From Minisyncoccota bacterium (lineage in GTDB: Bacteria > Patescibacteriota > Microgenomatia > UBA1400 > UBA12028): DNA of 64,000 bases. Positions 1 through 64,000 of the stretch are shown here, piece by piece. The notes beneath the pieces were generated by a model. The model searched no databases, was not told where the DNA came from, and worked only from the letters and a program-made list of their open reading frames with translations. Location of the stretch: contig DNEP01000013.1 in assembly GCA_003487265.1 (NCBI GenBank), positions 125,736 to 189,735 on the forward strand, read 5' to 3'. Each line of letters begins with the position of its first letter. Within the stretch, counting starts at the first letter, position 1. Made by a program: the position numbers and the translations under genes.

Positions 1-1
1 T

Positions 2-523
2 ACCCTATTTGTCCTAAAGAAACGCATTTTATTTGCTGTTTTGATCTCATTTTTTGCACTCACAACGTATCTGACAACATATCTGGGCGCCTTCTCGAAA
101 GATCTCACATTCATTCAATATCTTCAGTTTGAGCGATGGAGGCTTTCCTGGTTTATGGGCAAAACCGACAGTCCGAAAGGATATATCTTTTCGACAATCT
201 TGTTTGGAAAACATCCGCAATGGTGGGCAGATAAACAGGCATTTGTTTCGTACGATTCATATTCGATAATCTGGCCAATAGTCTTTATTGGATTTTTATG
301 CAATTGTGTGCGATTACTGCACGAGAGAAAACTCAACATACAAGCGCTCATGCACATTCAAGTTGCATTCTCACTTGCCTTTTTAAGTCTTGGAGCATCA
401 AACGATTTCTATCTTATTCCGCTCATGCCGATTTTCACGCTTTCAACTGCACAATTTACAGAATATCAATTTATGAAAAAAGGGTTACTTTCCACGCATA
501 AACCAGTCGACCGTCTTCCGTAA
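2..523 (+). CDS. Possible partial hydrophobic ORF running in from upstream of the window. First in-window start is TTG at 41 and the frame is open back to base 2. Overlaps 3' end of the galE-like gene.
   Basis: ORF track 41..523. No stop in frame from position 2. Hydrophobic stretches (IIWPIVFIGFLC, AFSLAFLSLGA). No recognisable family. Confidence 0.25.
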   Translation, partial: TLFVLKKRILFAVLISFFALTTYLTTYLGAFSKDLTFIQYLQFERWRLSWFMGKTDSPKGYIFSTILFGKHPQWWADKQAFVSYDSYSIIWPIVFIGFLCNCVRLLHERKLNIQALMHIQVAFSLAFLSLGASNDFYLIPLMPIFTLSTAQFTEYQFMKKGLLSTHKPVDRLP

Positions 524-1382
524 TCCTTCTTCAATTCCTACCTCTGCCTGCCACCCAAGCACTTTTCCTGCCTTTGAGGAATCAGCATACAGCTCCATTG
601 GATCACCTGGTCGCGGAGGGAAAAAGCGAATATTTGCTTGTTTTCCAAGGATCTTCTCTAACAGGTGAATAACATCGATCACCGAGGTCGAACGCTGTCC
701 AGAAAGATTCATATATTGATATCCATCCTGCAACTCCAACGCGAGAAGGTGTGCGCGAACAACGTCATCAATATAAATATAGTCGCGCAAATTCAATCCC
801 TCACCCCAAACCGTCACCTCTTTGTCTTGCATAATTTGAGAAATAAAACGGGGAATCGCGTGCGTTTCTGGTTCGTGATCCTCGCCCGGTCCGTAGAGAT
901 TAAAATATCGTAATGCCACACCAGTCATTCCATACGATGCAACATACGAGGACACAAGACCTTCCATCGCTAATTTTGTCATGCCATATGGATTGATTGG
1001 TATCGTTCGATCGTCTTCCTTGATTGGAACCCGAATCGGTTCGCCATAAACGGCCGCACTCGAACTAAACAAAAACTTTTTGACACCAGAACGACGCATC
1101 GCTTCCAACACCGAAAGTGTTCCCAAAATGTTATTTTTGATATATTTTTCTGGTTTTTCTACTGATTCTCCCGCCTCAATATAGCTTGCGAGATGAAAAA
1201 CGGCATCAACTTCATGAAAGTACGGTAAAATCGAGAATTGATCCAAAATGTCGACCTGAGTTGTAGGAAATAGTGCACACGGTTTCACATCCAAATTGTG
1301 CACACGATGACCTGCTTGCATCAACGCAACTCCCAATTTTTTCCCAAGAAATCCCGATCCACCAGTGAGCAAAATATTCATA
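485..1382 (-). CDS. NAD-dependent epimerase/dehydratase, UDP-glucose 4-epimerase (GalE)-like
   Basis: N-terminal Rossmann motif MNILLTGGSGFLG. Downstream YGMTKLAMEGL resembles the SDR YxxxK region. Start moved to the internal ATG at 1382, preceded by GGAG-like RBS (rc of ctcct at 1391..1395). Confidence 0.8.
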
Positions 1383-1426
1383 TCACATCTCCTATTTCTT
1401 TGTTCATTGTTGCACAAATTAAAAAC

Positions 1427-2557
1427 TCACGCCACCCAAACTCCGTGTAGGAAAAGTGCGGTGTTGAGAAATAAAAACGGAATCATTGCGATTATCGTTC
1501 CCACCCAAATCTTTGGATGTGTTACACGAAGACGCGCGAAAAAGAAAAAGATTGGAAAAACCGTCAAAACGTATCTTGGCATGCTTTGAAATGTTCCCGT
1601 AAGTGGTGGCAATAAAAAACAAAACCAAGAAAAAAGAAGATACTCGATCGACGTCCGATATCGTTTTGTGAAAGTCATGAAAAGCAAAATACACAACACT
1701 CCCATGGTAATCACAAACTCCTGAATTGTGGCGTACATCGCCCAAGAAAATGAAGAAGCATTCCAAATCATATTTAGGTAGCGGTATACTACTTGAGGAA
1801 AAAGAATAAGTGATTCTTGTCGTCCCGCATTGAAATCCGCTTGAACATGAAAAAAGAGCAAAGGATCTTGATAGCGATACCATAAGTAAGCCATATATGA
1901 TCCAATTCCCAAAAATCCAATCGCAATTTTTTTTGAGGAAGAAAAAAGTGAATGAAAATGACGTTTCGCGAGAGAAAGCCATGGAACCGAAAGCGCTGCG
2001 AGTATTCCAAAAACACCGACTAATCTTGTTGCCGATCCCAATGCAAGTATCAAACCCGCCAATAACCAGTTTTCTTTTTTTACAAGATAAAACGCGGAAA
2101 CCATCAGCAGAAAAAACAGCGATTCTGTATATACGGCGGCGAAAAAGAAGGCGGTGGGGAATACCAGAATTGGAACGAGATTAATCAACGAGTGATCCAT
2201 CTCTGTGTACTTTAATAAAATCGTCAGACCCACAATAAAAAACATTAAAGACATTACTTGTCCAAAAATCACTGGATTTATTGACAAACCCACCGCTACC
2301 TTCAATAAAAGCGGAAATAAAGGAAAGAACGCCTGAACAAGTCCTGTTCCAAAATATCCATTGGTTGCGATGGAAAGATAATGCACACCATCAAATCCAG
2401 ACCACGCATTCACAGATCGAGGTCCATACGTTGAAATTACCTCAACATATGGAAAACTCGGGTGATACTCACCTAAATATTGTCCCAGAAACTCGCCCGA
2501 CTGTAAAAACACCCGCCAAAGAACAACCATGCCAGCAACAATTAAAAGTTTACGCAT
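1427..2557 (-). CDS. Polytopic integral membrane protein, putative GT-C-type glycosyltransferase (DUF2029/GT87-like guess)
   Basis: About 10 predicted hydrophobic helices. Motif WSGFDGVHYLSIATNGY. Start at internal ATG 2557, 8-nt overlap with upstream stop. Alternative start at 2626. Confidence 0.55.
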   Translation of the reverse strand: MRKLLIVAGMVVLWRVFLQSGEFLGQYLGEYHPSFPYVEVISTYGPRSVNAWSGFDGVHYLSIATNGYFGTGLVQAFFPLFPLLLKVAVGLSINPVIFGQVMSLMFFIVGLTILLKYTEMDHSLINLVPILVFPTAFFFAAVYTESLFFLLMVSAFYLVKKENWLLAGLILALGSATRLVGVFGILAALSVPWLSLAKRHFHSLFSSSKKIAIGFLGIGSYMAYLWYRYQDPLLFFHVQADFNAGRQESLILFPQVVYRYLNMIWNASSFSWAMYATIQEFVITMGVLCILLFMTFTKRYRTSIEYLLFSWFCFLLPPLTGTFQSMPRYVLTVFPIFFFFARLRVTHPKIWVGTIIAMIPFLFLNTALFLHGVWVA

Positions 2558-4217
2558 ATTTTTTCTTAATACAAATTGAAAAGATTCCCACCCCAATAAC
2601 ACCAATGACAGAAAGACTATTTCCAATCAAACGTGCGGGCGTATTTTGAGTAAATCTCGATTCTATCTCATGTTCCCCTACTGGAACAGAAAATGAAATT
2701 AAGCCACCAGACTTTTGATGCTCAATTTCAATCTTTTTCCCATTTATTTTTGTTTCCCATCCATGAAAAAAGGCGGTTGGTTCGGTGACCAAACCATCTT
2801 CAAACATACGAACGGTATATCGATGGTAAGAACCATTCCATTTTTTTATTTCAAGGACTTCTCCACTTTTCAAAATTGGATATTGAGAACTCAGATCTTG
2901 GGGAACCTCGGTTAATGTTACAGGTTGATTTTCATGTTGAACGGTTGATGTTTCCGCAAAAGAAAAATAATACGCATTATTGTGATGTATCCGTGGTAAG
3001 TTTTGAATGCGAGTGAGCGAAAGGACCATTAAAAAACTCACCCCCAGAAGGAACAATTTCAAGTTTGAGGATGCTTTGTGATACACCATCACTTGCAAAG
3101 GAAGAAAACATAAAGCAAAAATGCCAATTAATCTCCAAGGAAACTGCGTGAACTGCAGTAGTGGAAACGCTTTCCAAATAAAAAGTGAAATGGGTTGCAT
3201 CAAAAAAAGAATCAACAGAGACAGTACAAAAATTGAAAAATACGGTTTTTTGTTGTTACGCATAAACACGAGCTGAGCAAAAAACAGGGGTATTGAAACG
3301 ATGGTCAGCAATCCAAGCGAAAACGAAAGTGCATCGACGGGGCCTTCATATGAAAACCCTCGATCAAATGGGGAAGAAAACAACTGAAGCATTGTGGGAA
3401 AATGACTTGAGTAAAATTGGGTAAGATTGACGTACTTCATCACCACAAACCCCTGTTCAAACATGGCGGGAATCCAAAAGAAACACGCGCTTAGTCCAGC
3501 AAGTAGATATGGAATTGCGTATAGGAAAAACGCATTCCATTTCGCTTGATACATTCGCACAATCCAATACGCAGCAAATAAAGGAACAAGATATAAAACA
3601 AAAATGTTATGCGATAAGAGGAGAGAAAGAACCATCGCGTGAACATACAAAAATCGTGCAACAGTTTGCTTTTTTAAGAAAAGATCAAATGAAAGAAAAA
3701 GATGAGGAAAAATCGCATATGCCATCATTTCGCCAATGACTCCGCGAGCAAAAAAGTCTGAGTATAAAAATGGAGCTAAAATAAAACTCAACACACCAAA
3801 ACTCGCAACTTCTTTTGTGGTGTGCTGTCGAAAGAAAACAAATACACCTCGAGCACCAAAAACAATTGACACAAACATCAATAATTTAAACGTGAACTCA
3901 ATAGAAATATCAAAACTTGTGAAAGGAATAGCTAAGATATTCGGCAGTGGATAGTTATAGTTAAATACAGGGTAACCGTATCCACCCATCATATACGGAG
4001 CAACGCGCGGAGGAAACTGCCCCTGTCGCAAAGCAAGATAGTACTGCGCAAATCGTGCGAGATGATTTTCTCCATCGTGTGTTTGAACTACTCCTTCACC
4101 CAACAGTGGAAGTAAAAAAGCTCGCAAACTTAGAAAAAGCATGATTGAAATCAAAACAAATCTTATTCTAAACATGACTTGTATACCTCTAAGGTTTCTA
4201 ACGCACACTTCTCCCAA
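2550..4217 (-). CDS. Large polytopic membrane protein, YfhO-like GT-C candidate (family A paralog 1)
   Basis: N-terminal motif HDGENHLARFAQYYLALRQGQFPPRVAPYMMGGYGYPVFNYNYPLP, shared with ORFs 24328..26061 and 29028..30680. Many TM segments. C-terminal soluble domain. Start may be the internal ATG near 4175. Confidence 0.6.
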   Translation of the reverse strand: MGEVCVRNLRGIQVMFRIRFVLISIMLFLSLRAFLLPLLGEGVVQTHDGENHLARFAQYYLALRQGQFPPRVAPYMMGGYGYPVFNYNYPLPNILAIPFTSFDISIEFTFKLLMFVSIVFGARGVFVFFRQHTTKEVASFGVLSFILAPFLYSDFFARGVIGEMMAYAIFPHLFLSFDLFLKKQTVARFLYVHAMVLSLLLSHNIFVLYLVPLFAAYWIVRMYQAKWNAFFLYAIPYLLAGLSACFFWIPAMFEQGFVVMKYVNLTQFYSSHFPTMLQLFSSPFDRGFSYEGPVDALSFSLGLLTIVSIPLFFAQLVFMRNNKKPYFSIFVLSLLILFLMQPISLFIWKAFPLLQFTQFPWRLIGIFALCFLPLQVMVYHKASSNLKLFLLGVSFLMVLSLTRIQNLPRIHHNNAYYFSFAETSTVQHENQPVTLTEVPQDLSSQYPILKSGEVLEIKKWNGSYHRYTVRMFEDGLVTEPTAFFHGWETKINGKKIEIEHQKSGGLISFSVPVGEHEIESRFTQNTPARLIGNSLSVIGVIGVGIFSICIKKKYA

Positions 4218-5191
4218 CTAAAGCGTTTGAGATTTTGTTTTCCTTGTTCGATAAGGCGTTGCTTTTGTGTAGGAGTAAAATCAAAGACGGTTTGAATCGC
4301 TCGTGCCAAATCATCTGCAGAAGGGGAATCCGCATAGACAACCGCGTCACCACCGACCTCTGGGAGCGATCCTCCGCTCGTACTCACGACAGGAACTTCG
4401 CACTGCATTGCATCAAGAACAGAAAGACCAAACCCTTCATACAGCGAAGGCTGAACATAACAACTCGCCATAGAATAGATTGAGGAAAGAATCGAAGCTG
4501 GTGCGTGGGGAATGTTTGACAAAATATGTACGCGATTTTCTAGATGCAGTCGTTGAATTTCTTCGTGAAGCGCGCGACCTTCAGGAATTGAGGTGTTCAT
4601 CAGCGATCGACCCACAAGCACAGCGTGCACTTCCTTTGACAGTAGCGCTACCGATCCTAGAAGTGAAAGGAGATTTTTATTGTAGTTCATGTCCCCAACA
4701 TACAGAATATAGGTACTAGGAAGGTAATATTTTTCTTGTATTTCTTTGAGTTGAGAATCATCTTGAATCTTTTGTAGCTCTGGATTTCCTGCTAGATATG
4801 TAACAACTATTTTTTCTTTTGGCACATGAAGATATTTTTGAATATCTCGTTTCGAACATTCTGAGTCAGTTAAAATCATTTTTACCGAGTTAAGCGAAAG
4901 ACGTTGAAAAATATGAGAAATATATCCACGTATTCCAACTGGATATGCATTTGGATAAACAAAAGGAATAACATCGTGAATTGTAACAACGGTTGGTTTC
5001 TTTTTTTGTAATGGTAGTGTGTGAAAAAAAAGATCAAAAAAAGGATAGTGAACAAGATCGGGATTGTTTTCTGAAACGCTCACATTGGGCATTTTTGAGA
5101 GTGCGTGTTGCAACTGCGTAGAATACATTCCAATACCGCGAAAGGTGTTGGCGTTTTTATTTCTATCATGCCCAAAAGAGACAGTAATCAT
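4163..5191 (-). CDS. Glycosyltransferase family 4 (GT-B, retaining)
   Basis: Classic GT4 C-terminal motif EGFGLSVLDAMQCEVPVVSTSGGSLPEVGGDAVVYAD. ATGA overlap with downstream GT2 at 5188..5191. Confidence 0.85.
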   Translation of the reverse strand: MITVSFGHDRNKNANTFRGIGMYSTQLQHALSKMPNVSVSENNPDLVHYPFFDLFFHTLPLQKKKPTVVTIHDVIPFVYPNAYPVGIRGYISHIFQRLSLNSVKMILTDSECSKRDIQKYLHVPKEKIVVTYLAGNPELQKIQDDSQLKEIQEKYYLPSTYILYVGDMNYNKNLLSLLGSVALLSKEVHAVLVGRSLMNTSIPEGRALHEEIQRLHLENRVHILSNIPHAPASILSSIYSMASCYVQPSLYEGFGLSVLDAMQCEVPVVSTSGGSLPEVGGDAVVYADSPSADDLARAIQTVFDFTPTQKQRLIEQGKQNLKRFSWEKCALETLEVYKSCLE

Positions 5192-5907
5192 GGTGATAGT
5201 GATGTTCCAAAAAACTTATGTCCCGCAAACTTCAAAATCAATCGGAGATGGCGGAATCCATCCCGATACGTATTTAATTTCGAGTACGATTTGTTATGTC
5301 TCTGCCCGTATGAAATGGGAATCTCTTTCATGCGAAGGCCGACTAGACTCGCTTTCATCAACATTTCTGAAGCGTACTCCATTCCCGTATACTGGAGATT
5401 CATTTTTTTGTATGCATCGCGCGTAAACATGCGAAGACCACAATGCCCATCACGAATAGGCGTCCAAAAAAAGATGTTGAGAAGTAGTGTAAGTACTGGT
5501 ACTCCAACATATCGATGAACCCAAGGCATCGCTAAAGGATCGATGTCCCCCATTAATCGATTACCGCTCACAAAATCATAACCGTTTTGAATATGGGAAT
5601 AAAATTGCGGAATCTCACGAAAATCATAGGTGTCATCCGAGTCGCCCATCACAAAAATAGAGCCTTTGGCTTCCTGAAACCCCGCCATTAACGCTGAACC
5701 ATACCCCTTTCTCTTCACTTCGATGACTCTCGCTCCGCTTTCTTTTGCAATTTGAATCGAACGATCGTGTGAACCGTTATCTGCAACAACCACCTCCCCC
5801 TCAACTCCGCAGGCTCGGATTCCCTCTAACGCCTTTTTAACAGAAGCTCCAAGTGTTTCCTCCTCATTTAAACAGGGCAGAACGACCGATATTGATGGTG
5901 TTTTCAT
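5188..5907 (-). CDS. Glycosyltransferase family 2, polyprenyl-phosphate sugar synthase (DPM1/GtrB-like)
   Basis: SVVLPCLNEEETLGASV...VVVADNGSHDRS...GDSDDTY. GT2 DXD-type motifs. ATGA overlaps on both sides. Confidence 0.85.
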   Translation of the reverse strand: MKTPSISVVLPCLNEEETLGASVKKALEGIRACGVEGEVVVADNGSHDRSIQIAKESGARVIEVKRKGYGSALMAGFQEAKGSIFVMGDSDDTYDFREIPQFYSHIQNGYDFVSGNRLMGDIDPLAMPWVHRYVGVPVLTLLLNIFFWTPIRDGHCGLRMFTRDAYKKMNLQYTGMEYASEMLMKASLVGLRMKEIPISYGQRHNKSYSKLNTYRDGFRHLRLILKFAGHKFFGTSLSP

Positions 5908-7211
5908 GATTCCTTTCGTATCATGTATCCTGACACAACGATGAGCATAGGCGCAAGATGTAAACTTAAACGCGAGATCGCTGCGGCGATAAAGGTCGCC
6001 TGTTCTTCAGGCGCAATGGTGAAAATAATCATATACACCACCAGTTGAACGACAAAAGCAGTGATCAGTGGGAAAAATCGCGAGCTCATCATCTGTTTGA
6101 CATGAAAGATGCACTGTAAAAAGAAAATATAGAAAGTAAGATTCCATTTTTGAATATTGCGAAACTCTTCTCGAAATGCGTGAACGCTGTACACGGCGTA
6201 CTCAATCCAAGGTCGCGAATACAGTTCTGAAAACTTGAAATACTGACTACTCATACCAACAACTTTTGTAAACAATATCCAAACAGTTGCAAAAAATGTT
6301 GGAATGATTAATCGTGCAAATTTCTTCGGCGCGAGCAAAAAACTCATCCCCGCTGTTGAAAGATACCACACCAACCCCTCAGATTTTGCCCAAGGCGCAC
6401 CCACCCAAAACCAATGTGCGAGTGTACGTTTCCCCTCCAACCAAAGCATCGTCCCCGTCGCGATCGAGATTCCAACAAAAACATCGGACGTTCCGACATA
6501 CTCGCCAGAAATATGCTCTCGAAAAATAAACAAGGAGCAAAGCAGTGCGCTGAAAAACAGCGCATATTTTTTGGGAGTTGTGCGAAAGAAAAAACCCACC
6601 ACCGCACAAATAAACGCAACTGAAAATCCAAACGTACTCACTTTGAGAGCCATCTCGTTGTGCGTTCCCGTAATGAGAAACGCATCCGCCCCCAACATGG
6701 GTAGAAAAAGAGGATACTCGGGGTGGTTGAATCGCTCAAATGAGTTTGGTTGGATCACTTGGTCATATGCCAATACATACGTTTTTGGTAACCAAAAAGC
6801 GATTGCGTCCCAAGCATAAATCGAGCGTGAATAACTTCTTGATCCAAACAAAAATAACGTAACAAAAAACGGAATCAATAAAAGGAGTACGAATGAAAAA
6901 CGAAAGTTATATATTCGAGAAACGTATCGAGTCCAGTTTTTTCTCAACAACACAAATGTCTGAGCAATTGCAAAAAGATGGAGAAGAATAAGTGAATAGA
7001 AGATAGAAAACTGAAAAAAAGCAAAAACTGTTTGAAGCAGGGTGGCATAGATCGCACCCAAAATGATCGGCAGTCCGAGTTTTTCAAAAAAAGAATTCGA
7101 GGTGAGCGTTTCTTTTAAAAGCCTTATTAACGCATATCCAACATTCCACCACATGAACCACGTCAAGATTCCTGCGAAAAACCAGTTCACAACATGTTCA
7201 AATAGATTCAT
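5904..7211 (-). CDS. Polytopic integral membrane protein (putative glycan polymerase/GT-C-like), function unknown
   Basis: 435 aa with more than 10 hydrophobic helices. Embedded in the GT operon with ATGA overlaps at both ends. Confidence 0.55.
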   Translation of the reverse strand: MNLFEHVVNWFFAGILTWFMWWNVGYALIRLLKETLTSNSFFEKLGLPIILGAIYATLLQTVFAFFQFSIFYSLILLHLFAIAQTFVLLRKNWTRYVSRIYNFRFSFVLLLLIPFFVTLFLFGSRSYSRSIYAWDAIAFWLPKTYVLAYDQVIQPNSFERFNHPEYPLFLPMLGADAFLITGTHNEMALKVSTFGFSVAFICAVVGFFFRTTPKKYALFFSALLCSLFIFREHISGEYVGTSDVFVGISIATGTMLWLEGKRTLAHWFWVGAPWAKSEGLVWYLSTAGMSFLLAPKKFARLIIPTFFATVWILFTKVVGMSSQYFKFSELYSRPWIEYAVYSVHAFREEFRNIQKWNLTFYIFFLQCIFHVKQMMSSRFFPLITAFVVQLVVYMIIFTIAPEEQATFIAAAISRLSLHLAPMLIVVSGYMIRKES

Positions 7212-7723
7212 TCATCGTCTTTCAAAAAATAAACAATTGTACGCGAGTCAATTACAGCAACTGAACGTGTTCTTGGATATGTGTGCAGTTCTTGATTAAA
7301 AACGAGTGCGTACTCCCCTTTTCGCGATGAGACGGTTGCGACCGGATCGATCCCCACAGGATATGCGTACATGCGTGCAAAATACATCTCTTTCGTCGAT
7401 AATCCTTGGATTTGAATCGTTGCTGATGCAGGGAGACTCCCTCGGATTTGATCGTGATACAGATGATAATAACTTCCCGACTCATGCTCGCGTTTGCTCA
7501 ACGCGGTATCTCGCAAAGATTTTACTGATTCCTCGTATAACCCAAGCTCTTCAAAAAATGATAGTCCGATAAGATAACTTGAACATATCATTGTAATCGT
7601 AAGAACACCGACATGAATTATGTTTCGATATTTGCGAAACACAAACGCAATACTGGCTATGACAAAAAGAGACAGGTAAAACCATCCCAGAAGTGGCAAA
7701 AGGGCTACCAGTTTTTCGTTCAC
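7208..7723 (-). CDS. Hypothetical membrane-anchored protein
   Basis: Two N-terminal TM helices then a soluble domain. GTG start at 7723 overlapping upstream stop (GTGA). No family recognised. Confidence 0.45.
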   Translation of the reverse strand: MNEKLVALLPLLGWFYLSLFVIASIAFVFRKYRNIIHVGVLTITMICSSYLIGLSFFEELGLYEESVKSLRDTALSKREHESGSYYHLYHDQIRGSLPASATIQIQGLSTKEMYFARMYAYPVGIDPVATVSSRKGEYALVFNQELHTYPRTRSVAVIDSRTIVYFLKDDE

Positions 7724-8592
7724 GTTTTATCCTTTTCAACATCTTTTTTGAGATGATGTTCAATCACCTTCATATACGCAATTGCGTAATGCAATCCCGA
7801 AAAAAGAGACCACACAAATCCTCGAAATCCATCAAGAAATCCTTTATGTCGAATAAACAATAAGAGAAAAACAACAACCGGTTTGACAAACATAAAATTC
7901 ACCGTGTTCAAGATTCCCAAACACATACCACTTTTAATCCAGTGTTGCGCCGTCTGCGTGGTGTAACGATCGGCGCGATCAAGATATCGAGCAAATGTGG
8001 GATCGCTCAGATGAAGAAGTGGCGCCGACAACCACGCAACAGCTCCATCAATCTGAATCTGTTCGTGCACTGATTTACATGGGAAATGTGCGTATTTTTT
8101 TTGAACCAATCGAATAACCCCGTCTGGATAAACACCCGCATGAAGAAGATATCCACCTAAGAAATAGTTTTTCCGAGGAATACAATATCCGCGAACCGGC
8201 CCATTTTGTTGAGAAACTTCTGGATCACTTTTTATCACCGCTTGAAAATGACGATCAAATAGTTTTTGATCTTTGTTTGAGATCGTAATCGTTTTTCCTG
8301 AAATTACATCTTTGATTTGTTGCACAAGGGCGGGAGTTACACGCTCATCTGCATCAAGCTGTAAAATCCAATCATTCGTACATGTTTCGAGTGCGAGTTG
8401 TTTCTGTTTATGAAACATTGGGTCATGGTTTGCGTGAACCACAATCGCATCAAATTTTTTTGCGATCTCGACGGTTCGATCATCGCTTCCCGAATCAACA
8501 ACCACAATTTCATCCGCAATCGCTTGTATCGAATGAAGACAATCACCAATGTTTTTTTCCTCGTTTCGAACAGCCAGAGCAACAGAAAGCAT
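7720..8592 (-). CDS. Glycosyltransferase family 2
   Basis: MLSVALAVRNEEKNIGDCL...VVVDSGSDDRT...LQLDADERVTP. C-terminal TM helices. Confidence 0.85.
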   Translation of the reverse strand: MLSVALAVRNEEKNIGDCLHSIQAIADEIVVVDSGSDDRTVEIAKKFDAIVVHANHDPMFHKQKQLALETCTNDWILQLDADERVTPALVQQIKDVISGKTITISNKDQKLFDRHFQAVIKSDPEVSQQNGPVRGYCIPRKNYFLGGYLLHAGVYPDGVIRLVQKKYAHFPCKSVHEQIQIDGAVAWLSAPLLHLSDPTFARYLDRADRYTTQTAQHWIKSGMCLGILNTVNFMFVKPVVVFLLLFIRHKGFLDGFRGFVWSLFSGLHYAIAYMKVIEHHLKKDVEKDKT

Positions 8593-8624
8593 GCCTCCAT
8601 TGTATCATCCTGTGATAGGATATA

Positions 8625-10331
8625 TTGATGAATGGAATCACGCGAATCCTTCGAGGCCATTGGCACATCCTGCTTATTTTTTTCTTCGCGCTTTTTATCC
8701 GTGTCTTTCAGTTAGGATCCGTTCCAAGCGCGATGCACCGCGATGAACTTTCCATTGCGTATAACGCGTACTCTATCTTGAAAACGGGGAAGGACGAGTA
8801 TGGGGTGCCTTTTCCACTTAGTTTTAAAGCTTTCGGAGAGTACAAATTACCTGGAATGATCTATCTCACTGTTCCAAGTATCGCCATGTTTGGATTAACT
8901 CCTTTTGCATCTCGCCTACCTACCGCAATAATTGGATCAATCACGGTGGTGTTTGTGTACATCTTCGTATTGGAGCTTTTTAAACGAAGGAAAATCGCAG
9001 TCTTCTCGTCGCTTTTTTTTGCGATGGACTACTGGCACATTCATGGATCTCGCAATATTTATGAGCCCGTTCTTCAACTTCCGCTCATGCTTTTGTTTCT
9101 CTTTTCACTACTTCGGTCACAAACAAACAAAAAATGGTTGATTGTCGCGTATGTTTCGTTAATCACCTCGTTCTTTTCTTATAATTCCTCACTTGTAATT
9201 GGAATTCCACTCGCCGTGAGCGGTATCGCGTACAACATTCTTCTCTCAAAAAAAGTTCAAGCAAAACAGATTTTAATCTATCTCGTCTTTGTATTCTTGA
9301 TTGGAATTTCTTCGGTTGTAATGTACTTTGCGTTTTCTGGAATAAATAGATCAAGAGAAAATTCGTTCGTGTTCACAGAGTCATCAAAACAAGAAGTTGA
9401 TGAAAAGATTTTGTTCCTTCGCTCAAAAAACACCCCCGAATTGCGTATTAAAATGTTTACAAACAGTATTTCTCAATATCAATTTTCATTTCTAAAAAGC
9501 TATCTCACCGCCTTTGATCCAACCTTTCTCTTTATTTCTGGAGATGATAATCAATGGCATAATCTTGAAAAACTCCAACTTGGGAATATTCAGCTTCTTT
9601 TTTTCCCATTAATCGTTATTGGTCTTGTCGCATACACGCGTAGAAACACTCCCGCTGGTCTTCTTTTATTTACGATACTTCTTACATCAGCGCTCGCACA
9701 CGGATTAACAAAAAACACTCCTAGCATCAATCGATTGTTCGAGTTTGCAACTATACTTGACGTGTATGCGGGCCTTGGAATGTATTATCTCGTTGTTCAT
9801 TATAAAAAGATTGCGATGGGAGTTTTGGCTTTAATATTCATTTCAACGGCACTTTTCATTCATTCGTATTTTATGATGTATACACATCTCCTCGATGGAG
9901 TCTGGCTTCCTTCTTTTTCCACAGCGATGCTGGATCTTGAAGAGATAAACAACAAAAAGAATCATCCCCCGATGTTTATTTCAAAACTGGCATCTGGATC
10001 GTATATTTCATATGCGTTTTACACTCAACTCGATCCGCTAATTTTGCAGAGAGACGCCAAGCGCAACGAACAAACACAATTCACACAGTTTTTACAACTC
10101 AATAATTTCTTTTTTCATGAAGATGTGGATCATCTTTTTACTTCTCCAGAAAAAATTCAAGAACACTTTCCTCAAATCGACAGCGTTGTGTATATTTTGT
10201 CGCAACATGCGCCCACCATATCTTCAACACTTTCTTCTGAGATAGTGAAAACATATCCAAACACATATCACAACGAATCATGGAAACTGTACAAACTCAC
10301 TTTCGTACCACTCGATATTTCGTCTGAGTAG
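8625..10331 (+). CDS. PMT_2/GT39-like dolichyl(polyprenyl)-phosphate-sugar protein glycosyltransferase (GT-C), paralog 1
   Basis: MHRDELSIAYNAYSILKTGKDEYGVPFPLSFKAFGEYKLPGMIYL. This is the DE catalytic loop motif plus FGDYKLP typical of PMT_2/ArnT-like GT-C. About 12 TM helices and a C-terminal soluble domain. Confidence 0.8.
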   Translation: MMNGITRILRGHWHILLIFFFALFIRVFQLGSVPSAMHRDELSIAYNAYSILKTGKDEYGVPFPLSFKAFGEYKLPGMIYLTVPSIAMFGLTPFASRLPTAIIGSITVVFVYIFVLELFKRRKIAVFSSLFFAMDYWHIHGSRNIYEPVLQLPLMLLFLFSLLRSQTNKKWLIVAYVSLITSFFSYNSSLVIGIPLAVSGIAYNILLSKKVQAKQILIYLVFVFLIGISSVVMYFAFSGINRSRENSFVFTESSKQEVDEKILFLRSKNTPELRIKMFTNSISQYQFSFLKSYLTAFDPTFLFISGDDNQWHNLEKLQLGNIQLLFFPLIVIGLVAYTRRNTPAGLLLFTILLTSALAHGLTKNTPSINRLFEFATILDVYAGLGMYYLVVHYKKIAMGVLALIFISTALFIHSYFMMYTHLLDGVWLPSFSTAMLDLEEINNKKNHPPMFISKLASGSYISYAFYTQLDPLILQRDAKRNEQTQFTQFLQLNNFFFHEDVDHLFTSPEKIQEHFPQIDSVVYILSQHAPTISSTLSSEIVKTYPNTYHNESWKLYKLTFVPLDISSE

Positions 10332-20849: not shown

Positions 20850-23075
20850 GATCCACGCATAAAGATATATATGTGACGGCAAATATTCAAATTCAAGTTC
20901 TGTTGCGTCTTCTTGTTCTAACACTATTTCCATTCCACCCTCAACTCGACGAGGCACAAGCCAATTTCCTCGGTTTACCCTATATTGCCATCCTGGAAAC
21001 CAGTTCATCGCAACAAATATCGTTTGCTTTTCTTTCTGCGGATGAACAAGAAACGAAAATGAGTTTGTGCGCAATCTAAATTCAGAAATCGACGCAGATT
21101 CGTCTCTAGAGCGAACAATCGGTTTCGCCCGCTCATCCTCGAATATCGCATATTGATCCGTTTTTTCGATCAAGCGAAGATGTGATTGAAATTGAGAAAG
21201 ATAGGACTCTGGATAAATGAGAAGATCGAGGAGATAATATCGCACACCGTGATCACGAAGTTTCAGATTCGAAAGCGTGGTTTTCCCCGCTGTGTTCACC
21301 GATATCTCTTCGCTATCATCCCAATACGTATACGCATCCTTCAAAATGAAAGTTGTGTACGCAAATGGCGTGCCGAGCCGATAGGTTTGATTCCATCCCG
21401 AGCTCAACTGCGAAACACGTTGCCGTAACTCCGCATAGTTCTGCGCTTCTGTTGGTGTAAAACGCGAATCGGCAAAGGGAGGACGAACGGAAACATTATA
21501 GAAATAAGTGAATAGATCAGACCAAGGAAGATAATCTGTCGAGGACGCAATTCGAAATAACGCTCCATTTCCTGACGCCATCACTTTTTGCAATGCTTCT
21601 GCCTGAGGAGATTCACTATTCACAATCGACGCTGGTGCAAAAAAGAGGTTCGGACGATGTGCGAAAAAAAGATCTCCGATCATCACCATACTGATAAAAA
21701 ACCAGTGTATTTTTTTTCGAGAAATCAGCACAAGTTGCACACTCAAAAAAAATAAAGCAATACTTGCCGAGTAAAGAATCGCAGACAAAATAACATAATC
21801 GCGATCAAATGTGTGAAATGAACCTCGAACGCGCGTGGAAAGTCCAAACGACTCCCAAAAGACAGGAAACCACGCATGCATCGACGTCTTCATTCCCAGA
21901 ACTATCACGAATAAAAACGTGACACCAACACGAAGCTTTGCCACCAAACTTTTCTGTTCTGCTATTTCTGATATCGCCGGACCCACCACAAGAGAAACGC
22001 ACAGACTCCACAACAAAAGAAATCCCGATGGGTTGCGCAAGATTTTAAGAAATGGAAGATGTGTTACAAAAATATTCGAAAAAGGAAGATATGCTAATGA
22101 AGCAAAAACCATTGAAAAAATCATCAGAAAAAGTATTGTTTTATCACGATGGTCTCGCCTGCGTTTTGAGAAAAGATACCAGATTACTGCAATACACGAA
22201 ACGAGTCCAACATATACGTTTGACTGTCTAAATGAGCCCCATTCTGGACCCCACGCCATCCCAACCGATGGATTGCTAAAGAAATTCGGGATACCCAAAT
22301 TTATCCATAATGCCGGATGAAACGAACCTTCGAGAAGTTGATTCACCGACAACATCGTTCTCGTTGAGTTCGACGCGAGTTCAAAAAAAGGTCCAATATA
22401 CAATGCCAATAATCCAATTGTAAGAACTGCAGATAACATCCAAATCAAAACGTCTTTTTGTATTCCTTCTGGTTTTTTCCAATATCTTGAAAAAACAAAG
22501 ACAGCAGAAAAAATACACGAAAGAATAAATGGTTGTGGGTGACCAGAAATAAATGAGAAAAAGAGAACTACTGGTACCAAAAAGAACGCTTTTCTTGAAA
22601 ATTCTGTTTTGAGTATCACAAAAATCATCCACGGCATCCACGAAACAGAAGCGAGGATACTCATGTTACTCATCACAGAAAACAGCGTCCCCGAAATCAT
22701 CCACGTGAGGATTCCAAGAAATGCCTCGTGTGGTTTTCTGTGAAAAAATAACTGAAGATACCACAATCCCATGGCTCCCCAAAGTATGTGCAAAAAAATA
22801 TACGCATTTGATGCAACAGCAGGAGAGAAAATAAAAAATAAAACCGTCGCAGGATACAACGAACTGTTACTTAAATCGGCAAAAAACGGCGTCCCTCCCA
22901 TAATGTACGGATTCCACCAAGGGAACTCGCCCGATCGAACTTGATTCACAAAGTACACCTTGGTTGGAATGCTCAACGCCAAGTTGTCTCCGTAATACAA
23001 CATTTTCCCTTGAAAAATTGCTGGGGAAAAAATAAACACAAGAACAAAAATAATTCCAAAAATCGATTTTTTCAT
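20751..23075 (-). CDS. YfhO-family membrane protein (GT-C-type glycosyltransferase candidate), 774 aa
   Basis: N-terminal YGDNLALSIPTKVYFVNQVRSGEFPWWNPYIMGGTPFFADLSNSSLYP matches the YfhO signature region. Polytopic N-half and large C-terminal extracytoplasmic domain. Confidence 0.72.
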   Translation of the reverse strand: MKKSIFGIIFVLVFIFSPAIFQGKMLYYGDNLALSIPTKVYFVNQVRSGEFPWWNPYIMGGTPFFADLSNSSLYPATVLFFIFSPAVASNAYIFLHILWGAMGLWYLQLFFHRKPHEAFLGILTWMISGTLFSVMSNMSILASVSWMPWMIFVILKTEFSRKAFFLVPVVLFFSFISGHPQPFILSCIFSAVFVFSRYWKKPEGIQKDVLIWMLSAVLTIGLLALYIGPFFELASNSTRTMLSVNQLLEGSFHPALWINLGIPNFFSNPSVGMAWGPEWGSFRQSNVYVGLVSCIAVIWYLFSKRRRDHRDKTILFLMIFSMVFASLAYLPFSNIFVTHLPFLKILRNPSGFLLLWSLCVSLVVGPAISEIAEQKSLVAKLRVGVTFLFVIVLGMKTSMHAWFPVFWESFGLSTRVRGSFHTFDRDYVILSAILYSASIALFFLSVQLVLISRKKIHWFFISMVMIGDLFFAHRPNLFFAPASIVNSESPQAEALQKVMASGNGALFRIASSTDYLPWSDLFTYFYNVSVRPPFADSRFTPTEAQNYAELRQRVSQLSSGWNQTYRLGTPFAYTTFILKDAYTYWDDSEEISVNTAGKTTLSNLKLRDHGVRYYLLDLLIYPESYLSQFQSHLRLIEKTDQYAIFEDERAKPIVRSRDESASISEFRLRTNSFSFLVHPQKEKQTIFVAMNWFPGWQYRVNRGNWLVPRRVEGGMEIVLEQEDATELEFEYLPSHIYLYAWISIGSLGILVLWIGTTLWGNNLINAKKRINTIR

Positions 23076-23084
23076 GAGCCAGCG

Positions 23085-23639
23085 TTATTTTACCGCTTTT
23101 ACAAAGGTATTTAAACCAAACTCAAAAAGTTCAACCTGAATTGAAGAAAATCCAACCTTTTTGCAGATTGTTTGAAGACTTTCTGGGGTAAAATAATTTT
23201 CGTGTTGTTCAATCATTTCATGCCGAACAAGTCCAATTTTTGAAAAAAGCTCCAATAGCGGTTCGTTCTTTGGAGAAGGAACCGTGATTAATAACACTCC
23301 ATCCTTTTTTAAGATACGATAACATTCCTTCACAATATCCTCGGGATACTTCATATGTTCAAGCACCGCCATCATGGTCACAGTATCTGCGATTTTATCT
23401 TTCAGTGCGATACGTTTTTGGAGATCCTGTTTCATGTAGGTGATGTTGCCAATTTTTTTATTTTTTATTACAATATCCAGACCAATACACCGTTCCATTT
23501 TTGGAGCAACTTCATTCAAAAACACCGAAGGCTCATCGCATCCAACGTCAACATGCACTCCTCCCCACTTCATATGAGGAAGAACTTTTTGAATGCGCAA
23601 TCGCTGAAATAATGGTTCAAAAAAGGGTGGATACATCAT
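23085..23639 (-). CDS. Class I SAM-dependent methyltransferase (Methyltransf_11/23-like)
   Basis: VDVGCDEPSVFLNEV is a motif I-like region. Downstream VTMMAVLEHMKYPEDIVKECYRILKKDGVLLITVP. Start at ATGATG overlapping upstream TGA (23636..23639). Confidence 0.75.
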   Translation of the reverse strand: MMYPPFFEPLFQRLRIQKVLPHMKWGGVHVDVGCDEPSVFLNEVAPKMERCIGLDIVIKNKKIGNITYMKQDLQKRIALKDKIADTVTMMAVLEHMKYPEDIVKECYRILKKDGVLLITVPSPKNEPLLELFSKIGLVRHEMIEQHENYFTPESLQTICKKVGFSSIQVELFEFGLNTFVKAVK

Positions 23640-24331
23640 ACAGAAAAACCTTTCATACGTAATGAAATAATTGTTTGAAGCGCATAAATGCCGTCTTTCC
23701 ACGTGATCTTTTTTCCTTCTTCATATGTTCTCCCAACATATGAGATTGGTACTTCCATAATTTTTTTCTTAAGCAACAACAACTTGCATGTGATTTCCGG
23801 TTCGATTCGAAAATCGTTTTCTTCAAGCCGCAGTTCGCGCATGATCTTTGTTGGTATGATTTTGTAACACGTTTCCATATCTGAAAGAATCGTGTCAAAA
23901 AGAATGTTGATAATAAAATTCAACATTTTGTTTCCCAAAAAATGCCAATAAAACATGTTCGTTCTCGCGCCGATAAATCGCGAACCAAACACAATGTCCG
24001 CTCTTCCTGAAAGAATTGGATCCAACAGTGTGGGTATATCAAAAGGACTGTATTCAAGATCCGCATCTTGAATTAATACATGCGAGCCAGTTACTTTCCG
24101 CAATCCTCGTTGAATTGCTTTCCCTTTCCCTTGATTTTTTTCTTGTTTGAGATAGATGATTTTCTTGGATTTCACAGAACGAACTTTTTTTGCGGTTGAA
24201 TCGGTGGAGCAATCGTCAATGACAATGATTTCTTTAATTCTTCTAATTTCCAGAAGTTGTCCAAGCACTCGCTGAATTGTTTTTTCTTCGTTATATGCAG
24301 GAACCAAAACTGATAATGAAACGACACTCAT
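23636..24331 (-). CDS. Glycosyltransferase family 2, polyprenyl-phosphate sugar synthase-like
   Basis: MSVVSLSVLVPAYNEEKTIQRVL...IIVIDDCSTDST...LIQDADLEY. Start at ATG 24331 in ATGA overlap. Confidence 0.85.
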   Translation of the reverse strand: MSVVSLSVLVPAYNEEKTIQRVLGQLLEIRRIKEIIVIDDCSTDSTAKKVRSVKSKKIIYLKQEKNQGKGKAIQRGLRKVTGSHVLIQDADLEYSPFDIPTLLDPILSGRADIVFGSRFIGARTNMFYWHFLGNKMLNFIINILFDTILSDMETCYKIIPTKIMRELRLEENDFRIEPEITCKLLLLKKKIMEVPISYVGRTYEEGKKITWKDGIYALQTIISLRMKGFSV

Positions 24332-26061
24332 GTTTCTCCTTTTGAGGTTCGAGTATACGAGAAAAGAGATGATGTCGCAAGACGAAAAATGATCATTCCG
24401 ATAGAAAAGATCAGGATACCTCCAAAAGAAGCAATGGTTCCCCAAAATCTCGCGGGCGTGTGTTCTGTAAACTGCGCAAATACCAAGTGTTTCCCTGCGG
24501 GAAGACGATATACAATCACCCCAGGATATTCATGATCGTCGTTGATAATCTCTATGTGTTGATTATTTGAAAAAACCTCCCAACCCGGAAAATAGGCAGT
24601 TCGTTGAATCACAAATGTTTCGCGGTCAAGAGAAAATTGATACTTCATTTGTGTCCCATCCCAAACTGAGATTTCATACGGAATCGACTGAAGCTCACAA
24701 TCAAATGCATCTGATGGAACACAATCGGAAAACCGAAAACTCACGCGATCTTGAACATGTCGCTTGGTATACTGCAACATCCAAATAGGAGTTAATTCTT
24801 CGAAAGAACTTCCCACTCCCGTATACTCAAACCAATCATAATCAGTCACCGTTGCGTATCCGCGAATCGAACGATTGATAGATGTTGAAATAAGAAGAGC
24901 GATAATAATACCCACACCTAATACAACACGTGCCCGTTTCCAATCGGCATATATCATCCCCACCAAAATAGAACTACAGAACAGTACGATGTACAGTAAT
25001 CGCCACGGAAACTGGAGGTATTGGAAAAACGAAAGGACGTTCCAAAGAAATGCAGAAACAGGCATCATCATAAACAAAGAAAAAAAGAAACACCCCCAAA
25101 GGTACGATTCCAAAATAGATTTCTTTTGTCTCAGGCGAACCGGAATGATAAACATGAGGAAAAGAGGGATCCATCCGAGATACGCGTTTTTTCTCGTATC
25201 AAACTCATGAAACCGCGTATTCCAACCCGTGATAAATAAACGTACTGTATCTGGAAACTGCTCAACAAATCCTATGCGCTGACTTCGTACCTCAAACTCA
25301 GTGTACTGACGTTCAACAAATGCCGGGATCCAAAACCAGCACGTTGAAAAAATCGCGGTAATTCCCAAAAAAACGAGTAATCGCACGCGCTTCTTCTGTA
25401 CTGCCTGATAGAAAAAGTACGGTCCAAAAAGAAACGACACCACGAAAATCATTGGCTGATGGGAAAGGAGGAATAAAATCAACGTGCCATACAAAAAAAA
25501 CATCGTTGAGAGTCGTGGCTGTTTTTCAAAAAGCAGTTTTTCAAGAAAATAAAACATCCATGGAAAAATAGCAAAAAAAGACATCTCTCCAAATGCACCG
25601 CGACCCAACACATTCAGGATTGTATAAGGAGCAAAGATATACGTAAGAGAAGAAAGAATCGCCCCCATCCAAGGAACTCCTCTTCTTCGAACAAGCATCC
25701 ACATTCCCGAGGCTCCAAAAATGAGAAAAAGAAGATACGTGGACTGATATATTGCTGTTAATGAAATGCGAGACGATCCGAGAACAGAGTACAAAACAGA
25801 ACTGACGGCATACGGAAGATGATACACAAAAAGAAATGTGGGATATCCATATGAAGAAAAAAGATGTGGTGCCCATCGCGGAGGAATTTGCTGATTTTGT
25901 AATGCCAATACATAGTTCGCGACTCGACCCAAATGATGTTCTGCATCATCTGTGACAATCATCTCGTTTGAAAGCAATTGATGATATGGTGACACGACAA
26001 GCAATACGACGACAATCACACAGAAAAAAAGAGTTTGCTGAAAAGAACGCCTCATTACCAC
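24328..26061 (-). CDS. Large polytopic membrane protein, YfhO-like GT-C candidate (family A paralog 2)
   Basis: DDAEHHLGRVANYVLALQNQQIPPRWAPHLFSSYGYPTFLFVYHLPY, paralogous to 2550..4217 and 29028..30680. Confidence 0.6.
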   Translation of the reverse strand: MVMRRSFQQTLFFCVIVVVLLVVSPYHQLLSNEMIVTDDAEHHLGRVANYVLALQNQQIPPRWAPHLFSSYGYPTFLFVYHLPYAVSSVLYSVLGSSRISLTAIYQSTYLLFLIFGASGMWMLVRRRGVPWMGAILSSLTYIFAPYTILNVLGRGAFGEMSFFAIFPWMFYFLEKLLFEKQPRLSTMFFLYGTLILFLLSHQPMIFVVSFLFGPYFFYQAVQKKRVRLLVFLGITAIFSTCWFWIPAFVERQYTEFEVRSQRIGFVEQFPDTVRLFITGWNTRFHEFDTRKNAYLGWIPLFLMFIIPVRLRQKKSILESYLWGCFFFSLFMMMPVSAFLWNVLSFFQYLQFPWRLLYIVLFCSSILVGMIYADWKRARVVLGVGIIIALLISTSINRSIRGYATVTDYDWFEYTGVGSSFEELTPIWMLQYTKRHVQDRVSFRFSDCVPSDAFDCELQSIPYEISVWDGTQMKYQFSLDRETFVIQRTAYFPGWEVFSNNQHIEIINDDHEYPGVIVYRLPAGKHLVFAQFTEHTPARFWGTIASFGGILIFSIGMIIFRLATSSLFSYTRTSKGET

Positions 26062-27614
26062 AAAACGCTTTCAATAGAACTCGCTTCTATCACTTTTATA
26101 TCTGGACTAATCTGAACTTCTGAAAGAATTCTCGAGTACCGCTGTTGCCCCCACCATTCATCAAAAAATCGCTGAACTCCTGGTTTTTCGATAATAAAAA
26201 ATACGCGTTCGGGGGTTCCCTGTTGTTGAGGAAGCGTACGGAGCAACTCTTCTTTTTCCGGAATATAGACCGTTTCGTTCGGTTTATATGAAAACTCAAC
26301 CGGAAGAGGTTTTCCTTGCATCGCCTGCCACAAATATATGTACTGATACGAATAATCGTAGATATCTGGAACGTAATGAAACGACCGATATCGAAGTGTT
26401 CCTGCGCGTTCGCGAATCCACTCAATTGCACGGAGTTTGACGGGGAGCATTTCTTGGCTCTCGTACAATCGATATTTTTCGATTTTCTGATATTGATGCA
26501 GATGTGCAATTGGAGTTGTAATCATCAATACAAGATACACTCCATAAAAAAACCACGGAAGTGTACGGATCATATCTGCAACAAGAAACACAACGACCGG
26601 AAGCAACGAAATAACATACCAAACATTGAAATGAAGAAAGAAATATCCAAATATTGGGAGAAAGAGAAAGATCGCGTACTCTCTCCAGTATGAGGGAACA
26701 ATTCGCGTGCGAAGAATTGAAAGCATCGCGCCAATAAAAATAAACACGAAGAGCAGTTTTGTGTATAACATGATTTGCACATCGAAACGAGAAAAAAGTT
26801 CAGGGAAAACCGCTAACTTCAGTTCACCTGTTATTTGTCGAAAAACATCCAATGACCGCGACAAACTGAACGCATCTTTCGAGGTGGAAGAAAAGTAGGC
26901 AACTACCGAACGCGTTTGCAAAAAGTCATGTCGAACTTCAAAAAGGAGTTGCGGAATAAAGGGAATGAAAAATCCGAGGATAACAGCGCCTATTTTTTGT
27001 GCATCAAGCATTTTCTTGCGAAAAAAAAGAAAGATTGGTAAAAATGCCAGATAAAAAATGGCAAACGCAGCGCTGAAATGAAAACCCATCGATGCGATAA
27101 AGGCTAAAAGAAAATAGTTCATTCGCTTCTGAGGATATGCGTCTATTCGTCGTAGAAAAAGAAAAAACAGTATTGTGATGAGCGACATTGGAAACGGATT
27201 CCACGCGCTTTTGGACATAATGATCCACGATGGTGCGGATCCCAAAATCACCGCTTCGGTTTTCCCAAAGTACTTCCACAATATGAATATTTGAATCAGC
27301 ACAAGAATCTGCATTGTGACTATAGCTGATACAGGATTTCCATTCGAAATTGCGTACGCCGGCGCAAGAAGGTAGTACCATCCCGATCCAAAAAAGACGC
27401 CTGGAATACTCGTCCACGGCCCAATGAGTTTTGGACTCATCGTTCGGATCATATGAAGAATCGCGACAGAATCTTTTCCGTGATCAAAAGAAAATGGAAT
27501 GACATTTTGTGAAATATAGGGAACGCGTGTGAAAAGAAAAATGCACGCAACAAAGAAATATGGGAAAAATCCGCGTGCTCTTTTCAACCAATTTTTGCTC
27601 AAAAACGTTTTCAT
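26055..27614 (-). CDS. Polytopic membrane protein, GT-C-like family B paralog 1
   Basis: FSFDHGKDSVAILHMIRTMSPKLIGPWTSIPGVFFGSGWYYLLAPAYAISNGNP. Motif D(D/H)xxRD/KD...GPxTSxG...YYY...NP is shared with 30682..32190 and 35545..37071. Confidence 0.55.
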   Translation of the reverse strand: MKTFLSKNWLKRARGFFPYFFVACIFLFTRVPYISQNVIPFSFDHGKDSVAILHMIRTMSPKLIGPWTSIPGVFFGSGWYYLLAPAYAISNGNPVSAIVTMQILVLIQIFILWKYFGKTEAVILGSAPSWIIMSKSAWNPFPMSLITILFFLFLRRIDAYPQKRMNYFLLAFIASMGFHFSAAFAIFYLAFLPIFLFFRKKMLDAQKIGAVILGFFIPFIPQLLFEVRHDFLQTRSVVAYFSSTSKDAFSLSRSLDVFRQITGELKLAVFPELFSRFDVQIMLYTKLLFVFIFIGAMLSILRTRIVPSYWREYAIFLFLPIFGYFFLHFNVWYVISLLPVVVFLVADMIRTLPWFFYGVYLVLMITTPIAHLHQYQKIEKYRLYESQEMLPVKLRAIEWIRERAGTLRYRSFHYVPDIYDYSYQYIYLWQAMQGKPLPVEFSYKPNETVYIPEKEELLRTLPQQQGTPERVFFIIEKPGVQRFFDEWWGQQRYSRILSEVQISPDIKVIEASSIESVLW

Positions 27615-29050
27615 TTTCGAAGAAGCGTTCCAAACTCAAATATAACTTTCTTATATCCAAATAAGAGTATCACAACAAGAAAACTTGTTCCAGAAATCAA
27701 GATTCCTTGAGCAAGCGATGACACCGATGCGATGTGCGATGTGTTCCAAAATATTCCCACTGCGATAAGTGCCAAACTCGCGACAAACTGTCTCCACACT
27801 TGATCAAGTACAGAAATCGCAACAAATCGTTTTACATAAATCACGGGCAGGATTGAGGTAAACGAAATAATCGCAGATGCTAACGCGAACCCGTGATATC
27901 CGAAAAAATACATACAAATCGGCGTGACCACCCAAGTCAAAACCGTCCACATCGTCATCAATCGCAAAGTGGTATTGATTTGACCAATTGCGCTCAACGT
28001 ATTTGTGAGCGGAGTTGAAATTCCCGCCCATGCAATGTTCACACAAAAGAAATATAACGAAAAAAGAGCGGGTTGCCACTTCAAGTAGCGTGGCAATACT
28101 TCGATGAGCGGTAGAGAAAATACTGCCAATCCTGCGAGTAATGGAAAAATTAGCAACGTCACAAAAAACATAGACTTTTCAATCGCCCGTTTTAATTGTT
28201 GAGGATGATCTTGTAATCTTGAAAACGTTGGAAAGGTTACCGCCATCACCGAGTTCACCGTGAATTGATAGGGAAACATTGACCACCGCTTCGACCAACT
28301 TATGTATCCCATCTCGGTATCCTTGATCATCAACGAAATGAACACCACGAAAAAATCATCTTTGATTCGTGCCAAAAAATCGTTGAGTTGAAAAGCAACA
28401 CCGAATCGAAGCAAACCCTGTAATGCTTGACGTGAAAACGAAAACCCAATTTTCCAGGATCGTAACGCGTACATCACAACGACGCCAACAACGCCACGCG
28501 CGAGCACTGCGTACGTGTAACTGGAAACGCCTTTTCCCTGAGAAGCTGCCCAAATCGCAACACCATAGAAAACAAGATTTTCAAAAATCTGTGGAAAGAC
28601 TAAAGTGTTGAATTTCAATTCGCGTTCAAGCAAAATTGAAGGAATTGTTTTTAAAGAAGCAAGAACAAATGAAAAGCCTAATGCGTATAACAGATATAGA
28701 GATTGTCCCGAAATCTTCGAAACGTGTATCCAAAATGGCGTTAACAGTACAATCACCAAAAAAATAAGCATCGCTAAACCCTGTTGAACAGTAAAGGTCG
28801 TTCGAAGTTCGAGAAGTGTTGGCTCTTCTTTTTTTTGGATAAGCGATGCAGCCAAACCAATATCAGAAAGAAAAGTAAATACATTTACCGCAGAAGTGAC
28901 AACAAAAAATACGCCAAAATCTGCTGGCACAAGATAATACCCCAACAACAATTGCGCAACAAATCCAATCCCTTGCAGAAGCAGGGATCGGAGTGCATAT
29001 CCAATCACTCCACGGATAGATCGTTTTCTAATGTTTTCGATAGTCTGCAT
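27611..29050 (-). CDS. Wzx-type polysaccharide/lipid-linked oligosaccharide flippase (MOP superfamily)
   Basis: 479 aa with about 12-14 TM. N-terminal region GYALRSLLLQGIGFVAQLLLGYYLVPADFGVF...LSDIGLAASLIQ is typical of the Polysacc_synt/Wzx family. Confidence 0.72.
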   Translation of the reverse strand: MQTIENIRKRSIRGVIGYALRSLLLQGIGFVAQLLLGYYLVPADFGVFFVVTSAVNVFTFLSDIGLAASLIQKKEEPTLLELRTTFTVQQGLAMLIFLVIVLLTPFWIHVSKISGQSLYLLYALGFSFVLASLKTIPSILLERELKFNTLVFPQIFENLVFYGVAIWAASQGKGVSSYTYAVLARGVVGVVVMYALRSWKIGFSFSRQALQGLLRFGVAFQLNDFLARIKDDFFVVFISLMIKDTEMGYISWSKRWSMFPYQFTVNSVMAVTFPTFSRLQDHPQQLKRAIEKSMFFVTLLIFPLLAGLAVFSLPLIEVLPRYLKWQPALFSLYFFCVNIAWAGISTPLTNTLSAIGQINTTLRLMTMWTVLTWVVTPICMYFFGYHGFALASAIISFTSILPVIYVKRFVAISVLDQVWRQFVASLALIAVGIFWNTSHIASVSSLAQGILISGTSFLVVILLFGYKKVIFEFGTLLRK

Positions 29051-30680
29051 ACAGCGTTACTCCAATATAAACAAACCACGCTACAATTGAGATACCATCC
29101 GCAATACGTCGTAAAGGCGTTGATTCAAAACGAGCACTTACCGTCCACTCTCCCGCCTCTAATGGTACCTCATATATTCCCGCATCTGTGATGATCGGTT
29201 CTACTTTTTCACCGTTTATATAAAATGTCCATCCAGGAAAGATGGCGATAGAAAAAACAAGACTGTTCGGATCGGAAAGACGTGTTTGGACAAGCATCTC
29301 ATGCGTTCGATCAACCTTTGTATCCACCGAAGGTCCTTCACGCTTGAACGAAACTCTAGTATCAGGGACGGGTGGTTCTGATTGCGAAATGGTAATGGGA
29401 ATATAATCGGGTAGGATTCCGCTCATTTCTTTCTGGATTTTTTTTACATCTGTGTAGTACAGCGCTTCGGGGTTTTCCATCCGCTCTTTTGGAAGATATG
29501 TGTTTCCAATCGAAAGCAATAGAGCAAAAATACAACTCGCGGCAACAGATGCGCGGACAACTGCCTCACGAATGCTCGTGAACAGCGAACCTATTAGCAA
29601 AGGAATAATCAGCGTTGCGATGCTCAAGAATCTCCAAGGAAACTGAAAATAGGACATCAGTGGAACACGGTCCCAAATAAAACTCGATTTAAATGAACTC
29701 AACAACAGTGATGCCCCAAGAACAACGATTGCATACAATACGACTTTATGTGTAGAACGCGAAAATTGTCGAAACGATCGAAGGTATGCTATTCCCGCGA
29801 TACACATAAGCGCAATTTGAATTACACCTAAAGAAAACGAAAGTCCATCTTCAATCCCCAAGATCGATCCACCATATCCCCATGTCCCCGAAAACAATTG
29901 GCGGAGATATAAGAAATGAAACTTATAGTTTCCATATCCCCCAATCAAAGTATCAACTCGCGTATACTGTTTTTCAAAAAACGAAGGAAGGAGATAAAAC
30001 ATCGCCATCCCTCCACCCAACAGAAAACCAGATCCAATAGAAAGGAGCGCTCGCAAATTTTGACGTGAAGCGCGCACCAATGCGTACCCCACCAGCACAG
30101 GAACGAACATCAACGTCATTAAGTTGTGTGAAGTAAACATTAAAAATGAAAAAAATGATATAAACAGTATGCTTTTTGCATGTGATTTTTCATAGGCGAG
30201 CTCTATTCCATGTAAAATCCAAGGAACCATTGAAATTGCGAACATTTCGTTCCACGCGCCTCGAACGTAGATGTCTAACATTCGATACGGAAAGACGAGA
30301 AACGCGACCGAAGAAACCGTCGCCCCCACAACTCCAAACCACCGTTTTGCATACACAAACATCCCCATTGCACCAAGGAAGGTAAATACAAAATACAGCA
30401 TCTTGATTGAAAAAATCGGCGATTGCGAGAGGAAAAGGATGCCAGAAGCAATATAGTACGGCGTTGGACCATAAAATTGAAAAAGTGGCATCCCATACCC
30501 ATATCCAAGATTGCGGGACCAGCGCACAGGAAAATGGCCATCCTGTAACGCACGATCCATCTCCACTAATCGCGTAACAAGCGTAAAGTCGTGAAGCGGA
30601 AAAAATCCCTTCCAAAAAAAGGCACGAGAAGTGAGCACAATTGTAAGCAAAATAACAAAACCGGCGAGCCACGTTCTCAT
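29028..30680 (-). CDS. Large polytopic membrane protein, YfhO-like GT-C candidate (family A paralog 3)
   Basis: HDFTLVTRLVEMDRALQDGHFPVRWSRNLGYGYGMPLFQFYGPTPYY. Confidence 0.6.
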   Translation of the reverse strand: MRTWLAGFVILLTIVLTSRAFFWKGFFPLHDFTLVTRLVEMDRALQDGHFPVRWSRNLGYGYGMPLFQFYGPTPYYIASGILFLSQSPIFSIKMLYFVFTFLGAMGMFVYAKRWFGVVGATVSSVAFLVFPYRMLDIYVRGAWNEMFAISMVPWILHGIELAYEKSHAKSILFISFFSFLMFTSHNLMTLMFVPVLVGYALVRASRQNLRALLSIGSGFLLGGGMAMFYLLPSFFEKQYTRVDTLIGGYGNYKFHFLYLRQLFSGTWGYGGSILGIEDGLSFSLGVIQIALMCIAGIAYLRSFRQFSRSTHKVVLYAIVVLGASLLLSSFKSSFIWDRVPLMSYFQFPWRFLSIATLIIPLLIGSLFTSIREAVVRASVAASCIFALLLSIGNTYLPKERMENPEALYYTDVKKIQKEMSGILPDYIPITISQSEPPVPDTRVSFKREGPSVDTKVDRTHEMLVQTRLSDPNSLVFSIAIFPGWTFYINGEKVEPIITDAGIYEVPLEAGEWTVSARFESTPLRRIADGISIVAWFVYIGVTLYADYRKH

Positions 30681-30681
30681 A

Positions 30682-32190
30682 TCATTGTCCTTTTGTATAG
30701 GTCACCACAAAAAAATGCTTATTTCCTAACGATACCTCATCAGCGTGAGAAAACGAATACCCTTTTTGGAACGCATCAAGATCAATTTCTTCATTCGGAA
30801 TACTGTTTTTATATCCAACGTGCGAGTTGCACTGTTGATCACCACATCGAACACCTTCTTCACACACATATATATAAGTTGAGACTAAAGGTATTTGCGC
30901 TGTTTGGCTTGCACTGTTCGAATTTACAGATTGATGCAAAACATATTTCCAGAGGTACATAAATGTTGATTGATAATATACGTCTCGAAACTGCTCAAGC
31001 TGTGCTGATGGTGCAGTTTTTTGGAGGTGAGATGCCAAAAGATGAACTGCTTGATAATCAACCAAGCCCCGATAGTTCGTAGCCGCTTGAACACGTAAAA
31101 CTAAATACAACAAAAACAAGGTTGGAAACACAAAAAACTTTTGAAAAATGAAATCCAGCGCCAAAGAAAGAAATGTTGAAGGAAGATAGAGCATAAACAA
31201 CAAATAATAATCAAGCTTGTCCCCTTTGTACATCCGAAGACAGATCAGAGAGATTAGAAAAAAAATCAGCAACAGCATACTTGGAGAACGCTTTGTTCTT
31301 CGAATCTCAGTTAAAAATCGAATACCAAGCAACAGTGATGAGACAAAAAATATCACCCTACCGAAAAAGTAACCACCTGTTTCTAATCCGATCGATAATT
31401 CAAAAAATCGAGGAATCTTGTTCCAAAAATACGGAATCGTGCGCACCGTTTGAAAAACTTCACCCTGATTAAGAAAAACATGTTGCATTTGCGTGAGATT
31501 TTTCGCACTCAGTTCAAGATCAAATAAAAATGGAAAAAAGGTAAGCAAAACAACTGCAAGTGAGATGAGCCATGTTTTTAGATTGCGAACATCGCGCACA
31601 ATATCCATTGTGGCAACAAATACAAGAAAAACACACAAAACCGCCCCCTGAAAATGCATATCAAACGCTCCAACAGCCGCCAATCCCCCCAAATACGCAC
31701 CCCAATGTCGTTTTTTAAACACGTACATAAACACTCCATAAAGAGACAGAAGCGAGAAAAATGGAACAAGATTCGGACTCCATGCATGACTGCCAAAAAT
31801 AATGGCAAACGGAGAGATCGCATACAGCACTCCTGCAATCTGAGCCGATCGCAGATTCCAAAACCGATAAACAAAAATAAACAACAAAACCGGAGTAAAT
31901 GACTCAATCAACACAATCAAAAATGACATCGAAAATGGGTTCCCCTGCGTCAGCATCAGTGGGACTGACATCACGTAGTAGTACAGCGGATGAACGTAAA
32001 ACTCACCCACACTTGTTTTCGGCCCCAACACAAACGGTTTTTTTGCTTGAATGTGTTCCATAATCACCGTAGCGTCTCTGGCGTGATCGTCGCCGAAAGG
32101 CATTCCATTCGAGAATTTATAAAATCGTAAAGAAAACGAGAACACGTAGAGCAACACTGCAAAAAACATCAAGGATCGAGAATGATTCAT
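30682..32190 (-). CDS. Polytopic membrane protein, GT-C-like family B paralog 2
   Basis: MPFGDDHARDATVIMEHIQAKKPFVLGPKTSVGEFYVHPLYYYVMSVPLMLTQGNP. Confidence 0.55.
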   Translation of the reverse strand: MNHSRSLMFFAVLLYVFSFSLRFYKFSNGMPFGDDHARDATVIMEHIQAKKPFVLGPKTSVGEFYVHPLYYYVMSVPLMLTQGNPFSMSFLIVLIESFTPVLLFIFVYRFWNLRSAQIAGVLYAISPFAIIFGSHAWSPNLVPFFSLLSLYGVFMYVFKKRHWGAYLGGLAAVGAFDMHFQGAVLCVFLVFVATMDIVRDVRNLKTWLISLAVVLLTFFPFLFDLELSAKNLTQMQHVFLNQGEVFQTVRTIPYFWNKIPRFFELSIGLETGGYFFGRVIFFVSSLLLGIRFLTEIRRTKRSPSMLLLIFFLISLICLRMYKGDKLDYYLLFMLYLPSTFLSLALDFIFQKFFVFPTLFLLYLVLRVQAATNYRGLVDYQAVHLLASHLQKTAPSAQLEQFRDVYYQSTFMYLWKYVLHQSVNSNSASQTAQIPLVSTYIYVCEEGVRCGDQQCNSHVGYKNSIPNEEIDLDAFQKGYSFSHADEVSLGNKHFFVVTYTKGQ

Positions 32191-33677
32191 TCTTTCTCCG
32201 GCCGAATCTTCAGTAAATACAAACCGTGTTGATTATTTGGTCGAGGAAACAACGACAGCACTTCATAATGATCAACATTTGTATCGGAAAATCTCGATTG
32301 GTTCACAATAAGATACACCGGCCGCGAGCGAGCCGAAACGCGCAGATGAAGTGGAACTTCTGCGATTGGTTGTCCTACGCCAATAATCTCAAGTTTCCCC
32401 GAATAAAAACGATCGGTAAAATACACTTTTAGTCCATCGGGAAGTGTTCCAAAATAGCCTTCGGTTGCCACAAGAATATTTGTATTTTCCTTGCTCTGTT
32501 GTATAAAAAACTCTCGAACTTCAGGAATTCCATAACCCGACGACCATTGAAAAAGATACTGATTTTTATCTTCTTTGGTTAGCGGAGTTTGTGATGGGAA
32601 AAAAACAAAAATAGAACTGAAAACAATCACATGCAGTACAAAAAGCACCCAGATTCCTCGAAGCTTTTTCCAGTATCTCTCGTACTCACACGCCGCAAGA
32701 ACTGCAGAACAGCTCAAAAGATAGACTGCGGGAAGAAAATAGCGAAAGGTGAGCACTTTTCCAATCAAGATAATTGGAAATATAAACGCAAATGCTGAGA
32801 GGAGAAAAACCGTTCGAGCGCGGTGTTTTGCAAACGCAACCACAAAACCCAATAGAGTCATATATGTCCCGAGCCAATATACAACCCGAGGCGATGAGGT
32901 AAACAAAACATATTTCCATTCACCTTGTAGTAATTCAGAAATCGTAAAAGAATAATCGGCGCTACGCGAGAAAAGACTGGGGAATACGGGAGAGATTTTA
33001 AGAATCGCAAAGATTCCACCAGAAAGGACTCCCGCTAAAATAAATATCACTCCTCGCTTCGATAAAAGCCATCGAACAAACGAGCGCATGCGACCCACAT
33101 ACGAACCGCTCATTTCTTGATGTAAGAAAAAAGCGAACACCGCATAGATTGGAATAAAAAAGAACGCCGTTGTTTTAATCCAAAGTGAAGCTGAAAATCC
33201 CAAGATAAAGAACAAAATCGAGATCATTCTTTTTCGAATAACATAATCAAGTAACCCCCACAAAGAAAAAGCGAAGGCAAGTAAAAATAAAGACTCAGCA
33301 AGTGCCATCCTCGCGTGAAAGAAAAACGCGGGAAGAAAAAGAAAAACCGCAAAAGCAATGGATTCGTGTCGTGCTTTGAGTGAAAAAACTCGAAGCGTCC
33401 TCACTGCAACACACGCGGTCAACAACGAACAGATCACAGAAAATGCGCGCGCAAACCATAACGGATCGGTTCGGAACGTCGCCACAATTGGCATCAACGC
33501 CCAAACGTGAAGGGGAGGTTTTCCATCCAACATGGAAAGAAAGAGGTAGGATTGAGGATCCCGCACCGCCGATTGAGCCCAGTGAATGTAAATCGCTTCA
33601 TCAGAAAAAATAGGTAAACCGGTAAGATTCCAGAGGGAAATGCCGAGAAAAAGTAAACTTATGAGAATCTTTTTCAT
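32187..33677 (-). CDS. ArnT/GT39-like undecaprenyl(polyprenyl)-phosphate-sugar glycosyltransferase (GT-C)
   Basis: FSDEAIYIHWAQSAVRDPQSYLFLSMLDGKPPLHVWALMPIV. DE motif plus KPPL motif characteristic of the ArnT/PMT family. Polytopic. Confidence 0.65.
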   Translation of the reverse strand: MKKILISLLFLGISLWNLTGLPIFSDEAIYIHWAQSAVRDPQSYLFLSMLDGKPPLHVWALMPIVATFRTDPLWFARAFSVICSLLTACVAVRTLRVFSLKARHESIAFAVFLFLPAFFFHARMALAESLFLLAFAFSLWGLLDYVIRKRMISILFFILGFSASLWIKTTAFFFIPIYAVFAFFLHQEMSGSYVGRMRSFVRWLLSKRGVIFILAGVLSGGIFAILKISPVFPSLFSRSADYSFTISELLQGEWKYVLFTSSPRVVYWLGTYMTLLGFVVAFAKHRARTVFLLSAFAFIFPIILIGKVLTFRYFLPAVYLLSCSAVLAACEYERYWKKLRGIWVLFVLHVIVFSSIFVFFPSQTPLTKEDKNQYLFQWSSGYGIPEVREFFIQQSKENTNILVATEGYFGTLPDGLKVYFTDRFYSGKLEIIGVGQPIAEVPLHLRVSARSRPVYLIVNQSRFSDTNVDHYEVLSLFPRPNNQHGLYLLKIRPEKE

Positions 33678-34813
33678 TTTCTCATTCTACCATGAAGCCA
33701 AGACAAAGATGTCCAGATCATAAAAATTGTGAATGTTCCACCTATCGAGATAGATTGTTGAACAAAGACCGAGGAATCGGTGTAGTTTCCTGTAAAAAAG
33801 TATGGTGCGTATCGAAACATCGAGGCGAGTCCTGCCGAAAAAAGAAGCGCGCGTACCCATCGAACATGTATCGAAGGGAGAAAACTCAGTGCCCAAATGA
33901 GATACCACGGATAAAACCATTGCGTTCGGGGATGAAGAAGAAGTAACGAAAGCATTCCCGCAGAAATTTCAGCATAGTACTGTTGAAAGAATTTTGAACG
34001 TGTGCGAAAAAGCTCAACCGGAATTATAAGAATTGTCGCGTATTTAATAAAAAGTGAAAAGAGAATCGAGATCACCCCAACAATTTTCATTCGAACGTTT
34101 TTTTGAATCAACACAACACCAAAAAACCACAAGAACATCATCCACGCATCGTTATGACCAACCGCTATTGTTTCGACAAGAACGAGGGGGTGTAATGCAA
34201 AACTCCACCAATAGTTTTCTTTTCTCTGAGTCCAGAGAAGTAACAGGAGCCCAGCAAGTGAAAACAGTTTAAATGTGAGAAGCGTCAACAAGAATTTTCC
34301 TATTCCCAACACGTATGGAATCAATGAAAACGCCGTCCACGCATATCCGTACGGGGCTGAGGTGTGCGTGTTATGCATGAATCGCGTCCATAAATCATTC
34401 GAAAATTCCAGCGCCGTGTGCGTGTGAGGGTTAACGCCGTACTGCACAACCATTCGCGCGTTAAACATGTAGTTAAAAATGTCGTGAGAAAACAAAGGAT
34501 AGCTTATTAACAAGATAAAAATTGAAAAAAACAGAGCCACACGTTTTATCTTTTCTGATGCGTGATTGAGCAATAATCCATAATCAACAAAAAGTAACGC
34601 AACAAGAACGACATAGAGCGCCGTCGCTAGGGGCCGCTGATGATATCCGATCTGCCAAAAAAACTGTTGGAACTCCATCCACACAGGATGATTAAGTATT
34701 GTGAGGTTAGGATCTGTCTGGGTAAAGCTAAAAAGAAAAAACAGAACATACACTACGCAATGAAACAAAAACAAAAAAATACTCCCATTATGATTTTTTT
34801 TCATATTTTCCAA
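33674..34813 (-). CDS. Polytopic membrane protein of unknown function (possible GT-C/DUF2029-like)
   Basis: 379 aa with about 10 TM helices. In operon with ATGA-type overlap at 33674..33677. Confidence 0.5.
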   Translation of the reverse strand: MENMKKNHNGSIFLFLFHCVVYVLFFLFSFTQTDPNLTILNHPVWMEFQQFFWQIGYHQRPLATALYVVLVALLFVDYGLLLNHASEKIKRVALFFSIFILLISYPLFSHDIFNYMFNARMVVQYGVNPHTHTALEFSNDLWTRFMHNTHTSAPYGYAWTAFSLIPYVLGIGKFLLTLLTFKLFSLAGLLLLLWTQRKENYWWSFALHPLVLVETIAVGHNDAWMMFLWFFGVVLIQKNVRMKIVGVISILFSLFIKYATILIIPVELFRTRSKFFQQYYAEISAGMLSLLLLHPRTQWFYPWYLIWALSFLPSIHVRWVRALLFSAGLASMFRYAPYFFTGNYTDSSVFVQQSISIGGTFTIFMIWTSLSWLHGRMRK

Positions 34814-35555
34814 GAAGATCTGTAACTCGAATGCGGATAAGATCGATGAACATAATAGCCGAATCTTTTATCGGATTCACCCTATCGGAAGTAACATGTT
34901 TCCAGTGTACGGGAACCTCTGCAATCTCAAAACCCAGTATCTTTGCAATATAGAGCAACTCAACATCGAACGCACCGGTGAATGGCGAGTGCGTTTTTTG
35001 CTTTGATCCATACACAATCATTTTTGGAAATAACACCTCGGTGGCGCGCGCAGAAAAAAGCTTGAATCCGCACTGTGTGTCATGAATGCCTTGAAACGCA
35101 AAAAGTTGAACAAAAAGATTAAATCCTTTTCCCATGATATGCCGATAAAAAGGCTCTTTGTCTCGACGAGAGCCCTCGACTTCTCTCGATCCAATCACAA
35201 CATCGTATCCTTTTTGAGTAAACGGAAAAAGTTTTTCTATTTCTGAAATCGGCGTTGCTTGATCAAAATCGGTAAACAATCGAACATTTCCTTTGGCGCG
35301 CAACATCCCCGCCCGAACCGTCGACGCCTTTCCACCGTGTTCGTTCTCAATAAGTACGGTGTGTTCATGTGAAGAAACAAACTTTCGCAGTTCTTCGACT
35401 GTTCCGTCCTGAGAACCATCGTCACTCAACACCACTTCCCAAGAATATGTTTGAGTTGAAAGATAGGTGTACACTTCATCAAGCACCGCTCGCCCGATAT
35501 TTTTCATCTCATTGTATGAGGGAATCACCACACTCAAAAAAACATCATTTAGCAT
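34788..35555 (-). CDS. Glycosyltransferase family 2, dolichyl/polyprenyl-phosphate beta-glucosyl/mannosyl-transferase-like
   Basis: FLSVVIPSYNEMKNIGRAV...VVLSDDGSQDGT...TDFDQATP. Soluble GT2 without TM. Confidence 0.85.
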   Translation of the reverse strand: MLNDVFLSVVIPSYNEMKNIGRAVLDEVYTYLSTQTYSWEVVLSDDGSQDGTVEELRKFVSSHEHTVLIENEHGGKASTVRAGMLRAKGNVRLFTDFDQATPISEIEKLFPFTQKGYDVVIGSREVEGSRRDKEPFYRHIMGKGFNLFVQLFAFQGIHDTQCGFKLFSARATEVLFPKMIVYGSKQKTHSPFTGAFDVELLYIAKILGFEIAEVPVHWKHVTSDRVNPIKDSAIMFIDLIRIRVTDLLGKYEKKS

Positions 35556-37071
35556 AGATATAACTCCGTATTCCCCATTGATGCGCCTGCTGATGAATTA
35601 ATTGTACATTTTTTGATTCCAAAAAGAACTGTCGGATCTCATGAATCGGCGCAGTCTCGACTTGTTCTCCATTTTCAACAATCACCACCAGATACTCAAG
35701 GTTGGTGTAGTCGTATTGTGATTGTGGGGCCTTTTTCGCATCAATATCAAAAAAGTAGCGATACTTCATTGCCATATACTCACGGTTGTCATTCAACAGC
35801 GCAATGTTGTACACCGCTCCTTCGGGAATAGAGGGGAGAACTTCGTTTGAGATTGTTTCAATTGTTGGAATTCCCGGAGAAGCTGAGTTCCATATTGAGA
35901 GTGAACGCACATTCATGAATGCAAACACGATAACAAAAAGCGAAATGATGCCCGCGATTATTTTATGTACTCGCGAAAGCGACGCAAGCAACACCCCCGT
36001 AGACAAGAAAACCGCTGGAAAAAGATACGCAAAATAATGTTCAAACATCGTATTTCGATATAACGTTAGTCCCACGATTCCCGTCGAAAGAAAAAGAAAT
36101 AAAATGTTGAGTGCATGTGACCGTTTTTTGAAAACGAGAACTGATCCATATACCGCATACGCGATAACAAGATATGTGTTAAACAATCGTTGTTGATTCG
36201 AAACGCCGAGAATTTCCACAAGTACACGCATCGACACCCCGTGAATATCTTGCGTGAACAATCGCACTCGGTTTTGCATTGAAGGTGCCCCATTTTTCAT
36301 GGATTCAGAAAACTCTACAAATCCTTTTCGAATAATACCTTCATGTCGATAATCAAAGAAGATGAGCGGAGAAATGAGCGCGAGCAAAAAGATGACGCCA
36401 ACGCCCAAACTGAGTATGAGATTTTTTCGTGCGGTTTTCTTATAGATCATTTGATAGATCCAAACAATCATTAGTGGTGCACCCGCCAACAGCGCAACAT
36501 AGTGGAACTGCGTCAGCACCGCCCCACACAAAAAAGAAGCGATCCAGTACCGCAAGCGCCCTGTTTTACTTGCCCGAAACAACGCATACACCAGCAACAA
36601 TCCAAAGAGAGGCGCAGGATTAGGTTGCCAACTAAATCGAGAAAGTTTCACCACAACAGGCGCCGTCGCGTACAACAACATCGAGATTAATGAAGCGCGA
36701 TCTCCAACCATTCTTCTGCCGAGAATATACATCAACGCAGTGGTAAGAATTCCCATTCCCGCTATCGCATACGCGGGACCCGAAGGATTTGGATACGTTA
36801 ATGCAAGTGCGGGGATCATCGCATAGTAGTACAACGGCCCAAGGAACATGTTTCCCACGCTCGTTCGAGGACCAAGCAAGGTTACATCGTGATTAATAAA
36901 AATGTTCTTGATGATATACACATCACGACCTTGATCGTCTAAAAATTCAATATGTGGAAGAAACTGATAAAGACGCACAAAACTTGCGAGCAAAAAAATA
37001 CACAGAAACGCGATGGAACGCAGGTGGCGATACGCAAAACGAAACGCACTCACGTTTTCTTTTCCCGCCAA
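35545..37071 (-). CDS. Polytopic membrane protein, GT-C-like family B paralog 3
   Basis: IEFLDDQGRDVYIIKNIFINHDVTLLGPRTSVGNMFLGPLYYYAMIPALALTYPNP. Confidence 0.55.
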   Translation of the reverse strand: MAGKENVSAFRFAYRHLRSIAFLCIFLLASFVRLYQFLPHIEFLDDQGRDVYIIKNIFINHDVTLLGPRTSVGNMFLGPLYYYAMIPALALTYPNPSGPAYAIAGMGILTTALMYILGRRMVGDRASLISMLLYATAPVVVKLSRFSWQPNPAPLFGLLLVYALFRASKTGRLRYWIASFLCGAVLTQFHYVALLAGAPLMIVWIYQMIYKKTARKNLILSLGVGVIFLLALISPLIFFDYRHEGIIRKGFVEFSESMKNGAPSMQNRVRLFTQDIHGVSMRVLVEILGVSNQQRLFNTYLVIAYAVYGSVLVFKKRSHALNILFLFLSTGIVGLTLYRNTMFEHYFAYLFPAVFLSTGVLLASLSRVHKIIAGIISLFVIVFAFMNVRSLSIWNSASPGIPTIETISNEVLPSIPEGAVYNIALLNDNREYMAMKYRYFFDIDAKKAPQSQYDYTNLEYLVVIVENGEQVETAPIHEIRQFFLESKNVQLIHQQAHQWGIRSYIYAK

Positions 37072-38258
37072 ATAATGCGACTATACACAAAATAGTTCAC
37101 CACCATCCCCACCGCCGTTGCCACGACCAACCAAAACATTCGAGAAAGTGTTTCTTGTCCTGTTAAAGAAGTTCCAAAACCTACAATCACAAACTGGATT
37201 GCAACCGCTCCAAACGAGGACAGATTAAACTGAAGGAATTTTGGAATCAAACGCAACGGATTCGTTTCTTTTCGATCTTTAAATGTCCACGCATTGTTCA
37301 AAATAAAGTTTGAAACAATCGCACACTCTGCTCCAAGCGCAGAAGATAATCCACTCACATTCACGAATGACCAACCAGTAAATGTGGCAAGGGTTGACGC
37401 AAACCCTCGAATCGCGTCTATTCTCGAAAAAATAAACAGTCCTAAAGTGTTCACTGAAAAACCAATCAGTCCAACAACACCAAACTTAAACACGCGCAAA
37501 TGAATGATTTCTTGAAAACGGGCCTGCAACACATAAATGAGTGTATTTTTCACGTACTCTGCTCCGAGTTTCGATTTGCCATATGTTCGATCAATAAAAT
37601 GAATTGGAACCTCGGAAATTGTAAATCCTGCGCGAATTGCTTTGTGCAAAAAACCAATCTGAAATGTGTATCCCGTAAATCGAGAAGATGACATCGCAAG
37701 ATGGACGGAATCGTACACACGTTTTGTGATCGCACGGAATCCCGTCGTCCAATCGCGAATGGCAAAAGAAAACATCACGATATTGATAAACAGATTTCCA
37801 ACTCCACTTAATAATTTTCGATGAACTCCCCAGTTGCTCGGAATAGATCCACCTTTCACATACCGTGATCCCAAAACCATATCAAAACCTTGATCGATTT
37901 TTTTCAAAAACTCAGGAATTTTCCTCATGTCGTGCGAAAAATCCGCGTCAAACTCGAAAACAACATCTGCTTTTAACGTGCGAAACGCAAACTCCATACC
38001 CGCGAGGTACGCGGAACCTAAACCCTCCTTTGTCGCTTTAGAAAGAAGATGCACATTTTCATATCTCGAAGCGAATGCACGCACAGTTTCACCGGTGCCG
38101 TCGGGAGAGGAATCATCAACAACGAGAACGCTCATGTTGTAATCTGAACAAGAATGAGCAAACTCCTCGCGTAGTGCGGGAATCATCTTTTTAATATTTT
38201 CTTGCTCATTATACGTTGGAATGATAACAACTACGTTCAATTTCGATGTTTTTTGCAT
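37050..38258 (-). CDS. Polyprenyl-phosphate mannose/hexose synthase, GT2 (DPM1/Ppm1-like) fused to C-terminal GtrA-like membrane domain
   Basis: VVVIIPTYNEQENIKKMIPAL...LVVDDSSPDGT...FEFDADFSHD is the DPM1 signature. C-terminal FKFGVVGLIGFSVNTLGLFIFS... makes 4 TM of GtrA type. Confidence 0.85.
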   Translation of the reverse strand: MQKTSKLNVVVIIPTYNEQENIKKMIPALREEFAHSCSDYNMSVLVVDDSSPDGTGETVRAFASRYENVHLLSKATKEGLGSAYLAGMEFAFRTLKADVVFEFDADFSHDMRKIPEFLKKIDQGFDMVLGSRYVKGGSIPSNWGVHRKLLSGVGNLFINIVMFSFAIRDWTTGFRAITKRVYDSVHLAMSSSRFTGYTFQIGFLHKAIRAGFTISEVPIHFIDRTYGKSKLGAEYVKNTLIYVLQARFQEIIHLRVFKFGVVGLIGFSVNTLGLFIFSRIDAIRGFASTLATFTGWSFVNVSGLSSALGAECAIVSNFILNNAWTFKDRKETNPLRLIPKFLQFNLSSFGAVAIQFVIVGFGTSLTGQETLSRMFWLVVATAVGMVVNYFVYSRIIWREKKT

Positions 38259-38268
38259 ATCACCTTTC

Positions 38269-39234
38269 TTATGCGTTCTTCTCTAATTCCAGTTCCGCTT
38301 TCACCATTTTCTCAACCAAATCTCTGAATGATGTTTTTGGCTTCCATCCAAGTTGCTTCATCGCTTTCGAAGCGTCGCCGATTAAATAATCCACCTCCGC
38401 CGGCCGATCGTAACGGACATCGTGTTCGTAGTACTGTTTCCAATCTTTCAGACCTGCAACATCGCATGCGATTTCCAAAAATTCTTGAACTGAATGAGAT
38501 TCGCCTGTTGCGATCACATAATCATCTGGCGTTGGCTGCTGTAACATGAGCCACATCGCTTCGACATAGTCCCCCGCATATCCCCAATCGCGTTTTGCGT
38601 TCAAGTTACCGAGTTTTACGGTTTGTTGTTTCCCATACGAAATACGTGCAACTGCATTCGCGATTTTTCTTGTGACGAACTCAAGACCTCGACGGGGAGA
38701 TTCGTGATTGAACAACATTCCCGAACACGCGTACATCCCATACGACTCTCGATAATTTACCGTGATCCAGTGTCCATACACCTTTGCAACTCCATACGGA
38801 GAACGTGGGTAAAAAGGAGTGGTTTCTTTTTGCGGTGTCTCTTGAACTTTTCCGAACATTTCCGAGCTCGAAGCTTGATAGATACGAGCGAGAGGGTGCG
38901 CGAGTCGGACCGCCTCCAACACACGCGTCACCCCTAACGCGGTAAACTCCCCCGTGAGCACAGGCTGTTCCCATGAAGCTTGAACAAAGCTCTGCGCGGC
39001 AAGATTGTACACTTCGTCGGGCTCGATTGATTTCACCGCATTTGTGATCGAATGCTGATCAATAAGATCACCACTAATCAACTCAATCTCGTGCACGATG
39101 TGTTTAATACGCTCGAAATTTTGCGTGCTCGTTCGACGAGTCAATCCAAACACCTGGTATCCTTTTGCCAACAACAGCTCGGCAAGATACGATCCATCTT
39201 GTCCTGTAATACCTGTTATGAGTGCTTTTTTCAT
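38269..39234 (-). CDS. gmd: GDP-mannose 4,6-dehydratase
   Basis: [30 protein letters not shown] is a canonical Gmd N-terminus. Start at ATG 39234 with AAAGGAG RBS 6 nt upstream. The ORF extension to 39393 is non-homologous. Confidence 0.9.
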
Positions 39235-39334
39235 GTGCTCCTTTATTCTATGCGTATCAACTATAATTTTTCTTTCTTTTCTATTGTAGTACGATCTTGA
39301 GTTGTTTGCGAGCGTGAGAGTTCTGTAAATGAAG

Positions 39335-42300
39335 TTAGGGGTGTGTAAGCGCCAATAATTGCGCATACTCCGACGATCGCACGATTTGTTCAATTACATC
39401 ACGATACGCATCTGCCAACTGAAGATGTGGAAGAGTTGCGCCAACATATCCTGCAGTTCCCACAGGATTTGAGGTTCGCGATCTCACCGTATGATCCAAC
39501 TCAACAAGCATTGAACTTAATGTGGTGACAATCTTCTCAAGTTGCCTTTCTTGCAGCGCATCTCCAATATCTTCTGGAACTGTGTATCTCAAAGTATCTG
39601 TAGTACCTTTTAATTCACGCTCTATCTCCTCTTTCGGAAAAATCGAGTTGCCGGATTTCTCAAGCACATGTAAAAATGCCAGGAGCACAGAAGTTGCAGC
39701 TTGATCTTCCAATATGAGTGCATCAAAAGAAAAGGACAATGTATCTTTCATATCTGGAAGTATTTTGTTGTTGCTCAACTCATCACAACGGTTTCGAATA
39801 AAATCAACCGTTGAACGCCAAACAATAGCGGAAAAATCATCTTTCATTTGGAAAAAAGATAAATTTTTCTCTGGCGTGGTGTTTGCGAATTTGTCTAGTT
39901 CGGAAAAAACGGCGGTAAGCCAACGCTTCATTTCCTCTTGAAACTTCTCAAGATTATGAAGATGTGTTTGGACTTTTTCTTCCTCTGACAAACTTGAAAG
40001 TATTGGTTTATGTGTTGAAAATGTGAAAATGTACTTCATCCATGGAATTTGAAGTAGCGATTCGGTAATCGCAGATTTTGAGTTCAGCCCAGTCGGCGTT
40101 CGCGCATCATTTTTCGCTTTTTCTACAAGATGTGAGTAAATTTGATCAACATGTAATCGTAAAATGTATTTTATCTGCTCAATACTTGCCGTCATATATT
40201 CTTGTTGTTGAGCGGTATTCTCTGCTGAATATTCTTTGATTTTTTTCAAAAAGAACCTATACAGCAACTGTCCTTTAAACTCATCCTCTGTTTTCAAAAC
40301 ATGAAAAAGCAAAAGTCGATCTTCAGGTGAACCGATAAACATCGCATGAATCATCTCAGCGATTTCGGCTTCATTTAACCTTTTATTAGTTTTGTTTTCC
40401 CACACTTCACGCGAAAGAGTGTAAAGTCGTCTGCGGACAATTTCCTGTGGTTTTGTCATTTCAAGTAACGAACGCATTTGCTGTACTTCTTCATCCGCAT
40501 GAGCATCCCAATCTCTTTCGATCATGCTCCATAAAGATGCGAAGTTTTCTGATTCTAATGCATTCGAATACGCTCGATTTTTATATGAAGAAAGCTCGTC
40601 TGATTGAACTGAGAGAAGATACATCCATTCTGCCGGCATTCCATTTCGAAAAACACGTCCAAGAATCTGTTCGAAATCTCGGCGAGATTGTGGAAGATCG
40701 AGCATAACCAGAAGTGCGCCGTTCGTGTTCAACAACTCTTGCGTTTGCCCAAACCACGACTGCATCTCTAAGAAATGTTCATCATTTGTAAAAACATCTC
40801 GCGCGAGTTGAAAAATGACGTGTGGAGGCAGTTCATTTTCAATAACATCCAACTGAAGCGTTTCTTGACAATACAGTCTCATTTTAGAAAGGAGAGACAT
40901 ACAGTTTGTTGGAAACGCCCGAACCAAGTCCACACCCCGTCCCATAACGGGTGTTCCCATTGTGATAAAATCTGGATTTGTTGCTTGCGTATATCTTTCC
41001 CGTTCCAATTTTTGCACAATTGTGCGCGAATTCACAACTTGAACTGTTGAGTTGAGAAACACATTGGGATTGTCCTTCTTTAATTCTTCAAGCATCTGAA
41101 GCTCATCAGTTGAACAAATAAAAATAATGGGTCGACGCGATCCATCTGAAAAACTCGACTGCGTTTGAATGATTTCTAAAATCCGTTTTTTCTTTGCTTC
41201 CGAATTCTGCAAAAAATATTCTTTTGGATTGTCTTTTGGAAGTGCAAAACAAACCGTAGGTTCAGTTGTATCGTTCATTGTAAACAAAAGACGATTCCTA
41301 TTTTCGTCAAACATAAAATGCTGTGGATATTGCGCTGGAAGCAACATCATTCTACGAAGAAACGACCTCGAAAATACATGATACTCATCAAGCAAAAATT
41401 GTTCCAACCCTTTCACGGTTCCTGTCGTTCCAGTAAACAAGACCGGTTTTTTGAGCATGTTTAGCGCATTTATTTCGTTGATCTGCGGACGTTCATCTAC
41501 AAGCACATAACTCATATCATGCTTTACCCGCAACGCAAGTTCTTGAAGAAACTCAAAGTTAACTTCCAATCTCGGACGACCCGTTTCATCGAGTGGAATA
41601 ATCTCCATATCGGTGCGCATGTACGCTTTGTTTTCTTTGAGAATGTACGCATTTAATGTTGTTTGAATAGCAACATTGTATCGAGAGATCGTTTGAAGAA
41701 ACAGGCGAATGGGCTCAGAAATTGGAGAGTTCATAAACAACGGTTCTTCCGAAAGTTGCAGAAAAAAATCGAACAGTTGGCTGGGATGAGAAAAATCGAG
41801 TTCACGTACGAGTTTTTCAACGGTCATGGGAAACAACACTTGAAATGTTTCCCTGTTTTTTCTTTGCTTCCGATATGATTTCACCGAATACGCTGCGCTT
41901 TCTTGACGCAGAAGTGACGCGAGCGCGTTGTGCATACCCTGAATCAATCCAAGTTTCTCAACAAGAATATCTTTTCCTGAATCTTGAAGGTAGAGATGTT
42001 CGTCATCGGGTTGTTCTTGATCATCTTGGAAATCACCTTTGTGAAAATTTTTGTTGAGCAAAAAAAGATTTGCCTGACCACCCTCTTCTTGCCTACACAC
42101 CGCGATTGTTTCTTGTATCACCTTTACAATGTTTTTTTTGTCTTGAAATGCGAGTTTTTCGCCCGCGATGATATAGCTCGTGTTTAGAGATTCAAGTAGT
42201 AACGCATCGAGTTCATCTGCCACAATAGAAAAAAGGTCAACGCCTTTTCGCCGATACTCCGATCGAAGCATTTGATGTGCTAGTGAACCGAGTGAAGAAT

Positions 42301-42940
42301 ATTTTATGTTTGAACGATTCAACGCTTGAAATAGTGGTTGAAATCGTTCTTGATCACGTTCCGCTAGCATATCGTTTGTAGTAGCAATCCACACATCTCG
42401 ACCAAAAACCCCATGGGCCAGTGCCACAAGTGGAAGCAGGACCGCTTTTCCTTCACCTGTTTTTATCTCAGCAACCGCACCGAAGATCATCGTGATCGCC
42501 TCGATAATCTGAAGTTTATATGGCATCACCCCAGTTTCACGTCGCATCATTTCACACGATATCGCAACAATCTCAACAATGTTGGACTCTAAAAATGTAA
42601 ATAAACGATTTCTTGATTCAGGGTCGTTTGCTTTCACTTGTTGTTCTTGTATAAAACTTTTTGCCTCGGCACAAATAGTTGAATACGCAAATTTAAGATT
42701 TTCTGATTCATTGTGTGAGAGTTTTTCATTTCGTAAAAAGACTTGTTCAGCAAGATGATGGACTTTATCTGGTGAAAGAAACGACTCTCTCTTATTTGAA
42801 TCGCCGATTGTGCCCAAGAATCTCTCGATGGGATTGGAAGAACCTTCAAGAAACGATTGCATATCGCGACTTTCTATAGGTGTTGCCACCACTGAAGAGT
42901 ACGCTGTAACGTTTCGTCGAGTGGGATTTGTGGTTGCCAC
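39335..42940 (-). CDS. Highly divergent SecA-family DEAD-motor ATPase (1201 aa; possibly 1175 aa from ATG 42862)
   Basis: SecA NBD1 motifs in order. [59 protein letters not shown] (compare E. coli SecA HFDVQLLGG...IAEMRTGEGKTL...GVHVVTVNDYLAQRD). Walker [24 protein letters not shown] (compare [21 protein letters not shown]). [15 protein letters not shown] (compare LAGMTGTADTEAFEF). [13 protein letters not shown] (compare TNMAGRGTDI). [16 protein letters not shown] (compare RIDNQLRGRSGRQG). Long N- and C-terminal extensions. Confidence 0.7.
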
Positions 42941-43815
42941 CCAAATTCTCGGTGAATTTTTGAAATGTCCGCAATTAATGTTGGAATTTCCGTTGCACGA
43001 AGCCGTTCTTCATCGCGAATGATCGGAATGTTTGCATTAGACAATGCCAGTAATTGATCGAGAATCTCGCTCATTTTGTGACCAACTCCCGATCCCACGT
43101 GGTAGACCTCACCTGTTTTTCCCTCACGAAGGAGAAGTTCATATGCGCGCACCACATCTTTCACATCCGAAAAGTCACGTACATCTGAAAGACTCCCAAC
43201 ATGAAGCGTGTCCTGCTCCCCACGTTCAATCTTCACAATTTGCTCACACATCGCGGGGACAAAAAAGGCTGAAGTTTGTCGTTCACCCGTGTGATTGAAA
43301 GGTCGAACACGGACAATGTCGAGTTTTTTACCAATGGAGTACACATAGGAAAGCATTTCTTGTGTTGCTTTTGAAACGGCATACGGATTAACCGGAAGAA
43401 ATGGTTGTGTTTCCACAATCGGGATTTGAGATGGGGGAACAACACCATATGAATCAGCCGAACCTATGGTGAGCAAGCGGACGTTGGGAAGCGCCGCTTC
43501 ACACGCTTGAAGGAGATTTAAATGAAGAACAATGTTGTTTGTGAGAATTTCTCGAGCTTGTTCGAAGCTTTTTCCAACAACGGCGATAGAAGCAAGATGG
43601 ATAATCGCATCAGGATGAAGCTCGCGAAGCATGTACTCAAGATCGCGATATTGAGTGAGATCAACAACGCGATATCGGTCTTCTGGTAAAAATTGATGCT
43701 CTATTGAAGGGATTGTTGTCGTGGTTCCCCAAACATCATCGTATCCTAATGCGTGTAGGTACGCGCACAAATGTGATCCAACAAATCCCGTTGCACCGGT
43801 GATGAGTAATCTCAT
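42874..43815 (-). CDS. rmd: GDP-4-keto-6-deoxy-D-mannose reductase (Rmd), GDP-D-rhamnose-forming
   Basis: MRLLITGATGFVGSHLCAYL, DAIIHLAS, NPYAVSKATQE, VRPFNHTGERQTSAFFV, VGSLSDVRDFSDVKDV. These motifs align with Pseudomonas Rmd (LFVTGLSGFVGKHL..., NPYAVSKLAAE, ARPFNHIGPGQ, VGDIDVSRDFLDVQDV). Confidence 0.8.
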   Translation of the reverse strand: MRLLITGATGFVGSHLCAYLHALGYDDVWGTTTTIPSIEHQFLPEDRYRVVDLTQYRDLEYMLRELHPDAIIHLASIAVVGKSFEQAREILTNNIVLHLNLLQACEAALPNVRLLTIGSADSYGVVPPSQIPIVETQPFLPVNPYAVSKATQEMLSYVYSIGKKLDIVRVRPFNHTGERQTSAFFVPAMCEQIVKIERGEQDTLHVGSLSDVRDFSDVKDVVRAYELLLREGKTGEVYHVGSGVGHKMSEILDQLLALSNANIPIIRDEERLRATEIPTLIADISKIHREFGWQPQIPLDETLQRTLQWWQHL

Positions 43816-45128
43816 ACTCCGATTCCCATGTAGCGAATACCTTGCGACTCCAACTGTGCACGCCTATCGAGGAATTGATTTCGAGCATCAATAAACAACG
43901 CTCCCTGTTTAACCTGTGTAGCAATTTCTTCGGGAGAAAGTTGAATAATCGCTTTCCATTCAATGAGAACAAACACACAATCAGCATCTTTTAATGCGTC
44001 TGGAGCGAGTTCAAAATACGCAACTGCGAGATCGGGATACCACGATTTAAAAACGGGTGTCGCCATGGGATCATATGCGCGAACTGTTGCACCTGCATGC
44101 AAGAGTTGAGGAATGATTTTTGTAGAAGGTGCTTCGCGAAGATCATCTGTATTGGGCTTAAACGCCAATCCAAGCACCGCGACCTGTTTCCCCTGCCACC
44201 CCCCAAGAATCTGCTCATATTTTCGCAGAAGCATGGAGATACGATCTTCGTTGAGTTGATCAATTGTTACGAGTAAATTGTCGGACTGACCGTGCGCTTT
44301 CGCGTATGCGGAAAGTTCTTTTACATCTTTTGGAAAACACGATCCACCATATCCCAAACCTGGATACCAATAGTGCGATCCAATGCGTTTGTCATATCCC
44401 ATTCCTTGAATAACTTCTTGAATATTTGCTCCGTTTTCCTCACAAAGATTCGCGATTTGATTAACAAAGGTTATTCGCGTGGCGAGATACGCATTTGACG
44501 CATATTTGCACATCTGCGCACTCTCTGGCTTCATGTGTAAGATTGGTGCACGAAATGGTTCATGCAACTCGGAAAGAACGCGTTTTGCAAACTCGGATTC
44601 AGAACCAATAACTACTCGATCTGGATGGAGTGTGTCATCGACCGCCGAACCTTCTTTCAAAAATTCTGGAAGTGAGGCAAGATGAAACTGTACATGTTTT
44701 GATATTTTTTGCAACTCTTGTTCAAGAAGTTCTCGAACTTTTTGATTTGTCCCCGGTGGCACGGTACTTTTAATCGCAATGATCACTTGGTCTTTTATAT
44801 ATGGTGCAAGGGACTGAATTGAAGCAAACACATATTTTAAATCAGCTTGACCGTCGGGAGCAGAGGGGGTTCCCACAGCGAGAATAATCACATCGGCCTG
44901 CGGGACTGACTCTGCATACGATGATGAAAAAGTAAGATTTCCCGATGTGATTCCTTGTTGCACGAGCTCTTTTAACTGTGGCTCAAAAAAAGGAATATTT
45001 CCTTGCGTAAGCGACTGGATTTTTTTCTCATCCACATCAAGACCGATGACTGTATTTCCAAATGAAGAAAACACTGCACTCGAAACAACTCCAACGAACC
45101 CTGTTCCTATCACAAGAATATTCATCAT
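43812..45128 (-). CDS. ugd: Nucleotide-sugar dehydrogenase, UDP-glucose 6-dehydrogenase family
   Basis: MNILVIGTGFVGVVSSAVFSSFGNTVIGLDVD is the N-terminal Rossmann. GYGGSCFPKDV is the catalytic Cys motif. Start at ATGATG 45128. ATGA overlap with rmd at 43812..43815. Confidence 0.85.
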   Translation of the reverse strand: MMNILVIGTGFVGVVSSAVFSSFGNTVIGLDVDEKKIQSLTQGNIPFFEPQLKELVQQGITSGNLTFSSSYAESVPQADVIILAVGTPSAPDGQADLKYVFASIQSLAPYIKDQVIIAIKSTVPPGTNQKVRELLEQELQKISKHVQFHLASLPEFLKEGSAVDDTLHPDRVVIGSESEFAKRVLSELHEPFRAPILHMKPESAQMCKYASNAYLATRITFVNQIANLCEENGANIQEVIQGMGYDKRIGSHYWYPGLGYGGSCFPKDVKELSAYAKAHGQSDNLLVTIDQLNEDRISMLLRKYEQILGGWQGKQVAVLGLAFKPNTDDLREAPSTKIIPQLLHAGATVRAYDPMATPVFKSWYPDLAVAYFELAPDALKDADCVFVLIEWKAIIQLSPEEIATQVKQGALFIDARNQFLDRRAQLESQGIRYMGIGV

Positions 45129-45171
45129 TCGCAAATGATACCAGTTTGATAGAATATGCTCAATACGCCAT

Positions 45172-45837
45172 ATGGAAATACACATCCTAACTTTGTTTCC
45201 AGAGATGATCACACACGCTGTTTCGCAAAGCGTGCTTGGTCGTGCGCAAAAAGCGGGTGTATTTTCTGTTCAAGCGCATAATCTTCGAGACTGGACCCAA
45301 GATGCGCATCGGACCACAGATGACCGGCCGTTCGGCGGAGGTCAAGGAATGATTATGATGATCGAGCCGATCGATCGAGCGCTAAACTCGCTCGGAGCGA
45401 AAAAAGGAACACCTCAACAGAAAATTATTTTGACTTCTGCAAAAGGAACGCTTTATTCCCAACAAGTTGCACAAGCGTGGATCTCGTTTTCAAAACTTTT
45501 TATTATCTGTGGGCATTATGAAGGTGTGGACGAACGCGTCGCGCAATACTTGGTTGATGAAGAAGTCCGAATTGGAAACTACGTGTTAACCGGCGGGGAG
45601 CTTCCCGCGCTTGTGATGGTGGATAGTGTTGCTCGCCTCCTCCCTAACGCGCTGGGAAATGAACAGAGTGCGATCGAAGAATCATTTATGCGTGAAGGAT
45701 ACCTGGAATATCCGCAGTACACTCGCCCAAGCGAGTACAACGGGTTGAGTGTGCCTGAGGTTTTAACACAGGGAAATCATAAAGATATTACAGATTGGAA
45801 AAATCAACACGCGCAACAGCTTCTCGAAGAGAAGTAA
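45172..45837 (+). CDS. trmD: tRNA (guanine37-N1)-methyltransferase
   Basis: MEIHILTLFPEM...DDRPFGGGQGMIMMIEPI...VLTGGELPALVMVDSVARLLP. Canonical TrmD SPOUT motifs. Confidence 0.9.
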   Translation: MEIHILTLFPEMITHAVSQSVLGRAQKAGVFSVQAHNLRDWTQDAHRTTDDRPFGGGQGMIMMIEPIDRALNSLGAKKGTPQQKIILTSAKGTLYSQQVAQAWISFSKLFIICGHYEGVDERVAQYLVDEEVRIGNYVLTGGELPALVMVDSVARLLPNALGNEQSAIEESFMREGYLEYPQYTRPSEYNGLSVPEVLTQGNHKDITDWKNQHAQQLLEEK

Positions 45838-46657
45838 ATGGAAGATGTGGGGCGGCTTGTCGAAGTTTGTCAGAACGTAACGCGGTATTTTGTTGATATG
45901 GTCGAGTAGCTTTTTTCAAATATTCAAGTAAATCGGATGGATGAATCTCCGCGTGAAAGTTGTGTTGTTGGTTTATGAGATTTGCGAGATCTTCATCAGA
46001 AACTTTTTCGTTCACCGTCGCATGAAAAATTCCCTTCGGTTTTGTTTGAGATGCCCATTCAAGTGCGTACGCAAAATCCTCGATCACCGTTGGTGCAAAC
46101 CAATGGTTGAAAAACGGAGTAGCGCTCCCCGCTTTCAGCGACATCGCAAGTTTATGCAAGGTATCCAGCTTTGGAAAAGGATCTTGACGAAACGGCTGAT
46201 CAATACGAAAAATCGTCCAACTTGAACAGATTTTTTGAACAACTTCTTCTGCCTTTGCTTTCGTCTCCCCATACCATTCGATAGGTGAAAGGGGCGCTTC
46301 TTCTTCATACATGTCTTCCGTTTTTCCATCGAAGACAAATGCGGTAGAAACATGAATTAAATGCTTTCCAAACGCATCACATGCTTCAGCGATCATCTGT
46401 GTACCAACAACGTTAACTTTGTAACACGCCCCCGCGGTATCACCGCGTTGCTCCCAAGCCTTTGACGCATCGGTAAATGCTGCCATATGAATCACAACAT
46501 CCGAGTCCGTTTTGGAAAGAAAATCGCGAACTTGAGTAGCGTTTGTGATATCAACGCCAACGGATAAATCCATATTCTGAAAAAAATGCGTTTTCCCAAG
46601 AGTGTCAACAACTCTTGAACCAACCAATCCAGAAAGCCCCGTACCAACAATCGTCAT
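45788..46657 (-). CDS. rmlD: dTDP-4-dehydrorhamnose reductase-like
   Basis: MTIVGTGLSGLVGSRV...VVIHMAAFTDASKAWE...HVSTAFVFDG...YGETKAKAEE follows the RmlD pattern. Located in the rmlB-rmlC-rmlD gene run. Confidence 0.72.
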   Translation of the reverse strand: MTIVGTGLSGLVGSRVVDTLGKTHFFQNMDLSVGVDITNATQVRDFLSKTDSDVVIHMAAFTDASKAWEQRGDTAGACYKVNVVGTQMIAEACDAFGKHLIHVSTAFVFDGKTEDMYEEEAPLSPIEWYGETKAKAEEVVQKICSSWTIFRIDQPFRQDPFPKLDTLHKLAMSLKAGSATPFFNHWFAPTVIEDFAYALEWASQTKPKGIFHATVNEKVSDEDLANLINQQHNFHAEIHPSDLLEYLKKATRPYQQNTALRSDKLRQAAPHLPFTSLREAVARVDFSNL

Positions 46658-46697
46658 ACGTTCCCCCCTATTTATGAATCTCGTTCAAAATAATCGT

Positions 46698-47222
46698 TTA
46701 TCCATTCACCGGTTGCCAGACTTCACTCAAAACGCAGTCCCAAGGAAATTTAAACTCGTCGGCAGGATCATACACATGTGATTGAAGATTCACCACCAAC
46801 GTTTCGGTATTCCCGAGCGCTTTCCATCCATGCATGATGCCATTTGGAATACGAAGATATCGAGGTTTTGTTGACCCTAAAAACACCGTATTCACATGCA
46901 AAAATGTTGGTGATGCCTCGCGAAGATCGACGAGTGAAACTTGGAGTTTTCCTCGAGTCACGGTGAATTGATCGGTGTGCACTTGATGCGCGTGCCAACA
47001 TTTCACCACGCCCGCATCGGTAGCGGACTGATAAATATGCGCAGGACGAATCACTCCCTCATCCGTCCATCGCTCACTCCACAACTCGGTGACATCTCCA
47101 CGACCATCCAAATGAACCAAGAGGTCCTTTCGATACACATCCGCGATTGTAAGAACATCGGCTTTTTGAACCTTGAACTGTTGTTGTTGAAGCCAATCAA
47201 CCGTTATTTGAGAAATTTTCAT
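46698..47222 (-). CDS. rmlC: dTDP-4-dehydrorhamnose 3,5-epimerase-like cupin
   Basis: WHAHQVHTDQFTVTRGKLQVSLVDLREASPTF...RIPNGIMHGWKALGNTETLVV matches the RmlC core (RGLHFQ...VRCVRGAIFDVAVDLR.GSPTFG...IPEGFAHGF). Confidence 0.72.
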   Translation of the reverse strand: MKISQITVDWLQQQQFKVQKADVLTIADVYRKDLLVHLDGRGDVTELWSERWTDEGVIRPAHIYQSATDAGVVKCWHAHQVHTDQFTVTRGKLQVSLVDLREASPTFLHVNTVFLGSTKPRYLRIPNGIMHGWKALGNTETLVVNLQSHVYDPADEFKFPWDCVLSEVWQPVNG

Positions 47223-47231
47223 CTGCCCCCC

Positions 47232-48248
47232 TTATATTCGCTCTCCATATTGTACTTCATAATAATCGAGATATGCACCTGTTTTTATGCTCTGCCACCA
47301 CTCTTGATGATCTGCAAACCAATCGATCGTTTTTTTCAAACCTTGTTCTAATGTTACACTTGGACTCCATCCCAACTCAGTATGAATTTTTGACCAATCA
47401 ATCGCATACCGTACATCATGTCCAGGACGATCTCCCACAATTTCAATCATTTCATCTTTAAAACCCATGATTGAAATAATCATCTTTACAACGTCGAGAT
47501 TTGAAATATCTTGATTCATTCCACCGATACAGTAGGTTGACCCTTCCGCACCTTTTTGCAACACAAGTTCGATCGCGCGCACATGATCTTCCACATACAA
47601 CCAATCTCTCACCTGACTCCCCGGCGAATAGACAGGAACTTTTTTCCCTTCCAACAAGTTGGTAATCGCGAGTCCCATTAATTTTTCAGGGAATTGATAC
47701 GGACCATAGTTGTTCGAACAGTTGGTGATACTGATTGGGAGACCATACGTGTCTGCGTATGCACGAACAAGATGATCAGAACCAGCTTTCGATGCGCTAT
47801 ACGGACTATGTGGTGCGTACGGCGTTTGTTCGTTGAATTTTTCAGCAGATCCCAATTCGAGCGTTCCAAACACCTCATCGGTGGAGATATGATGAAATCT
47901 TCGAATACCCACCTCTTTCGCACAATCAAGAAGCACCTGCGTACCCAACACGTTTGTGTGCACAAAAGCGGATGGGTGCATAATCGATCGATCAACATGC
48001 GACTCCGCAGCAAAGTGAACTACAACATCGGTCCCCCGCATTGCTTCAAGTACCGTCGCCCGATCACAAATGTCTCCCTTAACAAACTGGTATTGAGGAA
48101 GATGTTCTATTTCACGCAGATTTTCAAGATTTCCCGCATAGGTGAGGGCGTCATAATTCACCACTCGATCTTCGGGGTGATGCTTCATCCAATATAGAAT
48201 AAAATTTGATCCAATAAATCCCGCGCCTCCTGTAACAAAAAGTTTCAT
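47232..48248 (-). CDS. rmlB: dTDP-glucose 4,6-dehydratase
   Basis: MKLFVTGGAGFIGSNFILYWMKHHPEDRVVNYDALTYAGNLENL. YSASKAGSDHLVRAY is the YxxxK region. Canonical RmlB. Confidence 0.9.
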   Translation of the reverse strand: MKLFVTGGAGFIGSNFILYWMKHHPEDRVVNYDALTYAGNLENLREIEHLPQYQFVKGDICDRATVLEAMRGTDVVVHFAAESHVDRSIMHPSAFVHTNVLGTQVLLDCAKEVGIRRFHHISTDEVFGTLELGSAEKFNEQTPYAPHSPYSASKAGSDHLVRAYADTYGLPISITNCSNNYGPYQFPEKLMGLAITNLLEGKKVPVYSPGSQVRDWLYVEDHVRAIELVLQKGAEGSTYCIGGMNQDISNLDVVKMIISIMGFKDEMIEIVGDRPGHDVRYAIDWSKIHTELGWSPSVTLEQGLKKTIDWFADHQEWWQSIKTGAYLDYYEVQYGERI

Positions 48249-48442
48249 TTTTCCCCTTGTTGTTGTATTGGTCGATCTAACTGCATTGGTGCGGTCAATT
48301 GCTCAATTTTTTTCTGCACCCGTTCCCGTGCGATTTTTTCTTTTCGGTACAGCTCCGCGTATAATCCCCAAAATAAAATTGCAACCGTGCTCAGACACAC
48401 AAAAAATCGAAGAATCCATCGGTTTGTCGCACTGCTTTGCAT
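48245..48442 (-). CDS. Small hypothetical single-TM protein (65 aa)
   Basis: ORF with one hydrophobic helix (ILRFFVCLSTVAILFWGLYAELY). 4-nt overlap with rmlB start. No homology recognised. Confidence 0.3.
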   Translation of the reverse strand: MQSSATNRWILRFFVCLSTVAILFWGLYAELYRKEKIARERVQKKIEQLTAPMQLDRPIQQQGEK

Positions 48443-48446
48443 ATTG

Positions 48447-49478
48447 TTATTCTTTCACGTCCAGAAAATCTTGTACAGACAATCGCAATTCTTGAAAAGA
48501 AGGATCTTTTACCTCATATACCCATTGATTGTACTTCCGTAGTGGCGGGTTTACAAAATACGCGGAAAGATCATGCGATTTGAAATCAATAAAACCTGAA
48601 GGATGCGCGCGTCTCAAATGTATAAGAAGCGCGAGAATTTCTTCTCGTGAAAGTTCTGACTCAAATCGATGAAGATACAGTTGATATAAGTTGACAAGAA
48701 CATCGAGATCGAGCAGTCTGAATTTTTCAATCATCCGCTCCTTTAAGCCAATCAACACAAGACGTTGCCGATACGAACGCGCCTCATCTGTTCCCTCTAC
48801 CACATCTTTACTATGACGAGAACGCATATACGTCACCGCTCGCTCACCGTTCATATGTTCAACTCCCTGCACAAAAGATACTGTCTCGTACAATACGCTT
48901 GGGTTCGTTTCAACAGCCACATCAACACCCGATCGAGGGTAAAGCTCGTCAACAAAACTTCGCGGAACTTGCACATACACGCCACCAAATGCGTCAATAA
49001 TTTCCTCAACAAGACGAATATCGACAACAAACACGTGATGAATCCTTAAATCAAGCTTTTCGTCAAAAAATTGCTCGAGATACACGAACGGTTTCAGAGG
49101 ATCTTTTTGATTGCCATACGAATACAGCGCATTGATTTTTGTCTTGTACTCAACAATCCACAAATCTCGAGGAATTGAAAATGCGTCGATCTCTCCCGTA
49201 TCAAGGTGGAGCGACAAAAAAAGAATCGTGTCTGTGAGTGGGAAATCTTGCGATTTTCCCTCAACCGTATCAACGCCAAGTAGTAACACATTCCATCTCC
49301 CGTTTTGTTGAGGGACTGAGAGTTCTTTTGCGGATTGATATATTGCTACCAGCTCGGAAAAATGCAAATCGAATCGCGAAAGAAATCTGGAAAACAAGAA
49401 AAACGCCACCAGAGAAAGTACTCCTATCCCAAGACAAAAATACCCCACCGTTTTGCCAATTACCGAGATCCATTTCAT
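48447..49478 (-). CDS. LytR-CpsA-Psr (LCP) family cell-wall glycopolymer phosphotransferase
   Basis: N-terminal TM (MKWISVIGKTVGYFCLGIGVLSLVAFFLF). LCP core WNVLLLGVDTVEGKSQDFPLTDTILFLSLHLDTGEIDAFSIPRDLWI. Start at ATG 49478; ORF open to 49622. Confidence 0.8.
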   Translation of the reverse strand: MKWISVIGKTVGYFCLGIGVLSLVAFFLFSRFLSRFDLHFSELVAIYQSAKELSVPQQNGRWNVLLLGVDTVEGKSQDFPLTDTILFLSLHLDTGEIDAFSIPRDLWIVEYKTKINALYSYGNQKDPLKPFVYLEQFFDEKLDLRIHHVFVVDIRLVEEIIDAFGGVYVQVPRSFVDELYPRSGVDVAVETNPSVLYETVSFVQGVEHMNGERAVTYMRSRHSKDVVEGTDEARSYRQRLVLIGLKERMIEKFRLLDLDVLVNLYQLYLHRFESELSREEILALLIHLRRAHPSGFIDFKSHDLSAYFVNPPLRKYNQWVYEVKDPSFQELRLSVQDFLDVKE

Positions 49479-49518
49479 AGCTGTATGATAGTATATCAGG
49501 ATTTGATATACTACCAGC

Positions 49519-50265
49519 ATGATCTGGAAAATTCTCCTCGCAACGCTCCTTGGTAGTATTTTGTCACTCGTTGGTGGAATCGCGATTTTTTGGAAATCTA
49601 CCATTTCGATAAAAAAATACACGTATTACATTGTGAGTTTTGTTGTCGGAGTGCTCTTAGCAACGGTGTTTTTTGATCTTTTCCCCGAAGCAATCGAGCT
49701 CGCCGAACATCCCGAGGATGTCTTTTCTTACGCTTTGTGCGGAATCATTCTCTTTTTTCTTCTCGAACGATTTGTTCTCTGGTATCATCACCATCACGAA
49801 ACCCACGGTATTGTCCCCTCAACAACACTTCTCATTCTCGGTGATACATTACACAACTTTATCGACGGAGTTGCGATAGCTGGCGCGTTTCTGGCCAGCA
49901 CACAGTTGGGCATCGTAACAACAATCGCCGTAGCCATGCATGAAATTCCACAAGAAATTGGGGAGTTCGGATTGTTGTTAAGTGCGGGATTTTCAAAAAA
50001 GAAAACGCTTCTGTTCAATCTCCTTTCGTCGCTGAGTTCGGTCGTTGGGGCAGTTCTCACCTATTTTTTCGCATCACAAACTGATGCAATTGTTCCAGTT
50101 GTGTTGAGTTTTTCTGCGGGGATGTTTTTGTACATCGCGAGTTCCGATTTACTACCTTCATTACATAAAAAAATGGAAAGAAAAGAAGCCCTTCAACAAA
50201 CGTTTTTGTTTTTTGGGGGCATTTTGCTGATGTGGATAACCATGAAAGTGTTTGGACATGAGTGA
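49519..50265 (+). CDS. ZIP-family divalent metal (zinc) transporter, ZupT-like
   Basis: His-rich loop WYHHHHETHG. GDTLHNFIDGVAIAGAF and MHEIPQEIGEFGLLL are the ZIP signature helices. Confidence 0.85.
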   Translation: MIWKILLATLLGSILSLVGGIAIFWKSTISIKKYTYYIVSFVVGVLLATVFFDLFPEAIELAEHPEDVFSYALCGIILFFLLERFVLWYHHHHETHGIVPSTTLLILGDTLHNFIDGVAIAGAFLASTQLGIVTTIAVAMHEIPQEIGEFGLLLSAGFSKKKTLLFNLLSSLSSVVGAVLTYFFASQTDAIVPVVLSFSAGMFLYIASSDLLPSLHKKMERKEALQQTFLFFGGILLMWITMKVFGHE

Positions 50266-51340
50266 TTCTCTTACAACATATAGCTTGGGAATTCAAAACG
50301 ATATTCATCACATGCTTTCCCGTTTTTTTGCCGAAAAAAAAGCGGAAAGCAAAAAGGATAATCTACAACTTGAAGACATGTACGATCATCTTCAAACATT
50401 TTGCATACGTGGTGGGAAACGAATTCGACCACTTCTTGTAAAAACAGTGCATCAGTTGTTTTCTCCATATGATGAAGGTGATGTATTACCCATTATGTGT
50501 GCGGTTGAGATGCTTCATCAATATTTGATGATGCTGGACGATGTGGCTGACCGAGATGAATACCGTCATCACGCACCAACACTCGAAATGACCTATCGTA
50601 TGCAGTTTCAACATGAAAAAGACGCATTGCACCTCGGTCGCACGTTTAGCGAAATTTCATCCGCAATTCAAAACACATGTATTAGTGATTTGCTTTTTTC
50701 GAGTACAGCACCACTCGAACAAAAAAAGAACATCCTCTTGTACATGAACACCGTGATGTACCGCAACACCGTAGCGGGATGGAAGCTACATTTTCTTCAA
50801 AATCTGGTGCCGATCGATCAAGCATCACAAGAAGAATACATGCGAGGATTATTTTTAGTCTCCGCACAATACACTTTTGTTGGACCTATGCACATCGGAA
50901 CGATGATTCGCGAATCAAAAGATTCCATTCGATCAAGACCGATCTTACAAACATACGGCACGGAAGTTGGAGTTGCCTTTCAACTCGAAGACGATATTCT
51001 TGGGGTTTTTGGGGAAACTGAAAAAACAGGGAAGCCTGTGGGAAACGATATTCGTGAAGGCAAAAAAACAATCTTGATTCAGGAGGCGTACGCGCGCGCC
51101 TCCTTGAAAGAAAAACAAATTATTCGTCGTTGTATAGGTTCTCCGCTGACTTCTGAAGATCTTGAGCAGATTCAAACGATTATCAAGAATACTGGAGCAC
51201 TACAACAATCTCAGGAGCGTATTCGCATCTCGACACAGCGTGGAATCGATGCACTCCAAGCGCTACCAGATAGCGCGAATACAACCTCGATCCAGTATCT
51301 TATAGACCTTGCCAAAAAACTGCAGAACAGAGAAGTCTAA
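50252..51340 (+). CDS. trans-Polyprenyl diphosphate synthase (isoprenyl diphosphate synthase family)
   Basis: First aspartate-rich motif LMMLDDVADRDEYRHHAPT (DDxxD). Second motif FQLEDDILGVFG. 14-nt overlap with the ZIP gene suggests an operon. Confidence 0.78.
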   Translation: MDMSDSLTTYSLGIQNDIHHMLSRFFAEKKAESKKDNLQLEDMYDHLQTFCIRGGKRIRPLLVKTVHQLFSPYDEGDVLPIMCAVEMLHQYLMMLDDVADRDEYRHHAPTLEMTYRMQFQHEKDALHLGRTFSEISSAIQNTCISDLLFSSTAPLEQKKNILLYMNTVMYRNTVAGWKLHFLQNLVPIDQASQEEYMRGLFLVSAQYTFVGPMHIGTMIRESKDSIRSRPILQTYGTEVGVAFQLEDDILGVFGETEKTGKPVGNDIREGKKTILIQEAYARASLKEKQIIRRCIGSPLTSEDLEQIQTIIKNTGALQQSQERIRISTQRGIDALQALPDSANTTSIQYLIDLAKKLQNREV

Positions 51341-51346
51341 GAAAAA

Positions 51347-53755
51347 TTACAGAAGAGCCACTTTTAACACATCCTGCATCGTCTCAGCGTACACAAATCG
51401 CATTTCATTTCGAATGCGATCGGGAATGAGTCGAACATCTTTTTGATTTTGAGATGGAATGATGACCGTTCGAATATCCGCTCGATGTGCAGCGATCACT
51501 TTTTCTTTGAGTCCGCCTATTTCCAAAACTCTACCTCGAAGTGTGACCTCTCCCGTCATTGCAATATCTTTTCGCATTTTTCTTTTTGAAAGTGCAGAGG
51601 TGATTGCAGATGCAATCGTGATTCCCGCAGAAGGTCCGTCCTTGGGTACCGCTCCCTCTGGCACATGAATGTGAATATCTGTTTTTGCAAGAGTTTTTAT
51701 GGGAATACCAAGCAACTTCGCATTCGACTTTACATAGGTATACCCCGCTCGGGCGGATTCCTGCATCACTTTCCCTAGCTGTCCTGTTAAGACAATTTCT
51801 CCTTTTCCCGGCATTGTCGCCACCTCAACAAAAAGCACATCTCCTCCAACCGAGGTCCACGCAAGACCGGTCGCGAGTCCTATTTCGTTTTTTCTCTCTT
51901 TCATGCGCTCTAAATATCTTGGAGGCCCTAGATACTCGTCCAAGATTTTGTCTGTCACAACAACACGCGTCTTTTCTTTCGAGGATATTCTTTTGGCAGT
52001 TTTTCTCGCGAGTTTTCTGAGTTCACGATCAAGGGAACGCACTCCCGCCTCACGTGTGTATGCGCGAATGATTTTTTTCAACATCTCGTGCTTTAATTCG
52101 AGTTGTGTTTCGAGTAATCCGTTTTCTGAAATGACTTTATGAAGTAAATGCCGTTTCGCAATCTCGAACTTTTCATCATCGGTGTATCCCGCAAACTCGA
52201 TTACCTCAAGTCTATCTCGAAGAGCGTAGGGAATCGTATGAAGCACATTCGCCGTTGTGATAAACATTACCTGAGAAAGATCAAATGGAACGTCAAGATA
52301 GTGATCGGTGAATTCATGATTCTGTTCGGGATCCAACGCCTCGAGTAGCGCAGAACTTGGATCCCCGTGAAAATCAGCGCTTAACTTGTCGATCTCGTCT
52401 AGCATAAAAACGGGATTTCTTGTTCCTGCAGTCTTCAATCCGTGGATGATCCTTCCTGGCATCGCTCCCACGTATGTGCGACGGTGCCCGCGAATCTCCG
52501 CTTCATCATGCACACCACCCAAAGAAATCTTCACGAACTCACGACCGAGCGCTTCCGCGATGGAACGACCTATACTCGTTTTTCCAACCCCTGGGGCTCC
52601 AACAAAACACAAAATCGTTGGTGCTTTTTTCCGTGATTTATCTGGATGTGTTGCGTTCAACTTCATCACCGCCAGATGTTCAAGAATTCTTTCCTTCACA
52701 TCTTCCAGCCCGTAATGCTGGTCTGCAAGAATTTTTTCGGCTCGTTTTAAGCTCAGCGTCTCTCTAGATTTTTTCTTCCAAGGAAGTTCCACCATCACTT
52801 CGATCCATGTTCGAATATACGGCGATTCTGGATTTTGCATTGACATTTGTTCAAGACGACGCAGCTCCTTCAATGTTTTTTCTCGAATTTTCACGGGCAT
52901 TCCAGACTGTTTGATTTGATCTCGCAAATCGTTGATTTCGCGTTGGTCGTCATCATCGTCTTCCCCAAGTTCTTTTTGAATTTCACGCATACGCTCGCGT
53001 AAGATTGTGTCCTTCATGTGTTTATCGAACTTTTTTTGTGTCTTGGACGCAATCGATCGATCGATCTCGACAATTTTCATTTCTTTTGCAAGAAAATCGG
53101 TGACCATTTCCAGTCGAACGCGAAGATCGGACGATTCAAGGACCAACTGTTTTTCGTGGGTAGAAAGATCTAGAGTTGAAGCAATTTGATCGGCAACCTC
53201 GCCAACTGCGACGCCATTCATTAACTTCATAAAATTGAGTAACTCGACCGATTTACCCATGTTTATCGCATGTTTAAACTGTTTCATGAGGTGGCGTGCA
53301 ATTGCTTGCAATTCGTCAGACTTTTCAACTTTTTCAAGTATAGGTTCGTAGGATGCTTCGAACATCCCATTCTTTTCTTCAATCTTCAACACTCTAACGC
53401 GACTAATTCCACGGATAAGCGCGTGAATATCTTCATCTCCTCGTAAGATACGATCAATTGAGGCAAGCGTGCCAACTTGATAGAGATCTTTCAGTTGAGG
53501 CTCACTCACTCCGTGTTTTCTTTGCGCGAGAAAAATCACCTGCTTGTTGTTTGACCAAGCTTCTTCTAACGCCTTCACAGATTTTTTTCTTCCAAAGAGC
53601 AACACCACTTCTGTTGACGGAAAAAGAACCCCGTCGCGTAAAGGAATCACGGGGAGAACGGGAAGCACAGGAAGTTTCACCATTTTTTCATCGGTTGGTG
53701 CTGAGACGTGTTTTTCGTTGGGCTGTTTTACTTCGGACTCATCGGAGATAGTCAT
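51347..53755 (-). CDS. lon: ATP-dependent Lon protease
   Basis: Lon N-domain [16 protein letters not shown]. Walker [19 protein letters not shown]. Catalytic Ser [19 protein letters not shown]. The conserved N-domain start (MVKLPVLP...) suggests the true start may be the ATG at 53683 rather than 53755. Confidence 0.92.
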
Positions 53756-53759
53756 AGGA

Positions 53760-53786
53760 TTAGCAGTTTATCGTACAGAGTGCCAA
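53760..53786 (-). promoter_or_regulatory. CIRCE-like inverted repeat (possible HrcA operator) immediately upstream of lon
   Basis: TTAGCAGTT-N9-GAGTGCCAA compared with consensus TTAGCACTC-N9-GAGTGCTAA. Exact 9-nt spacer. 7/9 and 8/9 half-site matches. Confidence 0.35.
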
Positions 53787-53890
53787 TAGTCAAGACTGAA
53801 TCACAAGTAATCCAAATAAAAAAATGACGGTTACCGTTAACAAAAAGATAAAAAGGAAAAGCGAAAACGAAAAGTTTTTCTTTTGCATAA

Positions 53891-54247
53891 TTATAGTTTT
53901 CTAAACACGACCAACATTGCAAGAACTGCTCCGTATGTATCATACAGAATATCGCGTAACGTTGCTGTTCGGCCTGGAACATTTGACTGATGAAACTCGT
54001 CGGTCATTGCGTATGCGATTGTGAGGAACAACGGAAGGATCCACTGATGTCTCTGAGGCCTCATTGAATGTGTTCTGGCCATATACAAAAGAAAAAACAA
54101 CACGAAATATACAACCATGTGTGCGATTTTTTTTAGAAAAAAATCTGCCCAAATAACATCGGGACCTGGAAGAACCGATTGTGCAGACAACAGGTAGATG
54201 AGTACCATCCACAAACCAGAAGGAAGATACCAGAAGATCGTTTTCAT
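53891..54247 (-). CDS. VanZ-like family small membrane protein
   Basis: 118 aa with 4 TM. MKTIFWYLPSGLWMVLIYLLSAQSVLPGP...KIAHMVVYFVLFFLLY resembles VanZ-like (PF04892). Confidence 0.5.
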   Translation of the reverse strand: MKTIFWYLPSGLWMVLIYLLSAQSVLPGPDVIWADFFLKKIAHMVVYFVLFFLLYMARTHSMRPQRHQWILPLFLTIAYAMTDEFHQSNVPGRTATLRDILYDTYGAVLAMLVVFRKL

Positions 54248-55419
54248 GCGGAGTTCATTGTATCATTCCACAATGAAATCAACCAAAAAACATGCACAAG
54301 GAGCATACCAAAACAACATTGCACGATGCGGTTGTTTAGCGAAGTGCGAAAAATACGGTAATACAACACCGTCTTGAATACATGCGCATTCTTGTGTGGA
54401 GAATAGCGAAACTGCGGAAAACCAATGAATCGTTGTTTTTCTAAAGGAAAAAGAGTGTTGTTTTTTTGAGTTGAGAAGTCGTTACCTTTATCTGCAACCC
54501 GTTCGATATCTGAAGTTGATTGACGCGTTTCATATGGATCGATGTTTTTTCCTTTTTTTGTTGGAGAAGCTTGGATCCACACGTTGTCCTGCATCCGTTG
54601 CCAGGATGTTCCCGACACACAAGAAGTATACGAATATGAATCAATCTCCTCTCCCCGAAGAAAAATAGAGATCGTATCACCCGAGTTATTCAGTGCACGC
54701 GTAGACCATTCAATCATAAATATTTGGTTAGGAAGAATTGTTTGATCGGAAACTTGATATTGAAATGTTTGTGAATCGCGCAACGTCATCCCGCGAACAC
54801 TCAACTCTTCATTTGTTTTATTTTCTATCTCGATCCATTCATTTCCCGTTCCACAAGCGGATACCTCCGAAAGACGGAGGTCTGTTTGCGTGGCATCGCG
54901 TGCGGACAATTCAGGCAAGGGCGAGGCTAAAGGTGACGCTGTGGGAGATGGAGAAGGTGATGGAAAAGACGAAGGTTGAGGCGTTCCTGATGGTAGGAGT
55001 TGATCATTTTTTGAACCTCGAGTTGGCACTGACCATCCCCATCCACTCAACAATAATGAGAAAGATTTCCCTTCGGGAGAGGAGGTGACAATTCCCGTCC
55101 GCTGAATTCCCTCTATTGCTTCCTCTAATACAACCTCCTCTTTGTCGTTGTTGAGAGAAATCCCCGTGATATCTCTTGATAACACAGTGTATTCTTGTGC
55201 GGGGAAAAGAATATCGTTGAGGGAATAGAGATGTGTTGCCCCATATTGATCTGATACATTCCAACCACTTCCTTGAATATCACCGTCAGTGGTATTTAAA
55301 ATCTCGATCCATTCCGTTGCATCATCTCCTTCAGGATTAATCATCACTTCTGTTAATTGAAGTGGCGGGGGTGAAGATGCAAGTACTCGAGTGACAAACA
55401 GAAATAGAAAAAGAAGCAT
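54244..55419 (-). CDS. Secreted protein with two lamin-tail domains (LTD) separated by a Pro/Ser-rich linker
   Basis: Signal peptide MLLFLFLFVTRVLASS. LTD 1 LQLTEVMINPEGDDATEWIEILN. Linker PSPSPSPTASPLASPLP. LTD 2 LRLSEVSACGTGNEWIEIENKTNEEL. Confidence 0.72.
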   Translation of the reverse strand: MLLFLFLFVTRVLASSPPPLQLTEVMINPEGDDATEWIEILNTTDGDIQGSGWNVSDQYGATHLYSLNDILFPAQEYTVLSRDITGISLNNDKEEVVLEEAIEGIQRTGIVTSSPEGKSFSLLLSGWGWSVPTRGSKNDQLLPSGTPQPSSFPSPSPSPTASPLASPLPELSARDATQTDLRLSEVSACGTGNEWIEIENKTNEELSVRGMTLRDSQTFQYQVSDQTILPNQIFMIEWSTRALNNSGDTISIFLRGEEIDSYSYTSCVSGTSWQRMQDNVWIQASPTKKGKNIDPYETRQSTSDIERVADKGNDFSTQKNNTLFPLEKQRFIGFPQFRYSPHKNAHVFKTVLYYRIFRTSLNNRIVQCCFGMLLVHVFWLISLWNDTMNSA

Positions 55420-55460
55420 ACCAACAGAGTATCAAGACGATCCTACATAAACATAACAAT

Positions 55461-56627
55461 TTACTGAACGTGAAGATAAAAACTATACACGTTATCACCA
55501 TGATCAATATACACAATGTTAATTGTTGAACTTGACCCACAGCTTTGCGAGGAGGAATACAGCGTTCCATCAGCAGGCGCACGAATCACCTTTCCAGAGG
55601 TTGAAACCATATCAAATCCCGTGTGGATCCCACCTGAGTACTTATATCTCCACGAGTATGGAGTAACACCAAAATGTTGTGTTAATCGAATCGTGTCTGA
55701 TATTGGCCAATCCCAATTGCCATTTCCAATCGTCGTTTCCCCACCTTTTTCCTCATCTTTAATCGTTTTTGATTTCAAGTAGTCTGCGGGATTCACCCAA
55801 GTATTATTCTTTCTAATCTCAAAGTGAAGATGTTCTCCAGTTGAACATCCTGGATATCCCGAGTTACCAACTAATGCGATTGCATCACCTCGTTTTACAC
55901 TTCCAACCTTTTTCCCGTGAACGAGCGCTGACTCTAGCGCATTTTTTTCTGCCAAGGCTTGTGAGAGTAATGATTGATATTTTTGTTCATCATTTTTTGT
56001 TTGCTCAAGCAATGATTGTTTTTGCTTTCGTTGGTTCGCGAGTTGCGTGCGCTGAACTTGAAGTTTTTTCTGTAAACTTTCCATCTCCGTTTGTTTTTCT
56101 TCTTTCTTCAATCGTTCCTGATCAAAAATGATTTTTTGGTGTTCGGCTTGTTCGATGAGTACTTGCGTTTTTTGTTGCGTTTTTGAAAGGTACTTCTGGT
56201 GGAGAACAACCTCGCCAATCCCCTGCGAACTAAAAACGGAAAAACTGGAAAACGTTTTTCTGTTTTTATAGTCCTCGCGAATTTTTTGAATCAACACCTC
56301 AGAAAGTTTCTGAAGTGAAATCTCCAAACCCTCGATGCGTTGCTCTAGCGCCTCGATTTGAATTTGAAGCGCAGCGATCTCCAGCTCGGTTTTTTTAATC
56401 TCGCCTTCAGTCAATCTTGTCTGTTGATCAACTAAAAAAATGGTCGATGACAACGACTTTTGCTCACCTTGAAGCTGGATAATCCTCGATCGATATTCCT
56501 CAATTTTTCTTGTAACACATTCGTAGTCATCTGCAGAACAATCATCGACGGCCTGCACAAACGCCAGCGAAGGGATGAAAAAAACACCCACCGCAAACAG
56601 GATTAAGAAACGCTTTATGATTTTCAT
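55461..56627 (-). CDS. EnvC-like coiled-coil protein with M23/LytM peptidase motifs (FtsEX-associated); M23 segments in non-canonical order
   Basis: Signal/TM at N-terminus and long coiled coil (LEIAALQIQIEALEQRIEGLEISLQKL...). GNSGYPGCSTGEHLHFEI...VNPADYL is the M23 C-terminal motif with HxH. Later GGIHTGFDMVS...VIRAPADGTLY...IDHGDNVYSFYLHVQ is the M23 N-terminal motif with HxxxD. Directly downstream of ftsE-ftsX. Confidence 0.82.
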   Translation of the reverse strand: MKIIKRFLILFAVGVFFIPSLAFVQAVDDCSADDYECVTRKIEEYRSRIIQLQGEQKSLSSTIFLVDQQTRLTEGEIKKTELEIAALQIQIEALEQRIEGLEISLQKLSEVLIQKIREDYKNRKTFSSFSVFSSQGIGEVVLHQKYLSKTQQKTQVLIEQAEHQKIIFDQERLKKEEKQTEMESLQKKLQVQRTQLANQRKQKQSLLEQTKNDEQKYQSLLSQALAEKNALESALVHGKKVGSVKRGDAIALVGNSGYPGCSTGEHLHFEIRKNNTWVNPADYLKSKTIKDEEKGGETTIGNGNWDWPISDTIRLTQHFGVTPYSWRYKYSGGIHTGFDMVSTSGKVIRAPADGTLYSSSQSCGSSSTINIVYIDHGDNVYSFYLHVQ

Positions 56628-56633
56628 AGGCAG

Positions 56634-57497
56634 TTATCCGCGTTTTGTCGCTATATAACTCGAAAACATTCCGATTATTGATCCACCAACAACTCCCGCA
56701 CCAAGTTGCGCTCCAACAAACCAGTATGGCAATGGGAGAAGTGGAATAGAAGGAAGCATTTCGAGCACCCAAGGAAGGCCGTACATACCACGAACATACG
56801 CAACTCCGCATCCAAGAAGTGCGGAAAGTATTCCAATCATCACCCCTTCGAGAAAGAACGGAGTATAAATATATCCAAATTTTGCACCAAAGAGTTTCAT
56901 GGTCACAATTTCGCGTTTTTTGGTTGCAATCTTCATACTCATCACAATTGACATGCTTACAAACGACATCACAAAAAGCATCCCCACAATCTCGATTGAA
57001 ATCATGCGAATCGCCATTACCCATCGCTCAACTTCTTTTACCAAGTCTTCTTGAAACACAACTTCTTCTGTTAAGTCTTGATAAATTGCCATCTTTTCAG
57101 CTACACGTCGAAGTGTTTGCGCGTCTTGTGCCCGCACCTCAACGCTGGGAGGCAGAACATCTTCTGTGATGAAGCTCATCACGAGCGTGTCATTTTCATT
57201 CTCCTTTTGAAAGAGTTCAAGCGCGTCTTTTTTTGTTGTGACAAGAACATCGGTCACACCCTGTTCTTGCCGCAGCGCTTCGGCAACTTGAGCGATTTGT
57301 TCATCGGTGACTTTTTGAGTAAAAAACGCAGTGATTTGTGGTCGAGACTCAAAATATTGAAGAATCATGGATCCACTGTACAAAAAGAACGAGAAAATAT
57401 AACTCACATAAAATGAAATGGTGAGCAGAAAAAGAACCGCCAGTGAATGGTAGGGGAAACGTCGAATGTTTTTCTTCATCTCGGCGATGGCGCTCAT
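56634..57497 (-). CDS. ftsX: Cell-division ABC permease-like protein
   Basis: 287 aa. N-terminal TM, large extracytoplasmic loop, three C-terminal TM helices. 4-nt overlap with ftsE. Followed by the EnvC-like M23 gene. Confidence 0.8.
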   Translation of the reverse strand: MSAIAEMKKNIRRFPYHSLAVLFLLTISFYVSYIFSFFLYSGSMILQYFESRPQITAFFTQKVTDEQIAQVAEALRQEQGVTDVLVTTKKDALELFQKENENDTLVMSFITEDVLPPSVEVRAQDAQTLRRVAEKMAIYQDLTEEVVFQEDLVKEVERWVMAIRMISIEIVGMLFVMSFVSMSIVMSMKIATKKREIVTMKLFGAKFGYIYTPFFLEGVMIGILSALLGCGVAYVRGMYGLPWVLEMLPSIPLLPLPYWFVGAQLGAGVVGGSIIGMFSSYIATKRG

Positions 57498-58264
57498 GTG
57501 GATTCCTCCGGTTGTTGTTTTTTTTCTTCCCTTTTTGAAACTCGACGATGTTTTTCGGGTTCTTCTTCTTTTTCGTGTTTCTCATGTTCAGATTGTTTTT
57601 TGTGCTCTTCTCGTTCAGCAATTTCCCCTTCACTTAGTACCAATATCCGCTTCGTTTTTCCCATGACTTGATCCAAATGATGTGTGGCCATAAGTACCGA
57701 CACTCCCAATTCTTGAATCTGTTCAAACAGTTTCACAATTTGCTTTGCGGAGTCGGGATCGAGGTTCCCTGTAGGTTCATCAGCAAAAATAAGAGATGGT
57801 GCTACCGCAAGTGCACGAGCAATCGCAACACGTTGTTGTTCACCACCACTCAATTGAACGGGGAAAAACTGTTCACGATCTTTTAAGCCCACCAACGAAA
57901 GAAGATCAGAAACTTTTCGATCGATTTCTTGACGAGATTTTCCCTCAATCATCATAGGAAGTGCAATATTTTCCGCAACAGTGCGATCAACCAACAATTT
58001 TCCATCTTGAAACACCACAGCAATCTTTTTGCGTAATGCTGAAATTTCAGAAGGTTTCATCTTTGTGATGTCTTTTCCATCAATCAGAATGGAACCCGAA
58101 CTCACGGGGAGGTCGTGAATTAACAATCGCATGATTGTTGTTTTTCCTGCACCAGACTTTCCTGTAAGAACTACAAATTCCTGATCGTGAATCGAAAAAC
58201 TGACCTCACGTAAAGCGGTATGGCCGGTAGAAAAGGTTTTCGTAACCTTAATGAACTCAATCAT
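57494..58264 (-). CDS. ftsE: Cell-division ABC ATPase
   Basis: [63 protein letters not shown]. Extra Lys/Glu/His-rich C-terminal tail of about 35 aa. Confidence 0.9.
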
Positions 58265-58847
58265 TCTTTGATTTCTCGGCTTGTTCGAGCTCTTTTTGTA
58301 CCCAAGCTGGCACTTGAGCGTTTAGCTCAACAACTTTCACTTGTCCTACGTCCATTAACCATCCTGCGTACTGTGCGCGAAACGTTTCACCCTTGATCAT
58401 CACTCTATGATTGACAAAAAGATTAAGATCTACAGACGAAGAAGTGAGATACACCGTTTGTGACACACCACCTTCACGTACAATGCGATGTGTTCCTTCA
58501 CCATTAACACCGCCCGTTAACAATACACCCTCAACTTCATCTTTAAACGCGGATGCATCTTTTTCTCCATAGACTTGTCCTACCTCAACTTTTTGCTCCG
58601 AGGTACCTTGTGTAGAAGACTGTTGAGTTGTGTTTGTTTGAGAACGCACAGGAAGCGGGTAAACCTTAAAAAGGGCAAAGCCTGAACCAACACCGAACAA
58701 TAAAGCCAATACCGCAAATAGTGGCGCTTTTTTCATCGATTTCCCTTCCTTTTTCACAACTTGCTTTGGAATAATGGTGTCTCGCAATCGCGTGGCGGAT
58801 TGCGCATCTTCATCAAGAGAACCCAAGGGGCGAACAATGTCAGACAT
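58257..58847 (-). CDS. Hypothetical single-pass membrane protein
   Basis: Cytoplasmic N-terminus, TM (APLFAVLALLFGVGSGFALF), Thr/Gln/Ser-rich linker and about 100-aa extracytoplasmic domain. Overlaps ftsE start by 8 nt. Confidence 0.45.
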   Translation of the reverse strand: MSDIVRPLGSLDEDAQSATRLRDTIIPKQVVKKEGKSMKKAPLFAVLALLFGVGSGFALFKVYPLPVRSQTNTTQQSSTQGTSEQKVEVGQVYGEKDASAFKDEVEGVLLTGGVNGEGTHRIVREGGVSQTVYLTSSSVDLNLFVNHRVMIKGETFRAQYAGWLMDVGQVKVVELNAQVPAWVQKELEQAEKSKND

Positions 58848-58888
58848 AGTACTCCTTTGTTTATAGCTGTACTCATCATAACAGATTC

Positions 58889-59992
58889 TTAACGATTCAT
58901 CATCACTTCAGCTTCAACAAAAAGATCAAGCTCTCCATCAAGCACCGCCTCGGTGTTCGAGGTTTCAACATCTGTTCGCACATCCTTCACTAAGTGATAT
59001 GGATGCAAGACGTAATTTCGTATTTGATTCCCCCATCCTGCTATTTTATATTCCCCCTTCACTTGTGAGATTTCTTTATCTCTTGCCTGTTCTTCGCGTA
59101 AAGCCAGTTCCGATTTTAACAACATGAGCGCGACTTTCCTGTTTTGCTCTTGATATCTTTCCTGTCTACTTTCGATAATGATTCCTGTGGGTTTATGCAC
59201 CAATCGAACGGCCGTATTCACTTTGTTCACGTTTTGTCCTCCATGACCCCCTGCACGACTAAAGGTCCATTCAAGATCGTCTGGATTAAACACAATTTCA
59301 TCACTCGTATCCTCGATCATTGGAAGAACCTGCACACCTGAGAAAGATGTTTGTCGCAGGTTGTCAGCATTAAATGGACTTTGGCGAACTAAACGATGCG
59401 CCCCAGTCTCTCGTTTCAAATACCCGTACGCAAAAGGTCCTGAAACACGCAACACACATGATTTAATTCCCGCTTCGTCACCTTGATTTTCATCCAACTG
59501 TACACATTTCCATCCTTTTTTTTCAAAAAATCGAAGGTACATTCGTTTTACCATTTGGGCCCAATCCATCGCCTCGGTTCCACCCTGTCCAGCATGAATC
59601 GAAAGAATCGCATCGTTTTCATCATATTTTCCAGAAAAATATGATTTTATTTCAAGTGATCGAAGCAACGATTCTGCATCTGCCAACAACGTTCGTAGTT
59701 CGTTTGCAACATGCTCATCCTCAATGTTTTCATAGAGATCGAAAAACGCAGCCACATCGTTGATTTTCTTTTCGACTGCTTCAAATGTCTCAAGATGAAG
59801 TTTTGATTGTGCGAGCTTTTTGTTTATCTCGGTTGATCGCTGAATGTCTGACCAAACTGCGGGATCTTCCAACTCTTTTGAGAGTGATGCGATGCTCAAC
59901 TTCACCCCATCAAGATCGTATCGAGATCGCAATCCCTCAAATCGTTCTTGTAGTCCTTCAAATTGTTGATGAAAAGATGTGTGAACTGCCAT
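58889..59992 (-). CDS. prfB: Peptide chain release factor 2
   Basis: SPF tripeptide ([10 protein letters not shown]) specific to RF2. GGQ motif ([13 protein letters not shown]). Single uninterrupted 367-aa ORF. Confidence 0.9.
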
Positions 59993-60004
59993 ACGCGCAT
60001 TCTA

Positions 60005-60454
60005 TCATTGATTTTTTTGCTCGTATTCCACAACCACTTGTTTACAGTATTCATATTGAACGGTCTGCACTGCCTGCTCTGAGTAGGTTCCAACTTGCTT
60101 GGTCACTTCGCTCACCACCGTTTCGATAATCTGACGTGCCACGGGAGTTGCGGTGGGATCCCCCGTCTGGGTCGATGCTTCGTCGGAAGAATTGTCGGTA
60201 GAGTTCTTGTTTTGTTGCAATTTTTCTGTGGCTAATCCCAAAATTTGCGAGATTTTCTCACTTGAGAACTCTTGTACTGCCTCTGTACTCACTTGAAGGT
60301 CAAATCCTTTTTTTTCATCGTTTTTCTGTTCGGCGTGAAGTGGGAGCGAAAGTCGCTGGGCAAGTTGTCTGCCTGCATCGGTTTGCGTGAGCGCGACATA
60401 TCCGCCAGTACAGGTACCCGCTAGGAGAAGAATTCGAAAAAGCAAAGATTTCAT
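60005..60454 (-). CDS. Hypothetical secreted protein
   Basis: Signal peptide MKSLLFRILLLAGTCTGGYVA. Acidic, low-complexity middle (NSTDNSSDEASTQTGDPTATP). No family recognised. Confidence 0.45.
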   Translation of the reverse strand: MKSLLFRILLLAGTCTGGYVALTQTDAGRQLAQRLSLPLHAEQKNDEKKGFDLQVSTEAVQEFSSEKISQILGLATEKLQQNKNSTDNSSDEASTQTGDPTATPVARQIIETVVSEVTKQVGTYSEQAVQTVQYEYCKQVVVEYEQKNQ

Positions 60455-60469
60455 GATGCTATCAGCGTA

Positions 60470-61678
60470 TCATTCGTAGCGTAGCGCCTCAATAGGCGAG
60501 AGGAGACTTGCCCTTCTCGCAGGAGCAACGCCAAAAATAACTCCAATGCCCACAGAAACACCAAATGCCAAAGCGATTGAAGAAAATGTGACAACCGCGG
60601 GAACAAACTGATTAATGAGAAGGGCGATGCTTATCGAAATCATCACTCCGATTCCTCCTCCGATAACCGAAAGAAGACTCGATTCAATTAAAAATTGAAG
60701 TAAGATTTGATTTGGTGTCGCTCCAATCGCTTTTCGTAACCCAATCTCTCTTGTGCGCTCCGTAACCGAAACCAACATAATATTCATGATCCCAATCCCT
60801 CCCACAACCAAAGAAATAGCCGCAATTCCACCAAGCCCGATGGTGAGTACTCCCAATATCTGGTCAATAACCTTGAGGATTTCTTTGGGCTCAATCACCG
60901 AAAACTCGTCATCTTCTAGTCGACGTAAAAAGGTCGACTTAATTTTTAAGATAGACTCGGCAACTCGCTCCTTGTCTCGAACTCGAATCACAATTTGTGA
61001 AATCGTTGTTGAATCAAACATCATTTGATACGTATCCGAGGGAATGTACACATACGAATCAAAATCCGGTCCACCAAAACTCCCCCCAATTTCCCCAGCT
61101 ACTCCGATAACAATAAACTGCTGACCGTTAATCGTGACACGTTTCCCGATCGGATCCACGTTTTGAAAAATATCATCTGAAATTTGACTTCCCAGTACCG
61201 CGACTCGTTTTCGTGAATCGCCCGCATCAGACAAAAATCGTCCTTTCGCAATCTCGAGATTTCGAATCTCTTTAAATGCGTCTTCTGTTCCAACAATCGT
61301 ACTGTCCTTTGTTGTGTTTTGGTACTTCATTTCTCCAGAGTTGACAAAAACAGGAACAACGAGCTCGACATCCTCTCGTAAACGGCGAAGTTCCGCAATA
61401 TCTGAAACACGTAATTTATTGTTGGCAAATGCGCTAATTTGACTTTCTTGACTAAATCCGCCACTACTGTTAAACACCTTTCCCGGTAATACCGTTACCG
61501 TGTTCGATCCCAGTTTGTCGAACTGACTCGTGATATACAGTCGAATTCCATCACCAATGCTAATCAACAAAATCACCGCACTCACGCCAATAATAACTCC
61601 AAGCATCGTGAGTAAGGAACGCGACTTGTTTGTTGTGATGGCGTGAAGAGCTATACGCGTTGTATCAAAAAACGTCAT
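60470..61678 (-). CDS. ABC transporter permease, MacB/FtsX-like
   Basis: N-terminal TM (SLLTMLGVIIGVSAVILLISIGDG), large periplasmic domain, three C-terminal TM helices. MacB_PCD architecture. Confidence 0.85.
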   Translation of the reverse strand: MTFFDTTRIALHAITTNKSRSLLTMLGVIIGVSAVILLISIGDGIRLYITSQFDKLGSNTVTVLPGKVFNSSGGFSQESQISAFANNKLRVSDIAELRRLREDVELVVPVFVNSGEMKYQNTTKDSTIVGTEDAFKEIRNLEIAKGRFLSDAGDSRKRVAVLGSQISDDIFQNVDPIGKRVTINGQQFIVIGVAGEIGGSFGGPDFDSYVYIPSDTYQMMFDSTTISQIVIRVRDKERVAESILKIKSTFLRRLEDDEFSVIEPKEILKVIDQILGVLTIGLGGIAAISLVVGGIGIMNIMLVSVTERTREIGLRKAIGATPNQILLQFLIESSLLSVIGGGIGVMISISIALLINQFVPAVVTFSSIALAFGVSVGIGVIFGVAPARRASLLSPIEALRYE

Positions 61679-62349
61679 ATCACATCTCCATCTCGCATGT
61701 GAATCACACGTTTTGCATATTTTGCAATATCTTCTTCGTGCGTGACCATCACGATTGTTTTTCCTTGTTTGTGGAGATCAGCGAGAATCTGCATGATCTC
61801 AACGGAACTTTTTGAGTCGAGATTTCCCGTTGGTTCATCAGCAAAAATTATCGAAGGATTATTCACAAGTGCGCGCGCAATCGCCACTCGCTGTTGTTGA
61901 CCTCCCGAAAGTTGGGAGCGTGTATTTTGAAGACGCTCACCAAGCCCAACGCGCACAAGCGCTTCTGTTGCACGGTGAATGCGCTCCAATCTACTCACTC
62001 CAGAATATAAAAGTGGAAGCGATACGTTTTCTAATGCCGAAACGCGATCCAGCAGATTAAATTGTTGAAAAATAAATCCAATCTGTTCGTTTCGGAGTTT
62101 TGCCAATTTTTTTTCCGAAAACTCCGTAACACGTTCTCCCGCCAAAAGAATATCTCCAGAAGTTGGCCCATCGAGAAAAGAGGCGACGTGAAGCAAGGTA
62201 GACTTCCCCGATCCCGACGGCCCCATCACCGCAACAAACTCCCCCTCGCGAATACACAGCGAAACATCATGAAGAGCGTGAATTTCAACCATTCCAACCG
62301 TGTACACCTTCGACACGTTTCTCAACTCAAGCATGCAGGTCTTTTTCAC
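61675..62349 (-). CDS. ABC transporter ATP-binding protein, MacB/LolD-like
   Basis: Walker A GPSGSGKSTLLHV. Signature [15 protein letters not shown]. Walker [13 protein letters not shown]. Confidence 0.9.
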   Translation of the reverse strand: MKKTCMLELRNVSKVYTVGMVEIHALHDVSLCIREGEFVAVMGPSGSGKSTLLHVASFLDGPTSGDILLAGERVTEFSEKKLAKLRNEQIGFIFQQFNLLDRVSALENVSLPLLYSGVSRLERIHRATEALVRVGLGERLQNTRSQLSGGQQQRVAIARALVNNPSIIFADEPTGNLDSKSSVEIMQILADLHKQGKTIVMVTHEEDIAKYAKRVIHMRDGDVI

Positions 62350-63347
62350 TTCTTCACAATCCTGTCTTCAGATGAAATACCAGAAAGCACCTCAACCTCA
62401 ACATCTGTTTCCAATCCTAAAATGATCTCTTTTTCAATTTTTTTGTTTTCCACCATCACCTCAACAAACGTTTTTCCATCGCGCGAAATGAGTGAGGACG
62501 CCGGAATCACAAGCGCGTCGCTTACTCGATCAAGTTCGATCTTCGCTGTTGCGTTCATTCCCAATCTGTACTGATCCATGTGTTCTACAGGAAGAGAAAG
62601 TTTCACTTTATACACCGTTCCATTTGAGGATTCTGAACTCGCATACGCAATTGAAGTAACTGTTGCGGATTCCTCTGTATCGGGAAGTGCATCGAAAATA
62701 ACTGTTGCGTTTTGGCCAACGCGAATTTTCGAGATATCCGCCTCGTCAACTTCAGTCTCAACATACAACGATGTGGGATTCACGATTTCAAAGACATCGG
62801 TTGCCACCAAAATCTCTCCCACTGTTTGTGCGGGTGAGGAAACTAACACACCATCGAAAGGTGCGTACAACGAACTGTTTTTCAAAATAATGTCTCTAAT
62901 TTCCACGGTCACGACAGCATTTTCGAGCGTGTTCTGTGTTTTTTCGCGCGTTCGATCAACCGCTGTGTCACCTTGTTTATCTTTCAAGTCATCCATCTTC
63001 TGATCAAAATCGATTCGTGTGTTCGAATAATCATTCAGATCTTTTTCGAGTTGTTTTTTTAGCTCTGATTTATCAATGCTTGCGATGGTTTGCCATTTTC
63101 TGACAACATCACCTTCTTTCGCCCCTAGGTACACAAGTTTCCCACCCGCTAAGAATCGAAGAGATGCCCGCTCATGAGCCTGTACCACTCCAGAAACTTG
63201 GATTGATTGAACCAGTTCTTTTTTTTCTGGAGTGATGGTGGTGATCTGTTCATTTGATTTTTTTGCACGAACCAACGCGCCTGCCCCAAAAATAAGCACA
63301 AGCACTCCAATGAGAATAACAAGCGGATGTTTCCAAAACGTTTTCAT
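62346..63347 (-). CDS. Efflux periplasmic adaptor (HlyD/MacA-like membrane fusion protein)
   Basis: N-terminal TM anchor. Predicted coiled-coil (SELKKQLEKDLNDYSNTRIDFDQKMDDLKDKQ). Beta-barrel-like C-terminus. 4-nt overlap with the ABC ATPase gene. Confidence 0.7.
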   Translation of the reverse strand: MKTFWKHPLVILIGVLVLIFGAGALVRAKKSNEQITTITPEKKELVQSIQVSGVVQAHERASLRFLAGGKLVYLGAKEGDVVRKWQTIASIDKSELKKQLEKDLNDYSNTRIDFDQKMDDLKDKQGDTAVDRTREKTQNTLENAVVTVEIRDIILKNSSLYAPFDGVLVSSPAQTVGEILVATDVFEIVNPTSLYVETEVDEADISKIRVGQNATVIFDALPDTEESATVTSIAYASSESSNGTVYKVKLSLPVEHMDQYRLGMNATAKIELDRVSDALVIPASSLISRDGKTFVEVMVENKKIEKEIILGLETDVEVEVLSGISSEDRIVKK

Positions 63348-63349
63348 TT

Positions 63350-63994
63350 TTATTTTCCCTTATCTGGTGTCTCTGTGATCATGAGATCAAAATCGAGTGT
63401 TTGATTGTACTCTAACAACCCATTTTTCTCAATACGAACGGTGTACGGATAGTTTGGAACACCCGGCTGCTTTCGAATACGTGCGGTGTATTCAAAATTG
63501 GACGGAACACTATCCTGAGTCCAATCAAAAACAATTTCTCGAGACTCCCCACCACCTACCTCGAGAAGGAAACCACAAACGGAAAGAGAAGTGTGGAGTT
63601 TTGAAAATTCAGCACAAGAAACTGGTTTTCCCTCGACTGAAATGGAGGGCGGTTCTGAAAATCTCCCATACACCCGCATATAATCCTTATATCTTCCCCC
63701 GTAATGAACTGGGGGCAGTGGATTTTCTGGATTGTTGTTTGTCACGGTAAAACGTATGGCGTGGCGAACGGCGTTTTCGGAAAGAAAAATGGTGTGGGAA
63801 ACCGATCGATCAATACAGCAGTCCGCCTTGTTTATTCCCACGTTCGCCTCGACAAAAGCGATGAAATCCTGATAACACTCCTCCACTTTGCATGTTTCGC
63901 TTTCAGGTTGAAGTGCTCCAGACCACCGATACTGTTCACTGAACTTTTGTAAAGCATCATCAGTGAACCAAACTTGAATCGTTCGATCGTTCAC
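63350..63994 (-). CDS. Hypothetical protein; may extend beyond the window edge
   Basis: 214-aa ORF ending 2 nt from the adaptor gene. Cys-rich N-terminal part. No TM. No homology recognised. Confidence 0.45.
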   Translation of the reverse strand: MNDRTIQVWFTDDALQKFSEQYRWSGALQPESETCKVEECYQDFIAFVEANVGINKADCCIDRSVSHTIFLSENAVRHAIRFTVTNNNPENPLPPVHYGGRYKDYMRVYGRFSEPPSISVEGKPVSCAEFSKLHTSLSVCGFLLEVGGGESREIVFDWTQDSVPSNFEYTARIRKQPGVPNYPYTVRIEKNGLLEYNQTLDFDLMITETPDKGK

Positions 63995-64000
63995 CGACCG

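What the first reader, a model, noticed from the sequence alone, without database searches (positions are those of the whole stretch)
485..45128. Approximately 45-kb glycosylation super-island with at least 14 GT-C-type membrane enzymes and 8 GT2 lipid-sugar synthases
The window packs many envelope-glycosylation genes into three tight operons. These are six PMT_2, three family A, three family B, one YfhO, one ArnT-like and three further polytopic proteins. There are eight GT2 genes, several of them DPM1-like with one GtrA fusion, one GT4, a Wzx flippase and a SAM methyltransferase. Sugar-nucleotide genes are galE-like, gmd/rmd, ugd and rmlBCD. For a small-genome bacterium this is a large investment. 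It suggests an elaborate and undescribed protein or cell-surface glycosylation system using polyprenyl-phosphate-linked mono- or oligosaccharide donors.
Basis: inference. Interest (0 to 1): 0.7.

Follow-up and report, generated by a model that had tools for sequence, protein, structure and literature searches.

The report
Conserved CPR surface-glycan assembly gene cluster
A tiny-genome groundwater bacterium (Microgenomates, Candidate Phyla Radiation) has over 50 kb of back-to-back genes for membrane enzymes that attach sugars outside the cell, and because the core of this cluster keeps its gene order in distant relatives, it probably builds a still-unknown surface glycan important to the whole group.

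Summary
Between 485 and 45212 there are 34 tightly packed genes. Seventeen are complete polytopic GT-C-type glycosyltransferases, and an eighteenth is cut by the window's left edge. There are also eight GT2 genes, one GT4, a Wzx flippase, a SAM methyltransferase and four sugar-nucleotide enzymes. rmlDCB and an LCP ligase follow at 45788-49622.

Only four of the eight GT2s resemble polyprenyl-phosphate sugar synthases. The island continues at least 10 kb past the window's left edge.

The organism is Microgenomates group bacterium GW2011_GWF2_45_18. A roughly 13-16-gene core (g02-g17) is collinear, with one-to-one orthologs, in four other patescibacterial contigs and partly in a fifth. The array is therefore ancient rather than a recent duplication.

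Best reading: cytoplasmic GT4/GT2 enzymes build a lipid-linked primer, Wzx flips it, GtrB/DPM1-like synthases charge polyprenyl phosphate, and many GT-C enzymes extend the glycan outside the membrane. The acceptor (wall polymer, lipoglycan or protein) is unresolved. No description of the cluster was found in the literature searched. It is a new variant of a known kind.

The parts
1..523 (+). g01: C-terminal part of a 375-aa polytopic protein that starts left of the window. Weak PMT_2 match, GT-C-like.
   Evidence: Full gene seen on L010. PMT_2 E=5e-5, 23.9 bits, below the Pfam cut-off. 99% identical to the window ORF 41-523.
485..1381 (-). g02: NAD-dependent sugar-nucleotide epimerase/dehydratase (GalE-like).
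   Evidence: Epimerase 214 bits. Orthologs of 56-70% identity sit at the same end of the cluster in L094-L096.
1427..2557 (-). g03: PIG-V-like GT-C glycosyltransferase (376 aa).
2550..4175 (-). g04: PTPS_related / YfhO-like GT-C (family A3).
   Evidence: PF10131 35.8 bits. A3 versus the YfhO-like family gives hhalign 99.3%.
4163..5191 (-). g05: GT4 (GT-B) cytoplasmic glycosyltransferase.
   Evidence: Glycos_transf_1 88 bits. NCBIfam nearest families are glgA_Coryne, MSMEG_0565, BshA and GlcN-PG synthase, all below cut-off.
5188..5907 (-). g06: GT2, polyprenyl-phosphate hexose synthase-like.
   Evidence: Matches AglJ at 1e-35 and dolichyl-P hexose transferase at 2e-31, plus PpgS and ArnC. Most conserved gene of the core, with orthologs of 66-70% identity.
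5904..7211 (-). g07: GT-C-fold enzyme of a small family with no Pfam model.
7208..7723 (-). g08: conserved 171-aa protein, two N-terminal TM helices plus a soluble domain. Role unknown.
   Evidence: No family hit. Orthologs (29-33% identity) sit in the same position in L092, L093, L095 and L096.
7720..8592 (-). g09: GT2, conventional type.
   Evidence: Glycos_transf_2 63.7 bits. Nearest NCBIfam families are mftF-like and SunS-like.
8628..10331 (+). g10: GT39/ArnT-like GT-C (family A1), on the opposite strand.
   Evidence: PMT_2 32 bits. No positional ortholog in L092, L093, L095 or L096.
10297..16514 (-). g11, g12, g13, g14: four consecutive GT39/ArnT-like GT-C genes (family A1).
   Evidence: PMT_2 hits. 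The A1 profile hits ArnT 5ezm at E=1e-3. Each has its own ortholog, in the same order, in four relatives and two (g14, g13) in L094. The loop-1 [D/E]-E and D motifs are invariant in 125-126 of 126 family members.
16501..19189 (-). g15, g16, g17: three conventional GT2 genes. g17 is rhamnosyltransferase-like.
   Evidence: Pfam GT2 hits. NCBIfam: EpsD/MftF-like for g15, SunS/mftF-like for g16, TIGR01556 rhamnosyltransferase for g17.
19254..20849 (+). g18: GT39/ArnT-like GT-C (family A1), on the opposite strand.
   Evidence: Weak PMT_2 and PMT hits. BLASTP to g10 gives 45% identity, and it is related to g11-g14.
20751..23075 (-). g19: YfhO-like GT-C (774 aa).
   Evidence: No direct Pfam hit. Homologs P0004-P0014 carry PF09586 YfhO. 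Ortholog of 31% identity in L093.
23085..23639 (-). g20: SAM-dependent methyltransferase.
   Evidence: Methyltransf_23 64 bits. Ortholog of 58% identity next to the g19 ortholog in L093.
23636..24331 (-). g21: GT2, polyprenyl-phosphate sugar synthase-like.
   Evidence: AglJ 4e-38, plus PgfS, dolichyl-P hexose transferase, ArnC and PpgS.
24328..26055 (-). g22: PTPS_related/YfhO-like GT-C (family A3).
   Evidence: BLASTP to g04 gives 1.6e-55. A3 hhalign link to the YfhO-like family.
26055..27614 (-). g23: PMT_2-like GT-C (family A2).
   Evidence: BLASTP to g30 and g26. A2 versus A1 hhalign 95%.
27611..29050 (-). g24: Wzx-type flippase.
   Evidence: Polysacc_synt_3 158.7 bits. Ortholog of 47% identity in L094.
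29028..30680 (-). g25: PTPS_related/YfhO-like GT-C (family A3).
   Evidence: PTPS_related 48 bits, with weak YfhO and PMT_2 cross-hits.
30682..32190 (-). g26: PMT_2-like GT-C (family A2).
   Evidence: PMT_2 23.8 bits. BLASTP to g30 gives 1.7e-21.
32187..33677 (-). g27: PMT-family GT-C.
   Evidence: PF02366 PMT 26.3 bits, above the 22.7 cut-off. A 'SDEA' motif follows TM1.
33674..34804 (-). g28: MptA/MptB-family GT-C.
   Evidence: Precomputed PF26314 MptA_B_family. TIGR03459 E=1.2e-10, far below its cut-off.
34788..35555 (-). g29: GT2, polyprenyl-phosphate sugar synthase-like.
   Evidence: PgfS 1e-16 and ArnC 2e-14.
35545..37053 (-). g30: PMT_2-like GT-C (family A2).
   Evidence: PMT_2 39 bits.
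37050..38258 (-). g31: GT2 polyprenyl-phosphate sugar synthase-like domain fused to a GtrA-type membrane domain.
   Evidence: Glycos_transf_2 90.5 bits plus GtrA_DPMS_TM 53.3 bits. Also matches PgfS, PpgS and ArnC.
38269..39234 (-). g32: GDP-mannose 4,6-dehydratase.
   Evidence: GDP_Man_Dehyd 446.7 bits.
39335..42940 (-). g33: highly divergent SecA-like ATPase (1201 aa) embedded in the operon. Its role in the system is unknown.
   Evidence: SecA_DEAD 87 bits over residues 62-208 only. All SecA/SecA2 equivalog cut-offs are missed by a factor of 10 or more. GEGKA, DELD and GRGVD motifs are visible in the translation. Best PDB match is SecA2 6t4h.
42874..43815 (-). g34: SDR sugar-nucleotide dehydratase/epimerase, specificity unresolved.
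   Evidence: GDP_Man_Dehyd 206 bits. NCBIfam gives mixed matches to dTDP-Glc dehydratase, GalE and LegB, all below cut-off.
43812..45212 (-). g35: UDP-glucose/GDP-mannose dehydrogenase (Ugd-like). The true start is probably near 45128.
   Evidence: Three UDPG_MGDP_dh domains. The first domain begins at residue 30 of the ORF.
45788..48248 (-). g37-g39: rmlD, rmlC and rmlB (dTDP-L-rhamnose pathway).
   Evidence: RmlD_sub_bind 153 bits, dTDP_sugar_isom 68.8 bits, GDP_Man_Dehyd/Epimerase 275 bits.
48447..49622 (-). g40: LytR-CpsA-Psr (LCP) family protein, a candidate ligase of glycopolymer to peptidoglycan.
   Evidence: LytR_cpsA_psr 78 bits. One N-terminal TM helix.

Best explanation
This is a vertically inherited envelope-glycan assembly line of Patescibacteria (CPR), and I read it as working in five steps.

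1. Sugar-nucleotide enzymes (g02, g32, g34, g35, rmlDCB) supply Gal-type, 6-deoxyhexose, uronic acid or pentose, and L-rhamnose precursors.
2. On the cytoplasmic face, the GT4 (g05) and four conventional GT2s (g09, g15, g16, g17) build a short glycan on a lipid carrier. The methyltransferase g20 may modify a sugar. Wzx (g24) flips the product.
3. Four GtrB/DPM1-like GT2s (g06, g21, g29, g31, plus a fifth left of the window) load single sugars onto polyprenyl phosphate. The GtrA domain of g31 helps bring these donors to the outer face.
4. Outside the membrane, at least 17 GT-C enzymes from seven or more sequence families each add one particular residue or linkage, yielding a highly branched heteroglycan.
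5. The most likely product is a wall-linked or lipid-anchored polysaccharide. It would be analogous to mycobacterial lipomannan and arabinogalactan, or to decorated rhamnose wall polysaccharides. The neighbouring LCP enzyme (g40) would attach it to peptidoglycan.

Shown here: gene content, family or fold assignment, conserved catalytic-loop motifs, operon packing, and deep synteny. Inferred: donor identities, order of action, acceptor and final attachment.
For: **Family and fold assignments**
- Pfam, NCBIfam and precomputed hits.
- Profile links: A1 to ArnT, A2 to A1 at 95%, A3 to the YfhO-like family at 99.3%.

**Catalytic competence**
- Family A1 keeps [D/E]-E and a second D in the first outside loop in 125-126 of 126 members.
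- Every other family has an acidic residue just after TM1.

**Donor supply**
- Four GT2s match AglJ, dolichyl-P-hexose synthase, PpgS, ArnC and PgfS. One is fused to GtrA.

**Selection and age**
- The order g15-g14-g13-g12-g11-g09-g08-g07-g06-g05-g04-g03-g02 is kept in L092, L093, L095 and L096 as far as each locus extends. It is partly kept in L094.
- Ortholog scores are 2-3 times paralog scores.
- g04 and g03 are fused in some genomes.

**Pointers to a polymer product**
- Wzx, and rmlDCB plus LCP next door.
- MptA/B-like and PIG-V-like enzymes, whose characterised relatives extend lipid-linked glycans.
- YfhO-like enzymes, whose characterised relatives glycosylate teichoic acids (established knowledge).

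**Native origin**
- GC content is uniform, so the island is native.
Against: - No initiating phosphoglycosyltransferase (PF00953 or PF02397), no Wzy polymerase, no chain-length regulator and no O-antigen-ligase/Wzy_C protein was found anywhere in the 64-kb window or the 10-kb extension. The start and end of a classical polysaccharide pathway are therefore missing here.
- The largest family (A1) carries the PMT/GT39 signature, including the DE motif typical of protein O-mannosyltransferases. Protein acceptors are therefore equally compatible with the data.
- All NCBIfam matches are far below equivalog cut-offs, so sugar specificities are unknown.
- LCP and rml adjacency was seen only in this genome. 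The relatives' loci did not extend that far.
- The PTPS_related family was linked to GT-C only through profiles, not through a structure.
Confidence: 0.5

Rival explanations
1. This is a protein O-glycosylation system. The GT39/PMT-like enzymes (families A1 and A2, and g27) transfer sugars from polyprenyl-phosphate donors directly onto Ser/Thr of secreted surface proteins such as S-layer proteins, type IV pilins or the nearby LTD protein. The other GT-C enzymes then elongate these protein-bound glycans outside the cell.
For: - PMT_2 and PMT Pfam hits for 10 or more proteins.
- The loop-1 DE motif characteristic of PMT enzymes is conserved.
- Absence of a phosphoglycosyltransferase and of Wzy fits direct transfer to protein.
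- CPR papers speculate about glycoproteins or a glycosylated S-layer, and about pilin glycosylation (PMC5220378; PMC11623550).
- A SecA-like ATPase sits in the operon.
Against: - The PMT_2/ArnT family also includes lipid and polysaccharide glycosyltransferases. The only PDB sequence match of A1 is ArnT.
- Wzx, four conventional GT2s, the GT4, rml genes and LCP point to a lipid-linked oligosaccharide and a wall polymer.
- MptA/B-like, PIG-V-like and YfhO-like relatives act on glycolipids or teichoic acids (established knowledge).
- No oligosaccharyltransferase (STT3/PglB or PglL/Wzy_C) was found.
Confidence: 0.3
2. This is a decoration system rather than a synthesis system. The GT-C enzymes are GtrC/YfhO-type modifiers that add single sugars to a polymer made elsewhere, such as a teichoic-acid-like polymer, a lipoglycan or peptidoglycan itself. 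Several Gtr-like three-component modules would have been collected in one place.
For: - The GtrA domain, four GtrB-like GT2s and YfhO/PTPS-like enzymes match the three-component scheme.
- No initiating or polymerising enzyme is present in the window.
- g10 and g18 look like lineage-specific additions.
Against: - Seventeen or more distinct GT-C enzymes with only 4-5 donor synthases is far beyond any known decoration set.
- A Wzx flippase and five cytoplasmic GTs imply that an oligosaccharide is also built here.
- Strict order conservation over deep divergence suggests a fixed multi-step product rather than optional decorations.
Confidence: 0.12
3. This is a rapidly diversifying serotype or phage-evasion island, or a defence or mobile element, assembled by recent duplication or horizontal transfer.
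For: - Weak overlapping 'GT4-conflict' Pfam hit on g05.
- A generic methyltransferase match to a PADLOC model for g20.
- Two inverted GT-C insertions, g10 and g18.
Against: - GC content is uniform with the flanks.
- Paralogs are only 23-30% identical over their full length (g10/g18 reach 45% over 172 aa).
- Each paralog has its own ortholog, in conserved order, in four other patescibacterial contigs.
- No PADLOC hits for g33, g05, g19, g07, g03, g13 or g08.
- No integrase or transposase was seen in the window.
Confidence: 0.03

Closest known systems
Corynebacterineae lipomannan/lipoarabinomannan and arabinogalactan machinery (Ppm1, PimE, MptA/B/C, Pmt, Aft/Emb, Lcp1, rhamnosyl linker)
   Same: - Many different GT-C enzymes work outside the membrane from polyprenyl-phosphate monosaccharide donors made by DPM1-like GT2s.
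- An MptA/B-family member (g28) and PIG-V/PimE-like folds (g03) are present.
- A GT4 could prime a lipid acceptor.
- dTDP-rhamnose genes and an LCP ligase are adjacent.
   Different: - The phylum is different (CPR).
- No Emb/Aft (Arabinose_trans) family, no decaprenyl-phospho-arabinose pathway and no PimA/PI-synthase context was seen.
- The enzymes are only remotely related (fold level or below-cut-off hits).
- The genes are packed in one island of 55 kb or more in a small genome (longest contig recovered 0.42 Mb), rather than scattered over 4.4 Mb.
- The dominant family is GT39/ArnT-like.
Three-component Gtr-type glycosylation systems (GtrA flippase, GtrB polyprenyl-P-sugar synthase, GtrC-type GT-C), including CsbB/GtcA/YfhO of Bacillus and Listeria, ArnC/ArnT, and Streptococcus PgfS/PgfM
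   Same: - The logic and component families are the same.
- GtrB-like GT2s: g06, g21, g29, g31.
- A GtrA domain in g31.
- YfhO-like and ArnT-like GT-C enzymes.
   Different: - Known systems use one synthase and one GT-C enzyme to add a single side sugar.
- Here, 4-5 synthases serve 17 or more GT-C enzymes.
- They sit alongside a Wzx flippase and five cytoplasmic GTs, and the gene order is fixed across lineages.
Protein O-mannosyltransferases (GT39; eukaryotic PMT1-6, actinobacterial Pmt)
   Same: - PMT and PMT_2 Pfam matches.
- The conserved DE motif in loop 1.
- The GT-C fold.
- The databases' own label, "glycosyltransferase family 39 protein".
   Different: - No MIR domains.
- Four to six divergent paralogs in tandem instead of one bacterial Pmt.
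- No evidence of protein acceptors.
- The only PDB sequence hit is ArnT, a lipid A modifier.
Wzx/Wzy-dependent O-antigen, capsule and S-layer-glycan clusters
   Same: - A Wzx flippase.
- Cytoplasmic GT2 and GT4 enzymes.
- Sugar-nucleotide genes, including rml and gmd.
- Operon organisation.
   Different: - No initiating phosphoglycosyltransferase, Wzy, Wzz or ligase was found in the 74 kb examined.
- GT-C enzymes, which are absent or rare in such clusters, dominate here.

Membership tests
GT-C glycosyltransferase superfamily | Polytopic membrane protein (8-13 TM helices) with the GT-C fold | tested here: met
   - Crude hydropathy predicts 5-11 TM helices for all 17 proteins.
- The others are assigned through PMT_2, PMT, PTPS_related, MptA_B and YfhO hits or profile links.
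- The PTPS_related and A2 families were not modelled.
GT-C glycosyltransferase superfamily | Conserved acidic residue(s) in the first extracytoplasmic loop | tested here: met
   - A1: [D/E]33 in 125 of 126 members, E34 and D50 in 126 of 126.
- A2: invariant D46 and D50.
- A3: invariant D48.
- g03 family: invariant F55-D56-G57.
- g19 family: D30 nearly invariant.
- g27: 'SDEA' after TM1.
- g07 family: the invariant D135 lies after helix 4, so its placement is less certain.
GT-C glycosyltransferase superfamily | Use of lipid-phosphate-linked sugar donors | not testable with these tools
   Inferred only from co-located GtrB/DPM1-like GT2 genes. Enzyme assays are needed.
Gtr-type three-component glycosylation system | GtrB-like GT2 that makes polyprenyl-phosphate sugar | tested here: inconclusive
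   The best NCBIfam matches of g06, g21, g29 and g31 are AglJ, dolichyl-P hexose transferase, PpgS, ArnC and PgfS (E 1e-13 to 4e-38). All are far below the equivalog cut-offs.
Gtr-type three-component glycosylation system | GtrA-family small membrane protein | tested here: met
   PF04138 GtrA_DPMS_TM at 53.3 bits (cut-off 26.1), as the C-terminal domain of g31.
Gtr-type three-component glycosylation system | One dedicated GT-C enzyme per synthase, adding a single side-chain sugar | tested here: not met
   Seventeen or more GT-C enzymes for 4-5 synthases, plus Wzx and five cytoplasmic GTs. The stoichiometry and scale differ from known Gtr systems.
Wzx/Wzy-dependent polysaccharide pathway | Wzx flippase | tested here: met
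   g24 hits Polysacc_synt_3 at 158.7 bits.
Wzx/Wzy-dependent polysaccharide pathway | Initiating phosphoglycosyltransferase, Wzy polymerase and chain-length regulator in the locus | tested here: not met
   - None was found among all ORFs of 120 aa or more in the window or in the 10-kb extension.
- The two Wzy candidates, g03 and g07, are GT-C-fold enzymes.
- These genes could lie elsewhere in the genome, which was not examined.
Protein O-mannosyltransferase (GT39/PMT) | PMT/PMT_2 domain above threshold with the loop-1 DE motif | tested here: met
   - g10, g12, g13, g14 and g30 hit PMT_2 above 26.1 bits. g27 hits PMT above 22.7 bits. g11, g18 and g26 fall below threshold.
- The DE motif is conserved.
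Protein O-mannosyltransferase (GT39/PMT) | Transfer of mannose to Ser/Thr of secreted proteins | not testable with these tools
   No acceptor information is available. PMT_2 also covers ArnT-type lipid glycosyltransferases (the A1 profile hits ArnT 5ezm).
Mycobacterial LM/LAM/AG GT-C set | Equivalog-level membership of MptA/MptB, PimE or Emb/Aft | tested here: not met
   - g28 versus TIGR03459 scores 40.9 bits against a cut-off of 439.4.
- No Arabinose_trans hit anywhere.
- Similarity to PimE, AftA and AftB is at fold level only.
Accessory Sec (SecA2) glycoprotein export system | SecA2 equivalog plus SecY2/Asp partners | tested here: not met
   - g33 scores 37-57 bits against SecA2 models whose cut-offs are 725-1100.
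- Only about 95 residues of NBD1 align to solved SecA/SecA2 structures.
- No SecY-like or Asp genes are in the window.

The most novel reading that the evidence does not exclude
Microgenomates and at least some genomes labelled Parcubacteria share an ancient core of roughly 13-16 genes, a "GT-C assembly line". The core comprises four ordered GT39-like enzymes, a CPR-restricted GT-C family with no Pfam model (g07), a PTPS/YfhO-like plus PIG-V-like pair that is sometimes fused, one highly conserved polyprenyl-P-hexose synthase, and GT2 and GT4 primers. This core would build a lineage-defining envelope glycopolymer that has not been described chemically. It would be an independent counterpart of mycobacterial lipoglycans. 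Because it forms the outermost layer of these epibiotic cells, it could be central to host attachment or recognition. The embedded SecA-like ATPase might couple the system to export of a dedicated substrate.
Probability: 0.35. Interest if true: 0.75.

Novelty: new variant of a known kind. Interest (0 to 1): 0.55.

Why it matters
The structure and synthesis of the CPR/Patescibacteria cell envelope are openly described as unclear (PMC5220378), and glycosylation in the group as unexplored (PMC11623550). These organisms live attached to other cells, so their surface chemistry is likely to decide host range.

This locus gives a concrete, conserved and testable gene set for a major surface glycan. 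It also supplies a defined core module for phylogenetic profiling and one GT-C family that current domain libraries miss.

The island is at least 55 kb, and the longest contig recovered for this organism is 0.42 Mb. Microgenomates genomes are typically about 1 Mb (my own knowledge). The island would then be roughly 5% or more of the genome, which argues that the product is indispensable.

The biochemistry itself, lipid-phosphate sugar donors used by GT-C enzymes, is well known. The advance would therefore lie in biology and distribution rather than in mechanism.

Tried and rejected
1. **Wzy polymerase or ligase identity for g03 and g07.** Rejected. Both models are GT-C folds, and g03 homologs hit PIG-V.
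2. **Scan of representative genomes with the A1 alignment.** The scan with g13 alone found nothing, so this genome and its close relatives are absent from that collection. Taxonomy came instead from a Lon scan and from the NCBI name of the identical protein.
3. **Loci around Lon in 80 genomes.** These carry at most one GT-C gene. The island is not linked to Lon in relatives.
4. **Metagenome scan with the SecA-like g33.** Nothing found. No g33 homolog occurs in any fetched locus.
5. **PDB sequence searches with profiles A2, A3, A4 and A5.** Nothing found.
6. **hhalign of A1 vs A3, A1 vs A4 and A4 vs A5.** No detectable sequence link. These families are connected only at fold level or through YfhO.
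7. **The 520-aa protein in the left extension.** It could not be assigned to any family.
8. **Defence-system reading.** PADLOC gave no relevant hits.
9. **Accessory-Sec reading of g33.** Its membership features are not met.
10. **Literature searches.** No paper was found for the assembly accession or strain name, or for CPR together with GT-C, ArnT, GT39 or mannosyltransferase.

Full report
**What is in the sequence**

The window has uniform composition (GC 0.38-0.45) and dense, mostly minus-strand ORFs. I numbered the main ORFs g01-g54.

Pfam scans show that positions 485-45212 hold 34 genes. Thirty-two belong to glycan metabolism. The other two are a small conserved membrane protein (g08) and a SecA-like ATPase (g33).

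The genes form three minus-strand runs: 485-8592, 10297-19189 and 20751-45212. Using the gene calls returned with the public contigs, most neighbours overlap by 1-28 bp or lie 10 bp or less apart. The wider junctions are 45 bp (g03/g02), about 100 bp (g33/g32), and an apparent 67-bp overlap at the uncertain g33 start. The runs are interrupted only by two plus-strand GT-C genes, g10 and g18. "Three tight operons" is therefore a fair description.

To the right come trmD (plus strand), rmlD-rmlC-rmlB (45788-48248), an LCP family protein (48447-49622), a ZIP transporter, a trans-polyprenyl diphosphate synthase and Lon. After these come cell-division and efflux genes.

**The polytopic proteins**

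| Family | Members | Evidence |
|---|---|---|
| A1 | g10, g11, g12, g13, g14, g18 | PMT_2 hits. The family profile finds ArnT (5ezm) as its only PDB sequence match, E=1e-3. |
| A2 | g23, g26, g30 | Partly PMT_2. Aligns to A1 by hhalign at 95%. |
| A3 | g04, g22, g25 | Pfam PTPS_related. No detectable link to A1, but aligns at 99.3% (E=3e-20) with the g19 family. |
| g19 family | g19 | Homologs carry Pfam YfhO. |
| PMT | g27 | Passes the Pfam PMT threshold. |
| MptA/B | g28 | Carries PF26314 MptA_B_family in the precomputed annotation. Weakly matches the mycobacterial alpha-1,6-mannosyltransferase model. |

Two proteins gave nothing in Pfam or NCBIfam even at E<=10.

Thus all 17 complete polytopic proteins other than Wzx and g08 are GT-C-type. 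So is the gene cut by the window's left edge (g01, weak PMT_2).

Catalytic-loop residues are conserved. In 126 A1-family sequences the first outside loop has D/E at position 33 (125 of 126), E at 34 (126 of 126) and D at 50 (126 of 126). The other families each keep an invariant acidic residue shortly after TM1.

**The soluble transferases**

All eight GT2 genes are real, but they fall into two groups.

- g06, g21, g29 and g31 are related to one another. Their best matches are AglJ, dolichyl-phosphate hexose transferase, PpgS, ArnC and PgfS, which are enzymes that load a sugar onto polyprenyl phosphate. g31 also carries a GtrA domain.
- g09 and g16 are SunS/mftF-like, g15 is EpsD/MftF-like, and g17 is rhamnosyltransferase-like. 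These look like ordinary nucleotide-sugar transferases.

All matches are far below NCBI's equivalog cut-offs, so sugar specificities are unknown. The title's "8 GT2 lipid-sugar synthases" should read four, plus a fifth left of the window.

**Extent and origin**

The window is identical to NCBI contig DNAZ01000009.1 (GCA_003484695.1) and to contigs in several other assemblies. g13 is identical to a protein of Microgenomates group bacterium GW2011_GWF2_45_18. The nearest Lon proteins (48-61% identity) belong to Microgenomates and other Patescibacteria.

Left of the window the same contig continues for another 10 kb of the same kind of genes. It holds two more A2 members, one more A3 member, a 520-aa unassigned membrane protein, two GT2 genes (one synthase-like, paired with DUF2304) and another epimerase. 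The island is therefore at least 55 kb.

**Conservation**

The neighbourhoods of A1 and g07 homologs were fetched from five other contigs:

- L092, GCA_016211945.1, whose query protein is labelled Ca. Pacebacteria;
- L093, GCA_040960375.1;
- L094, GCA_040006915.1, whose query protein is labelled Ca. Woesebacteria;
- L095, a metagenome scaffold whose proteins NCBI names Ca. Buchananbacteria;
- L096, another metagenome contig.

In L092, L093, L095 and L096 the order g15-g14-g13-g12-g11-g09-g08-g07-g06-g05-g04-g03-g02 is kept as far as each locus extends. L093 also carries g20-g19-g17-g16 upstream of g15. L094 keeps part of the order.

Each window gene's best match scores 2-3 times higher than any paralog. 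Identities are 35-50% for the A1 genes and 66-70% for the synthase g06. g04 and g03 are one 943-aa gene in L096. The plus-strand genes g10 and g18 have no positional counterparts in those four loci.

The array is therefore old. Its paralogs diverged before these lineages split and each has been kept, which is what one expects if each enzyme makes a different linkage in a fixed product. A recent-duplication, mobile-island or defence reading does not fit. PADLOC gave no relevant hits either.

**How it most likely works**

The parts match the known logic of extracytoplasmic glycosylation:

- nucleotide-sugar supply;
- cytoplasmic GT4/GT2 enzymes that build a lipid-linked primer;
- a Wzx flippase;
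- GtrB/DPM1-like synthases and a GtrA domain that deliver polyprenyl-phosphate monosaccharides;
- GT-C enzymes that use these donors outside the membrane.

The unusual features are the scale (17 or more GT-C enzymes from at least seven sequence families for 4-5 synthases) and the fixed gene order.

For the product I favour a wall-linked or lipid-anchored heteropolysaccharide (confidence about 0.5), for these reasons:

- Wzx, the rml genes and the LCP ligase are present;
- the MptA/B-, PIG-V/PimE- and YfhO-like families have characterised relatives that extend lipoglycans or decorate teichoic acids (established knowledge).

Against this reading:

- no initiating phosphoglycosyltransferase, Wzy, chain-length regulator or ligase is present in the 74 kb examined;
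- the largest family carries the PMT signature.

Direct protein O-glycosylation, of S-layer proteins or pilins, therefore remains a serious rival (about 0.3). A pure decoration role is a third option (about 0.12).

**Comparison with known systems**

The system works like the mycobacterial LM/LAM/AG machinery and like Gtr-type three-component systems. It fails the membership tests for both. Scores to MptA are an order of magnitude below cut-off, no Emb/Aft family is present, and the one-synthase-one-GT-C stoichiometry of Gtr systems is not met. It is also not a classical Wzx/Wzy cluster.

Individual genes are already labelled "glycosyltransferase family 39 protein" in databases. General abundance of glycosyltransferases in CPR genomes has been remarked on, with the envelope called unclear (PMC5220378). 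Glycosylation in Saccharibacteria has been called unexplored (PMC11623550).

Searches combining CPR or Patescibacteria with GT-C, ArnT, GT39 or mannosyltransferase returned no paper describing such a cluster. The library lacks most subscription journals, so this is absence of evidence only.

**Verdict**

- This is a new variant of a known kind: familiar chemistry, but in an unusually large, ancient and conserved arrangement in a little-understood phylum, with one GT-C family that domain libraries miss.
- Interest is moderate to good (0.55). A specialist would not be surprised by the mechanism. The locus does, however, make the open question of the CPR surface directly approachable.

Noticed in passing
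window 39335-42940 (-): g33 is a 1201-aa protein embedded in the glycosylation operon. It has a SecA-type motor: GEGKA, DELD and GRGVD motifs, and SecA_DEAD at 87 bits. Only about 95-150 residues align to any SecA or SecA2. It misses all equivalog cut-offs, has no TM helix, and has no homolog in any fetched locus or in the metagenome scan. Whether it is the cell's only SecA, an accessory exporter for a glycan-related substrate, or something else is open.
   Followed up: partly
window 8628-10331 (+) and 19254-20849 (+): The two plus-strand GT-C genes, g10 and g18, are wedged into the minus-strand array with almost no spacer. Their starts lie 35 and 64 bp from the divergent neighbours. Their 3' ends overlap the convergent genes g11 and g19 by 35 and 99 bp. 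They have no positional orthologs in L092, L093, L095 or L096, so they look like lineage-specific insertions. Minus-strand read-through would be antisense to them.
   Followed up: partly
L010 10859-20897 (same contig, left of window position 1): The island continues at least 10 kb beyond the window. This stretch holds a 375-aa PMT_2-like gene, two A2-family and one A3-family GT-C genes, an unassigned 520-aa membrane protein, a synthase-like GT2 paired with DUF2304, another GT2 and another epimerase. Its far end was not reached.
   Followed up: partly
window 7208-7723 (-): g08 is a 171-aa protein with two N-terminal TM helices and a soluble C-terminal part. It matches no family in Pfam, NCBIfam or PADLOC. 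It is nevertheless kept between the g09 and g07 orthologs in four other contigs (29-33% identity).
   Followed up: partly
L092 3546-5603, L093 3552-5597; L092 6438-7568, L093 6437-7555: Relatives carry two genes that the window lacks. One is an unannotated 681-685-aa protein between the g17 and g16 orthologs. The other is an extra GT4 between the g16 and g15 orthologs.
   Followed up: no
L096 13135-15966; protein P0176: Orthologs of the adjacent genes g04 (PTPS_related) and g03 (PIG-V-like) are fused into single proteins of about 930-945 aa in some genomes. This suggests that the two GT-C enzymes work as a unit.
   Followed up: partly
window 50252-51340 (+): A trans-type polyprenyl diphosphate synthase lies 0.6 kb downstream of the LCP gene. 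It is of interest because CPR bacteria are usually said to lack isoprenoid synthesis (PMC5220378), whereas this island depends on polyprenyl carriers. No cis-prenyltransferase (UppS) is in the window.
   Followed up: no
window 54244-58264 (-) and 60470-63347 (-): To the right of the island lie an LTD-domain protein with a C-terminal TM helix, an M23 peptidase, FtsX/FtsE, a release factor, and a MacB-type ABC transporter with a HlyD-like adaptor. The adaptor is an odd partner in a bacterium presumed to lack an outer membrane.
   Followed up: no
whole window: Proteins identical to those of the window occur on 17-22 contigs from several independent assemblies (NCBI UBA MAG, JGI 3300025009 and 3300025117, ENA ERZ entries, Logan SRR3309375 and SRR6488247). 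Yet neither this genome nor any close relative was found in the 185,579-species representative genome collection. The closest Lon there is 61% identical.
   Followed up: partly

What the first reader, a model, noticed from the sequence alone, without database searches (positions are those of the whole stretch)
38269..43815. GDP-D-rhamnose pathway genes gmd and rmd split by the SecA-like gene
gmd (38269..39234) and rmd (42874..43815) encode consecutive steps and are normally adjacent. Here the 3.6-kb SecA-like ORF lies exactly between them. The SecA-like ORF overlaps rmd by about 67 nt, or leaves an 11-nt gap if the ATG at 42862 is used. It is 100 nt from gmd. Such placement strongly implies co-transcription and a functional link between a GDP-6-deoxyhexose glycan and the ATPase.
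Basis: partly seen in the sequence, partly recalled or inferred. Interest (0 to 1): 0.6.

Follow-up and report, generated by a model that had tools for sequence, protein, structure and literature searches.

The report
Orphan SecA-like gene inserted between rmd and gmd
In one uncultured groundwater bacterium, a very divergent copy of the protein-export motor SecA sits between two sugar-synthesis genes that are direct neighbours in all nine related genomes examined, so its position looks like a one-off insertion rather than proof of a shared function.

Summary
On the minus strand the order is rmd (42874..43815), a 1175-aa SecA-like ORF (39335..42862) and gmd (38269..39234). The spacers are 11 nt and 100 nt, and neither contains a terminator.

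The organism is a CPR/Microgenomates ("Pacebacteria") MAG.

Nine distinct relatives carry the same operon (UGDH-rmd-gmd-GT2/GtrA-PMT_2-GT2-MptA_B). In all nine, rmd and gmd are adjacent (8-nt overlap to 147-nt gap) and there is no SecA-like gene.

An exhaustive HMMER search of 1.84 billion representative proteins found only the protein's own cluster at E<=1e-30. The copies I compared are 0-1 nt different over 23.5 kb. All other hits match only about 100 residues of SecA NBD1.

Profile comparison (99.8%, E 1.9e-28) and Foldseek show a SecA motor:
- NBD1, a remodelled PPXD region, NBD2 and the first scaffold helix are present.
- Catalytic residues are kept, except that Walker A is GKA instead of GKT/S.
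- About 330 helical C-terminal residues cannot be assigned.
- There is no transmembrane helix, no wing or two-helix-finger match, and no SecY2/Asp/Gtf partners.

Verdict: a lineage-specific insertion of an orphan secondary SecA paralogue, probably co-transcribed with the operon. A link to the glycan is possible but unsupported. Modest interest.

The parts
45135..45163 (-). Promoter-like site (TTGAGC-17-TATCAT with TG) just upstream of UGDH. Candidate start of the transcription unit.
   Evidence: Consensus scan and sequence. The -10 hexamer ends 6 nt before the ATG at 45128. This is a consensus match only.
43812..45128 (-). UDP-glucose/nucleotide-sugar 6-dehydrogenase (UGDH), first gene of the conserved operon.
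   Evidence: Pfam UDPG_MGDP_dh N, central and C domains. TIGR03026 428 bits. Overlaps rmd by 4 nt. Directly precedes rmd in all nine relatives; the L020 gene is cut at the contig end and carries no domain call.
42874..43815 (-). rmd, GDP-4-dehydro-6-deoxy-D-mannose reductase (SDR).
   Evidence: Best PDB hits are 2pk3 (E 7.6e-58) and 6x3b (E 6.4e-45). Closest homologues are about 50% identical CPR proteins, several named GDP-4-dehydro-6-deoxy-D-mannose reductase by JGI.
42863..42873 (-). 11-nt spacer between the rmd stop and the SecA-like ATG (upstream insertion junction).
   Evidence: Sequence AAAGTCGCGAT. No strong Shine-Dalgarno motif. No terminator.
39335..42862 (-). Orphan SecA-like ATPase gene (1175 aa from the ATG; alternative GTG starts at 42892 and 42940).
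   Evidence: PF07517 87.3 bits. hhalign against 16 SecAs: probability 99.8%, E 1.9e-28, query residues 90-842. The 36 best Foldseek PDB hits are all SecA or SecA2. Only its own cluster is found in 1.84e9 representatives.
42143..42655 (-). NBD1 (residues about 70-240), with Walker A KTGEGKA (42443..42463) and Walker B DELD.
   Evidence: Model pLDDT is 81-97 for residues 31-200, falling to 66-93 over 201-240. The Walker A Thr/Ser found in 49 of 50 homologues is Ala here.
41453..42142 (-). Remodelled PPXD region (residues about 241-470), including a largely helical insertion of about 160 aa at 241-400.
   Evidence: No PF01043 hit at E<=0.001. hhalign shows large gaps here but keeps the '...DETGR' motif. 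Model pLDDT is 39-87.
40553..41452 (-). NBD2 (residues about 471-770), with GTTGT, MGRGVDL and GRVFRNG motifs.
   Evidence: Weak PF21090 match (E 2.9e-4). hhalign. The invariant Gly, Arg and Asp residues are kept.
40337..40543 (-). Long helix corresponding to the first helix of the SecA helical scaffold (residues about 774-842).
   Evidence: The hhalign alignment ends at SecA column 679 of 837, which is query residue 842. The model has a helix at 774-821.
39338..40336 (-). C-terminal 333 aa, all-helical, with no detectable relatives.
   Evidence: hhalign against the SecA C-terminus gives probability <1%. No Pfam hit. No database hit. AF2 pLDDT is 42.8.
39235..39334 (-). 100-nt AT-rich spacer (35% GC) between the SecA-like stop and the gmd ATG, with the AAGGAG ribosome-binding site (downstream insertion junction).
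   Evidence: No terminator. No stable fold (z +0.71). No repeat of 9 nt or more shared with the other junction.
38269..39234 (-). gmd, GDP-mannose 4,6-dehydratase.
   Evidence: TIGR01472 437.7 bits against a cut-off of 415. PDB 2z1m E 1.9e-125. 73-77% identical to the gmd that follows rmd in six relatives.
37050..38258 (-). GT2 + GtrA-TM fusion (polyprenyl-phosphate sugar synthase type).
   Evidence: PF00535 and PF04138. The same gene follows gmd in all nine relatives.
32187..37071 (-). Rest of the conserved operon: PMT_2 GT-C (35545..37071), GT2 (34788..35555), MptA_B-family GT-C (33674..34804), PMT GT-C (32187..33677).
   Evidence: Pfam, precomputed Pfam, and tblastn synteny with six relatives.

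Best explanation
The 3.5-kb gene is a lineage-specific insertion into an otherwise conserved CPR (Microgenomates) cell-envelope glycan operon: UGDH - rmd - gmd - GT2/GtrA polyprenyl-phosphate-sugar synthase - GT-C transferases.

Shown. It encodes a soluble protein with no predicted transmembrane helix and an extremely diverged SecA-family SF2 ATPase core. NBD1 and NBD2 keep nearly all invariant catalytic residues. The preprotein cross-linking domain region is remodelled. The first scaffold helix is retained. About 330 residues of unassignable helical sequence stand where the wing domain and two-helix finger would be.

Inferred. Because it sits 11 nt after rmd and 100 nt before gmd with no terminator, it is most likely transcribed from the operon promoter upstream of UGDH. 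It may be translated by re-initiation after rmd, since it has no strong Shine-Dalgarno motif. The conserved motor residues suggest it still binds ATP, and probably hydrolyses it slowly given Walker A GKA. I take it to be a secondary (accessory) SecA paralogue that handles some polypeptide client.

Its place between rmd and gmd reflects where it landed, not a conserved partnership with GDP-D-rhamnose synthesis. rmd and gmd do the same job in relatives without it.
For: Insertion:
- Nine distinct relatives have rmd and gmd adjacent (8-nt overlap to 147-nt gap) in the same gene order as the window.
- Orthology of the flanking genes is confirmed by tblastn for six of these relatives: gmd 73-77%, GT2/GtrA 47-63%, UGDH 49-62%.
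- No SecA-like sequence occurs in any of those loci or elsewhere in the window.

Orphan status:
- Only one protein at E<=1e-30 among 1.84e9 representatives. All other hits cover only query residues about 70-200.
- The 8 cluster members differ at 3 positions.
- The three fetched copies of the locus (L001-L003) differ from the window by 0-1 nt.
- Phage and plasmid collections give only NBD1 matches, covering at most 15% of the query.

SecA motor:
- hhalign probability 99.8%, E 1.9e-28, over SecA columns 61-679.
- The 36 best Foldseek hits are all SecA or SecA2, with target-normalised TM-scores (TMt) up to 0.76.
- Retained invariant residues: G136, E137, G138, K139, D216, E217, D219, R429, G478, G481, T482, T637, G641, R642, G643, D645, R728, R736, R739.

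Native-like and soluble:
- Codon usage and GC3 fall within the range of the neighbouring genes.
- The maximum 19-residue Kyte-Doolittle hydropathy is 1.51.

Co-transcription: no terminator-like site in either junction, and the spacer is unstructured.
Against: - Co-transcription and ATPase activity are untested.
- Walker A Thr/Ser is Ala here (49 of 50 homologues have T or S). D224 is Glu (50 of 50 have D). D730 is not conserved. The protein could therefore be catalytically dead.
- I could not check whether the genome also has a canonical secA, so 'secondary' is inferred from the degree of divergence.
- The nearest sampled relatives are distant (Rmd about 50% identity). The insertion could be old and fixed in a whole unsampled clade, in which case retention inside the operon could be selected.
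- The AF2 model was built on an alignment of SecAs, so it leans towards the SecA fold.
Confidence: 0.65

Rival explanations
1. The ATPase is a dedicated partner of the GDP-6-deoxyhexose glycan pathway. For example, it could be an accessory Sec motor that exports particular surface proteins which the GT-C enzymes of the same operon then D-rhamnosylate outside the membrane. That would be an analogue of the Gram-positive accessory Sec glycoprotein system.
For: - The gene lies inside the operon with tight spacing and no terminator.
- Codon usage is native-like, so it is not a fresh foreign arrival.
- The motor residues have been kept despite about 19% overall identity to SecAs, which implies selection.
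- There is precedent for a second SecA linked to glycosylation, namely the SecA2/SecY2 systems (own knowledge; mentioned in PMC4452313).
Against: - The association exists in one clonal population only.
- Nine relatives run the same operon without the gene.
- No SecY2, Asp1-3, GtfA/B or serine-rich substrate appears among the ORFs scanned across about 27.6-56.6 kb of the window.
- SecA2 models score 37-58 bits against cut-offs of 725-1100.
- No wing or two-helix-finger match, so SecY docking is unsupported.
Confidence: 0.15
2. A decaying or catalytically dead remnant. This would be a duplicated or acquired secA copy that has lost translocase function, survives as a passenger in the operon, and has no role of its own.
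For: - Walker A GKA.
- The PPXD is not recognised by Pfam and the C-terminal domains are not recognisable.
- There is no strong ribosome-binding site, unlike the neighbouring genes.
- There are no orthologues.
Against: - The 1175-codon frame is fully open in every copy.
- Nineteen invariant motor residues are retained against a background of about 19% identity. Neutral decay would not spare them.
- Codon usage is as good as that of the neighbours.
Confidence: 0.12
3. It is the organism's only SecA, a housekeeping gene that has diverged extremely and moved into the glycan operon.
For: NCBI annotators named it 'Protein translocase subunit SecA'. I could not scan the rest of the genome.
Against: - It scores 70.9-74.7 bits on SecA equivalog models whose cut-offs are 800-814.
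- It lacks recognisable PPXD, wing and two-helix-finger parts, which are needed for preprotein clamping and SecY engagement.
- The top SecA-family hits examined, including the short secondary paralogues, keep far stronger SecA_DEAD, PPXD and P-loop matches than this protein.
- CPR genomes normally encode an ordinary SecA (own knowledge).
Confidence: 0.04
4. It is a component of a mobile element, defence system or toxin system, like the SecA-like ATPase modules of giant secreted toxins.
For: Divergent SecA_DEAD modules occur in giant Omnitrophota and actinobacterial proteins and in polymorphic-toxin-like proteins (10.1101/2023.11.21.568195; PMC8195603). This gene is an orphan and an insertion.
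Against: - No PADLOC hit.
- No full-length match in phages or plasmids.
- No flanking repeats, and no tRNA gene anywhere in the window.
- No integrase, toxin or transmembrane domain among the neighbouring genes or in the protein.
- Native codon usage.
Confidence: 0.04

Closest known systems
Canonical SecA preprotein translocase motor (TIGR00963 / NF009538; PDB 1tf5, 6itc, 3din)
   Same: - Collinear NBD1, PPXD stem, NBD2 and first scaffold helix (hhalign 99.8%).
- Helicase motifs I, II, III, V and VI are largely kept.
- SecA structures are the best fold matches.
- No predicted transmembrane helix, so probably soluble.
   Different: - Only 70.9-74.7 bits against cut-offs of 800-814.
- About 19% identity to SecAs.
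- Walker A is GKA.
- No PF01043 or PF07516 match.
- A helical insertion of about 160 aa in the PPXD region.
- About 330 unrelated C-terminal residues in place of the wing domain, two-helix finger and C-terminal tail.
SecA2 and the accessory Sec (SecA2/SecY2-Asp-Gtf) glycoprotein export system of Gram-positive bacteria
   Same: It would be a second SecA-type ATPase (if the genome also has a canonical secA, which I could not check) sitting next to glycosylation genes.
   Different: - SecA2 models score 37-58 bits against cut-offs of 725-1100.
- No SecY2, Asp1-3, GtfA/B or serine-rich repeat substrate nearby.
- The neighbouring transferases are polyprenyl-phosphate-dependent GT2/GtrA and GT-C enzymes that act outside the membrane, not cytoplasmic GtfA/B (family knowledge).
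Secondary SecA_DEAD domain proteins (Kamneva, Poudel & Ward 2015, PMC4452313)
   Same: A SecA_DEAD protein that is probably additional to the housekeeping SecA and lacks the SecA_SW wing/scaffold domain. The best database hit, P0016 (Rubripirellula, 645 aa), has that SecA_SW-lacking architecture.
   Different: - Those proteins are about 610-670 aa and keep strong SecA_DEAD (267-291 bits), SecA_PP_bind and P-loop_SecA matches.
- They sit next to type I secretion-like genes.
- This protein is 1175 aa, has no PPXD match, has a novel C-terminus, and sits in a glycan operon. The HlyD/MacB genes in the window are more than 17 kb away.
Divergent SecA_DEAD modules of giant Omnitrophota and actinobacterial proteins (West-Roberts et al. 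2023 preprint; Kaur et al. 2021)
   Same: Fast-evolving SecA helicase modules without the scaffold/wing domain, found in ultra-small or uncultured bacteria.
   Different: Those are domains within multi-thousand-residue transmembrane proteins. This is a stand-alone soluble protein of 1175 aa.
gmd-rmd GDP-D-rhamnose gene pair (Pseudomonas aeruginosa, Aneurinibacillus thermoaerophilus)
   Same: The same two enzymes. They are adjacent in all nine CPR relatives.
   Different: Here they are separated by 3.6 kb. The CPR order is rmd then gmd, embedded in a UGDH...GT-C operon rather than an O-antigen or S-layer glycan cluster.

Membership tests
GDP-mannose 4,6-dehydratase (Gmd) | Full-length match to the equivalog model TIGR01472 above its curated cut-off. 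| tested here: met
   437.7 bits against 415. PDB Gmd structures at E 1e-104 to 1e-125.
GDP-4-dehydro-6-deoxy-D-mannose reductase (Rmd) | Extended SDR whose closest characterised relatives are Rmd enzymes, encoded next to gmd. | tested here: met
   2pk3 at E 7.6e-58 and 6x3b at E 6.4e-45 rank above all dehydratases and epimerases. The orthologues are adjacent to gmd in nine relatives.
GDP-4-dehydro-6-deoxy-D-mannose reductase (Rmd) | The product is GDP-D-rhamnose rather than GDP-6-deoxy-D-talose. | not testable with these tools
   The stereochemistry of C4 reduction needs an enzyme assay.
Canonical SecA | Full-length match to SecA equivalog models above the cut-off. | tested here: not met
   NF009538 74.7 bits against 814. 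TIGR00963 70.9 bits against 800.
Canonical SecA | Two RecA-like nucleotide-binding domains with SF2 motifs, including Walker A GK[T/S]. | tested here: inconclusive
   NBD1 and NBD2 align, and most invariant residues are kept. However, Walker A is GKA (T/S in 49 of 50 homologues) and D224 is E.
Canonical SecA | Preprotein cross-linking domain (PF01043). | tested here: not met
   No PF01043 hit at E<=0.001. Only the stem motifs align in hhalign, and a helical insertion of about 160 aa is present.
Canonical SecA | Helical scaffold, wing domain and two-helix finger (PF07516), needed for SecY engagement. | tested here: not met
   No PF07516 hit. The hhalign alignment stops after the first scaffold helix. 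The C-terminal 376 aa against the SecA profile gives probability <1%.
Accessory Sec system (SecA2/SecY2) | SecA2 model match, with SecY2, Asp1-3, GtfA/B and a serine-rich substrate in the locus. | tested here: not met
   TIGR03714 57 bits against 930. TIGR04221 57.5 bits against 725. None of the partner families appears among the neighbouring ORFs.
Secondary SecA_DEAD domain proteins (Kamneva 2015) | SecA_DEAD present and SecA_SW absent or fragmentary, in a protein additional to SecA. | tested here: inconclusive
   The domain criterion is met. Whether a canonical secA exists in the same genome could not be checked.
Secondary SecA_DEAD domain proteins (Kamneva 2015) | Conserved neighbourhood of type I secretion-like genes (HlyD, OEP, peptidase). 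| tested here: not met
   The neighbours are sugar-nucleotide enzymes and glycosyltransferases. HlyD/MacB lie at 60470..63347, more than 17 kb away.
Known anti-phage defence proteins (PADLOC) | Match to any PADLOC model. | tested here: not met
   0 families at E<=0.1.

The most novel reading that the evidence does not exclude
The orphan SecA-derived ATPase is a newly evolved accessory export motor. It would feed specific envelope proteins to the membrane, where the GT-C enzymes of the same operon glycosylate them with polyprenyl-phosphate-linked D-rhamnose. That would make it a CPR-specific analogue of the accessory Sec glycoprotein pathway, arisen independently. The novel helical C-terminus would replace the wing and finger domains as the docking module.
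Probability: 0.1. Interest if true: 0.7.

Novelty: new variant of a known kind. Interest (0 to 1): 0.3.

Why it matters
The finding shows that position inside an operon can mislead when only one genome is read. Comparative synteny turns an apparent "split pathway with an embedded partner" into a one-off insertion.

The gene is a rare case of a SecA motor that has diverged so far that no relative of its full architecture exists among 1.84 billion representative proteins, yet it keeps the catalytic core. If it is active, it would widen the range of things SecA-type motors can become in ultra-small CPR bacteria. The envelope biology of those bacteria is almost unknown.

The conserved UGDH-rmd-gmd-GT2/GtrA-GT-C operon is probably the more general result. 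It suggests that a GDP-D-rhamnose-derived, polyprenyl-phosphate-linked glycan is common in Microgenomates.

Tried and rejected
1. Close or distant full-length relatives. The word-index search and the exhaustive HMMER search found only the protein's own cluster. A search with the C-terminal 333 aa returned nothing. That search did not return the parent protein either, so it is a weak negative.
2. Population variation for dN/dS. The cluster members differ at 3 residues, and the loci differ by 0-1 nt in 23.5 kb. This is unusable.
3. GTDB species representatives with Rmd as query. The best matches were 38% identical Dehalococcoidia. The window's own genome was not returned, so this was uninformative for synteny.
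4. Signs of foreign origin. GC3 and synonymous codon likelihood are like the neighbours. The two junctions share no repeats of 9 nt or more. The window has no tRNA gene. There is no phage or plasmid homologue beyond NBD1 and no PADLOC hit.
5. The C-terminal domain. Relaxed Pfam gave only noise. hhalign against the SecA C-terminus gave probability <1%. AF2 on the region alone gave pLDDT 42.8, which cannot be used for fold search. In the full-length model the C-terminus is also below 50.
6. The AFDB Foldseek library was unavailable.
7. Taxonomy of the best NBD1 hits. Only a Rubripirellula secondary SecA_DEAD protein and an actinomycete helicase carried names, which gives no clue to the donor.
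8. I considered and rejected the idea that the HlyD/MacB genes at 60-64 kb make this a Kamneva-type locus. They are too far away and are an ordinary MacAB-like set.
Full report
**Observation.** All genes in the region lie on the minus strand. In the direction of transcription the order is as follows.

| Gene | Coordinates | Notes |
|---|---|---|
| UGDH | 43812..45128 | first gene of the operon |
| rmd | 42874..43815 | overlaps UGDH by 4 nt |
| SecA-like ORF | 39335..42862 | ATG start, 1175 aa |
| gmd | 38269..39234 | 321 aa |
| GT2/GtrA fusion | 37050..38258 | |
| GT-C and GT2 genes | continuing to about 24 kb | mostly overlapping |

- The rmd stop is 11 nt from the ATG at 42862. GTG starts at 42892 and 42940 would overlap rmd by 19 nt and 67 nt.
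- The SecA-like stop is exactly 100 nt from the gmd ATG, which is preceded by AAGGAG.
- gmd passes the curated equivalog cut-off: TIGR01472 437.7 bits against 415.
- The best solved relatives of the rmd product are the two Rmd structures, 2pk3 (E 7.6e-58) and 6x3b (E 6.4e-45).
- The middle ORF carries PF07517 SecA_DEAD at 87.3 bits.

Three independent assemblies reproduce the arrangement with 0-1 nt differences in up to 23.5 kb.

**Organism and setting.** The protein is identical to NCBI entries from Microgenomates group bacteria GW2011_GWF2_45_18 and GWF1_44_10, and from a "Candidatus Pacebacteria" MAG. The organism therefore belongs to the Candidate Phyla Radiation.

The window is dominated by a very long co-directional envelope-glycan cluster. 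It contains:
- rmlB, rmlC and rmlD
- UGDH, rmd and gmd
- a GT2/GtrA polyprenyl-phosphate-sugar synthase type enzyme
- a flippase-like gene
- a LytR-CpsA-Psr gene
- at least eight GT-C type membrane glycosyltransferases

**Comparative synteny, the decisive test.** The closest Rmd homologues in 5.8 billion proteins are only about 50% identical, and those that carry a source name are from CPR bacteria. I fetched the context of nine of them, from distinct assemblies: L012, L013, L014, L015/L016, L017, L018, L019, L020 and L021.

- Every one shows UGDH - rmd - gmd - GT2/GtrA - PMT_2 - (PMT_2) - GT2, which is the window's order. MptA_B follows wherever the fetched locus reaches that far (all except L020).
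- In every one, rmd and gmd are direct neighbours. The spacing ranges from an 8-nt overlap (L017) to a 147-nt gap (L015).
- L017 even shares the upstream rmlC - rmlD - trmD(opposite strand) - UGDH layout.
- tblastn confirms orthology of the flanking genes in the six relatives compared: gmd 73-77%, GT2/GtrA 47-63%, UGDH 49-62%.
- tblastn finds no trace of the SecA-like protein in any relative locus or elsewhere in the window.

**The gene is an orphan.** An exhaustive HMMER scan of 1.84 billion cluster representatives gives one protein at E<=1e-30, which is the query's own cluster. The next hits (E 2e-15 and weaker) match only query residues about 70-200, the Walker-A half of SecA NBD1. The eight cluster members differ at three positions. 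Phage and plasmid collections contain only the same short NBD1 similarity to ordinary secA and secA2 genes.

**What the protein is.** A profile of 16 canonical SecAs aligns to query residues 90-842 with 99.8% probability (E 1.9e-28). The alignment covers SecA columns 61-679 of 837, which correspond to NBD1, the PPXD stem, NBD2 and the first helix of the helical scaffold.

An AF2 model built on an alignment with 50 SecA-family sequences has pTM 0.69:
- pLDDT is 81-97 in the NBD1 core (residues 31-200) and mostly 70-94 in NBD2.
- It is mixed (39-87) in the PPXD region.
- It is below 50 through much of the C-terminal third.

Its 36 best PDB matches are all SecA or SecA2 (E down to 9e-26; TMt up to 0.71 for the full-length SecA 6itc and 0.76 for the isolated motor domains 3bxz). 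The model inherits a bias towards the SecA fold from its alignment.

Column statistics over 50 homologues show which residues are kept and which are lost.

| Status | Residues |
|---|---|
| Kept (invariant in homologues) | GEGK, DExD, TGR, GxxGT, T..GRG.D, and three motif-VI arginines |
| Changed | Walker A Thr/Ser (49/50) is Ala; D224 (50/50) is Glu; D730 (47/50) is Phe |

The following are absent or unrecognisable:
- PF01043, the PPXD domain. A largely helical insertion of about 160 aa occupies residues 241-400.
- PF07516, the scaffold/wing domain.
- Any similarity of the last 333-376 residues to the wing or two-helix finger (hhalign probability <1%), to Pfam, or to anything in the database.

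The protein has no transmembrane segment. It fails the SecA and SecA2 equivalog cut-offs by an order of magnitude and matches no PADLOC model.

**Origin.** GC (0.40), GC3 (0.355) and synonymous-codon likelihood (-1.008 per codon) lie within the spread of 20 neighbouring genes. The gene is therefore either long resident or came from a compositionally similar donor. The two junctions share no repeat of 9 nt or more. There is no tRNA gene in the window, and none of the neighbouring ORFs scanned matches an integrase family. Nothing marks the gene as a mobile element.

**Transcription.** Neither junction contains a terminator-like or promoter-like consensus site. The counts for the whole 9.5-kb region are at the level expected from shuffled sequence. 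The 146-nt stretch around the 100-nt spacer folds no better than shuffled sequence (z +0.71).

A promoter-like site (TTGAGC-17-TATCAT with TG) lies immediately upstream of UGDH, in the 43-nt divergent gap to trmD. Co-transcription from that promoter is the simplest reading, but it is an inference. The AT-rich spacer contains -10-like hexamers that could provide gmd with its own promoter.

The SecA-like start has no good Shine-Dalgarno motif, whereas many of its neighbours do. This suggests low expression or coupling to rmd termination.

**Interpretation.**

*Shown:*
- The gene is a single-lineage insertion into a conserved operon.
- It is a highly diverged SecA-family ATPase with a retained catalytic core and a novel C-terminus.
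- Nothing isolates it transcriptionally.

*Inferred:*
- It is a secondary SecA paralogue that still binds ATP, and probably hydrolyses it, and acts on some polypeptide client.
- It is expressed as a passenger of the glycan operon.

*Not supported:*
- A conserved functional coupling to GDP-D-rhamnose synthesis. The same pathway and operon function without the gene in every relative examined.

A link within this one organism remains possible. Selection has preserved the motor residues, and the gene has stayed in the operon long enough to acquire native codon usage. I give that reading about 0.15, a dead remnant about 0.12, the sole housekeeping SecA about 0.04, and a conflict or mobile module about 0.04.

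**Comparison with known systems.**
- It works like a SecA-type motor, as far as the sequence can show.
- It is not a member of canonical SecA, SecA2 or the accessory Sec system, because defining features were tested and not met.
[quoted passage not shown] 2015 (PMC4452313) in lacking the wing/scaffold domain. It differs from them in size, in having no PPXD match, and in its neighbourhood.
- It resembles the fast-evolving SecA_DEAD modules in giant Omnitrophota and actinobacterial proteins, but it is a stand-alone soluble protein.

I therefore rate it a new variant of a known kind.

**Verdict.** What remains is an orphan SecA derivative of unknown role in a CPR bacterium. Interest 0.3.

Noticed in passing
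window 38269..48248; L017 119..5410: The dTDP-L-rhamnose genes (rmlB, rmlC, rmlD) and the GDP-D-rhamnose pair (rmd, gmd) sit in one co-directional cluster. L017 has the same layout. A 2019 survey of complete genomes (bioRxiv 10.1101/854612) reported the gdp pathway only in Pseudomonas and Aneurinibacillus, and both pathways together only in Pseudomonas. The conserved CPR operon UGDH-rmd-gmd-GT2/GtrA-GT-C, seen in nine relatives, widens that picture. No rmlA was seen among the ORFs scanned.
   Followed up: partly
window 2550..37071: There is a very large array of about 500-aa membrane proteins. At least eight have GT-C type Pfam hits (PMT_2, PMT, PTPS_related/YfhO, MptA_B). Several more have similar length and either no Pfam hit (24328..26061, 26055..27614) or were not scanned (10297..16514). 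This suggests extensive paralogous expansion of polyprenyl-phosphate-dependent glycosyltransferases.
   Followed up: partly
window 45172..45837 (+); L014, L017, L018: trmD (tRNA m1G37 methyltransferase) lies on the opposite strand, wedged between rmlD and UGDH, and overlaps the 3' end of rmlD by 50 nt. A trmD on the opposite strand lies upstream of UGDH in three relatives: directly in L017, and with one unannotated gene between in L014 and L018. This is an odd but conserved position for a housekeeping gene inside a glycan cluster.
   Followed up: no
window 45128..45163 (-): The promoter-like -10 hexamer (TATCAT with an upstream TG) ends only 6 nt before the UGDH ATG. This would give a leaderless or nearly leaderless mRNA for the first gene of the operon.
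   Followed up: no
L021 1..4656: In one relative, an ORF of more than 1829 aa with no Pfam hit on record lies directly upstream of UGDH on the same strand. It shows no similarity to the SecA-like protein.
   Followed up: partly
proteins P0016, P0026, P0044, P0046, P0053: Many of the best NBD1 hits are proteins of about 610-670 aa with SecA_DEAD, SecA_PP_bind and P-loop_SecA but no SecA_SW domain. This is the 'secondary SecA_DEAD' architecture, and it appears abundant in metagenomes. Longer forms of 1072-1400 aa with N-terminal extensions also occur (P0040, P0063, P0042).
   Followed up: partly
window 20751..23075 (-): A 774-aa ORF inside the glycan cluster has no Pfam match at E<=0.001.
   Followed up: no
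window 54244..56627 (-); L014 2236..4665; L018 1332..3919: A lamin-tail-domain (LTD) protein lies about 10 kb upstream of the operon in the window, next to an M23 peptidase. In two relatives an LTD protein lies next to a Peptidase_C39_2-like gene and FtsX/ABC genes. This may be a conserved envelope neighbourhood.
   Followed up: no
tool behaviour: the search for homologous proteins did not return the query's own cluster for Rmd or for the C-terminal fragment of the SecA-like protein, although it did for the full-length protein. Negative results from that tool for short or partial queries should be treated as weak.
   Followed up: no

What the first reader, a model, noticed from the sequence alone, without database searches (positions are those of the whole stretch)
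39335..42940. Divergent SecA-family DEAD-motor ATPase (about 1200 aa) inside a glycosylation operon
All SecA motor motifs are present in canonical order: Walker A ([10 protein letters not shown]), [18 protein letters not shown]-box ADELD, TGTTGT, MGRGVDL, and an arginine-finger-like GRVFRNG. Each motif is strongly diverged from housekeeping SecA. The protein carries about 130-aa N-terminal and about 200-aa C-terminal extensions. It sits between gmd and rmd in a 24-kb co-directional operon of GT-C/GT2 glycosyltransferases and a Wzx flippase. That suggests a dedicated motor for export or translocation of a glycosylated substrate, conceptually like accessory SecA2. No SecY2 or Asp genes are present.
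Basis: partly seen in the sequence, partly recalled or inferred. Interest (0 to 1): 0.88.

Follow-up and report, generated by a model that had tools for sequence, protein, structure and literature searches.

The report
Orphan, highly divergent SecA-like ATPase gene
A groundwater CPR bacterium (Candidatus Pacebacteria) carries a heavily diverged copy of the protein-export motor SecA that no other sequenced organism has; it was inserted into a sugar-biosynthesis operon that related bacteria keep intact without it, so it is an evolutionary curiosity and there is no evidence that it belongs to the glycosylation machinery.

Summary
ORF 39335..42940 (-), 1201 aa from GTG and more likely 1175 aa from ATG 42862, is SecA-derived. 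It passes Pfam SecA_DEAD (E 1.4e-24), all six quoted motifs occur once and in canonical order, a profile alignment is collinear with the whole SecA architecture, and the top 36 fold matches are SecA/SecA2.

It is far outside the family. Identity to SecAs is 18-22%, against a 30% minimum between SecAs. It keeps 82 of 217 near-invariant positions. SecA and SecA2 equivalog models score 37-74 bits against cutoffs of 725-1493. PPXD and scaffold/wing are undetectable by Pfam, and the Walker A Thr is Ala.

It is an orphan. A search of 1.84 billion representatives found only itself, as one near-identical population.

Eight CPR-labelled sister loci, plus L021, keep ugdh, rmd-like, gmd and GT2-GtrA with rmd-like abutting gmd, and no SecA-like gene appears in any of 80 gmd loci. 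The gene is therefore a lineage-specific insertion and not a conserved operon component. No secY2 or asp genes are nearby, and the claimed 130-aa N-terminal extension is about 20-46 aa.

Best reading: a species-restricted, probably still nucleotide-binding accessory SecA paralog with an unproven role. I could not test whether a canonical secA exists in the same genome.

The parts
39335..42862 (-). SecA-like ATPase CDS, 1175 aa from ATG 42862 including the stop. Alternative upstream GTG starts at 42892 (1185 aa) and 42940 (1201 aa) overlap the rmd-like gene.
   Evidence: ORF list. Start-site reasoning. Public gene calls of 1175/1184/1185/1201 aa.
42155..42757 (-). NBD1 first half (aa 62-262, 1201 numbering). 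It carries Walker A (42443-42472, GEGKA with Thr replaced by Ala), motif Ia (42353-42394) and the DEAD box ADELD (42206-42220).
   Evidence: Pfam SecA_DEAD E 1.4e-24. PDB phmmer hits SecA2/SecA at E 3.5e-14. AF2 pLDDT 83-93. Motif coordinates. Thr to Ala.
41456..42154 (-). Insert at the PPXD position (aa 263-495). There is no Pfam SecA_PP_bind hit. A remnant PLDETGRP (41573-41596) aligns with SecA IVDEFTGR.
   Evidence: No PF01043 hit. Collinear hhalign. Tested alone it is not significant. No homologues found (a weak negative).
41417..41434 (-). Motif III, TGTTGT (aligns with SecA GMTGTA), in the second half of NBD1.
40571..41233 (-). NBD2 (aa ~570-790) with motif V MGRGVDL (40925-40945) and motif VI SRR...GRVFRNG (40640-40660 for GRVFRNG).
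   Evidence: Pfam P-loop_SecA E 4.6e-4, 20.3 bits, below the cutoff of 27. SecA HMM domain 2. hhalign of aa 500-800 alone gives E 8e-5.
40397..40468 (-). Remnant of the SecA scaffold helix: [24 protein letters not shown] aligns with LLEYDDVMNkQRevIY..Rr.lLe.
   Evidence: The match is weak but recurs in three independent alignments.
39338..40396 (-). Unassigned, all-helical C-terminal region (aa 849-1201) with no detectable SecA_SW or SEC-C domain and no transmembrane segment.
   Evidence: No Pfam hit. hhalign not significant. AF2 pLDDT below 50 with the MSA and 40 alone. No homologues found (a weak negative). Maximum Kyte-Doolittle 19-residue window 1.51.
42874..43815 (-). Upstream flank: extended-SDR NAD-dependent epimerase/dehydratase (rmd-like). 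In sister genomes its stop abuts the gmd start.
38269..39234 (-). Downstream flank: gmd (GDP-mannose 4,6-dehydratase), true start ATG 39234 preceded by AAGGAG. The 100-nt spacer 39235-39334 follows the SecA-like stop.
   Evidence: TIGR01472, 437.7 bits against cutoff 415.

Best explanation
Shown:
- The gene encodes a soluble, SecA-derived two-lobe ATPase in the order NBD1, insert at the PPXD position, NBD1, NBD2, scaffold-helix remnant, then about 350 aa of novel helical C-terminus.
- It has diverged far beyond any known SecA or SecA2.
- It exists in a single Candidatus Pacebacteria (CPR) population.
- It sits as a lineage-specific 3.6-kb insertion exactly between the rmd-like gene and gmd of a cell-envelope sugar operon that sister CPR genomes conserve without it.

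Inferred:
- It is an accessory paralog and not the housekeeping SecA.
- It is co-transcribed with the operon. It is translated from ATG 42862, 9 nt after the rmd-like stop, the slot that gmd's start codon occupies in relatives.
- It still binds nucleotide, because Walker A Lys, DExD, TGT, GRGxD and the SRR/GRxxR arginines are selectively kept. The Walker A Thr to Ala change predicts weak or regulated hydrolysis.
- The most likely mode of action is a 'SecA2-only' type accessory motor or switch that works with the canonical SecYEG on a narrow client set. The remodelled PPXD-position insert and C-terminal region would set client specificity.
- Its link to glycosylation is one of co-expression only. 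It is not an integral pathway step.

Confidence is about 0.9 for identity and insertion history, and about 0.3 for the accessory-export mechanism. The overall figure of 0.55 blends the two.
For: SecA ancestry:
- Pfam SecA_DEAD scores 87 bits.
- The best PDB sequence hits are C. difficile SecA2 and then SecAs.
- A SecA HMM aligns motifs V and VI and the start of the scaffold.
- hhalign gives probability 99% and is collinear, query 35-1050 against SecA 4-828.
- The Foldseek top 36 are all SecA/SecA2, E 2e-19 to 5e-9.

Extreme divergence:
- Identity to SecAs is 18-22%, against a SecA-SecA minimum of 30%.
- 82 of 217 near-invariant columns are kept.
- NCBIfam SecA/SecA2 models score 37-74 bits against cutoffs of 725-1493.

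Selection on the motor:
- Conserved residues are retained at 60% in the SF2 motifs against 31% elsewhere, Fisher p = 2e-4.
- The ORF is intact over 1175 codons.

Orphan status:
- It was the only hit below 1e-30 among 1.84 billion representatives.
- The cluster has 8 near-identical members.
- Nothing turned up in GTDB genomes or viral contigs.

Insertion:
- Eight CPR-labelled sister loci plus L021 have rmd-like abutting gmd, and 13-gene synteny holds in L008 and L009.

Other points:
- GC, GC3 and RSCU are native, so it is not an obvious recent foreign gene.
- The same locus appears in NCBI, JGI, ENA and Logan assemblies, so it is not an assembly artefact.
- SecG lies 9.5 kb beyond the window, so canonical Sec parts exist.
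- There is precedent for SecA2 acting without SecY2, and for secA2 embedded in a cell-surface locus (PMC3297441, PMC5842191, PMC7503281).
Against: - No canonical secA was located for this genome. The tools cannot fetch whole assemblies, so 'accessory' is an inference.
- PPXD, scaffold/wing and the two-helix finger are needed for SecY docking and polypeptide clamping. They are not detectable on their own and are modelled at low confidence.
- The AF2 model was built from a SecA MSA and so leans towards the SecA fold outside the NBDs.
- Walker A GKA may mean hydrolysis is lost altogether.
- There is no sequence diversity, so purifying selection cannot be measured by dN/dS.
- No candidate client, secY2 or asp gene is nearby.
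- There is no expression evidence.
Confidence: 0.55

Rival explanations
1. The protein is a dedicated translocation motor that belongs to the glycosylation operon and exports, or presents to the extracytoplasmic GT-C enzymes, a specific glycosylated substrate, analogous to the accessory SecA2 system.
For: - The gene is embedded co-directionally among GT-C, GT2 and Wzx genes and nucleotide-sugar genes, with a very short gap to the upstream gene.
- An LTD-domain surface-type protein lies 11 kb away.
- SecA2 genes do sit in cell-surface and glycan loci in Firmicutes (PMC5842191).
Against: - The operon is conserved without the gene in eight CPR-labelled sister loci plus L021, with rmd-like and gmd adjacent.
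- None of 80 gmd loci has a relative of the protein.
- The protein has no orthologue anywhere, so there is no conserved gene linkage.
- No SecY2, Asp or GtfA/B genes were found.
- CPR genomes are densely co-directional, so adjacency is weak evidence.
Confidence: 0.12
2. It is a functionless or decaying duplicate. A secA copy or foreign fragment landed in the rmd-gmd spacer, is carried along by read-through transcription, and is drifting as a pseudo-ATPase on its way to loss.
For: - Single-species distribution.
- Loss of 62% of SecA near-invariant residues, including the Walker A Thr and the DEARTP stretch.
- Unrecognisable substrate-binding and SecY-binding domains.
- Weak Shine-Dalgarno sequence before ATG 42862, compared with a strong one before gmd.
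Against: - The 3.5-kb reading frame is intact despite divergence so deep that neutral drift would have introduced stops.
- Conserved-residue retention is concentrated in the ATPase motifs (p = 2e-4), which neutral decay does not predict.
- Codon usage is fully native.
- The sequence is identical in several independent samples.
Confidence: 0.25
3. It is the organism's only, housekeeping SecA, simply fast-evolving as many CPR proteins are.
For: - No canonical secA was found within the window or within 10 kb either side.
- GenBank's automated annotation calls it 'Protein translocase subunit SecA'.
Against: - It scores 70-74 bits against SecA equivalog cutoffs of 800-814.
- It lies well outside the identity range spanned by SecAs of different phyla.
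- Sister CPR genomes lack any gene at this position. Their SecA is therefore elsewhere, and this gene is an addition and not the vertically inherited copy.
- No intermediate sequences exist in 15 billion proteins.
- Only about 84 kb of a genome of roughly 1 Mb (my estimate from general knowledge of CPR genomes, not measured here) was inspected.
Confidence: 0.03
4. It is a SecA-like ATPase module of a conflict, toxin or effector system, or of a phage or mobile element, and is not a translocase paralog.
For: - SecA-like ATPase domains have been reported in giant actinobacterial toxins and in Amoebophilus effectors (PMC8195603, PMC3482391).
- The patchy, single-lineage distribution and the insertion into an operon resemble mobile cargo.
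- A PHROG family matches NBD1.
Against: - No PADLOC hit.
- No toxin, immunity, integrase or transposase domains in the protein or its neighbours.
- No flanking repeats.
- Viral SecA-like genes are no closer than bacterial SecAs.
- Composition is native.
Confidence: 0.05

Closest known systems
Housekeeping SecA (TIGR00963 / PRK12904; structures 1nl3, 3jv2, 2fsf, 6itc)
   Same: - Same SF2 'DEAD motor', with SecA-specific wording of motifs I, Ia, II, III, V and VI.
- Same domain order, with an insertion at the PPXD site inside NBD1.
- Remnants of PPXD (DETGRP) and of the scaffold helix.
- Soluble, with no transmembrane segment.
- Best structural matches.
   Different: - 18-22% identity, and only 38% of near-invariant residues kept.
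- Walker A reads GKA instead of GKT.
- PPXD, scaffold/wing and SEC-C are undetectable by profile.
- About 300 aa longer, with a novel helical C-terminus.
- Found in one species only and located in an inserted position.
'SecA2-only' accessory SecA2 (C. difficile 6t4h/6sxh, M. tuberculosis 4uaq, Listeria, B. anthracis)
   Same: - Presumed second SecA-type ATPase with no partner SecY2.
- Lacks the zinc-finger C-terminal tail.
- The top PDB sequence hit is C. difficile SecA2 (E 3.5e-14).
- C. difficile secA2 also lies within a cell-surface locus (PMC5842191).
- SecA2s show remodelled wing domains (PMC7503281).
   Different: - Known SecA2s keep all SecA domains recognisable, reach family cutoffs and are conserved across genera.
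- This protein scores 37-57 bits against SecA2 cutoffs of 725-1100.
- It is an orphan, has a degenerate Walker A, and no client is known.
aSec system (SecA2/SecY2/Asp1-3 with GtfA/B, exporting serine-rich glycoproteins)
   Same: The concept of a SecA paralog encoded alongside glycosyltransferases (PMC3297441).
   Different: - No SecY2, Asp, GtfA/B or serine-rich substrate in the window or within 10 kb either side.
- The glycosyltransferases here are GT-C and GT2 enzymes acting with polyprenol-linked sugars, not cytoplasmic GtfA/B.
- The linkage is not conserved.
Short SecA-like proteins (~610-670 aa; NBD1-PPXD-NBD2 without scaffold/wing), e.g. Rubripirellula WP_146534921.1
   Same: They are non-canonical SecA paralogs, and they are among the top hits to the query's NBD1.
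   Different: - They keep a Pfam-detectable PPXD and NBD2 and end just after motif VI.
- The query lacks a detectable PPXD and adds about 410 aa after NBD2.
- It shows no specific affinity for them (NBD1 scores 40-65 bits for all groups).

Membership tests
SecA (housekeeping preprotein translocase ATPase) | Whole-protein score at or above the curated equivalog cutoff (TIGR00963, NF009538) | tested here: not met
   70.6 bits against 800, and 74.2 bits against 814.
SecA (housekeeping preprotein translocase ATPase) | SecA_DEAD NBD1 domain (PF07517) | tested here: met
   87.3 bits against a cutoff of 24.6, E 1.4e-24. pLDDT 83-93.
SecA (housekeeping preprotein translocase ATPase) | NBD2 (P-loop_SecA, PF21090) with motifs V and VI | tested here: inconclusive
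   20.3 bits against a cutoff of 27 (E 4.6e-4). However, GRGxD and SRR...GRxxRxG align with SecA, and hhalign of aa 500-800 gives E 8e-5.
SecA (housekeeping preprotein translocase ATPase) | Preprotein cross-linking domain (SecA_PP_bind, PF01043) inserted in NBD1 | tested here: not met
   No Pfam hit at E up to 10. The insert alone is not significant against a SecA profile. Only a collinear remnant, PLDETGRP, is seen.
SecA (housekeeping preprotein translocase ATPase) | Scaffold and wing domains (SecA_SW, PF07516), including the two-helix finger | tested here: not met
   No Pfam hit. The C-terminal 420 aa alone are not significant. Only a scaffold-helix remnant at aa 825-848 is seen. Models are of low confidence.
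SecA (housekeeping preprotein translocase ATPase) | Canonical Walker A, GxxxxGK[T/S] | tested here: not met
   The motif reads GEGKA. Thr is conserved at 90% or more in 67 SecAs, and the query has Ala166.
SecA (housekeeping preprotein translocase ATPase) | Vertically inherited, present in related genomes at comparable conservation | tested here: not met
   No orthologue in 1.84 billion representatives. Absent from the syntenic site in eight CPR-labelled sister loci plus L021.
Accessory SecA2 (SecA2-only type) | Score at or above the cutoff of a SecA2 model (TIGR03714, TIGR04221, TIGR04397, NF012136) | tested here: not met
   57, 57.5, 46 and 37.3 bits against cutoffs of 930, 725, 1085 and 1100.
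Accessory SecA2 (SecA2-only type) | A canonical SecA1 co-exists in the same genome | not testable with these tools
   Only the window plus about 10 kb on each side could be read. SecG was found, but no secA or secY. The whole assemblies (e.g. GCA_003484695.1) could not be retrieved.
Accessory SecA2 (SecA2-only type) | ATP-dependent export of a defined client subset | not testable with these tools
   Requires biochemistry or genetics, and the organism is uncultivated.
aSec (SecA2/SecY2) glycoprotein export system | Adjacent secY2, asp1-3, gtfA/B and a serine-rich repeat substrate | tested here: not met
   Pfam scans of nearly all window ORFs of 150 aa or more (a few short or overlapping ORFs were skipped), plus the gene calls within 10 kb either side, show none.
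Integral component of the CPR sugar/GT-C operon | Conserved co-occurrence with the operon in related genomes | tested here: not met
   L008-L011, L013, L015, L016, L018 and L021 keep ugdh, rmd-like, gmd and (in all but L016) GT2-GtrA without it. 13-gene synteny holds in L008 and L009.
Generic SF2 helicase (non-SecA) | Best profile and fold matches are to helicase families and not to SecA | tested here: not met
   Helicase_C reaches only E 0.03. RIG-I/MDA5/DinG folds score 1e-5 to 1e-3 against 2e-19 to 5e-9 for SecA (with the caveat that the MSA was made of SecAs).

The most novel reading that the evidence does not exclude
A newly evolved, third style of accessory Sec motor. A SecA-derived ATPase has had its client-binding parts (the PPXD-position insert and a novel ~350-aa helical C-terminus) rebuilt. 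It was recruited into a CPR cell-envelope operon so that export of a particular surface protein through the ordinary SecYEG is coupled to extracytoplasmic glycosylation by the many GT-C enzymes encoded beside it, without SecY2 or Asp partners.
Probability: 0.1. Interest if true: 0.7.

Novelty: new variant of a known kind. Interest (0 to 1): 0.35.

Why it matters
If functional, this would be the most divergent SecA-type motor on record. It would also be a rare snapshot of a core, normally near-immutable translocase ATPase being duplicated or acquired and radically remodelled in a reduced CPR genome. That could show which parts of SecA are indispensable for a motor and which are free to change.

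In practical terms it is also a caution for annotation. GenBank labels it 'Protein translocase subunit SecA', yet it fails every SecA and SecA2 family cutoff. The case also shows that gene adjacency in densely packed CPR genomes can mislead functional inference. Its value is limited because it is a single-population orphan in an uncultivated organism. There is no comparative signal and no direct route to testing it in its native host.

Tried and rejected
1. dN/dS among cluster members was impossible. All 8 members are the same sequence apart from start-codon calls and 1-3 substitutions.
2. GTDB genome scan with the protein found nothing.
3. Viral-contig scans, single sequence and SecA-anchored alignment, found only ordinary SecA-level NBD1 matches.
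4. PADLOC gave no hit. PHROGs gave only an NBD1 match.
5. Separate homology searches with the C-terminal 412 aa and the PPXD-position insert found nothing. The parent protein was not returned either, so these negatives are weak.
6. AF2 of the C-terminal region alone gave pLDDT 40 and was unusable, so no fold search was run on it.
7. Flanking repeats or target-site duplication, and promoter or terminator enrichment: nothing above chance. The two junctions loosely resemble the ancestral rmd-gmd spacer, but this is too short to count as evidence.
8. Foreign-origin test by GC, GC3 and RSCU: the gene looks native.
9. Locating a canonical secA:
   - Look-ups around window-end genes, reaching about 10 kb past the right end and about 6 kb past the left, found SecG but no secA or secY.
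   - None of the gmd loci contains a secA.
   - Cluster names of long-aligning SecA hits gave no CPR reference sequence.
10. A literature search for the genome names found nothing.
11. The generic SF2 helicase reading was rejected on profile and fold evidence.


Full report
**1. Observation**

The minus-strand ORF 39335..42940 is real and uninterrupted, 1201 aa from a GTG. At this base composition a stop-free run of 1175 codons has a chance probability of about 8e-34.

| Motif | Sequence | Residues (1201 numbering) |
|---|---|---|
| Walker A | [10 protein letters not shown] | 157-166 |
| Ia | [14 protein letters not shown] | 183-196 |
| DEAD box | ADELD | 241-245 |
| III | TGTTGT | 503-508 |
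| V | MGRGVDL | 666-672 |
| VI | GRVFRNG | 761-767 |

The surroundings are as described. A minus-strand block from 20751 to 45212 contains GT-C (PMT_2/PTPS_related), GT2 and Wzx genes (Wzx at 27611-29050), plus nucleotide-sugar genes.

The downstream gene is a genuine gmd (TIGR01472, 437.7 bits against a cutoff of 415). Its true start is ATG 39234, behind an AAGGAG site. The upstream gene is only an unassigned extended-SDR epimerase/dehydratase, so 'rmd' is a plausible label but not an established one.

**2. Start codon and size of the extensions**

The rmd-like stop (TAG, 42874-42876) is followed 9 nt later by ATG 42862. In sister genomes the gmd start codon occupies exactly this slot, 0-25 nt after the rmd-like stop. 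Public gene calls vary between 1175, 1184, 1185 and 1201 aa. I take 1175 aa as most likely.

SecA HMM position 47 aligns with aa 93. The N-terminal excess is therefore about 46 aa from the GTG start, or about 20 aa from the ATG start, not 130. The additional length relative to SecA is distributed as follows:
- roughly +100 aa at the PPXD position;
- roughly +60 aa within NBD2;
- roughly +120 aa after motif VI.

**3. Is it SecA-derived?**

Yes. The evidence is:
- Pfam SecA_DEAD scores 87.3 bits against a cutoff of 24.6 (E 1.4e-24).
- The best solved-structure sequence hits are C. difficile SecA2 (E 3.5e-14) followed by SecAs.
- A SecA HMM built from 60 homologues aligns two things beyond NBD1. 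One is motif V ([10 protein letters not shown] against tnmAGRGtDi). The other is motif VI plus the start of the scaffold ([35 protein letters not shown] against HesrRiDnqLRGRaGRqGDPGssrFylSleDdl).
- hhalign of the whole protein against the SecA alignment gives probability 99% and a collinear path, query 35-1050 against SecA 4-828. The path includes a PPXD remnant (PLDETGRP against IVDEFTGR) and a scaffold-helix remnant ([24 protein letters not shown] against LLEYDDVMNkQRevIY..Rr.lLe).
- An AlphaFold2 model built on a SecA MSA has mean pLDDT 60.6 and pTM 0.54. NBD1 is at 83-93, the middle part at 55-86 and the last ~350 aa below 50.
- That model retrieves only SecA/SecA2 structures as its top 36 Foldseek matches (E 2e-19 to 5e-9; TM 0.5-0.7 normalised to the target). 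RIG-I/MDA5/DinG follow at 1e-5 or worse.

One caveat applies. Because the MSA consists of SecAs, the model outside the NBDs leans towards SecA by construction. There is no transmembrane segment.

**4. How far from SecA is it?**

Very far:
- NCBIfam SecA and SecA2 equivalog models score 37-74 bits against cutoffs of 725-1493.
- There is no Pfam hit to SecA_PP_bind, SecA_SW or SEC-C. P-loop_SecA falls below its cutoff (20.3 against 27).
- Taken alone, the insert at aa 255-500 and the C-terminal 420 aa show no significant similarity to a SecA profile.
- In an alignment with 67 phylogenetically diverse SecAs, the query is 18-22% identical to them. The SecAs are 30-100% identical to each other, with a mean of 51%.
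- Of 217 columns conserved at 90% or more among SecAs, the query keeps 82.
- What it keeps is non-random: 34 of 57 conserved columns within SF2 motifs against 48 of 156 elsewhere (Fisher p = 2e-4).
- Retained are Walker A Lys165, Asp242-Glu243-x-Asp245, Thr506-Gly-Thr508, Gly667-Arg-Gly-x-Asp671, Arg753, Arg754, Gln758, Gly761-Arg762 and Arg765.
- Lost are the Walker A Thr (Ala166) and the DEARTP stretch.

From general P-loop NTPase knowledge, the Ser/Thr after the Walker Lys coordinates Mg2+. I therefore infer that nucleotide binding is preserved and hydrolysis is weakened. That step is inference, not something shown here.

**5. Distribution**

The word-indexed search of 5.8 billion clusters found only the protein itself, plus SecAs matching 7-26% of its length (one hit reached 65%). 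The exhaustive phmmer search of 1.84 billion 50%-identity representatives found one protein below 1e-30, which was the query itself. All other hits are driven by the ~100-aa Walker A half of NBD1.

Its 90% cluster has eight members, and they are the same sequence apart from start calls and 1-3 substitutions. The sources are:
- 'Microgenomates group bacterium GW2011_GWF2_45_18' (KKU02267.1) and 'GW2011_GWF1_44_10' (KKT31609.1), both auto-annotated 'Protein translocase subunit SecA';
- 'Candidatus Pacebacteria bacterium' TPA MAGs (HAU99268.1, 'hypothetical protein');
- Rifle groundwater assemblies in NCBI, JGI, ENA and Logan.

The gene is therefore real and not an assembly artefact, but it is confined to one CPR population. 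No diversity exists for a dN/dS test.

**6. Comparative context (the decisive result)**

A GTDB scan with gmd returned 80 loci. None encodes any relative of the SecA-like protein.

Eight CPR-labelled loci and one further locus share the order ugdh, rmd-like, gmd and (in all but L016) GT2-GtrA. These are L009 (Paceibacterota), L010 (Candidatus Pacebacteria CG10_44_11), L011, L013, L015 and L016 (Levybacteria), L012 (Beckwithbacteria, where rmd-like was not resolved separately from gmd), L018 (Patescibacteria), and also L008 and L021, which are labelled Pseudomonadales/Gammaproteobacteria. In those where both genes are resolved, the rmd-like stop abuts or overlaps the gmd start.

L008 and L009 match the window over 13 genes: LytR, rmlB, rmlC, rmlD, trmD (opposite strand), ugdh, rmd-like, gmd, GT2-GtrA, GT-C, GT2, unk379, GT-C. 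The sole difference is the missing SecA-like gene.

The 3.6-kb gene is thus a lineage-specific insertion into a conserved operon that functions without it in relatives. Regarding its origin:
- the insertion carries no flanking repeats;
- promoter and terminator counts are at chance level;
- GC (0.401), GC3 (0.355) and RSCU distance (0.55) are typical of the window;
- there are no defence-system or mobile-element hallmarks;
- viral contigs hold nothing closer than ordinary SecAs.

**7. Is it the housekeeping SecA?**

I could not test this directly, because the tools do not give access to whole assemblies. No secA or secY lies in the window or in the flanking sequence read (about 10 kb past the right end, about 6 kb past the left). 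SecG lies 9.5 kb past the right end, so canonical Sec parts exist.

Indirect evidence is strongly against. Sister genomes have no gene at this position, so their SecA is elsewhere and this gene is an addition. No intermediates connect it to normal SecAs. It also fails all SecA-defining domain tests except NBD1.

**8. Mechanism**

Shown: the protein is a soluble SecA-derived two-lobe ATPase with a selectively preserved nucleotide-site residue set, a remodelled insert at the PPXD position, and a novel helical C-terminus. It is encoded so that it must be transcribed with the sugar operon.

Inferred (about 0.3): it acts as a 'SecA2-only' style accessory motor or switch on the canonical SecYEG for a narrow client set. 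There is precedent:
- SecA2 can act alone or with SecY2 (PMC3297441).
- C. difficile secA2 sits inside the slpA cell-surface locus (PMC5842191).
- SecA2s lack the C-terminal tail and have altered wing domains (PMC7503281).

Against this, the elements needed for SecY docking and polypeptide clamping are not demonstrable here.

The rivals are:
- a drifting, functionless insertion (0.25), disfavoured by the intact ORF and the motif-biased conservation;
- a conflict or effector-type SecA-like module (0.05; such modules are reported in PMC8195603 and PMC3482391), for which there are no supporting domains or context;
- the sole housekeeping SecA (0.03).

**9. Comparison with known systems, and novelty**

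The protein works most like a SecA-family motor, and that is its ancestry. It is not a member of SecA or of any SecA2 family by the curated criteria (membership table).

It also differs from the ~610-670-aa SecA-like proteins that turned up among its best hits, for example in Planctomycetes. Those retain a Pfam-detectable PPXD and NBD2 and simply lack the scaffold/wing.

I rate it a new variant of a known kind: an orphan, hyper-divergent SecA paralog. The sequence is already public with an automated, and by family criteria incorrect, 'SecA' label.

**10. Verdict**

The proposed functional tie to glycosylation is undercut by comparative genomics.

Interest is moderate to low (0.35). It is a striking outlier for SecA specialists and a useful warning for annotation, but it is a single-population orphan in an uncultivated organism, with no comparative signal and no tractable route to testing it in its native host.

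Noticed in passing
Proteins P0121, P0131, P0148, P0150 and others (hits); alignment A1: There is a sizeable population of ~610-670-aa SecA-like proteins with SecA_DEAD, SecA_PP_bind and P-loop_SecA but no scaffold/wing domain (43 of 53 atypical-length hits). Named examples are Planctomycetes proteins annotated as SecA (Rubripirellula WP_146534921.1, Planctomycetaceae MCA8982228.1). This looks like a truncated SecA paralog family of unknown role.
   Followed up: partly
L008 (CAZNOF010000008.1) and L021 (CAZHKZ010000005.1): These MAG contigs are labelled Pseudomonadales/Gammaproteobacteria but carry the CPR-type sugar operon, with gmd 78% and 69% identical to the window's. L008 shows the full 13-gene synteny with the Pacebacteria window. 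They may be mis-binned or misclassified CPR contigs.
   Followed up: no
window 485-37071 and L090 (beyond the left end): There is an unusually large array of GT-C paralogs (PMT_2, PMT, PTPS_related): at least 12 in the window and more beyond the left end. They are interleaved with GT2/GT4 genes, a Wzx flippase and several large ORFs with no Pfam hit (e.g. 20751-23075, 24328-26061, 26055-27614).
   Followed up: partly
window 42862-42876 and 39235-39334: The SecA-like ATG occupies the slot where gmd's start codon lies in sister genomes, right after the rmd-like stop. Here gmd has acquired a new 100-nt upstream spacer with a strong AAGGAG site. Both junctions loosely resemble the ancestral TAG-AAAG...ATG spacer, which hints at how the insertion occurred.
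   Followed up: partly
window 58889-59992; L002 3756-4867; L089 6067-7178: prfB (RF2) is an intact 367-aa ORF in the window and in most assemblies, but it is called as 257 + 78 aa in the ANAN16 scaffold. This is either an assembly or strain frameshift, or a different handling of a programmed frameshift.
   Followed up: no
window 45172-45837 (+): trmD sits on the opposite strand in the middle of the sugar operon, overlapping the ends of ugdh and rmlD. This odd arrangement is conserved in L008 and L009.
   Followed up: no
window 54244-55419 (-): A Lamin-Tail-Domain (LTD) protein (Pfam E 1e-22) is encoded next to an M23 peptidase and FtsEX.
   Followed up: no
L088 222-440: SecG is encoded about 9.5 kb beyond the window's right end, next to a holin-like gene, an SBP_bac_5 protein and another PMT_2 GT-C.
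   Followed up: no
window 41185-41203 and 41855-41873: A perfect 19-nt direct repeat (GTTTTTTCTTTGCTTCCGA) occurs twice inside the SecA-like gene, 670 nt apart. Its significance is unknown.
   Followed up: no
(tool behaviour): Sub-queries made from the C-terminal region and from the PPXD-position insert did not return even the parent protein P0001 in the word-indexed homology search. Negatives from that tool for sub-fragments should be read cautiously.
   Followed up: no

Follow-up and report, generated by a model that had tools for sequence, protein, structure and literature searches.

A predicted circularly permuted M23 domain in an ftsEX-linked coiled-coil protein of Microgenomates bacteria

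In the window, by which we mean the whole 64,000-nucleotide stretch of DNA that was analysed, ftsE, ftsX and a gene for a coiled-coil protein with an M23 domain (here the M23 gene and M23 protein) follow one another on the minus strand (Table 1). The M23 gene starts 6 nt past the ftsX stop, and ftsE overlaps the start of ftsX by 4 nt. Simple scans of the minus strand found no promoter-like or terminator-like sites from ftsE to the M23 gene, which fits co-transcription. An Rfam scan added nothing, and a search of the ORFs of the window with a canonical M23 profile revealed no second M23 gene. The homologue search returned a protein 100% identical to the M23 gene product, recorded as 'Peptidase, M23 family' of Microgenomates group bacterium GW2011_GWF2_45_18. 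On this identity the window belongs to a Patescibacteria/CPR genome from the Microgenomates group.

The order prfB, a gene for a 196-residue protein, ftsE, ftsX and permuted M23 recurs in 68 of 80 related loci, or 68 of the 76 that can be assessed, as 4 of the 12 exceptions end at a contig edge. For the other 8 of the 76 assessable loci, no ftsEX was found within 4 kb of the gene. These eight (L031, L043, L045, L047, L050, L053, L057 and L070) all have 4 kb of upstream sequence that lacks ftsE and ftsX, and they may be paralogous copies or come from genomes with a split module. The succession of ftsE, ftsX and a permuted M23 gene is also found in two more divergent subfamilies (P0277 and P0396), where the other neighbours are different: a CtpB-like S41 protease comes after the permuted M23 at the P0277 locus, and FHA and sortase genes flank the P0396 locus. 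The M23 gene shows the linkage to ftsE and ftsX that characterizes FtsEX-coupled coiled-coil hydrolases and activators. The preliminary description of this DNA had called the product an FtsEX partner; the tight spacing, the conserved gene order and the two further subfamilies bear this out at the gene level.

The 196-residue ORF (58257-58847, minus strand), located between prfB and ftsE, overlaps the start of ftsE by 8 nt and encodes one predicted transmembrane helix. It is present at the same position in 65 of the 80 related loci, and no credible match to it was found in Pfam (one weak match, E 0.011), NCBIfam or PHROG. This protein is possibly a further part of the Microgenomates FtsEX module that has gone unrecognised. 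The FtsE has a C-terminal tail of approximately 45 residues past the ABC ATPase domain (57494-57640, minus strand) that is rich in Lys, Glu and His, and the FtsE of another permuted-M23 subfamily is 357 aa long. Extensions of FtsE may be common in the Microgenomates group. Directly downstream of the M23 gene (54244-55419, minus strand) is a gene for a 391-residue protein in which two lamin-tail domains (PF00932, E 1e-22) are combined with a spacer rich in Pro and Ser and with a hydrophobic C-terminus. It occurs at this position in just 4 of 80 related loci, and thus is probably outside the module. A small VanZ-like membrane protein (PF04892) is encoded at 53891-54247 (minus strand), and 53 of the 80 related loci have a VanZ homologue on the downstream side of the permuted M23 gene.

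Table 1. Features of the ftsEX-M23 locus. Positions are those of the window and residue numbers those of the M23 protein.
Feature	Position	Strand	Description	Basis
ftsE	57494..58264	-	256 aa, ABC ATPase	Pfam ABC_tran, E 3e-34
ftsX	56634..57497	-	287 aa, membrane partner	Pfam FtsX_ECD + FtsX
M23 gene, whole	55461..56627	-	388 aa, predicted secreted coiled-coil protein with circularly permuted M23 domain	ORF list
Signal peptide-like segment	56550..56627	-	residues 1-26 (MKIIKRFLILFAVGVFFIPSLAFVQA, then VDD)	sequence and AlphaFold2
Coiled coil	55917..56525	-	residues 35-237; helices 35-53, 59-133 and 137-237	
End of long coil helix	55917..56027	-	residues 201-237	conservation profile, AlphaFold2
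M23 C-terminal-third equivalent	55770..55916	-	residues 238-286	Pfam, canonical profile, hhalign
Linker, former M23 C-terminus to former N-terminus	55716..55769	-	residues 287-304	AlphaFold2 secondary structure
M23 N-terminal-two-thirds equivalent	55464..55715	-	residues 305-388	
Stop codon of M23 gene	55461-55463	-		

The signal peptide-like segment corresponds in the AlphaFold2 model to a helix at residues 2-21 and a low-confidence stretch after it, and cleavage is predicted to occur after residue 26. The first M23 segment after the coil (residues 238-286, hereafter the C-half) contains a beta-hairpin, a G-x-G loop with an invariant cysteine (C261), the motif H266-L-H268-F-E270 and NPxxYL; in the ORF translation, residues 253-284 read ...VGNSGYPGCSTGEHLHFEIRKNNTWVNPADYL. 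The second (residues 305-388, the N-half) begins at W305 (WDWP, the WxWP motif), well ahead of the HxxxD motif, and contains H335-TGF-D339, the invariant C363, H376 and Y384-L-H386-V-Q388. Residues 332-388 read ...GGIHTGFDMVS...IDHGDNVYSFYLHVQ in the translation and include the chain terminus, so that the stop falls two residues past H386, the catalytic His of the YxH strand.

Along the chain the motifs run HxH (266-268), HxxxD (335-339) and YxH (384-386), and not in the collinear M23 order of HxxxD, YxH and HxH. The Pfam M23 profile (PF01551) recognizes the protein with 62.4 bits (E 4.8e-17; gathering cut-off 28.7 bits) as two partial stretches, the better of which pairs protein residues 240-280 with profile positions 59-96 of 96. 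In a PDB sequence search against solved M23 chains, query residues 241-282 match their C-terminal part (322-360 of 6muk) and residues 314-387 their N-terminal part (8-77 of LytM, 2b44, and 265-315 of 6muk). BLASTP against a canonical coiled-coil and M23 protein (P0253) pairs residues 303-388 with its residues 270-350 and residues 240-285 with its residues 357-400. A canonical M23 profile built from 24 collinear proteins gives the same picture, with model positions 89-132 matching residues 241-287 and positions 2-83 matching residues 303-389 of the ORF. All four comparisons agree with the reversed motif order that had been read from the letters alone, and the PF01551 check proposed at that time yields split, reversed envelopes and no normal collinear domain.

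The native family domain profile, when aligned to the canonical M23 profile (hhalign), gives two matches in reversed order, with template positions 88-131 corresponding to residues 238-286. With the halves swapped in silico it gives one collinear alignment of 127 columns (canonical positions 4-131 of 131, E 3.8e-45, probability 100%), in which the junction shows only a one-column gap. The circular permutation first suspected is thereby confirmed at the profile level: on this sequence evidence, the M23 domain is a clean circular permutation cut two residues past the catalytic His of the YxH strand, and the old M23 termini are joined by residues 287-304. One detail of the early account needs revision, as the spacing between the halves was put at about 50 aa and the true linker is approximately 18-20 aa.

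The two zinc ligands of the HxxxD motif (H335 and D339) and both histidines of HxH (H266 and H268), a motif that supplies one catalytic His and the third zinc ligand, are invariant in an alignment of 119 homologues and occur in all of 211 permuted proteins. The His of YxH (H386) is likewise invariant in the alignment and is found in 203 of the 211. The residues characteristic of the M23 family are all in place, as had been claimed, and we predict that the protein binds zinc and is active as a peptidase. The loop ahead of HxH carries a cysteine (C261), as does the loop ahead of the D-H strand (C363). Both cysteines are found in 314 permuted proteins, just one of them in 4 and neither in 11, whereas 46 of 55 canonical M23 proteins have neither. 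In one permuted subfamily both cysteines have moved in register together. This pattern is compatible with a disulfide or some other shared site that connects the two halves, and a putative C261-C363 disulfide may hold the split domain together.

AlphaFold2 models the full-length protein with a pLDDT of 82.7 and the isolated domain as one compact unit (pLDDT 89.2, pTM 0.86). The linker at residues 287-304 is modelled as a beta-hairpin, with strands at 287-291 and 297-300 and a pLDDT of about 88-93. The N-half of the model superposes on M23/LytM structures; judging from model confidence and residue conservation, the HxH segment probably sits at its canonical place next to HxxxD. A Foldseek search of the PDB with the isolated-domain model returned nothing at E <= 0.001, a result that is uninformative on fold identity and is consistent with the absence of this topology among solved structures.

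The long antiparallel coiled coil ahead of a hydrolase-type domain is the architecture of FtsEX partners, and in structure comparison the modelled coil resembles those of EnvC, PcsB and RipC. In the model the coil helix ends at residue 237 and the first catalytic strand starts at 239 with no linker, so neither a flexible linker nor a restraining-arm helix is seen between coil and domain. Mean conservation is 0.72 in helix 201-237 vs 0.53 in the remaining coil, and the helix has an invariant face formed by L207, T210, E214, Q218, L221, Q223, E227, A230 and A234. P0156 and P0179, whose architectures are unrelated, have a similar helix (Q-A-[IL]-A...A-[LI]) ahead of their permuted domain. We infer that helix 201-237 is functionally part of the catalytic domain. 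It may be a regulatory element of that domain, and it might play a restraining role.

We consider it probable that the gene product serves the FtsEX division module as its extracellular hydrolase arm, in the form of an active peptidoglycan endopeptidase with a permuted domain. Since every catalytic residue is kept, unlike in EnvC, the M23 protein itself is most likely the septal endopeptidase. The protein would be exported via its N-terminal signal peptide, and the long antiparallel coiled coil would dock onto the FtsX extracellular domain, by analogy with EnvC, PcsB and RipC. Cycles of the FtsE ATPase would then move the coil, as proposed from the same systems (PMC11627006), and this movement would lead the M23 zinc endopeptidase to cut septal peptidoglycan cross-links. 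The second coil helix would enter, without a linker, the beta-hairpin that normally comes after the catalytic-His strand, and the protein terminus (...YLHVQ-COOH) would lie at the rim of the active site. Attachment beside the active site may let FtsEX act on catalysis by a more direct mechanical route.

We found 935 homologues of the M23 protein. The 120 listed, drawn from NCBI, JGI, ENA and Logan assemblies, are approximately 365-425 aa long, end in ...YLHVQ and without exception (120 of 120) have the C-half before the N-half. A search of 1.84 billion cluster representatives, each standing for a 50%-identity cluster, gave 91 permuted and 24 canonical proteins among the best 150 matches, and over all sequences gathered the permuted order is present in 377 proteins. 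Relatives are encoded in at least 321 species-level genomes, of which the best 80 belong to Gottesman-, Woese-, Collier-, Roizman-, Ames-, Pacebacteria and similar lineages. Identity in the domain region is 64-83% across the permuted family. The linker between the halves has a median length of 16 residues (range 0-49) and is nearly absent in some subfamilies. In nearly all of 211 permuted proteins the chain ends 0-4 residues past the catalytic-His strand, and V387 and Q388 are >90% conserved in the 119-sequence alignment.

An unusual motif order, taken alone, speaks for an assembly or rearrangement artefact or for a decaying pseudogene, and misassembly had been named as an alternative from the start. 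We give such explanations a practically negligible chance: the order and the C-terminal end are identical in the 120 listed homologues from independent assemblies, synteny is conserved in the 80 species genomes examined, and the domain region retains its high identity across the family. The comparison with orthologs in related genomes, suggested at the outset as one of the checks, refutes misassembly. As this layout recurs in hundreds of genomes of Microgenomates, which are ultra-small bacteria, the swapped arrangement is, by these comparisons, a natural and conserved variant. The protein could also be an activator of the EnvC type, in which an inactive M23-like domain switches on separate amidases, and in JGI several homologues carry the name 'septal ring factor EnvC (AmiA/AmiB activator)'. 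We judge this to be very improbable, as EnvC has no zinc ligands (PMC11627006), whereas here all zinc ligands and both catalytic His are invariant in hundreds of sequences. Complementation of half-domains in trans, with the C-half of one chain and the N-half of another forming a domain-swapped dimer, has a parallel in PcsB, which crystallises as a dimer with each catalytic domain inhibited by the other chain (PMC11627006). The near-absent linker of some subfamilies could also force swapping if the native M23 termini are far apart. We nevertheless hold a swapped dimer to be improbable: the AlphaFold2 domain is compact and confidently modelled as a monomer, the linker of the M23 protein is modelled as a structured hairpin, and the paired-cysteine signature links one loop of each half. 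In addition, known FtsEX complexes (8tzl and 8hd0, which are both also matches of the coil structure comparison) bind one partner molecule.

With the active endopeptidase as the preferred reading, the role of the permutation itself can be considered. It may be functionally neutral, an ordinary FtsEX-coupled M23 endopeptidase having received a new attachment point, without regulatory consequence, through tandem duplication and end-trimming in an ancestor. This reading, to which we assign somewhat less than an even chance, rivals only the mechanistic part of our proposal and not the identification. In its favour are the existence of canonical coiled-coil and M23 proteins of equal length and architecture (P0253, and P0270 from Berkelbacteria, another CPR lineage), the natural occurrence of tandem M23-M23 proteins, and the modular use of the permuted domain in proteins of different architecture (P0156, and P0179 with Exo_endo_phos). 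Neutrality accords less well with a chain end that even in highly diverged subfamilies is kept 0-4 residues from the catalytic His, with the strong conservation of V387 and Q388, and with the fact that strong conservation in the coil is confined to the helix that enters the domain. The fixed chain end and the conserved lead-in helix suggest that the new termini are under functional constraint. A specific adaptive role, which we regard as unlikely, would have the break placed at the active-site rim so that the lever helix pulls the hairpin by the catalytic His, with the conserved free C-terminus (...H-V-Q) and the face of helix 201-237 gating the groove. If true, this would represent linker-free 'direct-drive' switching of a peptidoglycan hydrolase by an ABC transporter-like motor, unlike the restraining-arm mechanism of EnvC and unlike the occlusion mechanisms of PcsB and RipC.

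The permutation likely arose when a tandem duplication was followed by loss of the two outer halves. Proteins with tandem M23-M23 domains were recovered in the homologue search, and canonical coil and M23 proteins are present in the Berkelbacteria. No direct intermediate (coil with M23-M23, or C-N-C) was found among the homologues searched. Tandem and 'CNC' matches were considered as intermediates and rejected, as they are complete tandem pairs of M23 domains carried by BlaR1-like or LysM proteins, which are unrelated. Three proteins (P0178, P0249 and P0263) are BlaR1-like M56 sensors with two complete tandem M23 domains and are unrelated to FtsEX partners; they surfaced because the permuted query aligns across the junction between two M23 copies.

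The permuted domain also occurs outside the coiled-coil proteins. In P0156, a very large protein (1256 aa) that has hydrophobic segments, it forms the end of the chain (residues 1102-1250), and in P0179 (894 aa) it is located at residues 686-834, fused to an Exo_endo_phos domain. Both copies retain the paired cysteines and the short helix ahead of the domain. Judging from these two proteins, the sequences suggest that the permuted M23 domain is an independently folding, mobile module. Several members of a permuted subfamily (P0397, P0400, P0410, P0434 and the gene at 2238-3470 of L084) are named 'hypothetical protein', and their precomputed Pfam match is absent or 'faint'. The permutation halves the profile score and thus leaves permuted division hydrolases unannotated. 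The order prfB, ftsE, ftsX, permuted M23 is also found in many MAG records titled 'uncultured Gammaproteobacteria' or 'Pseudomonadales bacterium' (loci L005, L013, L018, L020, L048 and others; the L048 contig is 840 kb). Those titles seem to be wrong labels or mere placeholders for genomes of CPR bacteria.

Few cell-wall hydrolases have been studied as much as the M23/LytM peptidases (e.g., lysostaphin, LytM and the EnvC/NlpD activators), and the described members and solved structures that we found are all collinear. No description of a permuted M23 domain was found in open-access papers and preprints, and an earlier mention elsewhere is possible. A 2022 review of M23 has zero occurrences of 'permut', and the sole permutation precedent found in the open-access literature concerns NlpC/P60. 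PDB searches found no solved structure with swapped M23 order. No NCBIfam model reaches its cut-off on the M23 protein, and phage M23 families in PHROGs match the C-half only. The permuted layout appears to be new, and the M23 family and the class of FtsEX partners are already known.

The M23 fold evidently tolerates a break right past the catalytic histidine, which may be useful for lysostaphin-type enzybiotics and for split or switchable enzymes. The family can serve as a natural experiment on force transmission from FtsEX to its hydrolase, because here the point of attachment lies at the active-site rim and no longer at the far end of the domain. The permutation would also explain the 'hypothetical protein' names and the partial or faint Pfam matches of many CPR division proteins, as well as their being missed by standard structure search. 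Finally, the permuted M23 domain could serve as a lineage marker for the Microgenomates group.

The closest counterparts are the canonical proteins with CC_PcsB and Peptidase_M23 domains (P0253, Berkelbacteria P0270 and Veillonella proteins of the 'EnvC family'), which likewise are approximately 390-400 aa long and have a signal peptide, a PcsB-like coil and intact HxxxD, YxH and HxH motifs. Identity between P0253 and the M23 protein is 36% over the N-half and 57% over the C-half. In the canonical proteins the M23 domain is collinear and is joined to the coil via its N-terminus, whereas the M23 protein has swapped halves, a coil joined to the strand following the catalytic His, and YLHVQ as its end. 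EnvC of E. coli, V. cholerae and P. aeruginosa, the FtsEX-bound activator of AmiA/AmiB, is likewise encoded by an ftsEX-adjacent gene and has a C-terminal domain of the M23/LytM type. [quoted passage not shown] EnvC is thus collinear with its metal ligands lost, whereas the M23 protein is permuted, has no separate linker and retains the ligands, so that it does not have the degenerate LytM domain of EnvC proper. The hydrolases PcsB (S. pneumoniae), CwlO (B. subtilis) and RipC (M. tuberculosis), which are under FtsEX control, carry CHAP or NlpC/P60 cysteine peptidases on flexible linkers, in contrast to the permuted zinc M23 domain, which is rigidly attached in the model. The catalytic domains of LytM and lysostaphin (2b0p, 4qp5 and 4lxc) are collinear, have no coiled coil and lack the cysteine pair of the permuted family. 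According to PMC6403190, which cites Anantharaman and Aravind (2003), YaeF/poxvirus G6R and LRAT-like proteins are circularly permuted NlpC/P60 families, and as described there they provide a precedent for a peptidoglycan-peptidase domain with a swapped order of catalytic residues. Those families have another fold, papain-like Cys/His chemistry and no link to FtsEX.
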